A stretch of DNA of 50,005 nt, from positions 1-50,005 of the IMG/VR virus record IMGVR_UViG_3300028610_000159. The stretch is one strand, 5' to 3'. How positions within the stretch are numbered: position 1 is the stretch's first letter; each line of letters opens with the position of its first letter. Source of the stretch: a virus. Taxonomy: Duplodnaviria > Caudoviricetes. The notes under the pieces are model-generated. The model was not told the DNA's origin. It did not search any database and saw only the letters and a list, made by a program, of their open reading frames with translations. The position numbers were made by a program, and so were the translations under genes. Below, piece after piece: positions 1-50,005 of the stretch.

Positions 1-136
1 GCAGACTATCGCTGAGATTTGTGCTTTGATGAAACCTGATCCGGGCTTAATGGTTGACCCCGTTTTGGCTGCGAAGGTTTTTTATGCCAATAGAAAAGAA
101 TATCCCCCTTCTGACTGCGATAAGTTGAAGGCGGCA
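1..136. repeat. Terminal direct repeat, left copy (circular assembly overlap)
   Basis: gcagactatc...gaaggcggca is identical to 49870-50005. Confidence 0.97.
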
Positions 137-355
137 ACATGGCTCTGGAAACTAAATCCAAGCATCTATAAAGAGGACAACAGGGACGCCCTCGACAAGC
201 AATTAGGGCTCCCCGGTGATGAGGACAGCCAACCCGATCACGTTGAATGCCGATATGTTTGTGTAATTTGTGACAATGAATTCGACGCCCTCAACAAAGA
301 CGGTAATTGTCCGAATTGCACAGGTAGTGATGTTACTGACAGGAGACCGGAGTAA
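1..355 (+). CDS. erf: C-terminal part of ERF with Zn-ribbon (CVIC...CPNC)
   Basis: Same frame as 49295 after circularisation; stop overlaps the next ATG (TAATG). Confidence 0.82.
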   Translation, partial: QTIAEICALMKPDPGLMVDPVLAAKVFYANRKEYPPSDCDKLKAATWLWKLNPSIYKEDNRDALDKQLGLPGDEDSQPDHVECRYVCVICDNEFDALNKDGNCPNCTGSDVTDRRPE

Positions 356-771
356 TGCCAACATATCGCTGTAAAATGGTAAATGGACAACCGGCCTTTG
401 GTGTCAAGATGTCCGAAATACTCGGACAACTGGAACAGGGTGGGGGACTGAAAGTTCTAACCCCTGTGGAATATATTACAGATCAACAGAGAAAATGGTA
501 TAAAGGCATCTGTTTGCCGTGGCTGATGAAACACGACGAGAACCAGGAGAGCCGCGAATGGTGGGATATGGAAGTCAAGAGTTTATGTAATGGTTTAGGC
601 TTACTCAAAAAAGAGATATTCTTCTTGGGTTACGGTAACTCTGTTGGGCGACTGACAACTAAAGGCGTCGGCGTAAAAAACATGACTCAATTCATCGAGG
701 AGATATTAGCAATGTCAGTAACAAAGAATTGGGGAATATCCCCGCCAGACAAAGAATTAAGGAAAAAATAA
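355..771 (+). CDS. NinB/Orf-like recombination accessory protein
   Basis: TDQQRKWY...TTKG...MTQFIEEI...GISPPD pattern; lies between erf and ssb. Confidence 0.6.
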   Translation: MPTYRCKMVNGQPAFGVKMSEILGQLEQGGGLKVLTPVEYITDQQRKWYKGICLPWLMKHDENQESREWWDMEVKSLCNGLGLLKKEIFFLGYGNSVGRLTTKGVGVKNMTQFIEEILAMSVTKNWGISPPDKELRKK

Positions 772-1160
772 TGTCATCATACAACCGAGTAATTTTACTA
801 GGCAATCTAACCCGCGACCCCGAACTTAGATACTTGCCGAACAGCCAGACGGCAGTTGTGGATATAGGACTTGCAACTACCCGTAAGTGGCAAGGACAAG
901 ACAAGCAACAGCATGAAGAAACTTGTTTTGTGGATTGCACTATCTTCGGCAAACGCGCTGAGGTAGTCAATAAGCACTTCCAGAAAGGTAATCCGATATT
1001 CATTGAGGGCTATCTGAAATTTGAAAGCTGGCAGGCTCAGGACGGATCAAAGCGTAGCAAGCTGTTGAGTTCGTCGGAGGACAGAAACAACAAGAAGATA
1101 GTGGGCAACAGCATTATGGCGGTGGGCAAGGCGAGGCTCCCGGGAAGTGAACCCTTTTAA
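771..1160 (+). CDS. ssb: Single-stranded DNA-binding protein
   Basis: YNRVILLGNLTRDPELRY...KGNPIFIEG...W; C-terminal PF. Confidence 0.95.
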   Translation: MSSYNRVILLGNLTRDPELRYLPNSQTAVVDIGLATTRKWQGQDKQQHEETCFVDCTIFGKRAEVVNKHFQKGNPIFIEGYLKFESWQAQDGSKRSKLLSSSEDRNNKKIVGNSIMAVGKARLPGSEPF

Positions 1161-1211
1161 CCGAATGGACAATTTCGCCTGTGGTATACCCCCAGCGGAA
1201 ACGGTAGAGAT

Positions 1212-1880
1212 ATGAGAGAACATCCAAAACTATTAACCGGCGAAATGGTAAGGGCTGTACTTGAAGACCGGAAGACGCAGACAAGGGAGATTAACAAAAC
1301 AATACCAGAAGGCTGCGAAATGTGTCCGGTTTCAGTTGCGTTAGATGTAGCTTCGCCCAGTGGCTATTCATGGTTTTCCGATATGTACGGGACGCATCAC
1401 ATAAAACCCAAATACCAAATCGGCGACTTGCTTTATGTGCGGGAAAAGTTTAGCATAAGCACTGAATCACATGGCTCGGATGGACACTATAATATGACTT
1501 ATGCTGCCGATGGTTATGTTGACGAGATTGACTACAGCGAGATTGATATGGGGCGATTAAAGCCGGGGAAAACATATCCTTGCATCCACATGCCGAAATG
1601 GGCATCCCGCCTCTGGCTTGAAATAACAGATGTACGGATTGAACAGTTGCAAAAAATAAGCGAGGAAGACACTTTGCTTGAGGGGATAAGAAGAGTTTGG
1701 GACGGGCATAAATGGTGGTATAGAAATTACGACGAATCAGCAAAGGGCGATTTTACGGGATATGATGGTCAGCGAGAATCATTTCGCACTCTCTGGGACT
1801 CGCTATACAAACAACGTAATAACGGCTGGGATATAAACCCGTGGGTTTGGAGACTTGAATTTAAAAAGGTGAAAAAATGA
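1212..1880 (+). CDS. ASCH/PUA-like phage protein
   Basis: MVRAVLEDRKTQTR...IHMPKWASR..LEITDVRIEQLQ...NPWVW. Confidence 0.8.
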   Translation: MREHPKLLTGEMVRAVLEDRKTQTREINKTIPEGCEMCPVSVALDVASPSGYSWFSDMYGTHHIKPKYQIGDLLYVREKFSISTESHGSDGHYNMTYAADGYVDEIDYSEIDMGRLKPGKTYPCIHMPKWASRLWLEITDVRIEQLQKISEEDTLLEGIRRVWDGHKWWYRNYDESAKGDFTGYDGQRESFRTLWDSLYKQRNNGWDINPWVWRLEFKKVKK

Positions 1881-2150
1881 CAATGGACGAAATCAAAACA
1901 GCACGTAAAAAGACAAGTTGCAGAAGGATCGCCCCCGAAGCATGGAGGCTGGCAGCATGGAGGCTACTCAAGGATGTTCTTACGGATGATAGGTGACGGA
2001 TCGCTGTGAGCACGGAGGCTCTTTTATTTAGGATAATGTGCCGGGTAAAAGCATGTTTCCATAGGCTTCCGACTTGTACCTCTTATGGTGTTGACGCGCT
2101 GTTCGAGTCTATCGGGCCCGGCACCTATTAACTTTTAATTTGGAGATATT

Positions 2151-2372
2151 ATGAAATTCAACGCAAGGGCATTTACGCATATTACATTTGATTTTGAGAT
2201 TGAAGCGGAGTCAGAACAAGAGGTTGAGGAAATGGTTACCCAGCATTTGAAATACGTTGCGGGTGGTAAACTTGACGATCAAAAAATAACCATCAATACA
2301 GACGACTCCACAGAACTAACGAATATATTTGTCATGGAAGTCGAGATCGAGGATGTGTACGAATTAGACTAA
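2151..2372 (+). CDS. Hypothetical protein
   Basis: GGAG RBS; acidic 73 aa ORF. Confidence 0.65.
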   Translation: MKFNARAFTHITFDFEIEAESEQEVEEMVTQHLKYVAGGKLDDQKITINTDDSTELTNIFVMEVEIEDVYELD

Positions 2373-2386
2373 GTTTCTCCCCTCCA

Positions 2387-2432
2387 GCCGGGCGGAGATA
2401 CATGACTGGGTTTCCGTCCGGCATTTATTTTT
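2387..2432 (+). terminator. GC-rich hairpin followed by a T-rich tract
   Basis: gccgggcggaga/tttccgtccggc then atttattttt. Confidence 0.6.
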
Positions 2433-2442
2433 AAAAAAGAAT

Positions 2443-2554
2443 TTGACTTCTTCCAGAAAAGTAGTATATTGTAATATATGAAGACTGAGACTATGAAATA
2501 TAAACCCCGAACCCGGAGCAATTCCTCTCAGTCTTCTTTCAGGTAAGGGGTTTT
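2443..2554 (+). promoter_or_regulatory. Sigma70-like promoter plus leader attenuator-like element 1
   Basis: TTGACT-16-TATATT; ATG 2478; gaagactgaga (2480-90) is complementary to tctcagtcttc (2526-36) inside the aaacccc/ggggttt hairpin. Confidence 0.65.
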
Positions 2555-2574
2555 CTAATTAAAGGAGTAGTATT

Positions 2575-2844
2575 GTGGAGCAAAGTGAGCCAATGAAAGA
2601 CTCGGAACTTGACAGATATTGTTCTCAAGTGGAAACAGAAATGTCATCACTAAATCACGCAATCAAGAAGCTTATAGGTGGTTTGGAGAAATTCAGAGTG
2701 CCGGGCACTAAAATCGAAGAAAAGCCCACACTCGACACCCAGCATCAGATGTCTTCCCATGCTAGCCAGCTATGCCGATGGGCTGACGGAGCCAAAGAGA
2801 TGCGTGAGTCACTTGAATGTTTGATGAATGAACTGGAAATATAA
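2575..2844 (+). CDS. Hypothetical protein
   Basis: AAGGAG RBS; GTG start. Confidence 0.6.
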   Translation: MEQSEPMKDSELDRYCSQVETEMSSLNHAIKKLIGGLEKFRVPGTKIEEKPTLDTQHQMSSHASQLCRWADGAKEMRESLECLMNELEI

Positions 2845-2960
2845 ACCAGTACCCCACCGAGAGTACGGCCTGGACGGCTGGTTTCGCGAAGTCCCCCGGT
2901 GATTTACAAGTCAATAATGAGAGCGGCGGCGTGTGATGTCGCCCCAACAGGAGTAATAGA

Positions 2961-3422
2961 ATGAGTAGGCCAATAAAATTCCGGGGCAAAGTGCTTGAGG
3001 GTATGTTGTCTGTAGATAAATATGTAAACTCATGGATTTACGGCGATTTGTCACATCTGGGCGACGATTTCTGTATTTCGTCGATAGACAGTGAGGAGCA
3101 GATAGAAAATCCTGAGTTAATAATCCCCACAATGCAAGTCGATCCTGCCACCGTAGGGCAATTCACCGGCCTATCCGATAAGAACGGGAAAGAGATATAC
3201 GAGGGGGATCGGTTGAAATGCAAGTGTAAGAAACGGCCTCTCGCAATGCCTCCTAGGGGCAAGCAGAAGTATGTTTACAAAGAAGCTTTAGTTGAATGGT
3301 GGAGTTCTTCTTGCGCACATGGGTATAGGTTAAAGTTCAAACATGGAACAATGATGGCCAAGCAGGGTGGATTGAACACGATGGAAGTTGAAGTAATCGG
3401 CAATATCCACGAGGATAAATAA
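2961..3422 (+). CDS. YopX-family protein
   Basis: RPIKFRGK...TVGQFTGLSDKNGKEIYEGD...EVIGNIHE. Confidence 0.92.
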   Translation: MSRPIKFRGKVLEGMLSVDKYVNSWIYGDLSHLGDDFCISSIDSEEQIENPELIIPTMQVDPATVGQFTGLSDKNGKEIYEGDRLKCKCKKRPLAMPPRGKQKYVYKEALVEWWSSSCAHGYRLKFKHGTMMAKQGGLNTMEVEVIGNIHEDK

Positions 3423-3462
3423 AAGAGGCGATTACATTTAGCCCCGAACTGATAGGAGAATA

Positions 3463-3660
3463 ATGATAACCCCACAACAGAAAATATCCAGTCTCTTGAA
3501 GAAGCTCGACGCCATCACCTTAGAGTGCTCTGAGAGGGGCAAGGAGCTAACCAGAATCAACGTTCTCGTAGAAAAGGCCCCAATGCCGGACGAGACTAGA
3601 GAATCGCTTAGAGAGCCGCTGGAGAGCTATGTGAAGCGGTGCGGGAAAGGAAAATTATGA
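3463..3660 (+). CDS. Hypothetical protein
   Basis: AGGAG RBS; coupled to the next gene. Confidence 0.55.
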   Translation: MITPQQKISSLLKKLDAITLECSERGKELTRINVLVEKAPMPDETRESLREPLESYVKRCGKGKL

Positions 3661-3923
3661 AATCTTATTCAGAAGTTATCAAAGCAATTAAGAAATGGAC
3701 TAGGCACAATAGAGTAAAAAAGTATCTCTTTGTGGCGGAGCTTGCAAGGGGACGCATGGGAACCGATAATGACGACGATCTCTACTGTGTCAACGAGGCT
3801 GCTTTCGACGCCTTTTTCGACATAACCGCCTTACGTAATGCTTTCAGACGTGCAAAATCGAGGTATAACCAACACGATGCTTATGTAGAGGATTTATTTG
3901 ACGGGGATGGAGAAAGAATGTAA
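3657..3923 (+). CDS. Hypothetical protein
   Basis: ATGA overlap with the previous stop. Confidence 0.55.
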   Translation: MKSYSEVIKAIKKWTRHNRVKKYLFVAELARGRMGTDNDDDLYCVNEAAFDAFFDITALRNAFRRAKSRYNQHDAYVEDLFDGDGERM

Positions 3924-3945
3924 CCCCAACCAAGAAAGAATAAGA

Positions 3946-4434
3946 ATGGCTAAGAAACGAAAGAAGAAGCCACACACGCCCAGAAGCAGAGTAAAGGCAT
4001 TTCTGCGCAGGTTAAGCTTGCATTCAAGAGAACGTGCAGCAGTTATGAAAAAGGCAGGGTACAGATGTCTTGATTGCGATGCCAAGCAAAGCAAGGCCAG
4101 AGGCAAAGAAGTTAAAGTAGAGGCTCACCACAATCCTCCGATTGACTGGGATGGGATTGTAGACTTGATATTTGAACGAATACTGGATGCACCACAAGAA
4201 ATTTTATGTGAGGCTTGTCACCGCAAAGCCCACGAAAATAAGAAACTTCTAACAAAAGAAATAGTAGAGACTTACCGCAACCCCGACAAGCGGTGCGTCT
4301 ATCCGTTTGAGCCGAATCCGGTGGGTTATTGCTGGGCGTATGCTCACCACGTTGACGGAACAGAACGATTTGAGGATATGGGCAAGATATGTCCAAGCTG
4401 TGAATATTGGAAAGAAAATGAAGCGACATGTTAA
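3946..4434 (+). CDS. HNH endonuclease-like protein
   Basis: YRCLDC...VEAHH...ILCEACHRKAH. Confidence 0.75.
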   Translation: MAKKRKKKPHTPRSRVKAFLRRLSLHSRERAAVMKKAGYRCLDCDAKQSKARGKEVKVEAHHNPPIDWDGIVDLIFERILDAPQEILCEACHRKAHENKKLLTKEIVETYRNPDKRCVYPFEPNPVGYCWAYAHHVDGTERFEDMGKICPSCEYWKENEATC

Positions 4435-4669
4435 AATCTATCTCGACTTCCACGGCTATACAATAGCAGACATAATAATCTGCGAAATGCCTGAGTGCGG
4501 TGCCGTAGCCGTAGACATACACCATATCGATCCGCGTGGCATGGGTGGTAATCCTGATAAGGATGTAATCGAGAATCTTGTAGGCTTATGCCGTGACTGC
4601 CATGATAAAGCCGAAGCTGGAATAATTACGAAAGATGAATTGAAGCAGCTAACCCACAGCAGGAGATAA
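4418..4669 (+). CDS. Small HNH endonuclease
   Basis: CEMPEC...DIHHIDPRGMGG...NLVGLCRDCH. Confidence 0.85.
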   Translation: MKRHVKIYLDFHGYTIADIIICEMPECGAVAVDIHHIDPRGMGGNPDKDVIENLVGLCRDCHDKAEAGIITKDELKQLTHSRR

Positions 4670-4673
4670 AGAC

Positions 4674-4844
4674 ATGAAAGCAGTTTATAAATGCCCGAAG
4701 TGTGGTACATTTACTGGCAAAACAGGCGTTTATTATGCAGGAACCTACGCCCACAAGTGCCCGCATTGTAAACAAAAGGTTCAATTACATGTTACCGGGA
4801 GTAGTCACTGGACGATTAGTTCGACAACTGCAACGTGTAAGTAG
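4674..4844 (+). CDS. Small Zn-ribbon protein (56 aa, not in ORF track)
   Basis: MKAVYKCPKCG...HKCPHCK; GGAG RBS. Confidence 0.6.
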   Translation: MKAVYKCPKCGTFTGKTGVYYAGTYAHKCPHCKQKVQLHVTGSSHWTISSTTATCK

Positions 4845-5293
4845 CCCCCGGATAAATGAAAATAATTTCAAGAAAGCAAGGAGATGAAATACACAGATGA
4901 ACAGATCGAAAGGCTCATATTCCACTGTAAATGGATGTTAGCTGAAATGGATTACCGTAACACCCAAACAGGTATAGATTCGTCGGATTCGCCAGAGGTT
5001 GCGGAGTTGAGAGAATTGTTAGCGGTGTTGAATGAACCAATTATATAAACAACTACTCCAAAGAAAGAAAACGCCCAAAGCAATGTTCCTGTTGGCAAGG
5101 CTATTCGGCAAGAAAGCCCAATTTACGGACTCAGGCTATCAATTAACTGTTTATTACTTCCGTGAACAAATATTTGTGGCTAAATTTGAGAAAAGATTTG
5201 ACAAATGAATCTCATAGGGTAAACTATAATTTTACATAGCACTTTTGATAATAGATTCGGAGGTGTAATATGAAGCCAATGTAAAGAAGAATA

Positions 5294-5385
5294 ATGAATA
5301 AAAGCGTACTGAGACAAGTGAAAAAGTTCAACAAAGCCCGAAACGGGGAGTTCCTAGTACGCTCTCCCCATGCTGGGCTTTTTTT
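5294..5385 (+). promoter_or_regulatory. Leader attenuator-like element 2
   Basis: ATG 5294; agcgtact (5303-10) is complementary to agtacgct (5356-63) in the loop of aaagcccg..ggggag/ctcccc..tgggcttt plus T-tract; TTGACA at 5198. Confidence 0.6.
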
Positions 5386-5401
5386 ATGTCTGGAGTGAAT
5401 T

Positions 5402-5725
5402 ATGAATGATAGAGAAAAATTGATTAAGAAATTCGCTGGAGCAATAAACGAAATGAGCAGGGAGGAAGATTCTAATACGCCAGATTTCCTTTTGGCGGAG
5501 TATTTAGTATTTTGCTTGGAAGCTTTTGAGTTGGCAAGCAATAAAAGAGAGGTATGGTTCGGTGTCCACCTTGACATCTTGAACGACTGGCCGGAATTGA
5601 TTATGACTGCTATTGGTGAAGCCTCTATGTGTTGGAGCGAGACGCCCAAGGGGACTTTTGATAGTACAAGAGCACAAAAAATAGGAATAAAACTTCTCGA
5701 AGACATCAAGTCTCAGCCAAAATAA
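5402..5725 (+). CDS. Hypothetical phage protein
   Basis: SREEDSNTPDFLLAEYL motif; GGAG RBS. Confidence 0.7.
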   Translation: MNDREKLIKKFAGAINEMSREEDSNTPDFLLAEYLVFCLEAFELASNKREVWFGVHLDILNDWPELIMTAIGEASMCWSETPKGTFDSTRAQKIGIKLLEDIKSQPK

Positions 5726-5806
5726 AACAAATATCCCATTTATAATATATCAAGCCTTCACCATGCGTAGGAAACCCGGTATGTTTAAAATTAAGGAAAA
5801 GGAAAA

Positions 5807-6016
5807 ATGATAGCAAAAATGTACTTACATAGTTGCAAAGAAGACAACTACGGCTTAGCTGAGGAACTGAATTTGCCGGAAAACATCCACCAAGAATTTA
5901 GCTATGCTTTATACGAAGTTGAGTTCGATGTTGAAATTGACGAAAAAACAGGAGATTGCGTAATCTGGAAGGTAAATGGAAGAGCCGTAGCCCCGAACAA
6001 ACCCATAACCCCATGA
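5807..6016 (+). CDS. Hypothetical protein
   Basis: AAGG RBS. Confidence 0.6.
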   Translation: MIAKMYLHSCKEDNYGLAEELNLPENIHQEFSYALYEVEFDVEIDEKTGDCVIWKVNGRAVAPNKPITP

Positions 6017-6026
6017 ACCACCTATT

Positions 6027-6128
6027 AAAACCGAGGGCAAGTAGCACAAATTCCGGTTCGGCTGGAAGAATGAAGATACTCTGACATTCACGCTATTCAA
6101 CATCCTGACAGATAGCCCTCGGTTTTTT
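6027..6128 (+). ncRNA. Candidate multibranched structured RNA
   Basis: 12-bp closing stem aaaaccgagggc/gccctcggtttt with inner stems gtagc/gctat, ttccgg/ctggaa and gaatg/cattc. Confidence 0.45.
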
Positions 6129-6156
6129 AAATATTAACCAATACAAGGAGATTATT

Positions 6157-6504
6157 ATGAGACTAACAGTTCCGACTTCAAATATTAACTGGGTTGAATG
6201 GGCTGGCGGTGTACTTTTTATGGAGTTTGATACCGATAAATGCGTTAGATATGAGGATGTCCCGGAGGGGTATGCTCTCGCAATGGTTCAAGCTCCATCA
6301 GCAGGCTCCTTTTTTAACCGGTATATCAAGGGCCAGTACCGATATACTGTGATAGATGCCCCACCTGAAAAACACGAAAAGCCTGACGAACTAACTCGGC
6401 TACAACATGAATATGACAGCACACGAGGCTTGTGGTGCGTTGACAAAAACCCCGCAGACGTAACTCTGGAGTGGATTCGAGAAAACGCCTTTCAATTGAC
6501 ATAA
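6157..6504 (+). CDS. KTSC-domain protein
   Basis: SNINWVEW...LFMEF...RYEDVP...APSAGSFFNRYIKGQY. Confidence 0.85.
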   Translation: MRLTVPTSNINWVEWAGGVLFMEFDTDKCVRYEDVPEGYALAMVQAPSAGSFFNRYIKGQYRYTVIDAPPEKHEKPDELTRLQHEYDSTRGLWCVDKNPADVTLEWIRENAFQLT

Positions 6505-6519
6505 ATAAAAAGTTTTTAA

Positions 6520-6661
6520 TTGTAATTATCTTGAGACTGTGGTATAATGCAGGAAATGAACGGTACAAAGCAAATTCAAACAGCATCAACAATACCCTCT
6601 GGAGAAGGTCCCGCATTGCTTTGGTTATGCCGTTCAGCCTTTTTCATTGGGTATTTTTTTT
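6520..6661 (+). promoter_or_regulatory. Extended -10 promoter plus leader attenuator-like element 3, upstream of the replication gene
   Basis: TTGTAA-17-TATAAT with TG; ATG 6556; 6557-73 is complementary to 6616-36 in the loop of aataccc..ggagaagg/cctttttc..gggtatt plus T-tract. Confidence 0.7.
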
Positions 6662-6670
6662 GGTTTGACT

Positions 6671-7429
6671 ATGGGAAACAGTCCTGCATTTCAATATTAT
6701 CCCGCAGACATGGCAACTGACCCGATTGTTCAGTTCTGGACGATGGAGCAACTAGGATGCTATCATGCGATGATTGATTTTTTGTGGCAAAATTGTGGGA
6801 AAATTGACGGAAATTCCAGCGATTTTCCAGCGAAACTCCGGCGAATTTTCAGAGTTTCTCACGCAAAAAGGGCGCAAAAATTGTGGGAAAACATCATAGA
6901 AAAGTTTGAAATAAAAGATGGAATAATAAGCCATAAGAGAGTTGATAAAGAGATGCAAAAGCAGGTAGAATCAAGACTTAGGAGACAAAGGGCCGGGGAA
7001 AAAGGTGCGGAGAAACGTTGGAAAAAAGATATTGAGGGTGATAGCAATGCCATTTTTTCGGGTATGGCATTGGATAGCTCTTCAACTCCAACTACATCTT
7101 CTTCTTCAACTCCAACCCCAAAGGAAGATATTGAATTGAGTTGTAACAACAAGGGAAATTCTTCTGATTCGTTGGTTTTGGGTTTGAGAATAAAAGAGTT
7201 GTTGGAGGAATCTTTCAAACCATTTAACGCCCGTGAGCAATCAACATTCACAAACATTTCTGCGCACCTTGCCGGATACGCAGCGGGTAAATCCCCGATG
7301 GCGTTCATGGGGAAATTACAGGGGTGGGTGAAATCTTCCAAATTGCCGACAATCAAGAAACCAAAGGCTATGTTTGTCGATATAGTTAAAAAAGAAACAG
7401 GCTTTAAGAAACAGGATAAGATATTATAA
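6671..7429 (+). CDS. Phage replication initiator, DUF1376/YdaU-like
   Basis: PAFQYYPADM...EQLGCY..IDFLW...SHKRVDKE...AGEKGAEKRW; S/T/P linker. Confidence 0.8.
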   Translation: MGNSPAFQYYPADMATDPIVQFWTMEQLGCYHAMIDFLWQNCGKIDGNSSDFPAKLRRIFRVSHAKRAQKLWENIIEKFEIKDGIISHKRVDKEMQKQVESRLRRQRAGEKGAEKRWKKDIEGDSNAIFSGMALDSSSTPTTSSSSTPTPKEDIELSCNNKGNSSDSLVLGLRIKELLEESFKPFNAREQSTFTNISAHLAGYAAGKSPMAFMGKLQGWVKSSKLPTIKKPKAMFVDIVKKETGFKKQDKIL

Positions 7430-7757
7430 AGGAGATTGAAATGCCAATCGCCCACAAACATATTATGTACGGATGCCAGTTTAAATGCGGTAATGACCAT
7501 ACGTTATCTTATGAAGCCACCAAAAATCACGAACTGAGATGTTGGTACAACCCTGATAATAAGACTTGTAAATCATGCAGGTTTGAAGAGTACGGGCTTG
7601 ATAATCAAAGTGTGACTATAACCAGATGGTGTACGGCTCCCAACGGAGAAGATATTATAAAAGCCAAACACGATGAAATTTATGTCGGCAGAAACGTAAA
7701 ACCAGTAGAGCATTGCGAAGCATGGGAACCAATTTAAGAAACAGGATAAGATATTAT
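7403..7757 (+). repeat. 25-bp direct repeat (7403-7427 and 7733-7757) flanking one gene
   Basis: tttaagaaacaggataagatattat occurs twice, 330 bp apart. Confidence 0.9.
7441..7737 (+). CDS. Cys/His-rich hypothetical protein
   Basis: YGCQFKC...HELRCWYNPDNKTCKSC; AAGGAG RBS. Confidence 0.7.
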   Translation: MPIAHKHIMYGCQFKCGNDHTLSYEATKNHELRCWYNPDNKTCKSCRFEEYGLDNQSVTITRWCTAPNGEDIIKAKHDEIYVGRNVKPVEHCEAWEPI

Positions 7758-7772
7758 GACAGACAGGAAAAG

Positions 7773-8729
7773 ATGTGGATAGTACCCAAAACGTTATCTC
7801 ATTTTGTACCGGATACGGCGGGCTCGACATTGGACTCAAAAGAGTTTGGCCTGATTGCCGAACAATCGCTTATGTGGAGATCGAAGCGTTCGCGATCACG
7901 AACCTGGTCGCAAAGATGGAACAAGGTAAGCTGGATTCGGCTCCTATCTGGACGGATATTAAAACATTCGATGGACGCCCGTTTCGTGGAAAAGTACACG
8001 GATTCACTGCCGGATATCCCTGTCAGCCTTTTTCAGTCGCGGGGAAGCGAAGAGGAAAAGAAGACCCTCGACACCTTTGGCCGTATCTTGAAGAACACAT
8101 CCGTACAATTAGACCTCTTTGGTGCTGGTTTGAAAACGTCGGAGGGCACCTCACAATTGGATTCGATGAGGTTTTCAAGAGCCTTCGAGATTTGGGTTAC
8201 AAAGTTGAGGCAGGACTGTTTACAGCGTCAGAAGTTGGCGCACCTCACAAGAGAGAACGGTTGTTTATCCTGGCCTACAATGACGACAGCGAATGCAGAA
8301 CACGGGCCGTGCAAAACAGAGTTGATAAACGGCCGATTCAAGAGGGTCAGCGAGATAACAGGCGAAGTTTACGGGTCGAAGTTGCAGGACGTGGTGATCA
8401 ACTGGCAATCCCCCAGAGCCAACGATGCGGAGAAACGGGGTCAGATAGCGGACGATGTTCGGAACGGACTGCCATCGCAAGTGAACTGGCCGACACCACA
8501 AGCCAGCGAATACAAGGGCATGAGCCAAAGGGGAGTAGCCAGCCCGAAAGACAGATTGACCAATTGCGTAATAACAGATGGCCTGCCCGCCCCGGACAAG
8601 AGCAATACGACTGGGAAGAACCGAGGACAGTTGAATCCGGCATGGGTAGAACAATTGATGGGTTTAAATCCAGGGTGGACGAACTTCGACTACTGGGTAA
8701 CGGAGTTGTCCCGGAACAAGCAGAGTTAG
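7773..8729 (+). CDS. Overlapping-frame MTase partner (beta-like: WPTP repeats and motif IX)
   Basis: WPTMTT, WQSPRA, WPTPQA and LNPAWVEQLMGLNPGWT; frame open along nearly the whole MTase gene. Confidence 0.7.
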   Translation: MWIVPKTLSHFVPDTAGSTLDSKEFGLIAEQSLMWRSKRSRSRTWSQRWNKVSWIRLLSGRILKHSMDARFVEKYTDSLPDIPVSLFQSRGSEEEKKTLDTFGRILKNTSVQLDLFGAGLKTSEGTSQLDSMRFSRAFEIWVTKLRQDCLQRQKLAHLTRENGCLSWPTMTTANAEHGPCKTELINGRFKRVSEITGEVYGSKLQDVVINWQSPRANDAEKRGQIADDVRNGLPSQVNWPTPQASEYKGMSQRGVASPKDRLTNCVITDGLPAPDKSNTTGKNRGQLNPAWVEQLMGLNPGWTNFDYWVTELSRNKQS

Positions 8730-8764
8730 CATTAAGGATATTATTGGGAAAGATAGCGGAATGA
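7775..8764 (+). CDS. C5-cytosine DNA methyltransferase, catalytic (alpha-like) chain
   Basis: Motifs I FCTGYGG, IV GYPCQPFS, VI FENV, VIII HKRERLF, X RLLGNGVV. Confidence 0.93.
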   Translation: MDSTQNVISFCTGYGGLDIGLKRVWPDCRTIAYVEIEAFAITNLVAKMEQGKLDSAPIWTDIKTFDGRPFRGKVHGFTAGYPCQPFSVAGKRRGKEDPRHLWPYLEEHIRTIRPLWCWFENVGGHLTIGFDEVFKSLRDLGYKVEAGLFTASEVGAPHKRERLFILAYNDDSECRTRAVQNRVDKRPIQEGQRDNRRSLRVEVAGRGDQLAIPQSQRCGETGSDSGRCSERTAIASELADTTSQRIQGHEPKGSSQPERQIDQLRNNRWPARPGQEQYDWEEPRTVESGMGRTIDGFKSRVDELRLLGNGVVPEQAELALRILLGKIAE

Positions 8765-9094
8765 TCCCCGGCATATTAAACAAAGAAGAAGATACTGAAT
8801 TCAAACGTAAGTTTGATTTATTGCAAAGGACAGGCTAAATTGTTATAGGAGAATGAACATGGAAACTGGATGCGGCTGGAAAGGCTTCTGTGAAGAGGCG
8901 GGCGAAAACAGGTGGGTATTTGGTGAGTTGGTTGGAGAACGGACGATATTAGAGGACTATATCAGTTACCGAGTGACCAACGGTTCTTTAACAAGAGTGT
9001 GTCAAGGTGATATAGCAAACTTACTCAACCACGAATGATAAGAGCAAGGTTTAAAGGTATATGCCAGAGAGCATGATAATATGAGGATAAGAAT

Positions 9095-9817
9095 ATGACA
9101 AAAGGAAAAGTAATCTATGAGCCTAAAGGGCCTGCGAAAGAATACGCACATTTGGCAGTAAATCTCTACAAAGGCTGTGCGTTTGGATGCAAGTATTGTT
9201 ACGCACCGAAAATTGCTTATATGAAATTGGATGAATGGTCAGCAAATCCAGAACCGAAAAAAGACATTCTCAAACGGCTCGAAGCCGACTGCAAGAAAAT
9301 GAAAGGCGATCCACGCGAAATACTATTATGCTTCACCTGCGATCCATACCAAAGCCCAGAAGCTGCGAAGCTTACCCGCAAAGCCTTGTTGATTCTTGAG
9401 AAGTACGAAATGACAGCAACGGTTCTGACAAAGGGCGGCGAGGCTGCAATCCAAGACTTCGATATTCTCAAGCGAAACGACTGGAAATTCGGAACAACAT
9501 TAAGCTGTATGAATGATGAAATAACGAAGCAATGGGAACCCAACGCCGCACTAGCTTCATCAAGACTTTTCACTATCGCAAGGGCGGCTGACAAAGGTAT
9601 TAAAACATGGGTTTCAATGGAGCCTGTGTATAATACAAAACAAGCGTTGAGCGTGATTAAATGTGCAAAGCATTGTGTTGACTTCTGGAAGATCGGCAAA
9701 ATGAATCATAGAAACTTGCCGATCAACTGGGCAAAATTCCGGTTCGACGTAACAAACTTACTGGAAGAAATTGGTGCTAAATATTATATCAAGAAAGAAT
9801 TGAGGGACGCGAAATGA
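9095..9817 (+). CDS. Radical SAM protein (SPL-like family)
   Basis: NLYKGCAFGCKYCYA (CxxxCxxC); TCDPYQ; TWVSMEP. Confidence 0.9.
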   Translation: MTKGKVIYEPKGPAKEYAHLAVNLYKGCAFGCKYCYAPKIAYMKLDEWSANPEPKKDILKRLEADCKKMKGDPREILLCFTCDPYQSPEAAKLTRKALLILEKYEMTATVLTKGGEAAIQDFDILKRNDWKFGTTLSCMNDEITKQWEPNAALASSRLFTIARAADKGIKTWVSMEPVYNTKQALSVIKCAKHCVDFWKIGKMNHRNLPINWAKFRFDVTNLLEEIGAKYYIKKELRDAK

Positions 9818-10028
9818 GATGCACGTGCGGACATGACGAACATTACAACTTCGCCATAGATAATGGCTTGTGTAATATGTGCATCGGGGAGAGATTGGAA
9901 TTCTTGGAGTTTGCTGAAAAGCTTTGCCCCACTACAATGGATATAGCAATGCAACAATTCAAATTAAGACAAGAACAATTAAAGGATTAGAATAAAAACA
10001 ATATTCACACAGATACGAAAGGGATGAG

Positions 10029-10286
10029 ATGAAATTTGAGACAATATCTTTTTTTTCGCCAGAAGGCACGGGGCACACGGAAGCATCTTTGATATTCATC
10101 CCTGACAACTTTGGCGAAATCGTTAATATTACGAGACAAATTGACAAGCTCGGTGAAAAGGATTCTTTGATTCACGCCCATATCGAAAACGAGCGGCTGG
10201 TAATCAAGTTCGGTAGTGGAATGTACGTCCATATCATTAAGAAGCTACAGGCTGAGATTGCTGAACTGAAAAATGAGTCGCCATGA
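10029..10286 (+). CDS. Hypothetical protein
   Basis: RBS; ATGA coupling to the next gene. Confidence 0.5.
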   Translation: MKFETISFFSPEGTGHTEASLIFIPDNFGEIVNITRQIDKLGEKDSLIHAHIENERLVIKFGSGMYVHIIKKLQAEIAELKNESP

Positions 10287-10723
10287 AACAAACAACACTA
10301 TTAATAATAAAAACCATACTCCTGAGTGTGGCAATAACATCACCCGACACGCTCCAAACGATAGCCCTTGACTACCAGCAAGGCAATAAGAGCTTAAAAG
10401 ATTACGCAATATGGGCAGAAACATATCGAAGTGACAAGCCAACACCGAACACAGAATGGGAGTACATCGATGGCTGGTATGTCCGACTTATGGATATAAA
10501 ACGAACGGTAACGACGGTAATCGAATACCTCAATGGCGTCTGTGTGAGCAGGCAGGTAAAAGAGAAGTTTAAGCAAGAATACGGCGAATCCAGGAGAGCT
10601 TATCCGCCCGAATTTTACTGGGTTCCTAAAAAAGTAGAACCTGCATTGACTCTGGATGATATTCTTTCTGATCCAAATTTGCCTCCTGAGATCAGGCTTA
10701 TGATTGAATCACTGGAAAAATAA
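10283..10723 (+). CDS. Hypothetical protein with hydrophobic N-terminus
   Basis: MKQTTLLIIKTILLSVAIT. Confidence 0.55.
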   Translation: MKQTTLLIIKTILLSVAITSPDTLQTIALDYQQGNKSLKDYAIWAETYRSDKPTPNTEWEYIDGWYVRLMDIKRTVTTVIEYLNGVCVSRQVKEKFKQEYGESRRAYPPEFYWVPKKVEPALTLDDILSDPNLPPEIRLMIESLEK

Positions 10724-10814
10724 ATCCCTAATGACAAAGTTTTACTTGACATATCCCCAAAAATAGTGTAAAAGATAAATAATCGTGAGCAAGAAACAGA
10801 TTTAAAGGAAAAAC

Positions 10815-11774
10815 ATGCGAATCTCCGGCACAAACTGGATAGGAGTATGCTTAATAGGTGTACTACTGTCTGCGTCTACAGTATCAGCCGCATTCACTAA
10901 ACACCATTGGTACAAACTGGATGATCGCGCTGAGAACACTATTTTAACGGATTCTGGGACAGGGGAAGAAGACGCCGACTGGGTTGTCGGTACTGGGCAA
11001 ACCATTCGGGACACTAATTTAGACAGCGTGACGGGTTTGGTAAATACATCACCCAGCCGAGCTATGAATTTCGCAGACGAGCACCATGTTTATACTCGCC
11101 ATGTAGCCGCTACTACAAGAGCGTCGTTTGCCGCGGTATTTTCAACAAACTTTGCAGTATCTATGTGGGTTAGGCCCGTCGATGGGCAACCGGCATCAGT
11201 GGAGAGGGTATTCGGATATATTGAACTGGACGGCGAAGGTGGTAATATAGTTGATAAAGTCATTGCTTCTATTCTTGCCGATGGCCGAGTCAATTTGAGA
11301 TATACGGTAGCCGCTAATGCTAACGAGGCTCGTGCCCAGACGCAGAATGTGATATTTAACGATGGCGGCGGGCAAACCAAGAACTTAGTATTTGTGGGGT
11401 TCAAGGATGTAACAGGGGTGGACGGGCTGGCTATCTGGGTGGACGGGGTGAGGCAGACACTTGGGGCGAATAATGGGAATACGTCCAACATAAACGAAGG
11501 CCTCTGGGCAACGTGGGAAGGGGAAACCACAACTACTTCAGGAAATTCCAAGGGGCCTAATTTCGGGGCCATGCTTACAATTTGGCCTCCCGGTCCAGAT
11601 TCGGCAACACTCTTTTATAACGGAGTAATGGATGAAATTACTACATGGACATGGGACAATGCTGATTCCGCCAACATTCAAACAGAACTGATTGATGTAC
11701 TATTTAGTGATGTGCTAGTCAGTGTGGACAGGACAGCCCGAAGCAGGCCCAGATATTCAGGTGGTGGAAGATAA
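10815..11774 (+). CDS. Secreted LamG/concanavalin-like lectin-domain protein
   Basis: Signal peptide ...LLSASTVSA; HHWYKLDD, FAVSMWVRP, IWVDGV, YNGVMDEI; TTGACA at 10746 upstream. Confidence 0.75.
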   Translation: MRISGTNWIGVCLIGVLLSASTVSAAFTKHHWYKLDDRAENTILTDSGTGEEDADWVVGTGQTIRDTNLDSVTGLVNTSPSRAMNFADEHHVYTRHVAATTRASFAAVFSTNFAVSMWVRPVDGQPASVERVFGYIELDGEGGNIVDKVIASILADGRVNLRYTVAANANEARAQTQNVIFNDGGGQTKNLVFVGFKDVTGVDGLAIWVDGVRQTLGANNGNTSNINEGLWATWEGETTTTSGNSKGPNFGAMLTIWPPGPDSATLFYNGVMDEITTWTWDNADSANIQTELIDVLFSDVLVSVDRTARSRPRYSGGGR

Positions 11775-11810
11775 AAAAAGGCCCAACCATTGGGCCCTTG
11801 CTCTTTTACT
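11773..11810. terminator. Probable bidirectional terminator between convergent genes
   Basis: A-tract, ggcccaa/ttgggcc hairpin, T-rich tract. Confidence 0.6.
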
Positions 11811-11965
11811 TACTTTTCAAGCGGGATTTCTCCCTTTGAAACCCTGTCAAGCCACTCAGCAAATGAGATGTTTTTAGTGCATTTAGGGGTTTTGAGGTAA
11901 TCCAGGTGAGCCTTCCGAAGACGGTTTTTCGTGGTTTCTCTTGCACTGATTGACGATTGTTTCAT
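11810..11965 (-). CDS. Small RHH-like DNA-binding protein (51 aa, not in ORF track)
   Basis: MKQSSISARETTKNRL...SFAEWLDRV; AAGGAG RBS. Confidence 0.5.
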   Translation of the reverse strand: MKQSSISARETTKNRLRKAHLDYLKTPKCTKNISFAEWLDRVSKGEIPLEK

Positions 11966-11982
11966 GTTAATTCTCCTTGAGT

Positions 11983-12174
11983 TTATATTCCTGCTGTATC
12001 GCCGATTAAATCTCTTGCTTCGTCCATCTGTTCGATATTCTGTTCCATAGCTTCTCCCTTTTCGGAGTACTGAAGGCCTTCGGGCAGATTATCAAACGCC
12101 TCCTGTTCTTCTGAAATAATATCCTCAAGCTTAAACCAAATCGACTCTAATCGAGCTCTTCTGTCTTTATTCAC
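11983..12174 (-). CDS. Hypothetical phage protein
   Basis: GTG start after GGAG; EEQEAFDNLPEGLQYSEKGE. Confidence 0.7.
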   Translation of the reverse strand: MNKDRRARLESIWFKLEDIISEEQEAFDNLPEGLQYSEKGEAMEQNIEQMDEARDLIGDTAGI

Positions 12175-12272
12175 GATAAATACTCCAATAAAAGTGCAAT
12201 TAGCATACCCACCACAACGGCGAGCTAGGTTAAGAATAGTTTGGTTACTAGTCGCATGATTATCCTTTTTCA

Positions 12273-12458
12273 TTAGGCGAGTTTCATTAAGTCCTTTGCA
12301 ACAGAAATGTCGTAGGTATCTTCAAGCCAATGCCAGATATCAAATTTACTTGTTCCAATGGGGAAATGTTTCCATTCCGTATCAATGTTGTCATCCTTGT
12401 CTACAGGTATATCGCCAAGTTCCTGCCACATCTTTTTAACTTCTTTAGTGTCCTTCAT
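12273..12458 (-). CDS. Hypothetical phage protein
   Basis: WQELGDIPV...HFPIGT..FDIWHW. Confidence 0.7.
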   Translation of the reverse strand: MKDTKEVKKMWQELGDIPVDKDDNIDTEWKHFPIGTSKFDIWHWLEDTYDISVAKDLMKLA

Positions 12459-12533
12459 AATTCTTTCCCTTAATTAAATTAGTTTCAGCCTTTGATTGAG
12501 TTGGTTAGCCGTGTGCATAGGCTTAGCATACCG

Positions 12534-12695
12534 TTACTTGGTTGCAGGTGGTGTTTCATTGCTATTGAATATTACTTGTGCAGCCAGATTATTACACTTA
12601 GCAAGCCCACACTTCTCAGGTCGTCTTGTACTCACAGTCTTAATTTCTGCGATTCGCCCTTTGTTTTGTTTGTGGCCATTACATCTGAATCTCAT
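12534..12695 (-). CDS. Small hypothetical protein (53 aa, not in ORF track)
   Basis: GAGG RBS; MRFRCNGHKQNKGRIAEI... Confidence 0.45.
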   Translation of the reverse strand: MRFRCNGHKQNKGRIAEIKTVSTRRPEKCGLAKCNNLAAQVIFNSNETPPATK

Positions 12696-12723
12696 AATAC
12701 ATCCTCTCAAATAAATAAAATAG

Positions 12724-12849
12724 TTAGTCTTGTTCCTTTACATCTTTACAATCCCTGACTACACCCATACAGCCAACTTCACTACAATGACAAGGACAAT
12801 CAGCCACGCACCCATTACAACAACATTCGTAACAATTTTCATTATCCAT
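12724..12849 (-). CDS. Cys-rich 41-aa peptide, metallothionein-like (not in ORF track)
   Basis: MDNENCYECCCNGCVADCPCHCSEVGCMGVVRDCKDVKEQD; AAGGG RBS 6 nt upstream. Confidence 0.5.
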   Translation of the reverse strand: MDNENCYECCCNGCVADCPCHCSEVGCMGVVRDCKDVKEQD

Positions 12850-12911
12850 TTCAAACCCTTTCGATAAAATAGTTACGCAAAGGCCCGGTTAAAGGCCCTT
12901 GAGTGATTATT

Positions 12912-13502
12912 TTATCCCCATTGCTCAGCCATAGCGTCAGCGAAACCTTGACAAATTATCGATCTCTTTTTACCCCTGTCTTTTGATGGTGACATTCTGT
13001 GTATTCTCGCTTCCCGTCCCTCTACGATGTTTGTTGGTTCAAGTAGCGGCAAGCCCTTGATCCTTAAACAGGTTGCTTTTGTCTCCCCGTGCCCGAATTG
13101 CCAAGGCTGGATAATTTGATCGGGCTTGTACTCTATAATTTCTTGGGCATATCTGTGCATTATTGGACTCTCTGCAACCACTTTATCGCAAGGCGCGTCG
13201 AATAAATCTTTAAAAAATATAGACCCTGCATACATTTTGCCCCATCTGTCATAGTTTTTGTGCCCGTCCGGGAGATAGAGCCATCTTACGCCTGAGTTAC
13301 ACGTATATGTGCAAGGGGGGAACATCAATATCATATCCCACCTCTGACTATATGCCAGTTTAACAGCGTCCCCGATAATGTGCGGTCCCGGCGATTCAGT
13401 CGGCAACAAGTCACAACTAATCGCATCATGGCCTTTAGCAATAAACGCATCACGGACACGGCCTGAGAATTCACAAGGCACGAAGACTTTCATCTTACGC
13501 AT
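12912..13502 (-). CDS. Phage C5-methyltransferase-like protein
   Basis: KVFVPCEFSGRVRDAF...SCDLLPTE...FPPCTY...QPWQFGH..TKATCL...ADAMAEQW. Confidence 0.8.
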   Translation of the reverse strand: MRKMKVFVPCEFSGRVRDAFIAKGHDAISCDLLPTESPGPHIIGDAVKLAYSQRWDMILMFPPCTYTCNSGVRWLYLPDGHKNYDRWGKMYAGSIFFKDLFDAPCDKVVAESPIMHRYAQEIIEYKPDQIIQPWQFGHGETKATCLRIKGLPLLEPTNIVEGREARIHRMSPSKDRGKKRSIICQGFADAMAEQWG

Positions 13503-13677
13503 ACTTTAACTCCCTGAGATTAGCATAATAGGCCTTAGCTTCGCACACAGCAGCATCGGCGACATTCTCAAGGGCTTTACCGTCAATCTCAAACAAGGCC
13601 GACACCATTTGACTGATGGTTGTGGAGTCAACACCGGAAAGATACATTTCTTTATAGTATGCAATTGCTGTTTCCAT
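13495..13677 (-). CDS. Hypothetical protein
   Basis: GGAG RBS; first gene of the leftward operon. Confidence 0.6.
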   Translation of the reverse strand: METAIAYYKEMYLSGVDSTTISQMVSALFEIDGKALENVADAAVCEAKAYYANLRELKYA

Positions 13678-13717
13678 GATTCACATCTCCAATAAAATAA
13701 CGATTAACATTACAAAT

Positions 13718-13816
13718 AGAATATAACACAGATTCCTAATTTGTCAATAGAAAAAATAGAATAATATTAAAATAAAAGAAAAAGAACTTGACAGCGCATA
13801 CTCAACCTGCTATAAT
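13718..13816. promoter_or_regulatory. Divergent sigma70-type promoters
   Basis: Rightward TTGACA(13788)-17-TATAAT(13811) with TG extension; leftward TTGACA (13742-47, minus strand) with TATATT/TATTCT. Confidence 0.8.
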
Positions 13817-13869
13817 ACCCATTAAATAAAGAAACGAACTGGAAACTATTTTCAATCGTATGCGCTTAA

Positions 13870-14022
13870 ATGGACACACTCGGAGAAATAATTGAAGACA
13901 AAGCCAAGGATGAAATGGACGAGCATATCAAAGAACTGAACAGACTGGCTTTACTAATCGAACCGAATCCACGTATATTTGAACTATTACAGGAACTAAC
14001 GGGGATAATAGATAATGGCTGA
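13870..14022 (+). CDS. Small hypothetical protein (50 aa, not in ORF track)
   Basis: Open frame between the promoter and terS, overlapping the terS start. Confidence 0.45.
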   Translation: MDTLGEIIEDKAKDEMDEHIKELNRLALLIEPNPRIFELLQELTGIIDNG

Positions 14023-14407
14023 AGTGAAGAAAAGAAATAGGAAACAGCCACCAAAACGCAAGGTAGGTAGGCCCCGAAGACACTTTACCCCGGAACAGAT
14101 AGAACAGATGGAAAACTATGCCTTTAACGGCTGCCAGAACAACACGATAGCTTGTTTAATGGGTATACCACAGCAGACATTAGAAGACAATTTTCGGGAA
14201 CAATTAACTAAAAAGAGGGCAGAACGCAAGTTACGACTCAGAACACAGCAAAACGCCGCAGCAGCAAAAGGTAATCCGGCCCTATTAATATTCTTGGGCA
14301 AGAACTATTTAGAGCAATCGGACAAGATCGAAGAAAAGATTCATATAACCGGACTAACAGAGCTATTATCGGAAGTGGATGGGAAAACAAAGGGCCTGCC
14401 AAAATGA
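14015..14407 (+). CDS. terS: Terminase small subunit
   Basis: GRPR, HTH-like region, GNPALLIFLGKNYLEQSD; directly precedes terL. Confidence 0.8.
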   Translation: MAEVKKRNRKQPPKRKVGRPRRHFTPEQIEQMENYAFNGCQNNTIACLMGIPQQTLEDNFREQLTKKRAERKLRLRTQQNAAAAKGNPALLIFLGKNYLEQSDKIEEKIHITGLTELLSEVDGKTKGLPK

Positions 14408-15954
14408 CAGAAGAAGAGCTAAAAGAGAATATGTCTGATAGGTTATGGCGATTGAATAACTTGTATTGGATTACTGACGAACAAGGCAGAAGAGTTAAGT
14501 TCTCATGTCGCCCGGTACAGCTCTTATTCTTCAGGGCTTTGCACTGGCTCAATATCATACTCAAATCCCGACAGCACGGTATAACAACGTTCTGTTGCTT
14601 GATGATGCTGGATATGTGTTTATTTAATTCCAACACCAAAGCAGGGATCATAGCTCATAATATGCAGGCAGCGGGTGAGATATTCAGGGACAAGATTAAA
14701 TACCCTTATTCCCAGCTTCCCACAGCATTAAAACAAGCAATACCAACTATCAAGAACGATGCAGGGCAGTTAATCCTTGAGAATAATTCAAGCTTAATGG
14801 TTGCAACCTCTTTACGCTCAGGTACTTATCAGTGGGTGCACGTATCGGAATACGGCAAGATATGTGCCAAGACTCCTGAAAGAGCTATTGAGATACGTTC
14901 AGGGACGTTAGAGACTGTACATGAGGAAGGGTTTGTTACGATAGAATCCACCGCCGAGGGCAGCGCTGGGGACTTTTACGATAGATGTAAGGACGCCGAG
15001 GATATCAAATTAAAAGGAAAAGAGCTGGGCCCGATGGATTACAGGTTCCATTTCTTTAGCTGGTATCAAGATCCAAAGAATACTACCGATCCGCAGTATG
15101 TCACTGTTCCCGATGATGTGAGCGTTTACCTGGGCAAGCTCGAATCAGGGTTAGGGATAAGTTTAACTGATGGACAGCGGGCCTGGTATGCTCAAAAGAA
15201 GCACACACTTAAGCTCCTTATGTACCGGGAACATCCGTCGACTCCTGACGAGGCGTTTAAGGCCAGTATCGAAGGGGCTTACTGGGGGACTGAAATGGCA
15301 ATTGCCCGCGAATCAGGGCGGATATGCACTGTTGCATACGATAGATTCGCGAAAGTTAATACGTTCTGGGACTTGGGGCATAAGCATACAGCAGTTTGGT
15401 TTGTTCAGTTTATTGGACAGGAGATAAGACTGATCGACTATTACATCGATAACGAGGGAATAGGTATGCCCGGTTATGCTTTAATGTTGCAAGAGAAGAA
15501 GTATATCTATGGGACACATTACGGCCCGTGGGATGTGGCTTCGGATGGGCCAAATGGACGGAGTATGCAAACCGGGCGGGATCTCATAGATGTTGCCAGG
15601 GATGCAGGTATTGATTTTGCGATTGTCGACAGATGCAGTGTGAGTGCAGGCATAAAAGAGGCTCAGGACATTATAATCCGGTGTTGGTTCGATATTGACA
15701 AATGCAGTGCAGGGATTAAGTGCTTGGAAATGTATAGAGCGGTATGGGACGAGTCAGTAGGGATATATCAGAAGAACCCTTTGCATAACTGGGCGAGTCA
15801 TGGAGGAAGTGCCTTTTGGTATATGGCCGTTGTTTATCGCGGTTCCAGTATCCAGGGCGAGCGTGTTGGTGAGATAAAACAGAAAATACCAGCAAGACAA
15901 AACCATACACCGTACCCGAAAAGATCAAGAAGCGGATTAAAGAGATTAGCGTAA
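14404..15954 (+). CDS. terL: Terminase large subunit
   Basis: Walker A LKSRQHGITT, Walker B WVHVSE, ESTAEG, nuclease WDLG...HNWASHG. Confidence 0.95.
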   Translation: MTEEELKENMSDRLWRLNNLYWITDEQGRRVKFSCRPVQLLFFRALHWLNIILKSRQHGITTFCCLMMLDMCLFNSNTKAGIIAHNMQAAGEIFRDKIKYPYSQLPTALKQAIPTIKNDAGQLILENNSSLMVATSLRSGTYQWVHVSEYGKICAKTPERAIEIRSGTLETVHEEGFVTIESTAEGSAGDFYDRCKDAEDIKLKGKELGPMDYRFHFFSWYQDPKNTTDPQYVTVPDDVSVYLGKLESGLGISLTDGQRAWYAQKKHTLKLLMYREHPSTPDEAFKASIEGAYWGTEMAIARESGRICTVAYDRFAKVNTFWDLGHKHTAVWFVQFIGQEIRLIDYYIDNEGIGMPGYALMLQEKKYIYGTHYGPWDVASDGPNGRSMQTGRDLIDVARDAGIDFAIVDRCSVSAGIKEAQDIIIRCWFDIDKCSAGIKCLEMYRAVWDESVGIYQKNPLHNWASHGGSAFWYMAVVYRGSSIQGERVGEIKQKIPARQNHTPYPKRSRSGLKRLA

Positions 15955-16382
15955 TGGAACTAAGGCCAACTACAACCGAAGATTTAGCATGGATCAGGGC
16001 AAATCCTCTTGACTCCAATATCAAGGAATACCCTGCATTTCCCTTAGATGGTGTTACCGGTATTCATGCTGGTAAGATATGGGGTGTTGGTGGTGTAGTG
16101 GTTCATCGTGAGGGTATGGGCGAGTTCTGGCTAATACTGGCAGTTGACTTCAAACAGGCCATTGCAAGCAGGACAGTACTCAAACAGTTAATGCTCTACA
16201 TTGAAGACACGATAAATGATAAGGGATTGTACCGGGCTCAAGCTATAATCAGGGCAGACTACCCCGCAGCTATGAAGATGATAGAATTCCTCGGCTTTGA
16301 GCGTGAGAGCAATAGGATGAGAAATTATTTACCCGGCCCGACAGATGCTTATATGTATTCAAGAATAAAGGATATGAAATGA
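15954..16382 (+). CDS. GNAT-fold protein (T7 gp13-like)
   Basis: GVGGV...GEFWL...RAQAII...MIEFLGFERE..MRNY. Confidence 0.75.
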   Translation: MELRPTTTEDLAWIRANPLDSNIKEYPAFPLDGVTGIHAGKIWGVGGVVVHREGMGEFWLILAVDFKQAIASRTVLKQLMLYIEDTINDKGLYRAQAIIRADYPAAMKMIEFLGFERESNRMRNYLPGPTDAYMYSRIKDMK

Positions 16383-16750
16383 AGAAAGTATTAGTTTTAG
16401 CGGTATTGTGTTTCCTGCTTGCGGGCTGTGATTCTAAAGTGGATGATTTACAGAATGAAACTATCGCCTACAATCGCACGGGTTTAATTGAACTGGAGAG
16501 GCAAGTCATCACCTTGCTCTCAGAGAATGCCAGCCTGAGAGAAGAATTAAAGAGGCTAGACATTAAGTTTTCGTGGAAAGTGGAACTGTTAAGCTATGAA
16601 CGTGACGAACGGCAAAGTGCTGAGCAGGAGGTCGATGCTATTAGCTTATGTACAGCGTCCCAGAGAGATGACCCGTATCGTCCGGGCGAGAGTAGCCTTA
16701 CGCAGGATCAACTTAAACCAAAAGGGAGGCCTAATGGACACGAGCGATGA
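16379..16750 (+). CDS. Predicted lipoprotein with coiled coil
   Basis: MKKVLVLAVLCFLLAG-C lipobox. Confidence 0.7.
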   Translation: MKKVLVLAVLCFLLAGCDSKVDDLQNETIAYNRTGLIELERQVITLLSENASLREELKRLDIKFSWKVELLSYERDERQSAEQEVDAISLCTASQRDDPYRPGESSLTQDQLKPKGRPNGHER

Positions 16751-17045
16751 GGGCATAGTTTCAAGCTTGACAGGTTTTGCCAGTGACTTACCAGGTGCAA
16801 GGAACTTAGCGAAAGTCGATCCCGTTCTGCGGAAGCAGTTCAAAAAGCGGGATGACGAATTAGAGGAAGAAGAGGAGCTAAGGCGCCAAGAGGCTGCCGC
16901 TGTTGAACAAGAGCAGCGAACCGTAACCGCCGAGGCCTTACCTCAACAGACAGAACTGGAACGCAGGAACAGACGAAGACGTGCTTCTGTATTGACACGT
17001 GATTTCGCTCCAGCAACATTGGGCAGGACGGGATTGTTAGGATAG
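16734..17045 (+). CDS. Small pre-portal virion protein
   Basis: GGAGG RBS; RRRRASVLT...TGLLG C-terminus typical of genes ahead of BPP-1/T7-like portals. Confidence 0.7.
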   Translation: MDTSDEGIVSSLTGFASDLPGARNLAKVDPVLRKQFKKRDDELEEEEELRRQEAAAVEQEQRTVTAEALPQQTELERRNRRRRASVLTRDFAPATLGRTGLLG

Positions 17046-17048
17046 ATA

Positions 17049-18791
17049 ATGGCGATATGGGACAACAAAAAGTTATTTGATAGATTGATGGACTTATTCC
17101 ACCAGCGGGAAAAGGGTTTTAATAAGTTCAATAAAGCCCGCGATAGCATAGTAGATTACTTCCGCCCTGATCTTGGCGACGAAGTAGACGCTAATGGTGA
17201 CGGTGCTTTCTTTGGTGAGAATATCTATGAGGGTACTGCGCCATGGGCTGCTGATGTTATGGCTAGAGGTTTCCAGGGTAATCTAGTCAGTCCGTCAACC
17301 GACTGGATACAATATGCAATGTTGCAAACCGAACTCAAGGACAACGATCAACTTGATATCTGGCTACAGGACGTTAAAGAACATATGTCGGACGTTTACC
17401 AGAGGAGTAATTTCTACAGTGTGTTACCACCATTCACGCTTGACGGAATAACAATTGGTTCGCCGGTGATGTTCATTGACGAGGAGGTATCTTCTGGCGT
17501 AACCAAGTTCATGCCTCAGCATTACAAGACTGTCTTCCTCTTTTACGATAAATTCAATCAACCTGACGGCGTGATAGTTAAAGATGAGACATGGACTGTC
17601 AAGCAGATATCCGATATGTTCGCACGAACTGAAGAAGAGCAGAAACTAAAACTCACAATATCAACGAATAACGCGATAAGAGAGAAGAAGTTTTATCTTG
17701 AAAGAACCGTTTACCGCGCAGCTTTCAGGGGTAATAATCAGGTGTGGGATGTGCCTGGTTTCCAAAAGCCTGACGCTGAATGGATAAGTGTTTATTTCGA
17801 GGAGAAGCCGGAAGAGGAGCGTAAGAACGATCCATTGAGAACCGAGCAGTATTTCTCAAGGCCGTTTGTTACATGGGACTTTAATAAGAAGCCGTGGGAA
17901 TCAGCGTCGAGGACTCCTGCTTTTAGTGCTATTTACGATGTACTCAGCCAGCAACAGGTAGCAAAGAACCAGCTTGAAAACATCGAACTCAAGAACCGTC
18001 CACCGCGAGCAGTGTTAGAGGATCATAGAAACGTAATAGATTTCGGCCCCGAAGGATTGACTTATGTTGATAGAAAAGATTGGGAGTTCCTCCCTAAGAT
18101 GATCGATGCGGTTGGAGATATAAGGTTAAGTAAAGAGCAGCTTGAAACTGGTGAAAAGGCTATTAAGCGGTGGTTCTTTACGGACCAATTCCTGAAGTTC
18201 ACGGATCTCACAAACACACTAAGACAACAACCTTCAGTCGATCAGAATCATCGAATCGCTGCCGAGCTTGCCGTTCAGTTGAATCCGGCAATCGGAAGTT
18301 ATACCGGGGAGTTTCTAAGATCAGTTGACAACAGAGTAGTCGACATCGAAGCAAGGGCAGGACGAGGCCCGTTTGCTCCTGATATTATGGCGAATATCAC
18401 AGATATAGTTCTGAGTAATTCCAAAGAGGAAGTAGCTTCTATTGGGGTTGTACCAGTATTTATAGGGCCGCTAGCCAGAGAACAAAGGACTCAGCAGGAA
18501 CTTGATCCGATACTGACAGCTATGAGTGTGTTGCAACCTGTCTTTGAGCTATACCCTGATCTCAAAAACGCGATAAGGGAATACGGAACGCTTGAGGATA
18601 TTATCAAGGCCGTCAACTTCCCGTTAAAGAATTTGGTACCAGAAGAAGAATACAATACCATAATCAAGGGGTTAAATGAGCTAAGGGCACAACAACAGCA
18701 ACAGCAACTTGCCCTTGAAATGGCAAAGGCCTCTCCGAGCGTATCGGGTCCGGTAGACGAAACAAGTGTTTTAGCTAATGTAGGAGGTTAG
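17049..18791 (+). CDS. Portal (head-tail connector), T7/BPP-1 type
   Basis: IYEGTAPWA...SPSTDW...QRSNFY...FIGPLAREQ; 580 aa; position. Confidence 0.88.
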   Translation: MAIWDNKKLFDRLMDLFHQREKGFNKFNKARDSIVDYFRPDLGDEVDANGDGAFFGENIYEGTAPWAADVMARGFQGNLVSPSTDWIQYAMLQTELKDNDQLDIWLQDVKEHMSDVYQRSNFYSVLPPFTLDGITIGSPVMFIDEEVSSGVTKFMPQHYKTVFLFYDKFNQPDGVIVKDETWTVKQISDMFARTEEEQKLKLTISTNNAIREKKFYLERTVYRAAFRGNNQVWDVPGFQKPDAEWISVYFEEKPEEERKNDPLRTEQYFSRPFVTWDFNKKPWESASRTPAFSAIYDVLSQQQVAKNQLENIELKNRPPRAVLEDHRNVIDFGPEGLTYVDRKDWEFLPKMIDAVGDIRLSKEQLETGEKAIKRWFFTDQFLKFTDLTNTLRQQPSVDQNHRIAAELAVQLNPAIGSYTGEFLRSVDNRVVDIEARAGRGPFAPDIMANITDIVLSNSKEEVASIGVVPVFIGPLAREQRTQQELDPILTAMSVLQPVFELYPDLKNAIREYGTLEDIIKAVNFPLKNLVPEEEYNTIIKGLNELRAQQQQQQLALEMAKASPSVSGPVDETSVLANVGG

Positions 18792-18793
18792 CA

Positions 18794-18889
18794 ATGCCAC
18801 ATAAAGGAACAAAGCCGTACAAAGGTTCCAGTAACAAGGGAAACAAAGGAAGCACGGGCCACAAGCGGAAGAAGACGAGGCGTAAGTAA
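18794..18889 (+). CDS. Highly basic 31-aa peptide (not in ORF track)
   Basis: GGAGG RBS; MPHKGTKPYKGSSNKGNKGSTGHKRKKTRRK; TAATG coupling. Confidence 0.65.
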   Translation: MPHKGTKPYKGSSNKGNKGSTGHKRKKTRRK

Positions 18890-19113
18890 TGGCGAAAAAG
18901 CAATTAACACAAGCAGGAATAAACCGATGTATCTGGGCTATGCTGAAACAGTTGGGCGGTAAGTTCGTTATCTCTGAGCGAGAAGTTGAACGAACCAACA
19001 CAGAAGATGCGATAAGGATAGATCACGATCCGTCTATACAGACGTTCACCCTGTCGATCCATAAGATCAAGAACAAAAAAGACTCTCTTATAATCCAGTC
19101 GAGGATGAACTAA
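18889..19113 (+). CDS. Hypothetical protein
   Basis: TAATG coupling at both ends. Confidence 0.6.
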   Translation: MAKKQLTQAGINRCIWAMLKQLGGKFVISEREVERTNTEDAIRIDHDPSIQTFTLSIHKIKNKKDSLIIQSRMN

Positions 19114-19376
19114 TGCCAGATGACAGGCCATTAGCAGATGCGTACAGGCGGGCAGGTAACGATTTCCTTGCCCAGAGGCTTGAGGGTTTGTTTCGGGTAT
19201 TAAAAACCCCGGAGGATGTTGCATTGCATAACTCGATCCAGGAAGAGGTTATGAAACTGGTTGCAGGTGAGCCATTGAAGTTTTACAGGTTAATCGCTTA
19301 TGAGCTTTTAGAGAAGAAAATGGTTAGACGGACTTTCAGGAAGATAGTCGCTGAAGCTATATTTGGAGCAAGATAA
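19113..19376 (+). CDS. Hypothetical protein (Bbp19-like position)
   Basis: Coupled ORF after the portal; TPEDVALHN. Confidence 0.55.
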   Translation: MPDDRPLADAYRRAGNDFLAQRLEGLFRVLKTPEDVALHNSIQEEVMKLVAGEPLKFYRLIAYELLEKKMVRRTFRKIVAEAIFGAR

Positions 19377-19642
19377 TGGGAAATGCCGCAGTAAAAAATG
19401 AAACTGTTAGTATTACGGTTATGGAATGTATTTCGAGAGTGAAGAAATCAGATATACGAAAGGCGTTCAACAGCTATGACTTTAGAATGCGAGCAGATGG
19501 AAAGAATCTCTTAGAGATTATATGTGCTATACAAAGTATGGGTCAGGAAAATGGCAAAATCACCATCACAGACAAAGGACTTGTCTATGTGGAAGGTGGG
19601 GAAGATGAGTTTCACACTTGGATAGAAGTGGAAGTGTTGTAA
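19376..19642 (+). CDS. Hypothetical protein
   Basis: Coupled ORF. Confidence 0.55.
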   Translation: MGNAAVKNETVSITVMECISRVKKSDIRKAFNSYDFRMRADGKNLLEIICAIQSMGQENGKITITDKGLVYVEGGEDEFHTWIEVEVL

Positions 19643-19805
19643 TGAGAACTGGTTTACCAAACGTATTCAGGGGACAAGAAGCTGAGAAATTGGCTAATGC
19701 ACTGGGAGAGAAAAACGAGAGTCAGTTAATTGTTAGAGATATGTTGATTATAAGACACCTGATGCTTCGCAATGAACAAAGATGTAGAAAAGCAGGTGTG
19801 TCCTA

Positions 19806-20003
19806 ATGGCTGACAACGGGCTGAGTAAAAAAGTATGTATAGCCGCTCTTTGCATTGATAAGATAGCTTTTCTTGGAGTGGATGCGGAAAATAAAATACC
19901 GTACATTGTTTGTATTTTAATAGTATGTGTTATCTATAAAACAGCAAGAACAATAAGCGATTTAAGAAAAGGAGCCAATAATGGCAAGAATGAAGAAAGC
20001 TGA
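19806..20003 (+). CDS. Small membrane protein, possible holin
   Basis: Two hydrophobic segments and a charged C-terminus. Confidence 0.4.
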   Translation: MADNGLSKKVCIAALCIDKIAFLGVDAENKIPYIVCILIVCVIYKTARTISDLRKGANNGKNEES

Positions 20004-20331
20004 TGTAATTTTAGCGTTGACAGAGCAGTGCGTCGATATCCCAGAAGGCATGGGGTACAATGATTTGTGCAAGTTGCTGAAAGCCCACATGGACGGAGAT
20101 ACTCCGACTGATGCAGCCCCAACCAGAACGATCAAGCTCACGAACAAAATCCCTAAACGGAATATGTTCCTGGCTGACGCAGTTCGTAACGAGAGAGATA
20201 CGGAAGTTTTGAATCAAGAGTTGCGCAAGCGTGAGCATAAGGGTAAAGTTCTCAGGACTACGACTGTCAAAGAGTATGAAGTGATCGACGGGCACTGGGT
20301 AACTAATTTTGTTATTGAATTGAAGGAATAG
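19981..20331 (+). CDS. Hypothetical protein
   Basis: AAGGAG RBS. Confidence 0.6.
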   Translation: MARMKKADVILALTEQCVDIPEGMGYNDLCKLLKAHMDGDTPTDAAPTRTIKLTNKIPKRNMFLADAVRNERDTEVLNQELRKREHKGKVLRTTTVKEYEVIDGHWVTNFVIELKE

Positions 20332-20335
20332 TTTT

Positions 20336-21172
20336 ATGGCATGGAGTGAAGATTTTCAGAATGAAGCGATCACGGACGATAACCGTGAAGCGTTCACTAC
20401 GTTTGCAAATAAATACGATAGCCCGGAAGCTGCTATTGTTGGAGGATTCAATGCGCAAAAGGCCATCGGCGCACCTTTCAAGCTCCCTGAGTCGCTGGAG
20501 AAGTTATCAGACGATGCGATGAGGGCTGACTTTACATCGAAGTCAAACCAGTTATTTGGCAGAGAGTTTGCAGGTGACGTAAAGGATTTGGATAGCCTCG
20601 ATTTGAAGATGGGCGCTGCTGAGGGATCGCAGACAGACGAAACACTCGCCAACGCATTCAAACAGTTTGTTGTAGACAAAAAGATTGCTAAGGCAGACGC
20701 ACAGGAGATGCTTGGTTTCCACAACAAGTTTATGGGCGAAGCGAATGCTGCCGCTGCCGAGAAACAGGAAACCGATAGAGAAGCCACGGCTAAAAAAGTC
20801 AACGATGAGCTGGTTGTGCATTTTGGCAGTATTGAAGAAGTTACCAAACAATCAGATCTGTTCAAAAGGGCGATACGAAATCACGTTGGCTTGACTAACG
20901 ACGAAGCTGAGGAATTCGCCGATGCGATGATAGATGCCGGGATAACACGGAATGCTGTCATGGCAAGGGTGATGCTGAAACAGTTCGCTCCGCTAGCTGC
21001 TGAGGGTTCTACTGACGGCGGTGACGGAACAAAAGGTGACGGAACAAAAGGGCCATCTCCTTACGAATTCAAGAAACAGCTACACCCCAAATCCGACGAT
21101 CTCTGGGGTAAGCCCACCGATACATGGGAAAACGAAGGCATTGAAATGAGAAAACGAGCAGGCATTAAATAA
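20336..21172 (+). CDS. Capsid scaffolding protein
   Basis: Acidic and helical; immediately before the MCP. Confidence 0.75.
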   Translation: MAWSEDFQNEAITDDNREAFTTFANKYDSPEAAIVGGFNAQKAIGAPFKLPESLEKLSDDAMRADFTSKSNQLFGREFAGDVKDLDSLDLKMGAAEGSQTDETLANAFKQFVVDKKIAKADAQEMLGFHNKFMGEANAAAAEKQETDREATAKKVNDELVVHFGSIEEVTKQSDLFKRAIRNHVGLTNDEAEEFADAMIDAGITRNAVMARVMLKQFAPLAAEGSTDGGDGTKGDGTKGPSPYEFKKQLHPKSDDLWGKPTDTWENEGIEMRKRAGIK

Positions 21173-21340
21173 CGCCCTGAAAGGGATACCGTAGATATGA
21201 AAAAAGATTAGACACTCTAACTATGGTTGGACCTAATTGACCGCCTTGAAAGCAAGGTGACGAGCACAGTCTGTTGTGTAAGGCAGAGCCTCGAAAGAGA
21301 TACCTCTCCGAAATTAAAAATTAACTTAATTACGGAGTAT
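21172..21340 (+). promoter_or_regulatory. Structured MCP leader with repeated internal-loop hairpins and a sequestered RBS
   Basis: Three stems with a C/AYAC internal loop; ctccgaaattaa/ttaattacggag hairpin covers the RBS. Confidence 0.6.
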
Positions 21341-21344
21341 TGAA

Positions 21345-22355
21345 ATGAGTCAATTAGGCTTAGACACAAGGTACAATCTGATCGACAATTTGAAACTGGT
21401 CCAGAACGGCCAATTTGTTCCGTGGGCGGAAGTGCTTACGGAAAACAATCCCTTCCTGTTCGACCTTGCGATGGTAGCTGCTAACGGTATACTATCCAAT
21501 GAAGGTTCGCGGGAAACATCCTTACCCACGCCCCAGATCATTAAGGTCGGTGACGGACATGATTCCAGTACAGTCCGATGGGATAAGTACAAAGATAATA
21601 TCAGCATCTTTACAGATCGTGCTGATATCCCAAAACACGTCCTCGATCTGCAACCGGACAAAGCTGCGTATCGTGCCAAAGTTGAAGATCGGCACATGGA
21701 AGGCTTTGGCCAGGGCGTAACGAACCATTTCTTCTACGGAACTTCTGTTGGAACACCTGAGAAGTTTGACGGACTCGGAGTACGTTACAGCGTCCCCGAT
21801 TCGACTGATCCCACGAACCCGTCAAGTGCAAGTGCGGACCCGTTCGTATTTGACGCTGGTGGCAGCGGTTCAGATACAATGTCGATTTTCCTCATTCAGC
21901 ATGGACTCGATAAAGTAAAGGGTATAACCCCCATAAACGATCCTATGATGGGTATCAGTAAGGAAGATTCCGGGCTGGTTTACGTCACTGCCGAAAACTC
22001 GAAAGAAAGACAGGATTGGCGTACAGAATTCGAGTGGAAAATCGGTCTTGAAGTAGTCGATATGCGAGCGGTTGCACGTATCAGGAATATCGAAACCTCT
22101 CTTGCTAGTCTGGATACAGGTTTCTTGCAGTTGATATTCCAGGCGGAACAGGAAGTATTCAAGGGAGCTGAGCAGATATTTGCTTATGTCCCCAAGAGAC
22201 TGATGACGTTCCTGCAAGTAATGGCAGAGGCCAAGCAGAATGTTACGTATGACACGAACAACATTTACGGCATTCCACTTTTCCGTATCGGCAAGATTCT
22301 TCTTCGTCCGATGGATGCTTTAACAATAACCGAGACCGCAGTTGCGGCAGTTTAA
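21345..22355 (+). CDS. Major capsid protein (BPP-1 Bbp17-like, HK97 fold)
   Basis: EVLTENNPFLFDL...RETSLP...HMEGFGQ...FFYG...PEKFDGL..RY...AVARIRNI...MDALTITE. Confidence 0.9.
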   Translation: MSQLGLDTRYNLIDNLKLVQNGQFVPWAEVLTENNPFLFDLAMVAANGILSNEGSRETSLPTPQIIKVGDGHDSSTVRWDKYKDNISIFTDRADIPKHVLDLQPDKAAYRAKVEDRHMEGFGQGVTNHFFYGTSVGTPEKFDGLGVRYSVPDSTDPTNPSSASADPFVFDAGGSGSDTMSIFLIQHGLDKVKGITPINDPMMGISKEDSGLVYVTAENSKERQDWRTEFEWKIGLEVVDMRAVARIRNIETSLASLDTGFLQLIFQAEQEVFKGAEQIFAYVPKRLMTFLQVMAEAKQNVTYDTNNIYGIPLFRIGKILLRPMDALTITETAVAAV

Positions 22356-22370
22356 GAAAGGGGTACTCTT

Positions 22371-22871
22371 ATGGGTGCACACGAAAATTTAGGCGTATTT
22401 AGCGACGATCAGGATATTTCTGCCGACAATACTGCGTCTACTAATACAATCGATTTGGCTCAGCCAAACGCTCCGAGAATGGGCGTAGGGCAACATGCTC
22501 CACTTCTTTGTATTCGTACTAACAATATCGATAACCTTGCTGCGTCGAATGACACTTTGTCTATCGAATTGCAGGCAGATGACGACGACGGTGCAGGTGA
22601 TCCAACAGGTACATGGACTCATGTTGTTATGATGCCGCTTGTGGGCGTTAATGGCGCTGAGGTTAATCAGAGCGATGCGAGACTTGCAACAGCAGGTGCA
22701 TGGATATTCAGAGGGCAATTGCCTTATGATCTGAAATTCCGTCACATCCGGTTGATGTACAGGAATACAACATCTGTCGGCACGTTCGCTATCGACGCAT
22801 GGCTTGAAGATGGCCCGGCTTCTGATTTCAGAGGAAGTCAGGTAATCAAAAGCAATGTCGGTAATCCGTAA
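22371..22871 (+). CDS. Capsid cement/decoration protein (Bbp16-like)
   Basis: FSDDQDI...STNTIDL...RHIRLMY..GTFAIDAWL; directly after the MCP. Confidence 0.75.
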   Translation: MGAHENLGVFSDDQDISADNTASTNTIDLAQPNAPRMGVGQHAPLLCIRTNNIDNLAASNDTLSIELQADDDDGAGDPTGTWTHVVMMPLVGVNGAEVNQSDARLATAGAWIFRGQLPYDLKFRHIRLMYRNTTSVGTFAIDAWLEDGPASDFRGSQVIKSNVGNP

Positions 22872-22877
22872 CAATGA

Positions 22878-22904
22878 GCAGGGGTCCGCCCCTGCATTTT
22901 ATTT
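22878..22904 (+). terminator. Intrinsic terminator after the capsid genes
   Basis: gcagggg/cccctgc followed by attttattt. Confidence 0.7.
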
Positions 22905-22917
22905 AAGGAGTTTCAAA

Positions 22918-25266
22918 ATGAAGAAGTATATTGTAATAATGCTCCTGCTGATTACGATGCAGGCGCAGGCTACTTTTACAGCCCAGAATTATCTGGACAA
23001 AAAGACATACTTAGGATCGGGCAATAAACTGCTTGACCCATTGTATTTGCATATCGTAGATGCGCAAGCAGCCGATACTGTAGGTAAGCCGTTCTTCTAC
23101 TACATACCGTCAACGGCACCAGATGAGATAGAAGGATATCTCTACTACAGTTCTAATCTGGATGCGCTTGTTCTTAGGACTGCAAGTGAATGGGTAACTC
23201 TTGAAGCAGGCGGCGACTTTGCGTCGCTTGACGAAGCTTATAATGGCGGTAATGCTATTGACGTGGATGGCAGCGCAGTAACCATGACTGTCAGTCTCGG
23301 TGATAATAACGCCGGGTTACTTGTTGCCCAGAACGATTCTACTAACGATCCGGACGCTATGAATATCACAAGTGCTGCCGATGCCGGTACAGCCGTAGGT
23401 TTGCAGATAGATTGTACCGCAGGGTTTGATATCCAGGGCACAAGTGACTCGTGGAGCGTTTCCATTGCAGGCTTGTTCGACGGCGAAGGATTAACCGGTG
23501 TTACGAACTCGCAAGGTATTCTGTTCGACGGTGACAACGAGATTCAGTTCGGAGATAACTCAGAAGATGTTGCAATGAATTTCTCCGGATCGAATGTTAT
23601 AACGTGGACAACCGATACATCCGTTAATACGATGGCTTTTGGTGATGTAGACGCTTTGACTCAGATTGGCACGATTGCCTTCGATGCTGCTGCTGCATCA
23701 ATTACTCTTACTGCTGATGCAGGTACAGAAGATTTGACAATCAATCAGGCCGGGGCCGTAGATGCAAGTCTTATTCTTACATCTGCCGGGACATCGACAA
23801 CAGACGCGTTGATTATCACTTCGGTTACTGGTAGTACGAAGATCGATTCTGCTGACAATCTTGATATCGATGCTGCCGATGACATCACTATTGACACCGC
23901 AGGCGGATCGATTACCACTACTCTTGTTGGTGGTGATTTTGCTTTAGACGCCACAAACGCTTCTGTTCACTTAGATGCTGGCGAAGCTGTTACCGACGCT
24001 ATCAATATCGACGCTGCTGCCGGCGGCCTTGATGTAGATGTAGCTCTGAGTATATCTCTGACTTCTACAGAAAACACTGTAGATGCTATAGAGATAGTCG
24101 CGTCTGCTGGTGGTATTGATATTACAGCGGCAGGTGCAGCTACTGAGGATATTGACATTGCCAATGCAGCAGGTTCGGTAAATATCACTGCCGGCGAGGA
24201 CCATGCCGCTGCGATTGTAATTACGGAAGACGGTGGTGTGAGTGGCGGTATCAATATCTACGCCGATCAAGGCACTGGCGCATCAGCTACTACAGAACAC
24301 GATGCGTCCGTTCAGTTACATTCTGACGACGGTGGTATTGGTCTCTACACAACTGCCAATCTTTCTGATGCTATCAGGATAGAAACTAACGGCGGAGTGG
24401 ATGAGTTTATCACAATCAACAATCTTCAGGGAACCGGGGCAGATGCAATAACTATTGCTGCAAACGCTGCCGGAGGCGACGTAAATATCGACTCTGTTCT
24501 GGGTAGGATTGAGATAGAGGCGGAAGAAGATGTTGCCAATGCAATACTTATTGACGTTGATGGTGGTAATTCAACTACGATGTCGTTGATAGCAACAACA
24601 GGGACATCCGTTACCGAAGAGGCTGCTGCGATAACGCTGTGGTCTAAAGCCGGTGGTATCAACCTCCAAGCAGACGGGGACCTTGACGATGCAATTGTTA
24701 TCAGAGCTGACGGTGGAACAACTGCCGAGATCACTGTAACTAACGATCAGGGAACGGCGGTTGATTCTATTGAATTGCTTTCCGCGGCTGGTGGAGTCAC
24801 TATAAACGCCGCCAAGCCGGTAAGAGTAACTAATGCGTTTGAGTTGGATGTTGTCGTTGTGCCCGATGCTTCTCCGTACACTGTGCTCGCTAATAACTCT
24901 GGGCAGATGCACTTTATCCCAGACTTGGGGCAGGACACTACGTTCAATCTGCCGGCAGAACTTGACGGCCTTCACTATACATTCATGTATATTGGTGCTG
25001 CTGCTGATGCCCAGGATTGGATTATCACTTCCGGCGATGATACCGAACAATTTGTCGGTGGTGTAGTTCAGCATGATCCAGATGCCGGTGGCGATGATAC
25101 TACGGTGTATTACTCTGACGGTAACAGTAACTCGATATTGGGAGTTCTGACGCCAGAGGCCGGTACCAAGATCGAAATTTGGTACGATCTTGCAACTACA
25201 AGTTGGTACATAAACGGAACTGCGATAACTGCTACAGATACGGGTGTTACGTTTGCTGACCAATAA
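22918..25266 (+). CDS. Acidic repetitive fibre/spike protein with signal peptide
   Basis: AAGGAG RBS; MKKYIVIMLLLITMQAQA; repeats of the DAIxIxAxxGGIxI type. Confidence 0.75.
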   Translation: MKKYIVIMLLLITMQAQATFTAQNYLDKKTYLGSGNKLLDPLYLHIVDAQAADTVGKPFFYYIPSTAPDEIEGYLYYSSNLDALVLRTASEWVTLEAGGDFASLDEAYNGGNAIDVDGSAVTMTVSLGDNNAGLLVAQNDSTNDPDAMNITSAADAGTAVGLQIDCTAGFDIQGTSDSWSVSIAGLFDGEGLTGVTNSQGILFDGDNEIQFGDNSEDVAMNFSGSNVITWTTDTSVNTMAFGDVDALTQIGTIAFDAAAASITLTADAGTEDLTINQAGAVDASLILTSAGTSTTDALIITSVTGSTKIDSADNLDIDAADDITIDTAGGSITTTLVGGDFALDATNASVHLDAGEAVTDAINIDAAAGGLDVDVALSISLTSTENTVDAIEIVASAGGIDITAAGAATEDIDIANAAGSVNITAGEDHAAAIVITEDGGVSGGINIYADQGTGASATTEHDASVQLHSDDGGIGLYTTANLSDAIRIETNGGVDEFITINNLQGTGADAITIAANAAGGDVNIDSVLGRIEIEAEEDVANAILIDVDGGNSTTMSLIATTGTSVTEEAAAITLWSKAGGINLQADGDLDDAIVIRADGGTTAEITVTNDQGTAVDSIELLSAAGGVTINAAKPVRVTNAFELDVVVVPDASPYTVLANNSGQMHFIPDLGQDTTFNLPAELDGLHYTFMYIGAAADAQDWIITSGDDTEQFVGGVVQHDPDAGGDDTTVYYSDGNSNSILGVLTPEAGTKIEIWYDLATTSWYINGTAITATDTGVTFADQ

Positions 25267-25272
25267 CATAAC

Positions 25273-25301
25273 GGGGTGGGTTTCGGCTCACCCCCTTTTT
25301 T
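25273..25301 (+). terminator. Intrinsic terminator
   Basis: ggggtggg/ctcacccc followed by a T-tract. Confidence 0.75.
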
Positions 25302-25311
25302 GGAGAATATA

Positions 25312-26175
25312 ATGCGAAAAATACTTTGCTTTTTAATATTAACGTCGGCCTGTTTAGCTCAGTCAACCACTATTGTCCCAACAATAGAAGGTGACGTTCT
25401 CCACACGATACAGAATGCGTGGAGGATCGCCGACTCAACGACAGCGGCAGGTGACGAACCGTCGGCTCTTGGTGTTGACGAGATGACAAAGCTTGCAGTT
25501 GACGCTATAATAGCGGCAGATTCAAGTGGTGACGGTGAGATTTCCATATTCCCGATACCGTCAAAATGGAACGCTATGCGTTTCAGGGGTGCGAGCGTAG
25601 ACGATGAAGATGATGTAGTTCATACTCTCTATCTCGGTACATTGGGCGGGGATAGAGATTGCGATTTGGACCTTATCGGGGTTTTGACTTGGGACACTGG
25701 ACTACAACAGTCGATGTATAGCCAGATAACATTCACTGATGGCGGAACGTATGTTCCTCAAATCGGAGACACCGTAACAGGTAATACCAGTGGCGAGACT
25801 GCGGTTATTGTAGAAATTTCTGCTTTATCTTCCGGTGCATGGGCTGACGGGGATGCAGCGGGAACTATTACTTATAAATCAGATTCAGGGGCTTTCACCA
25901 ACTCGGAAACAATCTCTATCAAGAAAGCCTCTACCGTACTATCAAGCGACGCTTATACTCATGCCGCTTCTGATTTAGTAGATTTCCTATTGGCTCAGTC
26001 TGTGGTACTTTCCGGCGAAAAAACATGGTCGGCAGGGACAACGTGGAGAATAGCTTCACCGGGCAGCGACGAAGTGGCGGAAGCTAGACTTGACGTAACG
26101 GGTGCAGATATTTTGGTTGTAGTAACAACTGGCCTGACAAGTGTTGATGGTAAGTTACTTGTAAAGGGATATTAG
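25312..26175 (+). CDS. Virion structural protein with signal peptide
   Basis: GGAG RBS; MRKILCFLILTSACLA; GDTVTGNTSGETA beta-barrel-type insert. Confidence 0.7.
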   Translation: MRKILCFLILTSACLAQSTTIVPTIEGDVLHTIQNAWRIADSTTAAGDEPSALGVDEMTKLAVDAIIAADSSGDGEISIFPIPSKWNAMRFRGASVDDEDDVVHTLYLGTLGGDRDCDLDLIGVLTWDTGLQQSMYSQITFTDGGTYVPQIGDTVTGNTSGETAVIVEISALSSGAWADGDAAGTITYKSDSGAFTNSETISIKKASTVLSSDAYTHAASDLVDFLLAQSVVLSGEKTWSAGTTWRIASPGSDEVAEARLDVTGADILVVVTTGLTSVDGKLLVKGY

Positions 26176-26176
26176 T

Positions 26177-26902
26177 ATGGCTGTTTCAGAGACCGACATA
26201 GCAAATCTTGCTTTAGGTAAAATAGGCGGTGCGGGCGATGCCGTTAGCGGGAATGCTTTTATTAGTAGTATCAACGGTTCAGACAAAGTATCGTCATGGA
26301 TGAAAATATCATTCCCCAGAGTAAGGCGCAGGGTTATTAGAGATTTGGCGACCAGTCATGCTCCTTTCAGATCGACGTTGAGATTTCTTAATCTTGACGC
26401 ACAGTTAAGTTCAACTCCCGAAATTGGAAACTGGACTTATGCGTTTAATCTACCGGGTGATTGCCTTGCAGTTGTTAGTCAGTTTGACGAAGATAGCATT
26501 GCCAGGCGGAGCCAGAAGGCAGATTACGTTTCTAATGCTGCTAACATTGTTTATCAATTCGAGGAGGTAGCAAATGAAGCTGGTACTGGTAAGATACTCC
26601 TGACAGACACATTAAGTAATACCGATCAGGATGGGGCTTTCATAGAGTATGTAATTGACACCCCGAATACAGCGTCATTCTCCGAGGAAATGATTGAATG
26701 TATTGCTACATTGCTTGCTTCGGGAGTTTCTCCTGTCATTGGTAAGGACATTGAAACAAGCGATAATATGTTAGTGAAATATCGCGAAGTTGCAGTTCCA
26801 AACGCAAAGAGAGCAAATCTGTTTGATTTCAACTTCTCAGCACGGCCTATCCCAAATTACAAAGGCGGAAGATCAGAAGTTATTGTAAAAGCAGCTACAT
26901 AA
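26177..26902 (+). CDS. Tail adaptor (tail tubular protein A, gp11-like)
   Basis: SETDIANLALGKIG...WTYAFNLPGDCL...FSEEMIECIA. Confidence 0.85.
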   Translation: MAVSETDIANLALGKIGGAGDAVSGNAFISSINGSDKVSSWMKISFPRVRRRVIRDLATSHAPFRSTLRFLNLDAQLSSTPEIGNWTYAFNLPGDCLAVVSQFDEDSIARRSQKADYVSNAANIVYQFEEVANEAGTGKILLTDTLSNTDQDGAFIEYVIDTPNTASFSEEMIECIATLLASGVSPVIGKDIETSDNMLVKYREVAVPNAKRANLFDFNFSARPIPNYKGGRSEVIVKAAT

Positions 26903-26911
26903 GGATATGAT

Positions 26912-28177
26912 ATGAAAAAGATAATGATATTTGTGTTAATGTGTTCAGCATGTGCTTTCGCTACGGTTGACGATCCGGAGTCTATCAGGCAGTATTTCAC
27001 TATTGGCCCGGCAACTGATGAATTCATCTTTACTCAGCCGGTTACTTCCAGTGATGATGTATTTGTTTACAAGAAAGATATTTCTACAGATGCTACACTA
27101 AAGTCTCCCGGCACCGAAACCTTACTGACTATCACTACGGACTATACGATAGTAGCAACAGGCGGAGATTATCTGAATGGCGGGACAGTGACAACGAACA
27201 GTGCGCTTGGAGTTGATTTCCAGTTAGTTATTGTCAGGACGATTAAGAAGAGTCAGGAAACTTCTCAGGGTGCAATTACTCCGACTTCGGTAGTTACGGC
27301 GTTAGATAAACTCACAAGGACAGTTCAGGATTTACAGGACCAGTCTGACAGATCATGGCGATTACCCCAGAGCGATGCAACTACGTTTGACGTGGAAATG
27401 CCTACATTAGCAGACAGGGCAGAGACTTTCCCGTTCTTTAATGCAAGCGGCGTACTAACCTATGTTTCGGACCTTGTTACTAACAGTGAAACAGCAAGTG
27501 CTTTTGGTGTATCTCTTATGCAATCGGCAAATGCCCTGGCGGGAAGAGTTCTCTTGGAGCTAACTACCTCAGATGCAGTCGAGTTCGCTGCCCTAACAGC
27601 CACGACAGGTGCCTTTTCGGGCAGTGTAACATTAGCGGCAGGCGCAGACTTTATCGGTTCGGCAACTTCTGATATTGCTATAGGAGGTTCTGGAACAGAA
27701 AAGTTCACAGTAGCAGGGGCCACTGGTAATACTGTTATTGCTGGAACGGGCACTCTCACCGTTGCTGGCGTAGCAACATTAGGGGCAGCATCGGAACTAG
27801 CCAGTTCACCAGCAACCGCCGACGATAGTACGAAAATTGCGACTACAGCTTATGTCCAAGCCAATATCGGATTTGGAGTGTACACCAGCGACTCCACTAC
27901 CACTCAACCCATGATTGCAGGAGAAGCCTACACAGCCCGGCAGGATGGATTTGTAACTGTTTTAGTGCAGGCTAGCGGAGTAGCAGTAAGTATCGTGACA
28001 GGAAAGATAGGGGCATCTAATAGAGTAAGGGATCAAGCTGTAATATCAGGATGGGCAGGGTTTACGATGCCGGTAGCCAACGGCGAAGCATTCACAATAA
28101 CCACAACTGGATCACCCGGTACCGTAGAGATTGTCTGGAGAGGTGCCCAAACTACTCTACCGCCAACGGGTCCATAA
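26912..28177 (+). CDS. Tail fibre (T7 gp17-like N-terminal domain) with signal peptide
   Basis: MKKIMIFVLMCSACAFA; TTDYTI...GGTVT...ALDKLTRTVQDL; KIATTAYV. Confidence 0.8.
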   Translation: MKKIMIFVLMCSACAFATVDDPESIRQYFTIGPATDEFIFTQPVTSSDDVFVYKKDISTDATLKSPGTETLLTITTDYTIVATGGDYLNGGTVTTNSALGVDFQLVIVRTIKKSQETSQGAITPTSVVTALDKLTRTVQDLQDQSDRSWRLPQSDATTFDVEMPTLADRAETFPFFNASGVLTYVSDLVTNSETASAFGVSLMQSANALAGRVLLELTTSDAVEFAALTATTGAFSGSVTLAAGADFIGSATSDIAIGGSGTEKFTVAGATGNTVIAGTGTLTVAGVATLGAASELASSPATADDSTKIATTAYVQANIGFGVYTSDSTTTQPMIAGEAYTARQDGFVTVLVQASGVAVSIVTGKIGASNRVRDQAVISGWAGFTMPVANGEAFTITTTGSPGTVEIVWRGAQTTLPPTGP

Positions 28178-28188
28178 GGTTGATATAA

Positions 28189-30732
28189 ATGAAAAAAATA
28201 CTGTTTCTATTACTATGCTCAGTCTCCTTTGGATACATAGGCCCTGTTACTAATTTTAACTCTGGGCAAGTCAGTCCATTAATAGAAGCGAGAGGGGATT
28301 TCGCTAAATACAGTTCATCCTGCCGAACACTTGAGAATATGTTTGTAACGGTACAGGGTCCTGCACTGAAAAGGCCGGGAACGGAATATATCGCGACAGC
28401 GAAAGATGCGGGGAAGATAAGATTGATACCTTTTGAGTTCTCTACTGACGATGCGTATATCCTTGAATTCGGGGACAATTATCTAAGATTCTACCGTAAT
28501 GGAGCGCAGATATTAGATGGCGATAATTTTCCTGTAGAAATAGAAACTCAACACCAGACGAGCGATCTGTTTAATATGCAGTTCGTACAAACTGACAACG
28601 CTATGTATATTGTCGATAACGAAAACCCACCCCAGATATTAACAAGGACAAGTCACACTGACTGGGCTATCAGGAATGTACCTTTTACTAACGGGCCTTT
28701 TCTGCCTGAGAACGATCTTGATATATCCATCACGCCAAGTAGGACAACGGGAAATATAACACTTACTTGCAGCGCAGAGATTTTCAAGTCAACACCGGGC
28801 GTAGGGCATAAAGGGTCTTTATGGGCTATCGAGCAGGTCAGGGCAAGTTCGATAGTGAGTGGTACTTTTTCTGACAACGGCACATCATTATCTACACCTT
28901 TTTTTATAGGCGGGTATAGTTTTACGACAACAGGCACAGGGACAGGAACCACGACATTACAGAGAAGTACGAATAACGGAATTTCCTGGCGAAATGCTTT
29001 GACGCCATTGACGAATCAGTTTTTTGACAACCCTGCGGAATTTGAAGAGGATGGAGCGATATACAGGGTCACGCTGACAGGTTCAAATCAAGTAGATATC
29101 AATTACAATTTCACTATCGCGGATAATATCAATAAAGGAGTTGTGAAGATAACAGGTATCGTATCCTCGACAGTTGCTAATGCGTCTGTAATCACCGAAT
29201 TAGCTGATACATCTGCTACTACAACATGGCGAGAGGGGTATTGGTCCGACTTCCGGGGATGGCCGGGAACACTTACATTCCACCAACAGAGACTCGTATA
29301 CGGTGGGTCAGATTCTTTTCCTCAAGAACTCTGGTTTGGCGAACAGAATCCAGATGATTATGCTAATTTTCTTGAAGGTAGTTTAGACACAGCGGCATTT
29401 ACATTTGCCCTTGAGGGCCAAAACCCTATCAGGTGGTTGCTGTCTCAAGATTATCTCTTAATAGGAACGAGCGGATCGTGCGGGAAATGGGGCGAGCAGG
29501 GCAAGTCAGCTACGCCAACCTCACCGAGTTTCCAGAAACAGACAAGGAACGGATCATTCGCCCTTGCCGCTATGTTCGCCGGTGACGATATTATTTACGT
29601 GGAAAGAGGCGGAAGAAAGGTTCGAAGGTTTGGATTTGATTTGCAATCAGATAAATATCTCTCTCCGGAATTAACTGTCTTGTCACCTGAAATAACCGAT
29701 AGCGGTATATTAAACGCCGATTTCCAACTAAGGCCTGATCCGATATTATGGTGTGTTCTCAATAACGGAGACATAGCAACATTGACGCACCAACCGGAAC
29801 AATCTGTAATTGCGTGGACAAAACAGGTAACGGATGGCGACTTTGAGAGCGTGGCGGTTATCTCCAGCGGTGATAATGAAGATGAAGTCTGGGTTTCAGT
29901 TGAAAGAATTTTAGCCGGAGCGAGGTATATAGAACGATTCAAGCCCCATGATTGGGGGTCGGATGACGATGATCTATGGTTTGTTGATTCTGGTTTATCG
30001 TATGACGGAGGGGCAGCGATTACGGTTACAGGAGCAACACAAGCTGACCCCGGAGTGATTACAGCAGGTACTCATGGTTTTAGCGATGGCGACCAGGTTC
30101 TGTTTTCGTCAGTAGGGGGTATGGTAGAACTCAATGGCAATGTCTACACAGTTGCCTCGTCTGATGCGGATACATTTGAATTGAAAGACGCCACAGGTAC
30201 ATGGGACTATGACACCAGCGGATTCACTGCCTACACGTCTGGGGGTTCTGTCCAGCAAGTTGAGGACACTTTCACAGGATTAGATCATCTTGAAGGCGAA
30301 ACAGTTAAGGTCTGGGCTGATGGAATAGTCCTGAGCGATGAGGTTGTGGTGAATGGGGCGATAACCATAGACGTAGCGTCCTCGACAGTAGCCGTAGGAC
30401 TCCCGTACACGGCCAAAATAGAAACATTGCCAATAAGGGTCGACCCGCAGGACATATCACTAAATAAAAAGATAAAAAGGCTGTGGGTCGACCTCTACAA
30501 ATCAGGTACATTCAAGTTCGGGCCGGGCTCTACCGCTGACCTTAGCGAAGTAAATATGTGGGAAGAGGCGACATTAACGGCAAAGCAGGACCTTTACACT
30601 TCGACTGCGAAAATGAAGCAATTTTCATTCATTTATGCGGGCTTCCAAAAGCAGACAGTGTATGTCGAGAGCTCCGAACCGGTACCATTCACGGTGCGCG
30701 CTATAGTTGCAGAACTAGAGGGGAGAAGATGA
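28189..30732 (+). CDS. Tail nozzle (tail tubular protein B, gp12-like) with signal peptide and FCCH-type insert
   Basis: MKKILFLLLCSVSFG then NFNSGQVSP..ARGD..KY...RPGT..RLIPFEFS...FHQQRL...GLDHLEGETV...VGLPY. Confidence 0.9.
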   Translation: MKKILFLLLCSVSFGYIGPVTNFNSGQVSPLIEARGDFAKYSSSCRTLENMFVTVQGPALKRPGTEYIATAKDAGKIRLIPFEFSTDDAYILEFGDNYLRFYRNGAQILDGDNFPVEIETQHQTSDLFNMQFVQTDNAMYIVDNENPPQILTRTSHTDWAIRNVPFTNGPFLPENDLDISITPSRTTGNITLTCSAEIFKSTPGVGHKGSLWAIEQVRASSIVSGTFSDNGTSLSTPFFIGGYSFTTTGTGTGTTTLQRSTNNGISWRNALTPLTNQFFDNPAEFEEDGAIYRVTLTGSNQVDINYNFTIADNINKGVVKITGIVSSTVANASVITELADTSATTTWREGYWSDFRGWPGTLTFHQQRLVYGGSDSFPQELWFGEQNPDDYANFLEGSLDTAAFTFALEGQNPIRWLLSQDYLLIGTSGSCGKWGEQGKSATPTSPSFQKQTRNGSFALAAMFAGDDIIYVERGGRKVRRFGFDLQSDKYLSPELTVLSPEITDSGILNADFQLRPDPILWCVLNNGDIATLTHQPEQSVIAWTKQVTDGDFESVAVISSGDNEDEVWVSVERILAGARYIERFKPHDWGSDDDDLWFVDSGLSYDGGAAITVTGATQADPGVITAGTHGFSDGDQVLFSSVGGMVELNGNVYTVASSDADTFELKDATGTWDYDTSGFTAYTSGGSVQQVEDTFTGLDHLEGETVKVWADGIVLSDEVVVNGAITIDVASSTVAVGLPYTAKIETLPIRVDPQDISLNKKIKRLWVDLYKSGTFKFGPGSTADLSEVNMWEEATLTAKQDLYTSTAKMKQFSFIYAGFQKQTVYVESSEPVPFTVRAIVAELEGRR

Positions 30733-31256
30733 ACCACTTTGATGTATTGAAAATTGAGCGTAATGGCATAGTTTTTCAGGCACACTGGAACAGGAGATAT
30801 GCTCCAATAATTTTAGCTGGTATTGGTACGGCGATTTCGGTAGCTGGTACAATCGAAGAGGGCAAACAAGCCGAAAAAATAGCCAAACAAAGGGCAACCG
30901 TCGACGAAAGAGACGCTGAAGCTGTCAGGGAAGCAACTGTCGATGAAGCCAAAATCAGGCAAGAGAGAGGCAGGCGAATACTTGCTACTCAAAAATCAGT
31001 GGCGGCGGCGGGTAATGTCAGGATAAACAGAGGTTCACCACTACTGATAGAAGCGGAGACACAAGCAAATATTACGCAGGACATAGGATTTGTTCTGGAA
31101 CGTGGCAGGGTAGAATCTTTAGCTCTCAGATCAGGGGCAGATATCGAAAGGCAACTTGGAGAGAATATAAGAAGGCAATCAACGTTTGCGGCTATCGGAA
31201 AAGGAGTAAGGGGCTTCGGTACAATTGCAAATCTAGCTCGTGACCGAGGGATATAA
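30729..31256 (+). CDS. Small internal virion (ejection) protein
   Basis: Hydrophobic A/G segment; ATQKSVAAAGNV..GSPL. Confidence 0.7.
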   Translation: MNHFDVLKIERNGIVFQAHWNRRYAPIILAGIGTAISVAGTIEEGKQAEKIAKQRATVDERDAEAVREATVDEAKIRQERGRRILATQKSVAAAGNVRINRGSPLLIEAETQANITQDIGFVLERGRVESLALRSGADIERQLGENIRRQSTFAAIGKGVRGFGTIANLARDRGI

Positions 31257-33391
31257 TGATTAAAAAAAGTCTAATCTTATTATTGATTGCCAGTACGGCC
31301 TTTGGGTACTTTGAAATATCCAATGATATTCCGACGATTTTTTCTTTCAGTGGCGAGGAAGAATGGCGGCTATGGTCAGGGAGTGACGAAGCCAATGAAT
31401 TGTTTAATAATTCAAGTGGTATATTATTCGATGATGGAAGAGAAAGTATTATTATTGGCAAGTTTACACCGGGCGCGGAGCAAGAAGCTGTAACAACTAT
31501 GGGGTTTTTTGCTGGTCAGGGTCATTTCGTAGGAACGCTTTGTGCTTTCGGAACAGAGGCCGGACAATATAACTCTAATATAGACGGCTCGTCTTTTGGC
31601 TACACAACTGGACGATATAATACAGGGTCAGGATTTTCAGGTTTTGGTGCTTCTGCCGGATATGCCAATGAGGGTGACGGCAATACGGCTTTAGGAGCAT
31701 ACTCGTTCAATACCTTTACTCAAGATGCGGGACTCGCTAAAGCTATAGATACCGTAGACTTCGCCAACAATCAGGTTGTGGTGAATGGTGGTCATAGTTT
31801 TGGAGCAAATAATACTTACAGGAATTTGGTTGCGTCAACATCCGATACGTTTCCAGACGGTCTAACTGGCTCATTCCCGGAATTGTGGCAGGTAGTAGAT
31901 TCAACTACACTTGTTTGCATATCTCAGAGTTTTACGGATGTAGGAGTCGGGACGTTGACACTAACCCCTAGAAATAGTAGCACTATCTATGAGAATTCCA
32001 CTGCCGTTGGTGTCAACGCAGAACCAGACGCAGACTTGCAAGTGATGTTGGGCAGCACAAGCGTAACTGAGGTTAAGACTACAGGTTCATTGACTGCGCC
32101 AAGTGCGACATTAAGTTGGCTCGATCTGACTACGGGTTTAGCGAACCCTGCATATAATGAGGGCAGAGTCTTTTACGACGACGACGAAAAGACTCTTGCT
32201 GTTTACAATAATGAATCTGATGTAACTCTTCAATTAGGACAGGAGATGTATATCAGGGCGACTAACAAAACAGGCTCTACCATAACTAACGGCCAACTGG
32301 TCTACATAGATGGAGCGCAAGGCAATCGCCCTACAATTGACCTTGCAAAAGCCGACTCTACTGCTACTTGCGGTGTTATAGCAATGGCAACTCACGACAT
32401 TCTAAACAATGCTACAGGATTCGTTACCACTGAAGGCATAGTCCATGACATAGACACTGACGGGCTTGGCGTTGGATCTGATCTTTATTTGTCTGCGTCA
32501 GTGGCGGGCGATTATACAGTAACCGCACCAACGGCTCCAAGTTTTGTATTGAAAATTGGAACTGTAATTGTAGATAGTTTAACCGAAGGAGATGTCTGCG
32601 TCCACATAACATCGACTGGCGTATGCGAAACAATGGTAATTCACGATGTGGACATTAACACTGATCTGGACGTGGCAGGTGATACGACATTAGGCGATGA
32701 AGCAACGGACACACTTGATGTTACTGGTGTCTCTCGGTTCGGTGACGGGGGGACAACGGACTATACGCGACTGTCCTCCACAGGTCATCAAACAATGGCT
32801 GGGGCTGCGAGGGTAAAAAAACATCTTCAAGGCATTGTTATCAGTGGCTTCGGAGCAAACGCCCCGACTTCCAGAATAACAGAGGCACCGTTTTTATCGT
32901 GGACTTTTAACGTAAACGACGATTCGCACGAAACAATGGAAGTACCAAAGGATATGGATGTAACTGAGTCCGTAGATATAGTAATCCACTGGTACACGAC
33001 AGACGCTACAGCGGACGGTGTAGATTCATCGAATTGGCAAGCGCAGTGGAACTCAAGGGCATTAGGGGAAACTGTTAACGCAGGTGCGACAACTGATACG
33101 AGCGGGGATGTTTTATGCGGGGCACAATACGTAATGGTGGAGACAACTATTGAGACTATCCCTGCAAACAGTATCACACAAGGCGACCATTTAGGGCTTG
33201 ATATAACAAGAATAGCTTTAGTTGGCGGAACTAACCCAACGCCTTCGGCAACCAGTATTCATTTACTTTCCATAGAAATCGAATATACCGCTAACAAGCT
33301 TGGTGAGGCGGTTGGGGTAGAATTGCTATTGCTTGAAGACGACACGTTCTTATTGCTTGAAGATGACACATTTATGATCCTGGAGATATAA
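31256..33391 (+). CDS. Tail fibre/spike protein with signal peptide
   Basis: MIKKSLILLLIASTAFG; Gly-rich repeats; NKTGSTITNGQLVY domain; C-terminal LLLEDDTF twice. Confidence 0.75.
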   Translation: MIKKSLILLLIASTAFGYFEISNDIPTIFSFSGEEEWRLWSGSDEANELFNNSSGILFDDGRESIIIGKFTPGAEQEAVTTMGFFAGQGHFVGTLCAFGTEAGQYNSNIDGSSFGYTTGRYNTGSGFSGFGASAGYANEGDGNTALGAYSFNTFTQDAGLAKAIDTVDFANNQVVVNGGHSFGANNTYRNLVASTSDTFPDGLTGSFPELWQVVDSTTLVCISQSFTDVGVGTLTLTPRNSSTIYENSTAVGVNAEPDADLQVMLGSTSVTEVKTTGSLTAPSATLSWLDLTTGLANPAYNEGRVFYDDDEKTLAVYNNESDVTLQLGQEMYIRATNKTGSTITNGQLVYIDGAQGNRPTIDLAKADSTATCGVIAMATHDILNNATGFVTTEGIVHDIDTDGLGVGSDLYLSASVAGDYTVTAPTAPSFVLKIGTVIVDSLTEGDVCVHITSTGVCETMVIHDVDINTDLDVAGDTTLGDEATDTLDVTGVSRFGDGGTTDYTRLSSTGHQTMAGAARVKKHLQGIVISGFGANAPTSRITEAPFLSWTFNVNDDSHETMEVPKDMDVTESVDIVIHWYTTDATADGVDSSNWQAQWNSRALGETVNAGATTDTSGDVLCGAQYVMVETTIETIPANSITQGDHLGLDITRIALVGGTNPTPSATSIHLLSIEIEYTANKLGEAVGVELLLLEDDTFLLLEDDTFMILEI
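33327..33374 (+). repeat. Imperfect 24-bp tandem duplication encoding LLLEDDTF
   Basis: tattgcttgaagacgacacgttct / tattgcttgaagatgacacattta. Confidence 0.85.
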
Positions 33392-35205
33392 TGAAAAAAA
33401 TAATACTTGTAATTACACTGTTAGCATCTATTTGCGTAGCCGACACGAAGACGAGTGATCTCGCTGAAACGGTGGACGTGCAAGACGCTGACGTACTGTA
33501 TCTGGTCGATGGCGGAACGAGTAAAAAGATTACAGTCCTAAACTTGTTTGACACAATTGATACATCTCTAAAATTGCTCACAATCCTCACAAACGAGACA
33601 GGAACAGGGCTTGCCGTCTTTGCAACATCCCCAACCTTTACGACCTCTATACTCGCCGCGGCACAAGCCGACATAGGATCAGTAGCAGCAGAGTTCGGCG
33701 ATATATTCATAGGTGACGGCAAAGCAATCAAGTTCGGTGACGATCAGGATGTAACCCTGACACACACAGCAGACACAAAACTCACAGTAAACTTAGAACT
33801 AGAGATTGACGGGGAACTTGACGCTGACGGAATAGTTACTTTAGGTGATGGCGGAGATAACTTTTCTGTTGCTTCGGATGGGATCGACATAGACACGTCT
33901 GGCAATATCACCAACGCCGGGACGATAGCATCCGGTGTTGTGACTATTACGGGTTTAATGAATACGTCTGTTGGATTGGATGCTGTCGGTGCGGTCGATC
34001 TGGATTACGGTTCTGGGGATGTAACTGACCATACTTTTGTATCGGATGGAGGAACAACGATCATTGACGGCTCTGTAACTGCCGTGACAGCCTTTATCAT
34101 CGGTGCGGCTAGTATGTCCGAAGCGGACCTCGAAACACTTGACGGCATCACACCGGGGACAGCAGCAGCGTCTAAGGCTCTTGTTCTGGACGGCGCTCTC
34201 GATATTGCAACGATAAACAGCTTGACCGCCACTACTTTAGTCGGAGCTTTGACAGGCAACGCCGATACGGCAACTCTGGCGGCTACGATCACTGTAGCGG
34301 ATAACGAGGCCACAGCCGAAACAAACGCTATACTGTTCTCTCCCGGCGGCGATCTCGATGGAGGCGATTACACTCCTGAAACCGATGGCGATTTAACGTA
34401 TACGCCAAACACCGGAACCGTCACGGCAACGGAATTTTCAGGTGGTGGAGCGAACCTCACAGCAGTTGACGCAGCAACAGGAGACTCGGCAACGGCGTTC
34501 TTCGATGCAGGTACGATTGAGCATGAAAGAGGCGGACTGCAAGCTGATGTAAGTGCGTTTACCGGCTTAATAGCTGTGACTGGGGCGGACACAACAGCGG
34601 AGATTGATTCAAAGGCCGAGCTTGAGGGCCAGATTGCAGATGTAAGTGATTTCGCTGAAGCTGACGGCGACGTATTCACAGGCGATCACGACTTCGGAGG
34701 TGCCGACCTGGAACTACCACAAGGACAAACACCCGATACGGACGGCGATGTGGACCTTGACTTCACTGATGGATCACTTGTTGTCCAGCATGGCGCGGCT
34801 CACGCTGAATTAGGTGGTGCAACTGATGTTGTGGTAGGCAAACTTATCAAGTCTTTTTCAGCTACTATCTTTGCTCCCGATGGAGTCAATGACGTAATAC
34901 CGGTAAAGCCTATCGTAGCAGGTGAGTTCCCACATGGCATCGTCGTTACGGAAGTTCACATGGTTGTCGGGACAGACAGCAATTACACCATAGACGTGGA
35001 GAACTGGGATGACTTCGATACAATCAATGCAGGTAACCCGTCTATAAACTCAACCGCTTACACCGCTGGCAACGATGGCGAGGTTACAGATTCAGCAATA
35101 ACTTTTGCAACAATAGCGGCAGGCCAGATTATTATGATCGACATCCCAGCTACGGATATAGACTGGGTTTCAATAACAATTTTCTACTATGAACCGATAG
35201 CATGA
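33391..35205 (+). CDS. Tail fibre protein with signal peptide
   Basis: MKKIILVITLLASICVA; DTKTSDL..GTSKKIT; ETGTGLAVFATSPT; GALTGNADTAT. Confidence 0.8.
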   Translation: MKKIILVITLLASICVADTKTSDLAETVDVQDADVLYLVDGGTSKKITVLNLFDTIDTSLKLLTILTNETGTGLAVFATSPTFTTSILAAAQADIGSVAAEFGDIFIGDGKAIKFGDDQDVTLTHTADTKLTVNLELEIDGELDADGIVTLGDGGDNFSVASDGIDIDTSGNITNAGTIASGVVTITGLMNTSVGLDAVGAVDLDYGSGDVTDHTFVSDGGTTIIDGSVTAVTAFIIGAASMSEADLETLDGITPGTAAASKALVLDGALDIATINSLTATTLVGALTGNADTATLAATITVADNEATAETNAILFSPGGDLDGGDYTPETDGDLTYTPNTGTVTATEFSGGGANLTAVDAATGDSATAFFDAGTIEHERGGLQADVSAFTGLIAVTGADTTAEIDSKAELEGQIADVSDFAEADGDVFTGDHDFGGADLELPQGQTPDTDGDVDLDFTDGSLVVQHGAAHAELGGATDVVVGKLIKSFSATIFAPDGVNDVIPVKPIVAGEFPHGIVVTEVHMVVGTDSNYTIDVENWDDFDTINAGNPSINSTAYTAGNDGEVTDSAITFATIAAGQIIMIDIPATDIDWVSITIFYYEPIA

Positions 35206-35233
35206 TAAGTATTGTATTTTTAAGGAGCAAGAC

Positions 35234-35953
35234 ATGGAATTAACTAAAACAGTGACAAAATTATTGTTAATATTGGCAGTATTTGTAGCTCCTGTCTTCG
35301 GACAGGCGACGAAAACGGCGACGACAGAGAATTTGCCTTGGACAGCAATAGCCAACGCCAAAGGCGCAACTGGGACACTCCAGACTACGAGCGAAATTAA
35401 TGTTTCTACCTCTTATTCTGCAGTTGTTCATATCGATTGGGCATTAGCGGAGGCGGCGGCTCACGACGGGACGCAGATTATTGTTATGGTATCGAGCGAA
35501 ACGACCGCCGATGATGGATGGACAGTTCTGACTACAATACTCTCAAATGCAGTTACTCCTGTCAAAACAGACATTGCAGGCGCAGAGGCAGGAGGACAGA
35601 CAGAGCTAACAACCGGAGACCCGACAGCGACAGGCTTGGATCATCCTGGTAAATTGATTTTCATCGAAGATTTAACATTAGCGGCGAATTGCGAAATTGC
35701 TTACCAGATAACAGACAATGGTGCAAATTCAATTACAGTGATTGATGGTATCACTGAGGCAAAAGACGCGGGGGATGATATTTGGACTGTTGACGCGGCT
35801 ACTGCAACAGGAAATGCTTCCGTCGTAAATACATGGGCGATAACCTTGCCCCCAGCGGTAAGAAGGGCAAAAGTAATTTTCAACAATTGGTTCGATGAAA
35901 CTGGCGCAGATGGATATGGCCGTGTTCGGACTTCACTATTAACGGTTCTATAA
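35234..35953 (+). CDS. Virion-associated protein with signal peptide
   Basis: KLLLILAVFVAPVFG; beta-rich. Confidence 0.65.
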   Translation: MELTKTVTKLLLILAVFVAPVFGQATKTATTENLPWTAIANAKGATGTLQTTSEINVSTSYSAVVHIDWALAEAAAHDGTQIIVMVSSETTADDGWTVLTTILSNAVTPVKTDIAGAEAGGQTELTTGDPTATGLDHPGKLIFIEDLTLAANCEIAYQITDNGANSITVIDGITEAKDAGDDIWTVDAATATGNASVVNTWAITLPPAVRRAKVIFNNWFDETGADGYGRVRTSLLTVL

Positions 35954-36759
35954 TGAAAAGATTCTTAATAATCCTGTTCCTGAGTATTTCGGTATCAGCC
36001 CAACTTTTACCATCTGATAAGCCTATGTTTGGAATGCAGCTTGATTTGACGAGCTTTTCGACGAGAAGGCTGGTTTTTTGGTCCCCGTTTACTAAAGCTG
36101 GCAATCTACCCGATTTCTCGTTTGATGGTAATGATGGCACTATTACCGGTGCAACTTGGCAAGGTAGCGGACTGTTGTTTACAGGTGGGTCTACAGATAG
36201 AGTCACACTTAGCAAGAAGTCTCTTGACGGTGCCGCTGCTTTCACAGTGATAGTTGTCTGCACGCCAGAAGTTCTAGGTGCTGATCGTGGACTATTTTTT
36301 ACAGAATTAATAGGAACATCTTTCGCCATAAATTTCTGGTTAGACCATATCGGAGGCAATATAACTACAGCATACGCAGTTAGAACAACCAGCGAAAATG
36401 AAGGTGTTACGTTTGGTACTATGCCGATCACAGTGGGTAATAAATACCACTTCGCTTTGACATACGACGGTGCTTTTAATCGGGTATATGTGAATGGTCA
36501 GCTCGATGGAACGCCAGCGGTAAAAACTGGGACACTAATAGCTTCAGGCACTAACTACACCATCGGAAATAACAATGGTCAAAATAGGAGCTTCAGTGGT
36601 ATTATCTCAGACACGAAGCTCTACACCCGTGCACTTTCAGCTAAAGAAATACAAGCACTATTTATCAACCCCAACCTGCCGATTCAGGTCGATCCGATCT
36701 GGATGTTCTTTCAGGAGGCGCCGGCAGGAGGCGGACAGGTAATATTTATAACACAATAA
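35953..36759 (+). CDS. LamG-domain protein with signal peptide
   Basis: MKRFLIILFLSISVSA; YHFALTYDG..RVYVNGQL...FSGIISDTKLYTRALS. Confidence 0.85.
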   Translation: MKRFLIILFLSISVSAQLLPSDKPMFGMQLDLTSFSTRRLVFWSPFTKAGNLPDFSFDGNDGTITGATWQGSGLLFTGGSTDRVTLSKKSLDGAAAFTVIVVCTPEVLGADRGLFFTELIGTSFAINFWLDHIGGNITTAYAVRTTSENEGVTFGTMPITVGNKYHFALTYDGAFNRVYVNGQLDGTPAVKTGTLIASGTNYTIGNNNGQNRSFSGIISDTKLYTRALSAKEIQALFINPNLPIQVDPIWMFFQEAPAGGGQVIFITQ

Positions 36760-36777
36760 AGATACAAGCGAGTAAAG

Positions 36778-38406
36778 ATGGCAGAGATACAATTAACACA
36801 ACCAACACAAGTAGGACCCGGCAGAGCCGGTGCTGTGAAGCAGCCGTTTTCACTTGCCGACCGGTCTGGACAAAGACAGTTGGGGCAAGCAATAGAACAG
36901 GTCGGAGGCGATCTTGAGCGCAGACTCACCGGTGCCAAGGCAGCGAATGAAGAAGCTGTATTCAGGGGTGTAACTGAAACCGAATTGACAGGGTATGATA
37001 ATTTCGTCAAAACAAATCCTAACGCGAGTCTGGATCAACTGAAAAAAGAACAAGAAGCCATGATGGGCAGGATAAAGACTGCAAGCAATGAATCTTCTAC
37101 GGGGATAGCCAAGCGAAACAATACAAACTGGCTTGCTGTAAACGAAGACCGTCTGAACAAAGAAGCTAAAGACAACATGATAGCCGTAAAGACACGGCAG
37201 GAAATCGACACCTACGATATTCTCCAGAAAATCAATATGGCAAATCTGGATAAGGGTGCTTATTCCAAACTTAAAAATGATATGGTTTCGCGCGGGCTGC
37301 TTAGTAAGGAAATTTACGACGCGCAAGAGGAGCTGGATCATAAAATCATTGATAATGCACTTGACAAGATTGAGGACAAGAGCAATGTTGACTTGGCATT
37401 GGGCCTTGCTTTGGGCCAGAGAGATGGATTTAATCGAATAGACATAAGTGAAGCTGAAAAGAGCATAGATAGTGATGGGAATCTGACATCTACTCAAAAA
37501 GTATCTGTCAAGAATACAGTGAGAGCAGAGAAAGCCGTAGAGGAAAGAAGGTTAGCCGCTAAAGAGAAAGGGCAGCAGACTGCCAATCAATCAACTATTC
37601 TAACGGACATAGCTAGAGGTGAGTTGACGGGTTCTCAGATAAGAACTAAGATGATTGAAGAATTACAAGTCAAGCCTGATGGAACAGTTGGCCTCACCCC
37701 CGCGATGTTCAGGGCATTAGACGCAGACTTAAATAAGTCACCGGAAATTGTTACGTCACTTGATACGAATATTTCAGTAAGAAGACTCATACAGGACGTG
37801 AAACTCGGTAAAGTATCACAGGATGAGGCAATCGCAAGGTACTCGGCTGTAGCATCCACTGTATCGCCAAACGACAGCGAGCAATTCCTTGACGATATAT
37901 TCAGGGCAGCAGAAACACCAAGGAACTCTGCGCAGAAAACTCTCGACGAGTCTGTGAGCAGGCATGTCAAACTACTCAGGGATAACATTGTAACTCCTGA
38001 TCCATTTGGACTAATTGACACTACTGGCATAAAGACTATATTTGCTGACGAGGCTGAAATTGAATTATTCGACCTGATGAGAGAGGGAGAGTTTACTGAA
38101 GATGACATAAAGAGAAATACCAATAATCTCATAAGGAAGTTTAGCGTTTCAACATCCGCTATTATTGCAGCACAAGCTGATAGAGCAATCACTCAGGCTC
38201 AAAACGTAGAACAGCAGGCCGCCGCTTATCAGTCGGCAATAGCTCAATTTGAAAAAATAGGTGATATAACGTCAGCAACCGAAGCAAGGACAGAAGCTCA
38301 AAGGAGAGGAATATTGACAGAAGATAACAAAGCAGGGAAAGGGAAAAAGAAAGATGATGGGAAAATTTCCATATTCCAAAGACTATTAAAGGCAAGGCCT
38401 AGATAA
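36778..38406 (+). CDS. Internal virion/ejection protein (gp15-like position)
   Basis: Helical; LGQAIEQVG N-terminal motif; precedes the largest ORF. Confidence 0.65.
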   Translation: MAEIQLTQPTQVGPGRAGAVKQPFSLADRSGQRQLGQAIEQVGGDLERRLTGAKAANEEAVFRGVTETELTGYDNFVKTNPNASLDQLKKEQEAMMGRIKTASNESSTGIAKRNNTNWLAVNEDRLNKEAKDNMIAVKTRQEIDTYDILQKINMANLDKGAYSKLKNDMVSRGLLSKEIYDAQEELDHKIIDNALDKIEDKSNVDLALGLALGQRDGFNRIDISEAEKSIDSDGNLTSTQKVSVKNTVRAEKAVEERRLAAKEKGQQTANQSTILTDIARGELTGSQIRTKMIEELQVKPDGTVGLTPAMFRALDADLNKSPEIVTSLDTNISVRRLIQDVKLGKVSQDEAIARYSAVASTVSPNDSEQFLDDIFRAAETPRNSAQKTLDESVSRHVKLLRDNIVTPDPFGLIDTTGIKTIFADEAEIELFDLMREGEFTEDDIKRNTNNLIRKFSVSTSAIIAAQADRAITQAQNVEQQAAAYQSAIAQFEKIGDITSATEARTEAQRRGILTEDNKAGKGKKKDDGKISIFQRLLKARPR

Positions 38407-41400
38407 TGGCAGAAATTGATTTAGAGAATGGAGTTAGTGCAAGACGATTGGCTAGTGATGAAATCTCGATTGACGAGGATATTATCATTGATGATCCTAT
38501 GCGAGACAGATTCGACACTGGTATTAGTGAATTAGTCGATCCATCAGAGGCACCAATAATAACCGACGAACAGATAGACGACTTGATTGTTCCTGCTCTT
38601 GCTGCGCCGATGTATACACCTCTTGTGGAAATGATGGATGTCCTTAATAGAAATCTATGGGATGTCAACAGGATAGAAAATGCGCAGAAGAGACTTGATA
38701 ACACATTGGTTCCTGATAAAATAAACCCTCCCGATCCTACGCAATTACAGAAAAATCTAAATGAATGGTGGGTAACAGAGGGTTTTCGGTACCCAAGATT
38801 TGTATTAGATGAAATAGGTATCACTGGTGGAATGGCACCAATATCGTTTTCGCAAGGGATAATAGAAGCTCAAAAAGAAAATGCACTTACTCAAGTCCAA
38901 ACTGTCAAAGAAGCTCTTGGCGTTGATGCGATAGGTGATCCGTTGCGGGGTGTCGTGGGCAGAGAATTTGAATCTGACTTAGCAATAGCAACAAAATTTA
39001 TATCACCGGACAGTGAGATAGAGGACAAGAAAGTTGAAGAGAAACTTGAAAGCTTTGATGACGAATCTATTGAAGCGATAAAACAAATTGTTGACAGTAA
39101 TGTGTCTATGTTCGATGAAGAGGTAGTGTCTGCTGTTAATTTTGAAGTCAATGTGAGAGACAAAGAAGAGAAGTTCTTGGAGTTCATGCAGGAGTCGTCT
39201 AAGAATATAGCTATTATCTTGTGGGGCACTGATTTCTTTAATAGGTTGGGGGCAGATATTCCTGAGTTTATCGACAGGAGCCAGGGCAAGGGCGATTTGT
39301 CGGAGAATCTTGAGGCCATATCAAGGATAAGGGCACAGGTAAGGGTTGCTGATCCCAGCTTGGCGATTGCGTTTACTGCTGGCTTTGGAAATACTGCCGC
39401 CGAATTGGTATTGTTTGCCTTGTTGCCAGATCCGGGGAAGATTACAGCTTTCGCAAGTCTATCTCCTGCTGCAAAATCAGCAATAGGGGTTGGCAGCAGA
39501 GCCGCATTTACTACGCTTCTCAAGGCACCTGAGGAAGATGAGACATTAGAACAAAGGGCAGCGGAGATGACAAAAGCAGGTATAGCCGGTGCGGTTACGG
39601 GTGCTGCGTTGAGTAAGATATTCGGAACTGCGAATAAGATTTTTGATAAGTTAAAAAATAAGAAGTTCTCAGAACAAGCAGATATAATGCTGGCGAACAA
39701 TCCGCAGATCACGAAAACAAAAGAAGAGTTGATCGAGATACTCAAATTCTTAAAGTCTAACGATGCTGCTAAGTTCAAAGATGCGATCAGTCTTAAGGAA
39801 TTGCGCATACCAGTGAAGGCGAGAGTAGTAAAAGGTGCCAGAATCGGCGCAGCTGAGATAGAGAAGCCTGCAAAGATTGTAAAGGCGGGTGTTGAAAAGG
39901 CTGTGAAGGGCATAGCCAAAACTAAAGAGGCTATTGCTGTGCAGGCGGCAAAGGAAGCTCTCAAGATAGCAAAAGGTGTGCCTGCCAAAGCTGTTCCTGT
40001 TGAGAAAGCAAAGCCAACAAAGATACTCACCATGAAAGAAGCTAAGACATTTGAGCAGTCTAATCTGGTGACAGGAGAAACAGGTGATGTGAGGATTGTA
40101 GCTGATCCGCCAACAATAGCAAATATTAAGACTGCCGAAAAGAAAATAGCCACGCTCAAGACTCAGAGGAATCAACTTGCAGCAGATAAAAAGCAGGCAT
40201 TATCCAAGGCCCGTGGGATAGCGAAAGCACAAGTAGGTAAAGCTAAGGCCGTAGAGATAGAAAAGAAGGCTAAAGCAGTTGGAGCCGAAAAGGAGAGGAA
40301 GATAAAAGCAATCGAAGTAGAGATTGCAAAGAAACAAGTTTCGATTGCCACGCTAAAAGAAAAGTTCGGTATCAAACTGGAAACAACTATCGAAGGATTT
40401 AGGGCGAAGATAGATAAGATCAATGCCGCCACCGAGTTCAAAGAAGAATTACGGGACGATGCTATATCTATGGTTCAGGCCATACCGAAAGAATTACAGC
40501 CCAATTTCCTCAAGAGAGCCACTGATATAGGGAAACAGAAACAAAAACCTGAAACGTCATTAAAGAAAGTCTTTAAACTCAATGACGAGATAAGGGCTGG
40601 TGTAGAGAAGTTCGGGCAAAGGCAGGAAATTAAAAACGCAAAAGATTTCGTTAAGAGATTATTCAAAAAACACAGGCTTGGAAACCAACCTCTAGGTAAG
40701 TTACCGGAACCGCAAAGGAGCCAGATTCTTGATATAGTTAATAATACTGATTTCAAGAAACTCACAGAAGCAAAAGAGATTTCTCTGAAAGCAAGCCAGG
40801 CCCATTTCAAAAAGATGGCTGGTCAGATTGCCAGTGGGTTTGAATCTCTCGACGCAGAAGAATTGAAAGACTTGCAATTACCTCGCAAGTTATCTCAGGA
40901 GTTACGTAGACTTGAACAGAAGACAGTCGCCGACATGACTACTTCTGACATAAGGGCTATATACGACTCGCTTATGGCATTGGCGAAACAAGCCGAACTG
41001 AAAGGTAAACTTTTAACCAAAGAGGGACTGAAACCGCTTTCTGATATAGATGTAGAAAAAGAGGTATCGCCGAAGCCGTCAGCAATTAAAAAAGCTCAGG
41101 AACCAATAGAACGAGAAAAGAAAACTGGCCTTGTAGCTGGAGCAAAACGAACCGGTGGTTTGGTGAGAAGATTCGTATCCGTCGATAATTACAAACTTGA
41201 CACGTTGGCTGATATATCTACCACAAATGAATCTAAAGGGATCGTAAAGATATTAGATACCGATTTGCATTCTGGACAAAGAGATATGGCTGCTAATCAA
41301 TTGGCTATGTCTCAGATCATGGAAGAGGGATTCAGTAAGGCCGGACTTAAAAATGTAAATCAATTAAGCAAGAAGAAGACCACTGGAAAACTCGCAAACC

Positions 41401-43571
41401 AGAAAGTGAAACTTACCGACGATATGCTATTATCGCTGGAACTGGCTACGCGGGACGAAAATTACTTAGATGCAATTGGGCGACTGGAGGGTTGGGATAT
41501 AGATGGAAAGATTATAAGGTACCCGGTAGATTGGGGGTTTGCCGAGAAGATAGCTGAGATGAATAAACTCTTAAATGACACTAGGTCAGATGATATGCTG
41601 GTAGCGTTGGCAGATTTCACTAATCAGTTATCGAATGGTCCGTTTAAGAGTCTCATTAACGAAGCTTCCAACGCTCTTGTAGGCCACGACATAGCGAGGA
41701 TAAAGAATCAATGGCCTCGTCCTCGTACTGGCAAGCTGAGCGTTTCAGGCGCAAAGGATATTTCTGTTGCCCCAGAACAAAGAAGTATTTTGCAACCTCG
41801 GATCGGAAGCTCGAAGCCAATTCAACTTAATCCGTGGTCTGAAACTGTTTTGGGATCAATGGAAACAATAACTCATTTTAACGGCATGGCGATACCATTA
41901 AGGAATGCAAGGGCACTCGTAAGCTCGCAGGGTTTTCAGGATGCGATGATTTCTGCTGATAGAGAAGAAGAGTTGAGGAACATGATAACCCTTATCAGGA
42001 GGATACAAGGCTCTCAAACCAGCCGAGAAGTAGTAGAAGTTCTTGGCTCTAAGGTTAGGAATCTGTTTACTGTTCAGGTTTTAGGCTTCAGAGTTAGCAC
42101 AACAGGCACGCAGGCTATGTCAAACCCAATGTTCTTTGCAGTCACAAGAACTGTTTCTGTGGTTCCGAGGCTAACGATATCAGAGGCCATAAAGAGATTG
42201 AAAGAAGATTCGCCTCCGATAAATCTCAGATGGAGAGGGCGAAGGATTGGAGCAGAGATAGGTGCGATAGCGTCTCAGGAAACATTTGATTTATTGATCT
42301 TCGGCAAGTCAACAATTTTTTCGGGCAATGTGGCTATGGCTCAGCATGTAAAAGGCGATCAGGTTGCTATCGCTATAGGATACATTCATAACATAATCCC
42401 TGAAATTCTAAATAAGCCGAGAAACGGCAAGAATATTTCCCTGGAAGAGTGGGATGGGAATAATGTTGCCGATTTGCCAGAGATGAAAGATATAGATTCC
42501 AGAGAATTTCGAGAAGCCGCTGCACTTAGAACTGAATATGCAACACGAAAAGGACAGCCGATGTTTGATGTTCTCGACAGGTCAGTTAATCTATCGAGTC
42601 CAAGTCCGTTAGTAAGAATGGTGACGATGTTCAGGTCGGCATTAGAGGCTCAGCAAAATTTGTTAGTGTCTGAGTTGAGTAGATACAATAAAATAAAGAA
42701 TCCAACACTTAATGATAGAAAGAGATTGTGGGCGGCTCTATCTGCCGTAGTCGTATCAGCCGCACTTGTAGCAATCTGGAAAAAATCGTTCAAATGGGGC
42801 GTGAGGTTTGGCTCGAAGAAAGTTAAGGAGCAGCTTGGAATATTCCAGTTTGACGAAAAGAAAGATATTGAAACAGTCGTCACCGAGATAGGCAAGGACA
42901 CGGCGAAGAATCTCGTCAATGTAAGTCCTGCTGGTAAAATCATAGTGGCCGTAGGAGAGAAGATAGCCAACAGAGTTGCACCGGATGGTTACAATTGGAA
43001 CCGGGAGCCTTGGACAGACCCGATGTTAGATTTCGTAGTTAATGCAAGGGATGGGATTGCTGCAATTGCAGACTCAACATTTGATGTGACAAGATTGGAT
43101 AACTTCGTAGAAGATATTACTCCCGAAGACATTAAATTTAACGAAGAACTTGCCGAAGAAATAGCAGGCGACTTCATGGAAGCCATTGAATTTACGCTTG
43201 ATATGGGAACGACATTGCTGAAGACGCCAGTAAAGGCTCCATTACAGGAATTTGTTAAGCCCGTATTCAGAGACAGTCAGATTAAAATTATAAGAGAAGT
43301 TGGTTTCAGCGACGTTGATGATCCTCAAGAGTTTTCCCAGAGAGTATTTGATTTGTATGAGAGAAGATCAGAGTTGAGGCAAAAGTCAAAAACAGAAAGG
43401 CTGTCTGATCAGGAACAAAGAGATTTGAAGTGGTTAGATAAATTCGCGACCAAAAGCAATTCCGCTGCCGACTCAGCTAGAGATGCAGAAACAGAAAGCA
43501 TGAGGCATATTTTGTTTGGACAAATGGAAACATTGTTGGATTTAACAGAGAGCGTGATTAGCGATATTTAA
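38406..43571 (+). CDS. Large internal virion/DNA-ejection protein (gp16-like position)
   Basis: 1721 aa; helical, with hydrophobic segments and a K/A-rich region. Confidence 0.7.
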   Translation: MAEIDLENGVSARRLASDEISIDEDIIIDDPMRDRFDTGISELVDPSEAPIITDEQIDDLIVPALAAPMYTPLVEMMDVLNRNLWDVNRIENAQKRLDNTLVPDKINPPDPTQLQKNLNEWWVTEGFRYPRFVLDEIGITGGMAPISFSQGIIEAQKENALTQVQTVKEALGVDAIGDPLRGVVGREFESDLAIATKFISPDSEIEDKKVEEKLESFDDESIEAIKQIVDSNVSMFDEEVVSAVNFEVNVRDKEEKFLEFMQESSKNIAIILWGTDFFNRLGADIPEFIDRSQGKGDLSENLEAISRIRAQVRVADPSLAIAFTAGFGNTAAELVLFALLPDPGKITAFASLSPAAKSAIGVGSRAAFTTLLKAPEEDETLEQRAAEMTKAGIAGAVTGAALSKIFGTANKIFDKLKNKKFSEQADIMLANNPQITKTKEELIEILKFLKSNDAAKFKDAISLKELRIPVKARVVKGARIGAAEIEKPAKIVKAGVEKAVKGIAKTKEAIAVQAAKEALKIAKGVPAKAVPVEKAKPTKILTMKEAKTFEQSNLVTGETGDVRIVADPPTIANIKTAEKKIATLKTQRNQLAADKKQALSKARGIAKAQVGKAKAVEIEKKAKAVGAEKERKIKAIEVEIAKKQVSIATLKEKFGIKLETTIEGFRAKIDKINAATEFKEELRDDAISMVQAIPKELQPNFLKRATDIGKQKQKPETSLKKVFKLNDEIRAGVEKFGQRQEIKNAKDFVKRLFKKHRLGNQPLGKLPEPQRSQILDIVNNTDFKKLTEAKEISLKASQAHFKKMAGQIASGFESLDAEELKDLQLPRKLSQELRRLEQKTVADMTTSDIRAIYDSLMALAKQAELKGKLLTKEGLKPLSDIDVEKEVSPKPSAIKKAQEPIEREKKTGLVAGAKRTGGLVRRFVSVDNYKLDTLADISTTNESKGIVKILDTDLHSGQRDMAANQLAMSQIMEEGFSKAGLKNVNQLSKKKTTGKLANQKVKLTDDMLLSLELATRDENYLDAIGRLEGWDIDGKIIRYPVDWGFAEKIAEMNKLLNDTRSDDMLVALADFTNQLSNGPFKSLINEASNALVGHDIARIKNQWPRPRTGKLSVSGAKDISVAPEQRSILQPRIGSSKPIQLNPWSETVLGSMETITHFNGMAIPLRNARALVSSQGFQDAMISADREEELRNMITLIRRIQGSQTSREVVEVLGSKVRNLFTVQVLGFRVSTTGTQAMSNPMFFAVTRTVSVVPRLTISEAIKRLKEDSPPINLRWRGRRIGAEIGAIASQETFDLLIFGKSTIFSGNVAMAQHVKGDQVAIAIGYIHNIIPEILNKPRNGKNISLEEWDGNNVADLPEMKDIDSREFREAAALRTEYATRKGQPMFDVLDRSVNLSSPSPLVRMVTMFRSALEAQQNLLVSELSRYNKIKNPTLNDRKRLWAALSAVVVSAALVAIWKKSFKWGVRFGSKKVKEQLGIFQFDEKKDIETVVTEIGKDTAKNLVNVSPAGKIIVAVGEKIANRVAPDGYNWNREPWTDPMLDFVVNARDGIAAIADSTFDVTRLDNFVEDITPEDIKFNEELAEEIAGDFMEAIEFTLDMGTTLLKTPVKAPLQEFVKPVFRDSQIKIIREVGFSDVDDPQEFSQRVFDLYERRSELRQKSKTERLSDQEQRDLKWLDKFATKSNSAADSARDAETESMRHILFGQMETLLDLTESVISDI

Positions 43572-43584
43572 TAAGGAGAACAGC

Positions 43585-44025
43585 ATGGCAAAAGAACAAT
43601 GGAAAAAGGTGGGAGTAATCGCGGCCGTTATAGGGTTGTTAATAACACTGGTGGTTACTGTTACGACAGTGGCATATACAAGCGGCGGGGGTGTGGCTGA
43701 AGTTAAGGGGGATATAAAGAATGTAAAAGAGAATGCCGTAGAGGACAGGGAGGCTATGGTTAAGCTTGAAGGGCGAACAACAAAACTGGAAGTAGAGGCC
43801 AATGAAAGCAAATTAAGGGATGCCCGCACCGCAGTTCAGTATACAAATATCGAATCGTATATGCGAAACGAATCAGACAGGACTAAAGAGATTGCCAGTG
43901 ACCTCAAAGAATATCGTAAGGAACATGAGGCCCAAGTGGAGTCAAACCGGAAAGAACAGCAGTCCCGAACTGAGGCTATAATAAAAATACAGGCACAAAT
44001 TGATAATCTCGAAAGGGTAGACTGA
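43585..44025 (+). CDS. Membrane protein with coiled coil, possibly lysis-related
   Basis: N-terminal TM VGVIAAVIGLLITLVVTV; AAGGAG RBS. Confidence 0.6.
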   Translation: MAKEQWKKVGVIAAVIGLLITLVVTVTTVAYTSGGGVAEVKGDIKNVKENAVEDREAMVKLEGRTTKLEVEANESKLRDARTAVQYTNIESYMRNESDRTKEIASDLKEYRKEHEAQVESNRKEQQSRTEAIIKIQAQIDNLERVD

Positions 44026-44114
44026 TGGCGAAAAAAACGCAAGTGCGCAAAAAGAAGAAATCCGGGGTACGAAGAAAGAAGAAATCCGGCGTCAGGCCAA
44101 AGAAGAAATCTTAA
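44025..44114 (+). CDS. Protamine/histone-tail-like 29-aa peptide (not in ORF track)
   Basis: MAKKTQVRKKKKSGVRRKKKSGVRPKKKS; TGATG coupling; 24-nt period repeat. Confidence 0.65.
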   Translation: MAKKTQVRKKKKSGVRRKKKSGVRPKKKS

Positions 44115-44256
44115 AATAACCAGCCCCTTATTTTAATTTCTGCATGTTTGTTAAATTTATTTTAACTCAAATCCCCATTTCCCGCCCGCAAACCATGTCC
44201 AGATATGCGCCTCTGAGTCCATTCGTGCTATTCTGGGATATATTCTGAAAAAGAAT

Positions 44257-44411
44257 TTGACATTCGCCCAATCTGTGTTAAGCTATGAATAATGCTTTAC
44301 TCGACATTGACATCAAGTTCCGATAAACCAAAACAAGCCCCTGCTTTGCGCTCAGTTAATGTCGAGTTCACCGGGCCGAGCAGGGGCGATATTGAAGGGA
44401 AAGAGATATGA
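44257..44411 (+). promoter_or_regulatory. Promoter plus leader attenuator-like element 4
   Basis: TTGACA-16-TAAGCT with TG; ATG 44292; 44299-311 pairs with 44355-67 inside gcccctgct/agcaggggc; leader stop overlaps the downstream ATG. Confidence 0.7.
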
Positions 44412-45679
44412 AGTGGATTAAATGTTCCAATAAAATAGAGATAGAGCCAAACGCTTTCAAACTGATAGGGGCGTGTACTAAAAGAGAGGATGAGTCCAAG
44501 ATAGGCTTCTTTGGCTCTGGTTTGAAGTATGCTCTTGCCGTGTTTTTGAGGAATGGCATTGACATCAAAGTATTTGCAGGCAAGCAAGAGATTTCAATAG
44601 GTTGCGTTACGGACAGGCTGAGAGATCAAGAATTTGATGTAATTACTATAGATGGCGACAAAACATCCATGACAACCTCTATGGGACCTAAATGGGAACC
44701 GTGGCAGGCTATACGGGAAGTCTATTGTAACGCATTAGACGAAGGAGGGACCGCCAAAGTAGGCACATGCGAACCTTGTGGTATAGGGGGCGAAACTAAT
44801 ATCTTTATAAGCGCAGAGCATGAAGAAGTCGCTGAGGTTACAGATAATTGGGATAAATACTTTAGCTTCAACCGCGTAGCTTTAGCTGAGTGTGATCATG
44901 GTGCAATCTACGATAGGCTCTATGGTACCGTTTACCGCAAAGGTATTAGATGCGTAAAAGATGATATTACACGTACGCTGTTTGATTACGAAACGTCTAA
45001 AGTAGAACTTAACGAGTCCAGAGTCATAGATAGTCCGTACAGTTTGCCTTTGTATATGTGTAGGGTTCTCGCCAAGAGTGCAGACCAGAGTGTAATTGAC
45101 AAAATCGTTAAAGACAGGGTATCTAAAGAATTCCAAGCAGATTGGGACTATTCTTCGATTGAGTTGAATGGTGAGTGGTTGAAATACTTTGAAGGAAAAA
45201 TTCTCATACCTGAATCTTTCGCAGGACACTTTAGCGTATTAGTAGAGGACGAAAACTCTGTTATTATTAAAAGAAGTCTCATTCTGAAATTGCAAAAGAC
45301 ATTTGGCAAAGAAAAGTTTCGTGCTGTAATGTCAGGTTATTGTGCCGGAAGCGACTATGTAGAATCGAAACCTGACAGGAAACGAGATTACTTACTGAAA
45401 GAAGCAAAGAGTTTTCTGGATCAAGTAGGCTTAAATTGTACGTATGAGTGCAAGATAGTTTCATTTTCATCTAAGAAAATCATTGGCGCAGCCCATGAAG
45501 GTTTAATCTTATTATCTGAAACGCTGTTCGATAAAGGGAAACGGCAAATTGTTCTGGTTATCATGGAAGAATGGGCACATCTTGAGTCGGGCAAAGGAGA
45601 CGAGACGAGAGACTTTCAAAACTTCCTCATGGAACAAATGCTGACCTTACTTGAAAATCAACATGGAGTATTCTTGTAG
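44408..45679 (+). CDS. Circularly permuted GHKL-type ATPase with C-terminal zincin-like motif
   Basis: STK-like CTKR..IGFFGSGLK precedes AIREVYCNALDE; C-terminal MEEWAH. Confidence 0.7.
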   Translation: MKWIKCSNKIEIEPNAFKLIGACTKREDESKIGFFGSGLKYALAVFLRNGIDIKVFAGKQEISIGCVTDRLRDQEFDVITIDGDKTSMTTSMGPKWEPWQAIREVYCNALDEGGTAKVGTCEPCGIGGETNIFISAEHEEVAEVTDNWDKYFSFNRVALAECDHGAIYDRLYGTVYRKGIRCVKDDITRTLFDYETSKVELNESRVIDSPYSLPLYMCRVLAKSADQSVIDKIVKDRVSKEFQADWDYSSIELNGEWLKYFEGKILIPESFAGHFSVLVEDENSVIIKRSLILKLQKTFGKEKFRAVMSGYCAGSDYVESKPDRKRDYLLKEAKSFLDQVGLNCTYECKIVSFSSKKIIGAAHEGLILLSETLFDKGKRQIVLVIMEEWAHLESGKGDETRDFQNFLMEQMLTLLENQHGVFL

Positions 45680-45691
45680 GAGAATAATAAT

Positions 45692-45818
45692 ATGTACGGC
45701 ATAAGACATTCATTTCTGGAAACTCTCGTCCGAGAGGTCTCCCTCCTTTTTCAAAACCAATGCAATGTCAAGGCCCCGATCCGGTCTTATGCCGACTGCG
45801 GATCGGGGCTACTTTATT
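45692..45818 (+). promoter_or_regulatory. Leader attenuator-like element 5
   Basis: AGGAG and ATG 45692; cggcataagac (45697-707) is complementary to gtcttatgccg (45784-94) in the loop of gccccgatccg/cggatcggggc. Confidence 0.7.
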
Positions 45819-45827
45819 GGAGATATT

Positions 45828-45980
45828 ATGCAAACAATACAAGTAACAGATAAACGACACGAACTAATTACAGCCGAGGCGAAACGACAGGGGATCACTC
45901 GTAGAAAGTTGGTATCAAATTTCACCTCTTCTCTCACTACCCGTAAAAGTTTGAAAAAGTGGCTCCGTGAATACTCGTAA
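45828..45980 (+). CDS. Small RHH-like DNA-binding protein
   Basis: MQTIQVTDKRHELITAEAKRQGITRRKLV; GGAG RBS. Confidence 0.55.
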   Translation: MQTIQVTDKRHELITAEAKRQGITRRKLVSNFTSSLTTRKSLKKWLREYS

Positions 45981-46082
45981 ACAAACTGAACAGAAACGCT
46001 TAAAAGGCAAGCCTCGCAAGTGGTACGCGGTGCAGCGGTACTGTCCTAATTGGGCTTTTAGGACTATGAAAGGAATAAGATA

Positions 46083-46616
46083 ATGAAAGACAAATGCGAA
46101 GATATAATTCCTGTTTATGAGTTCAGGCCTCTACCGCAAGACGTTGAAGGCATATTGCGATACAACAACGGGGAGTGGCTAGAAGATGATGGCGAATATG
46201 ATATTGCTTTCGCTAATCCTATTGATGGCAGGGCTTATATGTTTCAAGTTCCATATCGCAAAGGAATTCTTTGGTCGTGGGTCAAGGATGGCAAATGGGG
46301 CGCATTCGTGGCCGAACACCCCAGAGGGAATGCGTGGCATTATATGCTTCGTGAGGGCGAAACCGAATGGGGGAAGTCATGGCCTCGATATAACCATGTG
46401 AATCACAAAGCTGGAAAAAAGGCAATGAGTCGCGGCATCAAGGATAGATGTTCTTGCAGTGGGTCGGGGCCGGAGTTCCACATAAACGACCCCTACATAG
46501 CTGCTGGACTGCTTAGGGTTAAGGACACGAAAGAGACAATCGTATTCCCCGAAGTATTCAAGTGCATGTACTGTGGTGATATAGACTGGCGAGAAGAAGA
46601 TCAGGAGCTAACATGA
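46083..46616 (+). CDS. Hypothetical protein
   Basis: AAGG RBS; C-terminal CSC...CMYC. Confidence 0.6.
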   Translation: MKDKCEDIIPVYEFRPLPQDVEGILRYNNGEWLEDDGEYDIAFANPIDGRAYMFQVPYRKGILWSWVKDGKWGAFVAEHPRGNAWHYMLREGETEWGKSWPRYNHVNHKAGKKAMSRGIKDRCSCSGSGPEFHINDPYIAAGLLRVKDTKETIVFPEVFKCMYCGDIDWREEDQELT

Positions 46617-47113
46617 AATACCCCAAACCAATAATAATGCTCGCTGCACTGATAATTACGTTTGCGATAGGTTTTTATGCAGGACTCATCACACCTTCCT
46701 CCGAGGCCGGGGACGTTGTTCAGGCGTCCTCGCGCCTTTATACTTTTTTTGATTTACTGGATGCTATCGAGCAGGTGGAATCAAGAGGAAATCCCAATGC
46801 AATCGGTCCCGATGGTGAGGTAGGTAGTTTTCAGATCAAGTTGATTTATCTTTGTGATGTTAATTGGATAATAGGTGACGGGCGATACGAACACCTAGAC
46901 AGGCTCAGTCCTGTTCTCAGTAGGGAAATGGTCAAGATATATTTGAAATACTGGTATCGCCGACATTGCGATCCTCCGACGCTTCATATTGAATCAGGTA
47001 GTATTGGAGTATGGGAGCCTTACGCCCGTATTCACAACGGTGGACCGAATGGTTACAAAAAAGAATCAACGAAATCTTACTGGCTGAAAGTCAAAGCAGA
47101 ATTGGAGAAATAA
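46613..47113 (+). CDS. Lysozyme-superfamily muramidase with N-terminal TM/signal anchor
   Basis: AIEQVESRGNPNAIG..GSFQI...ARIHNGGPNG. Confidence 0.82.
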   Translation: MKYPKPIIMLAALIITFAIGFYAGLITPSSEAGDVVQASSRLYTFFDLLDAIEQVESRGNPNAIGPDGEVGSFQIKLIYLCDVNWIIGDGRYEHLDRLSPVLSREMVKIYLKYWYRRHCDPPTLHIESGSIGVWEPYARIHNGGPNGYKKESTKSYWLKVKAELEK

Positions 47114-47472
47114 TGAAAGCCTTGAAACACATTCAAAAGAAACTCAGGAAGGCCAGAGGCACTGTTATACAGGCTGGGGATGATGGCTTTGCGGTTTCGT
47201 TCCCCTGCTTTAATGTTACTCTGGAGTGTATTGTTAGCTGGGGGGATGGTTGGGAACACGCTTCCATTAAGGTTCGCACAGCCGAACAGAAAACTTTAAC
47301 GCCAAACTGGGAACAAATGTGTTTTGCGAAGAGAATGTTTTTCAAAGATTCAGAATGTGTTGTTCAATTTCATCCGGCAAAGCAAGATTACGTGAATAAC
47401 CATCCAGATGTACTACACTTGTGGCGTTGCATTGAAACCCCGTTTATTATGCCCCCGAAAATTATGGTTTGA
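47113..47472 (+). CDS. Conserved phage protein (WEH/FHP/LHLW family)
   Basis: GWEHASI..PNWEQMC..K..FF...QFHP...YVNNHP.VLHLW. Confidence 0.75.
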   Translation: MKALKHIQKKLRKARGTVIQAGDDGFAVSFPCFNVTLECIVSWGDGWEHASIKVRTAEQKTLTPNWEQMCFAKRMFFKDSECVVQFHPAKQDYVNNHPDVLHLWRCIETPFIMPPKIMV

Positions 47473-47484
47473 ATTGGAGAAATA

Positions 47485-47973
47485 ATGGAAACTAAATTAC
47501 AGCAGATTGAGCGGTTGAAAGATAATAGGATTCCTTGGAAATGGCTTCCCATCCAAGACAAAGAAGTGTTCCGGTCATTGGTTAAAAAGGAAAACACTGT
47601 TTATATGTCCGGCAGAGACAGTTGGGATAAATGTAATCCCCATGATTGGTCTTTTTCAGTTGTCTACCGCATCCACCGCGACTACCAGCCTGACAAGCCT
47701 GTATTTCCGGGATATGAGCTGTGTGAGGTGAAGCCTGACGAAGACGGCAACGGGCATCTCAGGTTCTGGAAAGATGAGCTTTGGCATGTTCTTGATTGCG
47801 CCCCTCGTTACGGCCGTGCAGAGTATGTGTTTATGGAAATACCGGGCGAAAGATTCAAAAGTCCAATCATGTTTATTAAACTTACTAATTTTGATTGCTA
47901 CGTTCCCGCTACTCTTGCCTACGTAGCTTTAAGGAGACCAAGGAATGAAATGCGAACAAAACTGTTGCTGTGA
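47485..47973 (+). CDS. Hypothetical protein
   Basis: GGAG RBS. Confidence 0.6.
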   Translation: METKLQQIERLKDNRIPWKWLPIQDKEVFRSLVKKENTVYMSGRDSWDKCNPHDWSFSVVYRIHRDYQPDKPVFPGYELCEVKPDEDGNGHLRFWKDELWHVLDCAPRYGRAEYVFMEIPGERFKSPIMFIKLTNFDCYVPATLAYVALRRPRNEMRTKLLL

Positions 47974-48178
47974 ATTTCCAGAGTCAGAAGCGGTGACTTG
48001 CGAGCTTTGCCAAGAACCGAATTGCGGAGGCAAGGACTGTAATATACCAAATTGGCGAGGTATGGACTGGAACGTATGTACGGCCTGTGATGGGGATAAG
48101 GATAAGGTGATCGAGAGGTTGCTTGACGAAATCCAAAAGTTGCAGGAAGAAAACCGATCTTTGAGGAATTCGTTTTAG
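47945..48178 (+). CDS. Cys-rich hypothetical protein
   Basis: Several Cys pairs and a C-terminal coiled coil. Confidence 0.5.
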   Translation: MKCEQNCCCEFPESEAVTCELCQEPNCGGKDCNIPNWRGMDWNVCTACDGDKDKVIERLLDEIQKLQEENRSLRNSF

Positions 48179-48181
48179 GGA

Positions 48182-48451
48182 GTGAAGATAATGGGAACAG
48201 CAACGAAGTTAAAGTGTGGATGTGTGCCAGATGCCTCCGGTTTTGGATATTGCCCTGAATGTACTAGAAAGCTAAGGCAGAAGATATGGAACAAGATGTC
48301 TGCTAAAGAGAAACGGTATGACCGACAATTTGCCCCTGAACAAAGTAGAGAGTTGGATGATGGGATGCCAGAGGAATATAATACTTGTTGTTCGTGCCAC
48401 ATAGATGCTCCGTGTAGTTATTGCATGGCGAAAGGCGAAGACGATGAATAA
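48182..48451 (+). CDS. Cys-rich hypothetical protein
   Basis: CCSCHIDAPCSYC motif. Confidence 0.6.
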   Translation: MKIMGTATKLKCGCVPDASGFGYCPECTRKLRQKIWNKMSAKEKRYDRQFAPEQSRELDDGMPEEYNTCCSCHIDAPCSYCMAKGEDDE

Positions 48452-48665
48452 GGAACTTCAAGATTTTGCCAGAAAAAGGCTTAAAGAGGGCTTGTTGTTG
48501 GTGACTGAAGGAAACAGGTTACGATTCAAACGTATGTATTCGCACACAGATATTGGATTGCCGATAAACGACATTGTGGACTCTATGACAGATGATAGTT
48601 TGGATTTAGCAATGAGACAGGTTAAGAATACCCTCGAGAAAATCACAGAAAAGGGAGCCAAATGA
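48444..48665 (+). CDS. Hypothetical phage protein
   Basis: FKRMYSH...LDLAMRQVKNT. Confidence 0.65.
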   Translation: MNKELQDFARKRLKEGLLLVTEGNRLRFKRMYSHTDIGLPINDIVDSMTDDSLDLAMRQVKNTLEKITEKGAK

Positions 48666-49285
48666 AAATCCACGATTGCATACAAGGCTCTCCAGAGTGG
48701 CATCTTCTCAGGCTGGGTATGGTGACAGGCTCACGCTTCAAAGACGCACAGGCTCAAAATAGGCAGAAAACCGGACCCGGCGAAACCAGTATAAAGTATA
48801 TGGCTGAGTTGATTGCGGAGAGAATAAAACTCGAACCCGCCGAATCCTATACAAGTGAGGCGATGCAGTGGGGAACAGCGACCGAATCAGAAGCCCGTAT
48901 GCACTATCAAGAGGCTACAGATAACATTGTTACCCAAGTTGGCTTTGTGCAGCGTGACGAGTACGTGGGGTGCTCTCCTGACGGTTTGGTAGGTAGTGAT
49001 GGTATGGTGGAAATCAAATGCCCAAATTCCGCCACGCATCTGAAATATGTTATGATTGGTGGACTTCCGCGTGACTATGAAGTTCAGGTACAAGGGAATC
49101 TATGGGTCTGTGAAAGACAATGGTGTGATTTTGTTTCATACGACCCGCGACTTGAACATAGCTTTTATTACAAATTCCGGGTTGAACGTGACGACGAATA
49201 CATCGCGAAACTTGAAAGCAAGATTGATATGTTCGTAACTGAAATGCAGAAAGAACTTGAAAAATTAACATTTAGTCCCTTTTAG
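48662..49285 (+). CDS. YqaJ/lambda-exonuclease family protein
   Basis: QGSPEWHLLRLG..TGS...AMQWGT..E...GCSPDGLV...EIKCP...QVQGNLWV. Confidence 0.95.
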   Translation: MKIHDCIQGSPEWHLLRLGMVTGSRFKDAQAQNRQKTGPGETSIKYMAELIAERIKLEPAESYTSEAMQWGTATESEARMHYQEATDNIVTQVGFVQRDEYVGCSPDGLVGSDGMVEIKCPNSATHLKYVMIGGLPRDYEVQVQGNLWVCERQWCDFVSYDPRLEHSFYYKFRVERDDEYIAKLESKIDMFVTEMQKELEKLTFSPF

Positions 49286-49294
49286 GAGATAACC

Positions 49295-50005
49295 GTGAAA
49301 AACGAAATCCAAACAACAGAACAACAATCGCCAAACGAGATGATTCGACTAGCAATTGAAAACAACGCCGATTTGGATAAGCTGGAAAAATTGCTGGAAT
49401 TGGCAGAACGGTACGACGCCAGCCAAGCCAAGAAAGTTTATGCCTCTGATTTTGCTGTTGTTCAATCGAACATAGAGGCTGTTCTGAAAGCAAAATACAA
49501 CTCGCAAACGAAAAGCAATTACGCTGGACTTGATAGCGTTTTGGAGATAGCAAAGCCAGCGTATACCGAGCAAGGGTTTTCTGTTATTTTCTATGAGGGC
49601 AAGGCAGATAGTGAGGGAGACGTGCGAGTTTGCGCTGATGTTTTACACAAAGACGGACACAAGAATACATATCACCTTGACGTTCCGTTAGGCGGAGTCG
49701 GAATAAAAGGCAATGTTAATATGACCAAAATACACGCCAAAGCCACTTCCATTACTTACGGTAGAAGATACTTGCTCTGTATGATATGGAACATCCCAAC
49801 GCAGGACGACGACGGCAAAGGCGACGATCCGGAGCCGATTAAATTTCCTCCACCATCAGAAGAAGAAATGCAGACTATCGCTGAGATTTGTGCTTTGATG
49901 AAACCTGATCCGGGCTTAATGGTTGACCCCGTTTTGGCTGCGAAGGTTTTTTATGCCAATAGAAAAGAATATCCCCCTTCTGACTGCGATAAGTTGAAGG
50001 CGGCA
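49295..50005 (+). CDS. erf: ERF-family ssDNA-annealing protein, N-terminal part; continues across the junction to nt 355 (about 309 aa in total)
   Basis: AGGAG RBS and GTG start; MKNEIQ...DLDKLEKLLEL...SNYAGLDSV...ATSITYGRRYLLCMIWNIPTQDDDG (ERF TYxRRY...DDDG motif); follows the exonuclease; in frame with ORF 26..355. Confidence 0.88.
   Translation, partial: MKNEIQTTEQQSPNEMIRLAIENNADLDKLEKLLELAERYDASQAKKVYASDFAVVQSNIEAVLKAKYNSQTKSNYAGLDSVLEIAKPAYTEQGFSVIFYEGKADSEGDVRVCADVLHKDGHKNTYHLDVPLGGVGIKGNVNMTKIHAKATSITYGRRYLLCMIWNIPTQDDDGKGDDPEPIKFPPPSEEEMQTIAEICALMKPDPGLMVDPVLAAKVFYANRKEYPPSDCDKLKAA
49870..50005. repeat. Terminal direct repeat, right copy
   Basis: Identical to 1-136; the ERF reading frame runs through the join. 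Confidence 0.97.

Follow-up and report, generated by a model that had tools for sequence, protein, structure and literature searches.

The window analysed here, 50,005 nt of a viral genome record (IMGVR_UViG_3300028610_000159; Duplodnaviria, Caudoviricetes), carries five short leaders, designated E1 to E5, all of them on the plus strand and located ahead of early genes. Among the latter are a replication-initiator-like gene (6671..7429, plus strand), which displays an N-terminal DUF1376-like domain, lacks a Shine-Dalgarno sequence and has its start at 6671 backed by full-length homologues, and a GHKL-like gene for a phrog_8203 protein (44408..45679, plus strand) whose predicted AlphaFold structure matches Hsp90/HtpG chains of the GHKL superfamily. 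The leaders occupy the early region, at 44.3-45.8 kb and 2.4-6.7 kb of the circular 49.9-kb genome. They had been described in the initial annotation as a genome-wide layer of RNA control in a phage with no obvious repressor. The first expression is too broad, as none of the five lies in the structural module, and the second reflects a Pfam search of the minus-strand module that returned no match.

Each leader comprises the start codon of an upstream ORF, a nearby segment A and a downstream hairpin whose loop holds the complement of A (anti-A). This arrangement, reported in the initial annotation, was confirmed at all five places, with A beginning 2 (E1), 9 (E2), 1 (E3), 7 (E4) and 5 nt (E5) after the A of the ATG and with upstream ORFs encoding 22, 34, 54, 39 and 53 aa, respectively. 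Promoter-like sites were assigned by consensus matching. In E1, E3 and E4 a -10 hexamer is followed by 7 nt and then by the ATG, as previously noted, the hexamer of E4 (TAAGCT) being weak; no promoter of their own was found for E2 and E5. Of the T tracts formerly attributed to every element except E4, those of E2 (7 T) and E3 (8 T) are clear and those of E1 and E5 weak; E4 has none.

The promoter-like site of E1 lies at 2443..2470 (TTGACT, 16 nt, TATATT; 10/12 consensus matches). The upstream ORF (2478..2546) stops 9 nt short of the 3' end of the hairpin (2502..2553; arms 2502-2508/2547-2553), and segment A (2480..2490) can form 11 bp with anti-A at 2526-2536. E2 is preceded, at about 70 nt, by a promoter-like site at 5198..5225 (TTGACA, 16 nt, TAAACT); a Shine-Dalgarno-led mini-ORF of 4 codons (5270-5284) is found between this site and E2. 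The upstream ORF of E2 (5294..5398) is open through the hairpin and stops 3 nt before the ATG of the gene at 5402. Its segment A (5303..5310), the weakest of the five, has 8 nt forming 8 bp with anti-A 5356-5363, which is contained in the 13-nt apical loop of a two-tier hairpin (5333..5388; outer arms 5333-5339/5375-5381, inner arms 5345-5350/5364-5369). E3 displays a promoter-like site at 6520..6548 (TTGTAA, 17 nt, TG-extended TATAAT) and an upstream ORF (6556..6720) which is open through the hairpin and ends 47 nt within the replication-initiator-like gene. The adjoining parts of its segment A (6557..6573, divided into 6557-6565 and 6566-6573) pair with anti-A 6616-6623 and 6628-6636 over 17 bp, including one G.U and interrupted by a 4-nt bulge, in the loop of a terminator-like hairpin (6591..6663; outer arms 6591-6597/6649-6655, inner arms 6600-6609/6637-6646).

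The promoter-like site of E4 (44257..44284; TTGACA, 16 nt, TAAGCT) is absent from the promoter scan list. The upstream ORF (44292..44411) ends with a TGA overlapping the ATG of the GHKL-like gene at 44408 (ATGA). Segment A (44299..44311) forms 10 perfect pairs (44299-44308/44358-44367), or 13 with one G.U, with anti-A 44355-44367 in the loop of a hairpin with 9-bp arms (44337..44387; 44337-44345/44379-44387). The upstream ORF of E5 (45692..45853) is led by a Shine-Dalgarno sequence, remains open through the hairpin and ends 23 nt within the next gene. Its segment A (45697..45707) forms 11 bp with anti-A 45784-45794, the first 11 of the 15 loop bases of a hairpin with 11-bp arms (45773..45809; 45773-45783/45799-45809).

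The plus strand of the window was scanned for exact occurrences of the pattern and compared to 60 dinucleotide shuffles. The strict tier (A of at least 10, stem of at least 7) yielded 3 occurrences against a mean of 0.18, a number reached by none of the 60 shuffles. The loose tier (A of at least 8, stem of at least 6) yielded 16 loci against 8.1 per shuffle and was reached by 1/60, so that the pattern stands above shuffled sequence in its strict form and is common by chance in its loose form. When 1918 windows from both strands were scanned with G.U pairs tolerated, E5 and E4 took ranks 1 and 2 and E1 fell just below the 99th percentile; the pseudoknot score of E3, 41, equals the 95th percentile of that scan. 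By gapped RNAduplex energy, the number of equally good windows among 2000 random ones was 4 for E5, 109 for E1, 237 for E3, 344 for E4 and 1470 for E2: E5 alone stands out, and E2 is unremarkable and weak on its own. When the five 5' segments were combined with the five loops, the cognate pairing was the unique best of 120 permutations.

Related leaders were sought in 20 metagenomic loci containing a homologue of the replication-initiator-like gene behind E3. In six of them (L154, L156, L159, L161, L167 and L168), the same leader with other pairing letters occupies the orthologous site. Their A:anti-A helices extend over 12-19 bp including 2-4 G.U pairs, which are valid on the plus strand alone. 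The pseudoknot scores were reached by 0/100 shuffles in five loci and by 2/100 in L168, compared to 3/100 for E3 in the window. A and anti-A co-vary among these leaders: cognate combinations score 31.6 on average and non-cognate ones 14.3 (maximum 21), and among 5040 permutations the identity permutation alone scores best. This co-variation was established by finding helices in each sequence individually and by the permutation test; alignment of the leaders with MAFFT and RNAalifold gave no consensus pairs. Leaders showing these hallmarks were also found before other genes in two cases (L152, 2626-2711; L166, 850-955). In L172, the closest E2 orthologue, the mini-ORF and the large-loop terminator are kept and no convincing A was found. 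An Rfam search of the leaders, including the C4, c4-a1b1 and IsrK models, returned no match.

The six orthologous leaders, L152 and L166 were combined with E1-E5 into a set of 13. An ATG or GTG lies 6-9 nt past the end of a -10 box in 11/13 leaders, 10 of which also have a -35 box, and A begins 0-2 nt past the first base of the start codon in 9/13. The frame of this conserved start codon is devoid of stops up to the 3' end of the hairpin in 10/13 leaders, compared to 0/13 and 3/13 for the other two frames; the corresponding numbers of stops are 3 against 26 and 19 (P ~2e-6). A single in-frame stop is found 8-9 nt short of the hairpin end in E1 and L154, and the upstream ORF of L167 has 2 codons only. 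The end of the upstream ORF falls within -31 to +47 nt of the start of the next gene in 12/13 leaders; in L161, as in E2, this distance is 3 nt before the gene. These stops are too scattered for a single uniform coupling mechanism. With anti-A held unpaired, it adjoins the 3' arm of the enclosing stem with a gap of 0-1 nt in 10/13 leaders, and in E5 the gap is 0 nt between the stem and the 5' side of anti-A. Such a gap is obtained by chance in 46/139 cases, which by our own binomial arithmetic gives a probability of about 0.0015 for the observed 10/13. Anti-A never overlaps stem bases. This abutting geometry is no less compatible with a coaxial pseudoknot that coexists with the hairpin than with an anti-terminator.

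The leaders probably constitute a genuine and as yet uncatalogued RNA switch that is linked to the loading of ribosomes. The sole sequencing run that contains this DNA was made from DNA, and transcription starts, termination and translation were therefore all deduced from sequence. The explanation that we tentatively favor, without granting it even odds, is a translated and mostly leaderless upstream ORF that runs through an attenuator hairpin and whose start codon is locked by a pseudoknot between the RNA 5' end and the loop. Each element would lead an early transcript whose 5' end coincides with the AUG or GUG or precedes it by a few bases; in E2 and E5 the start codon would be supplied through a Shine-Dalgarno sequence. 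The short ORF would cross a GC-rich, mostly terminator-like hairpin and end close to where the real gene begins. A ribosome loaded on the 5' start codon during leader transcription would trail the polymerase and melt the hairpin, permitting read-through as well as ribosome delivery to a downstream start often lacking a Shine-Dalgarno sequence. Prevention of hairpin formation by a ribosome translating near a terminator is described in PMC5021804 and PMC4824070. Once the loop is made, anti-A could pair with A beside the start codon, and the resulting helix, stacked on the stem of the hairpin, would form an H-type pseudoknot and place the 5' end of the RNA at the junction. This would bury the start codon and leave the hairpin intact, so that RNA missed by a ribosome would be terminated or untranslatable and read-through RNA would be closed after the first ribosomes. 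The earlier interpretation is partly supported. The architecture is real, operates at the RNA level on the plus strand and differs in its letters among elements; the conserved 5' start codon and the frame open through the hairpin speak in favor of the role given to ribosome loading, leader translation being presumed.

An anti-terminator switch had been put forward in the initial annotation. In such a switch, early A:anti-A pairing would enclose the 5' arm of the terminator, hinder its closure and cause read-through, until a ribosome or factor on the start codon beside A frees anti-A and termination ensues. Because the polymerase reaches anti-A before the 3' arm, formation of the A helix can come first, and helices of 12-19 bp are hard to accommodate in a loop. 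The A:anti-A state and the terminator are mutually exclusive in nested folding. The two states were compared in ten leaders, L156 being excluded owing to mis-set arms, and are 0.6-4 kcal/mol apart in five of the ten and 7-14 in the other five; the A state is more stable in E1, L154 and L159 and within 0.6-4 kcal/mol of the terminator in E1, E2, E3, L161, L167 and L168. These small gaps in about half of the leaders keep a plain two-state switch viable, even though we consider it doubtful: anti-A shares no stem bases, unlike in classical anti-terminators, the abutment speaks for stacking more than for exclusion, a terminator tail is lacking in E4 and the open frame through the hairpin is left unexplained. 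The same helix, whose end falls exactly at the hairpin stem, could alternatively bury the 5' terminus constitutively at the helical junction and, with no switching, shield early mRNAs or terminated leaders from 5'-end-dependent decay. Base pairing of the 5' terminus stabilises bacterial mRNA, and the predicted transcripts of 9/13 leaders have A starting at +1 to +3. Such a purely protective function is nevertheless unlikely, since it does not explain the conserved ATG/GTG, the open frame or the T tracts directly before genes, and since A of E2 and E5 is far from any predicted 5' end.

A terminated leader or processed hairpin might also accumulate and act in trans: its loop would pair with the 5' ends of transcripts newly initiated at the same promoter and feed back on its own operon. 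Each loop matches its own leader alone, and complementarity of a loop to an upstream segment of the same strand is the layout of seqA and CI RNA of P4 outlined in PMC4825925. We judge this quite improbable: both partners are present on the leader, where intramolecular pairing should win, none of the Rfam models of this type was matched, and no second downstream target was found, the best downstream scores being 10-16 against 20-41 for A, with the one exception of L156. Finally, the inverted repeats could be coincidental, or act at the DNA level, around ordinary terminators, the pairing being functionless. The abundance of the loose pattern in shuffles and the unremarkable duplex energies of four of the five elements are compatible with this, as is a filtered scan of 1.77 Mb of mostly unrelated phage loci which gave 32 hits on the plus strand and 35 on the minus strand. 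Coincidence is already disfavoured, and indeed very improbable, in view of the strict-tier excess, the co-variation of the orthologous leaders, the G.U pairs functioning on a single strand and the frame bias.

Several known systems share part of this organization. In the pyrBI attenuation of E. coli, a short leader ORF likewise crosses an intrinsic terminator just before the gene and the hairpin is prevented by a ribosome close behind the polymerase. Unlike in pyrBI, the ORF described here in most cases begins right at the 5' end and lacks a Shine-Dalgarno sequence, sensing codons or a pause signal are not evident, and pairing between the 5' end and the loop is present. The pT181-type attenuation also involves a rep leader, which contains a terminator and an upstream preemptor segment. 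The latter pairs with the terminator 5' arm and is titrated by a countertranscript from the opposite strand, whereas A pairs with the loop and an antisense promoter was not found in 12/13 leaders. The mRNAs of hok-type type I toxins are also kept closed to translation by long-range pairing of their 5' end. The partner in hok is the 3' end of the mRNA and the fold-back is opened by processing, while the 5' end here pairs with a hairpin loop situated about 50-90 nt further downstream and the genes that follow are replication and recombination genes, not toxins.

In the phage leaders P4 CI RNA (seqA, seqB, seqC), P1/P7 c4 and Gifsy-1 IsrK, a structured segment is likewise complementary to a stretch located upstream on the same transcript, and this arrangement is associated with premature termination or translational activation (PMC4825925). 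Besides the missing Rfam match and second target, the present case differs by its five to thirteen leaders of private sequence, as opposed to one immunity RNA, and by a start codon and open frame without counterpart in those RNAs. Leader-peptide control of plasmid Rep synthesis, as presented in PMC8053102, includes R1 tap/repA with CopA, ColIb-P9 repY/repZ, IncB repBA and IncI2 repR/repA. A small leader ORF ahead of a replication-initiator gene is combined there, as here, with RNA-RNA pairing and a loop pseudoknot, and its translation is needed for, or coupled to, that of Rep. The plasmid antisense RNA originates from the opposite strand; if the proposed lock is correct, the mRNA described here carries its own antisense on the same strand. 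[quoted passage not shown]

Each of the five leaders of the window, all on the plus strand (E1 to E5, at about 2478-2554, 5294-5385, 6556-6661, 44292-44387 and 45692-45818), was recovered by an exact-match script where the initial annotation had placed it. They consist of a segment A near a 5' start codon and of a downstream hairpin whose loop contains the complement of this segment (anti-A). The frequency of the pattern on the plus strand was compared to that obtained in 60 dinucleotide shuffles. In its loose form (A of at least 8, stem of at least 6) the pattern is common by chance, 16 loci being observed versus 8.1 in the shuffles, a number reached in one shuffle out of 60. Stricter definitions, on the other hand, exceed the shuffles: three loci versus 0.18 expected are found with A of at least 10 and a stem of at least 7, and two versus 0.03 expected with a combined length of at least 19, neither number being reached in any of the 60 shuffles. 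When both strands were scanned in 1918 sliding windows with G.U pairs tolerated, E5 and E4 were the two best positions of the genome and E1 came just under the 99th percentile. Comparison of the five 5' segments to the five loops showed that own pairing is always the best, the identity assignment being the unique best of 120 permutations. Only E5 stands out by gapped RNAduplex energies, a measure which is not discriminating. Support is good for E3 and, for E1, E4 and E5, comes from these statistics and from the hallmarks described below, while E2, with 8 bp, is weak and unconvincing if taken alone.

The first and last 136 bases of the window are identical (exact direct repeat, 1-136 and 49870-50005) and the window is the sole contig of its genome record; it is therefore considered as a circular phage genome of about 49.9 kb, and E4 and E5 are consequently located only about 6.5 kb upstream of E1. 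Among sequencing runs, the only one listed as containing this DNA is a DNA run, which may be its source. Nearly all genes are carried by the plus strand. The structural genes occupy about 14-44 kb, and the early region, home of all five elements, begins at 44.3 kb, spans the joined ends and reaches about 11.8 kb. Its products include an exonuclease, an Erf-like annealing protein, a YopX protein, a KTSC protein, a C5 methyltransferase, a radical SAM protein, a replication-initiator-like protein weakly matching DUF1376 (6671-7429, behind E3) and a GHKL-like phrog_8203 protein (44408-45679, behind E4). The confident AlphaFold model of the latter (mean pLDDT of 88.7) matches Hsp90/HtpG chains as best Foldseek results, with an E-value of about 1e-5 and a TM score of about 0.2 only; the protein has no Pfam match and no PDB sequence match, and 492 relatives at an E-value of 0.001 or less in metagenomes and phage contigs. 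No tRNA was found, and five early proteins searched for defence systems gave no match.

Comparative evidence for the pairing originates from the gene located behind E3, whose N-terminal domain has metagenome relatives at 45-73% amino-acid identity. Twenty loci with such relatives were retrieved. Six display the leader design, twelve do not exceed chance, one is too short a fragment and the last one (L162), although reached by only 1 of 100 shuffles, apparently lies within coding sequence. Among the twelve chance-level loci, the upstream region is coding in those that were read, and one (L164) has a short plain leader. The six positive loci (L154, L156, L159, L161, L167 and L168) present the same order of elements: a promoter-like site, an ATG or GTG, A, a large-loop hairpin with anti-A, a T tract and the gene. 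The pairing letters change between loci, and the helices of 12-19 bp contain two to four G.U pairs, which become C.A mismatches if read on the other strand. Cognate pairing scores have a mean of 31.6 versus 14.3 for non-cognate ones, whose maximum is 21, and no other of the 5040 permutations scores as high as the identity. A and anti-A thus co-vary at an orthologous site. This evidence is independent of any alignment, as it relies on per-sequence pairing scores and on the permutation test rather than on an alignment-based count; a MAFFT alignment of the seven leaders submitted to RNAalifold gave 0 pairs, the alignment being too poor. Two further leaders with all hallmarks, L152 and L166, precede other genes. 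The seven orthologous leaders located before the replication-initiator-like gene could serve as the seed of a new RNA family. The replication-initiator-like protein itself is modular: its N-terminal 130 residues are found, at 71-78% identity, in proteins whose C-termini are unrelated, and its C-terminal half recurs behind a different N-terminus (P0123). Homologues support a start of its gene 33 codons upstream of that of the stored call (219 aa).

Thirteen leaders, five from the window and eight from other loci, were then available for comparison. In 11 of them, matching to consensus sequences placed the end of a -10 box 6-9 nt upstream of the ATG or GTG, and 10 also have a -35 box. The spacing of the -10 box predicts leaderless mRNAs in these 11 leaders, the start sites being those given by consensus matching. 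The sequence of L159 starts at its -10 box. E5 and E2 have no promoter at the leader: in the former a Shine-Dalgarno sequence takes its place, and in the latter the ATG lies 9 nt past the end of a Shine-Dalgarno-led mini-ORF. A starts 0-2 nt past the first base of the start codon in nine leaders and 5-9 nt past it in the other four. Read in the frame of the start codon, 10 of the 13 leaders contain no stop up to the hairpin 3' end, versus 0 and 3 in the other two frames, and the stops per frame amount to 3 versus 26 and 19; the probability of at least 10 open frames is about 2e-6. The three exceptions are E1 and L154, where the frame stops 8-9 nt short of the hairpin 3' end, and L167, which is reduced to a 2-codon ORF. 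The leader peptides have no sequence in common, and the short ORF opened by the 5' start codon ends between -31 and +47 nt from the start of the next gene in 12 leaders. A clear T tract follows the hairpin in all eight leaders from elsewhere and, within the window, in E3 (8 T) and E2 (7 T); the tract of E1 and E5 is weak, and E4 has none. These hairpins were missing from a scan for intrinsic terminators because their loops measure 15-51 nt versus the 3-8 nt assumed by the scan. A start signal followed by a frame running into or through a terminator-like hairpin, as expected of a leader-ORF attenuator, is therefore found. Crossing helices are present in all 13 leaders. The gap between anti-A, held single-stranded, and the 3' arm is 0 nt in seven leaders and 1 nt in three, 10 in total, and E5 has a 0-nt gap in front of anti-A; such a junction was found in 46 of 139 chance pseudoknots submitted to the same treatment. 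The predicted fold is that of an H-type pseudoknot, crossing helices being separated by a junction of about 0-1 nt that would allow coaxial stacking.

These shared features led us to propose a translated upstream ORF running through an attenuator hairpin. The reading that we favor, tentatively and at somewhat less than even confidence, is a kinetic gate set by ribosome loading. A ribosome loaded before the loop is transcribed would melt the hairpin, permit read-through and supply the downstream start, which in the window, L167 and L168 is devoid of a Shine-Dalgarno sequence; suppression of terminators by a nearby ribosome is described in PMC5021804 and PMC4824070. Without an early ribosome, the pseudoknot would close the RNA, the helix formed by the 5' end and the loop stacking on the hairpin and burying the start codon. 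The initial annotation had proposed that the pairing, as a pseudoknot or an anti-terminator, competes with termination and is switched by ribosome loading or by a phage factor. This interpretation is partly supported: ribosome loading is retained in the kinetic gate, and the anti-terminator switch itself is considered less probable than this gate. Such a switch is consistent with the nested states of five of the ten leaders whose energies were computed (L156 being excluded, as its arms were mis-set), which lie within 0.6 to 4 kcal/mol of each other, but the states of the other five are 7 to 14 kcal/mol apart. Constitutive protection of the 5' end by the fold and a leader RNA acting in trans are further alternatives.

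The logic of the proposed kinetic gate resembles that of pyrBI-type coupled attenuation, and also the leader-peptide-coupled Rep control of plasmids R1, ColIb-P9, IncB and IncI2, as described in PMC8053102. Unlike the plasmid systems, the leaders have neither an opposite-strand antisense RNA nor a pairing between loop and ribosome-binding site. No opposite-strand promoter-like site matching at least 9 of 12 positions was found in 12 of the 13 leaders, and the minus-strand site of E1 is directed away from A. The loop pairing beside the rep ribosome-binding site, typical of ColIb-P9 and IncB, is likewise absent, the loop pairing here with the 5' end of the leader. As a separate observation, anti-A of L156 shows a second complementarity (11 bp including G.U pairs, 620-630), to the bases that immediately precede the rep start codon; this extra match, not seen in the other 12 leaders, would resemble the P4 seqC target or the ColIb-P9 pseudoknot site. 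Same-strand complementarity is shared with P4 CI RNA and IsrK, as described in PMC4825925. The counterpart of the upstream P4 target (seqA) is present in all 13 leaders, but the second, downstream target (seqC) was not found, the best downstream helix scoring 10-16 versus 20-41 for A, with the exception of L156. The leaders also differ from these RNAs by the lack of an Rfam match. The whole window gave 0 matches at gathering score to C4, c4-a1b1, IsrK or any other family; in E-value mode, the best overlaps within 1800-7000 and 43900-46200 were unrelated families at 16-22 bits versus cut-offs of 31-70. A literature search, within a limited set of texts and terms, yielded no description of a leader pairing its 5' end to a terminator loop. 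Leaders that combine a start codon at the 5' terminus with a frame kept open across the hairpin and with a private pairing between 5' end and loop appear to be uncatalogued. A tRNA-like or attC-like reading was dropped, as neither the defining motifs nor the strand-symmetric features expected of DNA-level sites are present.

The leader was also searched elsewhere. No close phage relative permitting nucleotide-level covariation was found in the GenBank phage collection, and single-protein scans of viral contigs returned nothing close. Relatives reached at most 44% amino-acid identity through the GHKL-like protein, 52% through the exonuclease and 43% among genome contigs, where the best was a Planctomycetota MAG. 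The sole fairly close relative of the structural module is a 23 kb IMG/VR contig (L126), whose large terminase shows 74% amino-acid identity; it is about 64-72% identical to the window at the nucleotide level over several structural genes and differs in the early region, and its terminase gene is immediately preceded by a homologue of window gene 5807-6016. A profile search with the replication initiator found one viral contig, without leader, and the neighbours of the GHKL-like gene in L001 and L002 have no such leader. Among 33 other GHKL-like loci, four upstream and three downstream regions were equalled by at most 1 of 60 shuffles; the start-codon hallmark is absent from the three upstream regions read (L010, L011 and L024). 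Only L172 and L194, out of 25 loci with relatives of gene 5402 located behind E2, fell at or below 1 of 60 shuffles, and the A of L172 has just 7 bp and lies far upstream. The 107-aa protein encoded by this gene (5402-5725; also in L172-L175) belongs to an unnamed, very conserved family of 157 proteins at an E-value of 0.001 or less; among the 120 matches listed, full-length members are 58-79% identical, with DSNTPDF and GEASMCW invariant. As in the window, a mini-ORF led by a Shine-Dalgarno sequence and a large-loop terminator (8 T) lie upstream of the gene in L172. A filtered scan of 172 sequences (1.77 Mb) gave 32 hits on the plus strand versus 35 on the minus strand, and there is therefore no enrichment outside this phage group.

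If the proposal is correct, a compact, protein-free device, reused several times within one genome with an orthogonal pairing sequence each time, would couple early-gene read-through and translation to the loading of ribosomes at the RNA 5' terminus. Translation of replication-initiator genes devoid of a Shine-Dalgarno sequence would be explained. The leaders would constitute a new class of cis-regulatory phage RNAs, missed by sequence-based catalogues because only their architecture is conserved, and would provide ready-made orthogonal parts for synthetic attenuators. A broader picture can be drawn, which we regard as speculative and rather improbable as a whole. Each early mRNA would carry its own same-strand antisense, the loop capturing the 5' end in a stacked pseudoknot of at least one turn and closing the leaderless start codon. 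The gene would be opened only by ribosomes loading during transcription, resulting in a self-timed burst without protein or trans-RNA regulator. A private, fast-evolving address per operon would prevent cross-talk, and the fold may double as a bacterial counterpart of exonuclease-resistant 5' knots.

Several other features of the genome were recorded. A sixth large-loop terminator-like hairpin (6027-6126; 12-bp perfect arms, 76-nt loop, T-rich tail) precedes the KTSC-domain gene 6157; the upstream complement of its loop is limited to 6 nt (5993-5998 with 6056-6061), and no promoter or start-codon hallmark was found. The 270-nt gap before gene 2151 contains nested long-range inverted repeats within 1989-2128 (1989-1999/2118-2128 and 2038-2045/2117-2124). 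A bidirectional terminator-like hairpin with a 10-bp stem and a 3-nt loop (11777-11799) marks the junction of the plus-strand early genes and the minus-strand module, whose four ORFs (11983-13677) have no Pfam match. A strong divergent promoter pair is located within 13720-13866, on the plus strand at 13788-13816 (12/12 matches) and on the minus strand at 13747-13720 (11/12). A 9-bp perfect inverted repeat (13793-13801/13858-13866), with one arm in the promoter spacer and the other just before the ATG at 13870, may be an operator.

What the first reader, a model, noticed from the sequence alone, without database searches (positions are those of the whole stretch)
22918..36759. Tail, nozzle and fibre proteins carry Sec-type signal peptides; head and ejection proteins do not
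Seen: eight virion-block genes start with a basic n-region, a hydrophobic h-region and a small-residue cleavage site. They are 22918 MKKYIVIMLLLITMQAQA, 25312 MRKILCFLILTSACLA, 26912 MKKIMIFVLMCSACAFA, 28189 MKKILFLLLCSVSFG, 31256 MIKKSLILLLIASTAFG, 33391 MKKIILVITLLASICVA, 35234 ...KLLLILAVFVAPVFG and 35953 MKRFLIILFLSISVSA. Portal, scaffold, MCP, cement, adaptor (26177) and the three ejection proteins lack one. In the nozzle the peptide sits just ahead of the NFxxGxxSP motif that normally lies near the start of gp12-like proteins, and no other start codon lies between them. Established: tailed phages such as T7 and BPP-1 assemble tails in the cytoplasm without signal peptides. Inference: the outer tail and fibres are exported or membrane-tethered, so virions may be completed at the inner membrane or in the periplasm (large in Planctomycetota). 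That would be a compartmentalised assembly route I do not recognise as described.
Basis: partly seen in the sequence, partly recalled or inferred. Interest (0 to 1): 0.92.

Follow-up and report, generated by a model that had tools for sequence, protein, structure and literature searches.

The report
Phage tail proteins carrying export signals
In this phage and many uncultured relatives, every outer tail protein starts with what looks like a bacterial export signal while head and internal proteins do not, hinting that the tail is made outside the cytoplasm, which is not known for tailed phages.

Summary
The window is a complete epsilon15-like podovirus genome. Eight virion-block genes (22918-36759) start at ribosome-site-backed ATGs with a Lys/Arg n-region, a 9-14-residue hydrophobic core and a small-residue -3/-1 site. 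Portal, scaffold, capsid, cement, adaptor and internal proteins have none.

The trait is conserved by feature, not sequence. 92 of 120 nozzle homologues carry it. Orthologues of the eight genes scored 30 of 31, against 0 of 78 for head, adaptor and internal proteins. It covers 21 of the 22 signal-bearing rows on the nozzle tree, which form one clade. Where the nozzle gene is split, each piece has its own peptide. Cultured relatives (epsilon15, Cobetia Carin1, Pelagibacter Skadi-4) lack it.

The best reading is genuine cleavable Sec signal peptides, so the distal tail is exported. That heads and tails join only after the inner membrane is breached is inference. No trained predictor or experiment was available.

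The Planctomycetota host rests only on MAG binning. Other prophage-like regions of that phylum show no enrichment, so the trait belongs to the phage lineage. Eight literature searches found no description of it.

The parts
22918..25266 (+). 782-aa beta-rich virion-block protein with an 18-residue signal-like peptide (MKK..AQA|T). Role unknown; fibre- or spike-like is a lead only.
   Evidence: AAGGAG lies upstream. Flagged by the heuristic. 6 of 6 orthologues with a complete N-terminus carry the peptide, as shown in alignment A2. The AF2 model is poor (pLDDT 50): helix 2-15, then about 50 short strands. No PHROG or Pfam family.
25312..26175 (+). 287-aa protein of unknown role with a signal-like peptide (cut after residue 16 or 18).
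   Evidence: GGAG lies upstream. Flagged by the heuristic. 5 of 5 orthologues carry the peptide. No family found.
26177..26902 (+). Adaptor (tail tubular A-like), without a signal peptide.
   Evidence: phrog_394 'tail protein', E = 3.9e-16. It sits just before the fibre and nozzle genes, as gp11 does in epsilon15. 0 of 13 orthologues are flagged.
26912..28177 (+). Tail fibre: a 17-residue signal-like peptide followed by the N-terminal domain also found in the Pelagibacter podophage Skadi-4 'putative tail fiber'.
   Evidence: BLASTP to the Pelagibacter phage Skadi-4 'putative tail fiber': residues 51-191 against 21-169, 32% identity, E = 9e-8. 8 of 8 orthologues carry the peptide, with a conserved junction F-[GA]|T-V.
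28189..30732 (+). Tail nozzle (gp12-like) with a 15-residue signal-like peptide (MKKILFLLLCSVSFG|Y) directly ahead of the conserved FNxGQVSP motif.
   Evidence: phrog_376, E = 1.1e-176, aligned from residue 21. PDB 8ck1_A 'Tail Nozzle', E = 2.9e-82. Epsilon15 gp12 at about 30% identity. The peptide is present in 92 of 120 homologues by the strict heuristic.
30729..31256 (+). Internal virion protein with one internal hydrophobic segment and no N-terminal signal.
   Evidence: phrog_418, E = 2.7e-18. 0 of 16 orthologues are flagged. Hydrophobic window at residues 24-42.
31256..33391 (+). 711-aa protein with a 17-residue signal-like peptide. Role unknown.
   Evidence: Flagged by the heuristic. 1 of 1 orthologue with a complete N-terminus carries the peptide. 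Only a weak Phage_cement_2 match, E = 0.004, below the cut-off. No PDB relative.
33391..35205 (+). 604-aa protein with a 17-residue signal-like peptide. Role unknown.
   Evidence: Flagged by the heuristic. 1 of 1 orthologue carries the peptide. No informative family.
35234..35953 (+). 239-aa protein with a 23-residue signal-like peptide (long n-region). Role unknown.
   Evidence: AAGGAG lies upstream. Flagged by the heuristic. No orthologue in the fetched loci.
35953..36759 (+). 268-aa concanavalin/LamG-type lectin-fold protein with a 16-residue signal-like peptide.
   Evidence: Pfam Laminin_G_3, E = 5.1e-22. Flagged when the 35953 start is used. The start overlaps the previous stop.
17049..22871 (+). 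Head module (portal 17049, scaffold-position gene 20336, major capsid protein 21345, cement-position gene 22371). None has a signal peptide.
   Evidence: phrog_332 E = 2.3e-43 and phrog_212 E = 4.7e-36; phrog_427. Orthologues flagged: portal 0 of 7, scaffold 0 of 13, capsid 0 of 12, cement 0 of 4.
36778..43571 (+). Two large proteins (542 and 1721 aa) in the position of the ejection/internal core proteins. Neither has a signal peptide.
   Evidence: Not flagged. 0 of 13 orthologues of 36778 are flagged. The role is inferred from position and size against epsilon15 gp15-gp17.

Best explanation
The eight N-terminal segments are genuine cleavable Sec-type (signal peptidase I) signal peptides. In this lineage of epsilon15-like podoviruses, every polypeptide distal to the adaptor has acquired one: the nozzle, at least one fibre, a lectin-fold protein and five other outer proteins. 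These proteins are therefore threaded through SecYEG, trimmed to a normal mature N-terminus, and fold and oligomerise outside the cytoplasm. The capsid, portal, adaptor and internal proteins stay in the cytoplasm with the DNA.

Shown here: the sequence anatomy, its conservation, its exact partition between protein classes, and its re-acquisition after gene fission.

Inferred: export and cleavage.

A further and weaker inference is that DNA-filled heads meet the pre-made distal tail only when the inner membrane is breached at lysis.
For: 1. Anatomy. Eight of eight have Lys/Arg near the start, a hydrophobic core and a -3/-1 small-residue site. None has a lipobox or twin-arginine motif. None has a clear second membrane segment, so the cleaved products would be soluble.

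2. Across 25 loci of the clade, 100 of 355 ORFs of at least 100 aa are flagged, against 23 of 953 in 78 other nozzle-bearing loci (p = 5e-40). With the nozzle ORFs left out the counts are 83 of 332 against 22 of 883 (p = 4e-31).
   - Peptide length is 18.9 +/- 3.0 residues.
   - Core plus c-region is 14.8 +/- 2.5 residues, too short for a membrane anchor.
   - Lys/Arg occurs at positions 2-4 in 99 of 100.
   - Lys/Arg is depleted at +1 to +6: 38 of 600 against 176 of 1530.

3. Partition.
   - Orthologues flagged: 22918 6 of 6, 25312 5 of 5, fibre 8 of 8, nozzle 9 of 10, 31256 1 of 1, 33391 1 of 1.
   - Not flagged: portal 0 of 7, scaffold 0 of 13, capsid 0 of 12, cement 0 of 4, adaptor 0 of 13, 30729 0 of 16, 36778 0 of 13.

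4. Conserved by feature, not by sequence. In the nozzle, core identity is 0.29 against 0.62 for the next 35 residues, while hydropathy stays at 2.43 +/- 0.39.

5. The mature nozzle would start 2-8 residues before the FxxGxxSP motif. Signal-free relatives start at a similar distance, from 3 residues inside the aligned N-terminal domain to 10 residues before it.

6. Gene fission. In L010 the nozzle is split into 113-aa and 690-aa genes, each with its own peptide. 20 of 21 short (670-735 aa) homologues start at nozzle residue 77-118 behind a peptide of their own.

7. One deep origin. 21 of 22 signal-bearing nozzles form one clade: 2 changes on an 83-row tree, none of 500 shuffles as low. At least 55 of the best 150 representatives at 50% clustering carry it.

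8. Controls. Epsilon15, Cobetia Carin1 and Pelagibacter Skadi-4 give 0 of 15, 0 of 14 and 0 of 10 flagged.
Against: - No trained predictor (SignalP, Phobius) and no experiment was available. My heuristic imposes the -3/-1 rule, so that feature is partly built in.
- The strict version found only 4 of 10 host outer-membrane proteins; the relaxed version found 9 of 10.
- Topology is a problem. The adaptor has no signal and the nozzle must bind it.
- In T7, adaptor binding is proposed to reopen the portal valve so that DNA runs down to the nozzle gates (PMC6702177, passages read). An adaptor-capped head waiting for a periplasmic nozzle might therefore leak.
- I recognised no canonical holin in 43.5-48.7 kb (by eye). 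The SLT-like protein at 46613 has its own N-terminal hydrophobic segment. Whether lysis here makes holes large enough for heads was not determined.
- Other prophage-like regions in Planctomycetota show no such trait, so the host cell plan does not force it.
- The host is unknown.
Confidence: 0.65

Rival explanations
1. The segments are uncleaved signal anchors. They tether the outer tail proteins to the inner membrane, and the proteins are pulled out when they join the particle.
For: The segments are hydrophobic and N-terminal. A few clade members have cores of 17-18 residues. Phages do use releasable anchors in SAR endolysins (recalled, not from a call).
Against: - Core plus c-region averages 14.8 +/- 2.5 residues.
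- Small residues at -1 and -3 and a Pro at -4 to -6 recur at a fixed junction in fibre orthologues.
- The cores are Leu/Ile/Phe-rich, not Gly/Ala-rich.
- The mature N-terminus after the predicted cut matches that of signal-free relatives.
Confidence: 0.12
2. The segments are never exported. They are hydrophobic N-terminal elements that work inside the virion, for example as plugs, oligomerisation helices or membrane-piercing tips.
For: The nozzle N-terminus lies at the start of its first conserved domain, which I expect to face the adaptor and channel (recalled, not tested here). L077 carries the peptide on the nozzle alone.
Against: - Eight unrelated proteins share the same n/h/c grammar, with Lys/Arg at positions 2-4 in 99 of 100.
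- Sequence in the core drifts freely.
- Each half of a split nozzle gains its own copy.
- No signal-free relative needs such an element.
Confidence: 0.08
3. The exported pool has a second job, such as receptor masking, envelope remodelling or superinfection exclusion. Virions are built from molecules that escape export.
For: The phage encodes other exported-looking proteins outside the virion block: 10815 and the lipoprotein at 16379.
Against: A nozzle has no plausible periplasmic side job. No SD-backed internal start would give a signal-free isoform. The partition follows virion position exactly.
Confidence: 0.06
4. The pattern is chance, a gene-calling artefact or a composition effect.
For: The heuristic flags about 2-4% of ORFs in control sets.
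Against: Window p = 6.6e-5. Clade against others p = 4e-31 with nozzles excluded. Ribosome sites are present at the starts. The peptide is conserved across 92 of 120 homologues.
Confidence: 0.02

Closest known systems
Nozzle (tail tubular protein B, gp12) of epsilon15-, T7- and Carin1-type podoviruses; solved structure 8ck1
   Same: - Full-length homology: 8ck1_A E = 2.9e-82, residues 16-841; epsilon15 gp12 about 30% identity over 89%.
- Same gene order: cement, adaptor, nozzle, internal proteins.
- Same N-terminal FxxGExSP motif.
   Different: The known members start M plus 7-17 hydrophilic residues and have no signal peptide, and none of their neighbours has one either. Here a 15-residue signal-like peptide precedes the motif, and a fibre gene sits between adaptor and nozzle.
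Coat proteins of filamentous (Ff) phages, which use the host secretion machinery and assemble at the membrane
   Same: Virion proteins made with Sec-type signal peptides (recalled). PMC4823517, seen only in the search listing and abstract start, states that filamentous phages hijack the secretion machinery.
   Different: Ff proteins stay membrane-anchored by a C-terminal segment, and the virion is extruded without a capsid (recalled). Here the mature parts have no clear anchor. The particle has a portal, an HK97-type capsid and packaged dsDNA.
Signal-peptide and SAR endolysins of tailed phages
   Same: These are tailed-phage proteins that ride the host Sec system (recalled). This genome has such a candidate at 46613: an SLT-like domain (E = 0.001, below the cut-off) behind a hydrophobic N-terminus.
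   Different: Those are lysis enzymes, not virion parts.
Late, separable addition of distal parts in podoviruses, such as P22 tailspikes added to heads in vitro (recalled); T7 portal valve holding DNA before the tail is built
   Same: This shows that heads can wait for tail parts. [quoted passage not shown]
   Different: In those systems all parts are cytoplasmic. In the T7 model the adaptor reopens the valve, which argues against long waiting once the adaptor is bound.

Membership tests
Sec-type signal peptide cleaved by signal peptidase I | Positively charged n-region | tested here: met
   8 of 8 in the window. Lys/Arg at positions 2-4 in 99 of 100 flagged clade proteins.
Sec-type signal peptide cleaved by signal peptidase I | Hydrophobic core of about 7-15 residues, shorter than a membrane span | tested here: met
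   Cores of 9-14 residues in the eight. Core plus c-region is 14.8 +/- 2.5 residues in the clade.
Sec-type signal peptide cleaved by signal peptidase I | Small uncharged residues at -3 and -1 | tested here: met
   8 of 8, but the scan requires it. Independent support comes from the fixed F-[GA]|T-V junction in fibre orthologues and A|LTYG in 22918 orthologues.
Sec-type signal peptide cleaved by signal peptidase I | Positive call by a trained predictor (SignalP, Phobius) | not testable with these tools
   No such program was on hand. My own heuristic was calibrated on 10 host Omp85 and secretin proteins: strict 4 of 10, relaxed 9 of 10.
Sec-type signal peptide cleaved by signal peptidase I | Export and cleavage in vivo | not testable with these tools
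   Needs reporter fusions or N-terminal proteomics.
Lipoprotein (signal peptidase II) signal | Lipobox [LVI][ASTVI][GAS]C | tested here: not met
   0 of 8. The separate gene 16379 does match, with LLAGC.
Tat signal | Twin-arginine motif in the n-region | tested here: not met
   0 of 8.
gp12-type podovirus tail nozzle | Full-length sequence homology to a structurally validated nozzle | tested here: met
   8ck1_A E = 2.9e-82. phrog_376 E = 1.1e-176.
gp12-type podovirus tail nozzle | Gene lies after the adaptor and before the internal virion proteins | tested here: met
   One fibre gene is intercalated between adaptor and nozzle.
gp12-type podovirus tail nozzle | Hexameric beta-propeller fold closing the channel | not tested
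   No model of the nozzle was made.
Ff-type membrane-assembled virion protein | Mature protein retained in the inner membrane by its own anchor | tested here: not met
   No clear 19-residue hydrophobic window in the mature parts. Two borderline ones (mean hydropathy 1.63-1.69) lie in 26912 and 33391.

The most novel reading that the evidence does not exclude
A large, diverse and so far uncultured lineage of epsilon15-like podoviruses runs a two-compartment assembly line. Capsid, portal, adaptor and internal proteins are built and filled with DNA in the cytoplasm. The whole distal tail (nozzle, fibres, lectin-fold proteins) is exported by Sec, trimmed by signal peptidase and pre-assembled in the periplasm. 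The two halves join only when the inner membrane is breached at lysis. Any newly acquired or newly split tail gene must bring a signal peptide to be incorporated.
Probability: 0.3. Interest if true: 0.92.

Novelty: new variant of a known kind. Interest (0 to 1): 0.8.

Why it matters
As far as I recall, and as the controls here show for three cultured relatives, tailed phages build their tails in the cytoplasm. A deep lineage in which every outer tail protein, and only those, carries an export signal would mean a different assembly topology for Caudoviricetes.

If export is real, the consequences are testable:
- where and when heads and tails meet;
- how DNA is held until then;
- why receptor-binding proteins would need the periplasm (folding, disulfides, modification, or avoidance of cytoplasmic targets).

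It also matters for annotation. Signal-peptide filters used to discard 'host' or 'secreted' genes would wrongly remove the tail genes of these phages. Structural-protein predictors trained on cultured phages would not expect them.

The lineage is not rare. At least 55 of the best 150 nozzle representatives at 50% clustering carry the peptide.

Tried and rejected
- A single-protein scan of viral contigs found nothing. The alignment-based scan worked.
- PDB sequence searches for 26912 and 31256 gave only chance-level hits.
- The ESM Atlas gave only leads below 0.9 for 22918, apart from what is probably its own cluster, and nothing for 25312.
- The AF2 model of 22918 from an 11-row alignment was poor (pLDDT 50.3, pTM 0.36), so I ran no fold search on it. 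The second structure job and the complex job were not used.
- Host-generality idea, tested and not supported:
  - HK97-capsid hits occurred in 43 of 301 Planctomycetota genomes and in 34 of 151 genomes of a control phylum.
  - 35 and 30 regions were fetched.
  - The share of signal-like ORFs was 11 of 456 vs 8 of 406 (strict, p = 0.82) and 30 of 456 vs 22 of 406 (relaxed, p = 0.57).
  - Caveats: these regions may include defective prophages, GTA-like clusters and flanking host genes. Only + strand ORFs 1.4-16 kb into each region were counted.
- CRISPR or DNA-level host link. 19.9 kb of the window searched against 401 Planctomycetota genomes hit only the phage-like contig already known in G002, plus one 36-nt 89% match. 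That match does not lie in a repeat array. I rejected it as chance.
- Lipoprotein and Tat readings were rejected.
- Alternative downstream starts were rejected.
- Rows dropped:
  - The tree left out nozzle ORFs open at a locus edge, ORFs without a detectable N-terminal domain (L010, L017, L070) and exact duplicates.
  - Four rows (L006, L013, L016, L021) were scored as signal-bearing by eye after the heuristic missed them.
  - The 'clade' set was chosen from nozzle identity and tree position, so its nozzle counts are partly circular. One search repeats the count without nozzles.
- Literature. Searches returned no paper whose title or abstract start describes signal peptides on tail proteins of a tailed phage. 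I read only listings for all of them except PMC6702177, where I read the passages returned by one find call. Supplements were closed and not consulted. Papers outside the held library were not searched.

Full report
WHAT THE WINDOW IS

The 50,005-base window is a whole IMG/VR virus record classed as having direct terminal repeats. Its first 100 bases recur at 0-based offset 49869, so the repeat is about 136 bases. Nearly all genes lie on the + strand.

The late region reads, in order:
- small and large terminase (14015, 14404);
- portal (17049; phrog_332, E = 2.3e-43);
- a scaffold-position gene (20336);
- major capsid protein (21345; phrog_212, E = 4.7e-36);
- a cement-position gene (22371; phrog_427);
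- the block in question;
- two large proteins (36778, 38406) in the place of the internal or ejection proteins.

The order matches epsilon15 and Cobetia phage Carin1.

- Starts. Each starts at an ATG. Seven have a GGAG/AGGA/AAGG-type site 6-10 nt upstream. The eighth, 35953, overlaps the previous stop.
- Alternative starts. For 22918 and 25312 longer ORFs exist (22855, 25276), but their starts have weak or no ribosome sites. No in-frame start in codons 2-60 of any of the eight has a Shine-Dalgarno score above 2. In the nozzle the next start is codon 51, past the conserved motif.
- Heuristic scan. I wrote a simple n/h/c heuristic (positive n-region, uncharged hydrophobic core of 7-18 residues, small residues at -3/-1). 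It is not SignalP. It flags all eight and none of the portal, scaffold, capsid, cement, adaptor, 30729, 36778 or 38406.
- Enrichment. Within the window, 8 of the 10 genes in the block are flagged against 3 of 31 elsewhere (p = 6.6e-5).
- Other signal types. None of the eight has a lipobox or twin-arginine motif.
- Anchors. None has a clear further membrane segment.

WHAT THE PROTEINS ARE

- 28189 is a nozzle. It matches phrog_376 (E = 1.1e-176, aligned from residue 21), the solved 'Tail Nozzle' 8ck1_A (E = 2.9e-82, residues 16-841) and epsilon15 gp12 at about 30% identity.
- 26177 is the adaptor (phrog_394).
- 30729 is an internal virion protein (phrog_418).
- 26912 is a tail fibre. Its residues 51-191 align with residues 21-169 of the Pelagibacter phage Skadi-4 tail fibre (E = 9e-8). 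It is thus a known fibre N-terminal domain, pushed about 30 residues down the chain behind a signal-like peptide.
- 35953 has a LamG/concanavalin-type domain.
- The roles of 22918, 25312, 31256, 33391 and 35234 remain open.
- An AF2 model of 22918 was too poor to search with. It shows a helix at residues 2-15 and then about 50 short strands.

THE TRAIT IS CONSERVED, AND BY FEATURE

- Homologue counts. Of the 120 best nozzle homologues (42-100% identity), 92 are flagged by the strict heuristic.
- The 28 not flagged. By eye, about ten are gene calls that begin at or after the motif, about fifteen show a visible hydrophobic peptide that the rule misses, and three are unclear.
- Drift. In a 20-row nozzle alignment the hydrophobic core is 29% identical on average, against 62% for the next 35 residues. 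Its hydropathy stays at 2.43 +/- 0.39.
- Orthologues in 18 closely related loci split cleanly:
  - flagged: 22918 6 of 6, 25312 5 of 5, fibre 8 of 8, nozzle 9 of 10, 31256 1 of 1, 33391 1 of 1;
  - not flagged: portal 0 of 7, scaffold 0 of 13, capsid 0 of 12, cement 0 of 4, adaptor 0 of 13, 30729 0 of 16, 36778 0 of 13.
- Junctions. The cleavage junction is fixed in orthologues while the core drifts, for example ..P-V-F-[GA]|T-V-x-x-G-E in the fibre and A|L-T-Y-G in 22918.

CLADE AGAINST OUTSIDERS

- Counts. Over 25 clade loci, 100 of 355 ORFs of at least 100 aa are flagged. In 78 other loci that also encode a nozzle relative the count is 23 of 953 (p = 5e-40). Because the clade was picked partly by its nozzles, I repeated the count without nozzle ORFs: 83 of 332 against 22 of 883 (p = 4e-31). 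A relaxed heuristic gives 113 of 355 against 39 of 953.
- Features. Peptide length is 18.9 +/- 3.0 residues. Lys/Arg occurs at positions 2-4 in 99 of 100. Lys/Arg is depleted just after the predicted cut.
- Cultured relatives. Epsilon15, Carin1 and Skadi-4 have none: 0 of 15, 0 of 14 and 0 of 10. Their nozzles start M plus 7-17 hydrophilic residues before the motif.
- Tree. On a FastTree of 83 nozzles built without the peptide, 21 of the 22 signal-bearing rows form one clade (support 91; an inner 19-row clade 99). L077 is a separate gain. The tree needs two changes, and none of 500 label shuffles was as low.
- Breadth. Among the best 150 representatives of a 50%-identity clustering of 1.84 billion proteins, 55 are flagged. 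The share falls from 19 of 25 at the top ranks to 3 of 25 at ranks 126-150. The lineage is therefore large.

A NATURAL EXPERIMENT

In L010 the nozzle is split into two genes:
- a 113-aa gene (peptide plus nozzle residues 20-105);
- a 690-aa gene (its own peptide plus residues 99-844).

20 of 21 short (670-735 aa) homologues start at nozzle residue 77-118 behind a peptide of their own, at two or more different split points. A new N-terminus in this lineage acquires a new peptide. That argues the peptide is needed per polypeptide.

HOST

Relatives are binned with Phycisphaerae (L085, 54% identity; two named homologues), Pirellulales (L088, L089), Omnitrophota (L086, a 2.7-kb contig) and Anaerolineaceae (L087) MAGs. 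L085 (4 of 9) and L089 (6 of 16) show the trait. Loci in Luteolibacter, Xanthobacter and Cloacibacillus genomes and in a Melainabacteria-binned MAG, among others, do not.

These are whole phage-sized contigs, not integrated prophages, so the link is by binning only. A DNA search of 401 Planctomycetota genomes gave no spacer-like hit.

IS IT A PROPERTY OF THE HOST PHYLUM?

I fetched 35 regions downstream of HK97-type capsid genes from Planctomycetota genomes and 30 from a control phylum. The share of signal-like ORFs is the same: 11 of 456 vs 8 of 406 strict, and 30 of 456 vs 22 of 406 relaxed. The relaxed rule finds 9 of 10 host Omp85 or secretin proteins, so it is sensitive enough. The trait therefore belongs to this podovirus lineage.

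HOW IT MOST LIKELY WORKS

The grammar is what SecYEG and signal peptidase I read. It is shared by unrelated proteins, drifts in sequence and is regained after fission. I therefore take the peptides to be real export signals (confidence 0.65). After cleavage the nozzle would have the same kind of N-terminus as its signal-free relatives. The products would be soluble.

What follows is inference. The distal tail would fold and perhaps pre-assemble outside the cytoplasm, and meet heads only once the inner membrane is breached.

- For feasibility: the T7 portal can hold DNA for a time before the tail is built (PMC6702177).
- Against: in the same model adaptor binding reopens the valve. Also, I recognised no large-hole holin here.

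The rivals are an uncleaved anchor, an in-virion hydrophobic element, a second periplasmic job, and chance. They are weighed in their own sections.

NOVELTY

Eight full-text searches returned nothing that describes signal peptides on tail proteins of a tailed phage. The nearest known case is the filamentous phages.

LIMITS

- There was no trained predictor and no experiment.
- Gene calls in the loci are my own simple ORF calls.
- The tree is FastTree only.
- Supplements were closed.

Noticed in passing
window 10815-11774 (+): A 319-aa protein in the early/middle region with a strong signal-like N-terminus (score 5.2) and no PHROG or Pfam family. It is an exported-looking phage protein outside the virion block.
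   Followed up: partly
window 16379-16750 (+): A 123-aa gene between terminase and portal with a canonical lipobox (LLAGC) followed by a coiled-coil-like sequence. It is a predicted lipoprotein in the middle of the head module, with no family found.
   Followed up: partly
window 43585-44025 and 46613-47113 (+): Candidate lysis genes.
- 43585: a 146-aa protein with one N-terminal membrane segment and a charged, coiled-coil-like tail.
- 46613: a 166-aa protein with an N-terminal hydrophobic segment and a weak SLT match (E = 0.001, below the cut-off).
- No canonical holin was recognised nearby.
   Followed up: partly
window 17049-22355, 30729-31256 and 36778-43571, compared with the eight signal-bearing genes: Portal, scaffold, capsid, 30729, 36778 and 38406 together hold no cysteine in 3632 residues. 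The mature parts of the eight signal-bearing proteins hold 14 in 3959 (p = 1.4e-4), including 4 in the nozzle and 6 in 31256. Whether this reflects disulfides outside the cytoplasm is untested.
   Followed up: partly
window 33300-33391 (C-terminus of 31256): The protein ends in a tandem LLLEDDTF-like repeat (..LLLLEDDTFLLLEDDTFMILEI). This is an odd acidic and hydrophobic tail of unknown meaning.
   Followed up: no
L010 7368-12375; proteins P0036-P0068 and others: The nozzle gene is very plastic in this lineage.
- It is split into two genes in L010 and about 20 homologues.
- It is extended to about 1250 aa with a LamG (PF13385) domain in many others.
- In L010 an 865-aa protein carries nozzle N-domain pieces at both of its ends.
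   Followed up: partly
L077 5481-5777: In the one locus with an independent gain of a nozzle signal peptide, a 98-aa protein starts MKLNRRQLLKG.., which looks like a twin-arginine signal.
   Followed up: no
window 7713-8729 and 7775-8764 (+): Two ORFs of 338 and 329 aa overlap over about 1 kb in different frames. By eye, the 7775 frame carries cytosine-methyltransferase-like motifs (recalled). The other long open frame is unexplained.
   Followed up: no
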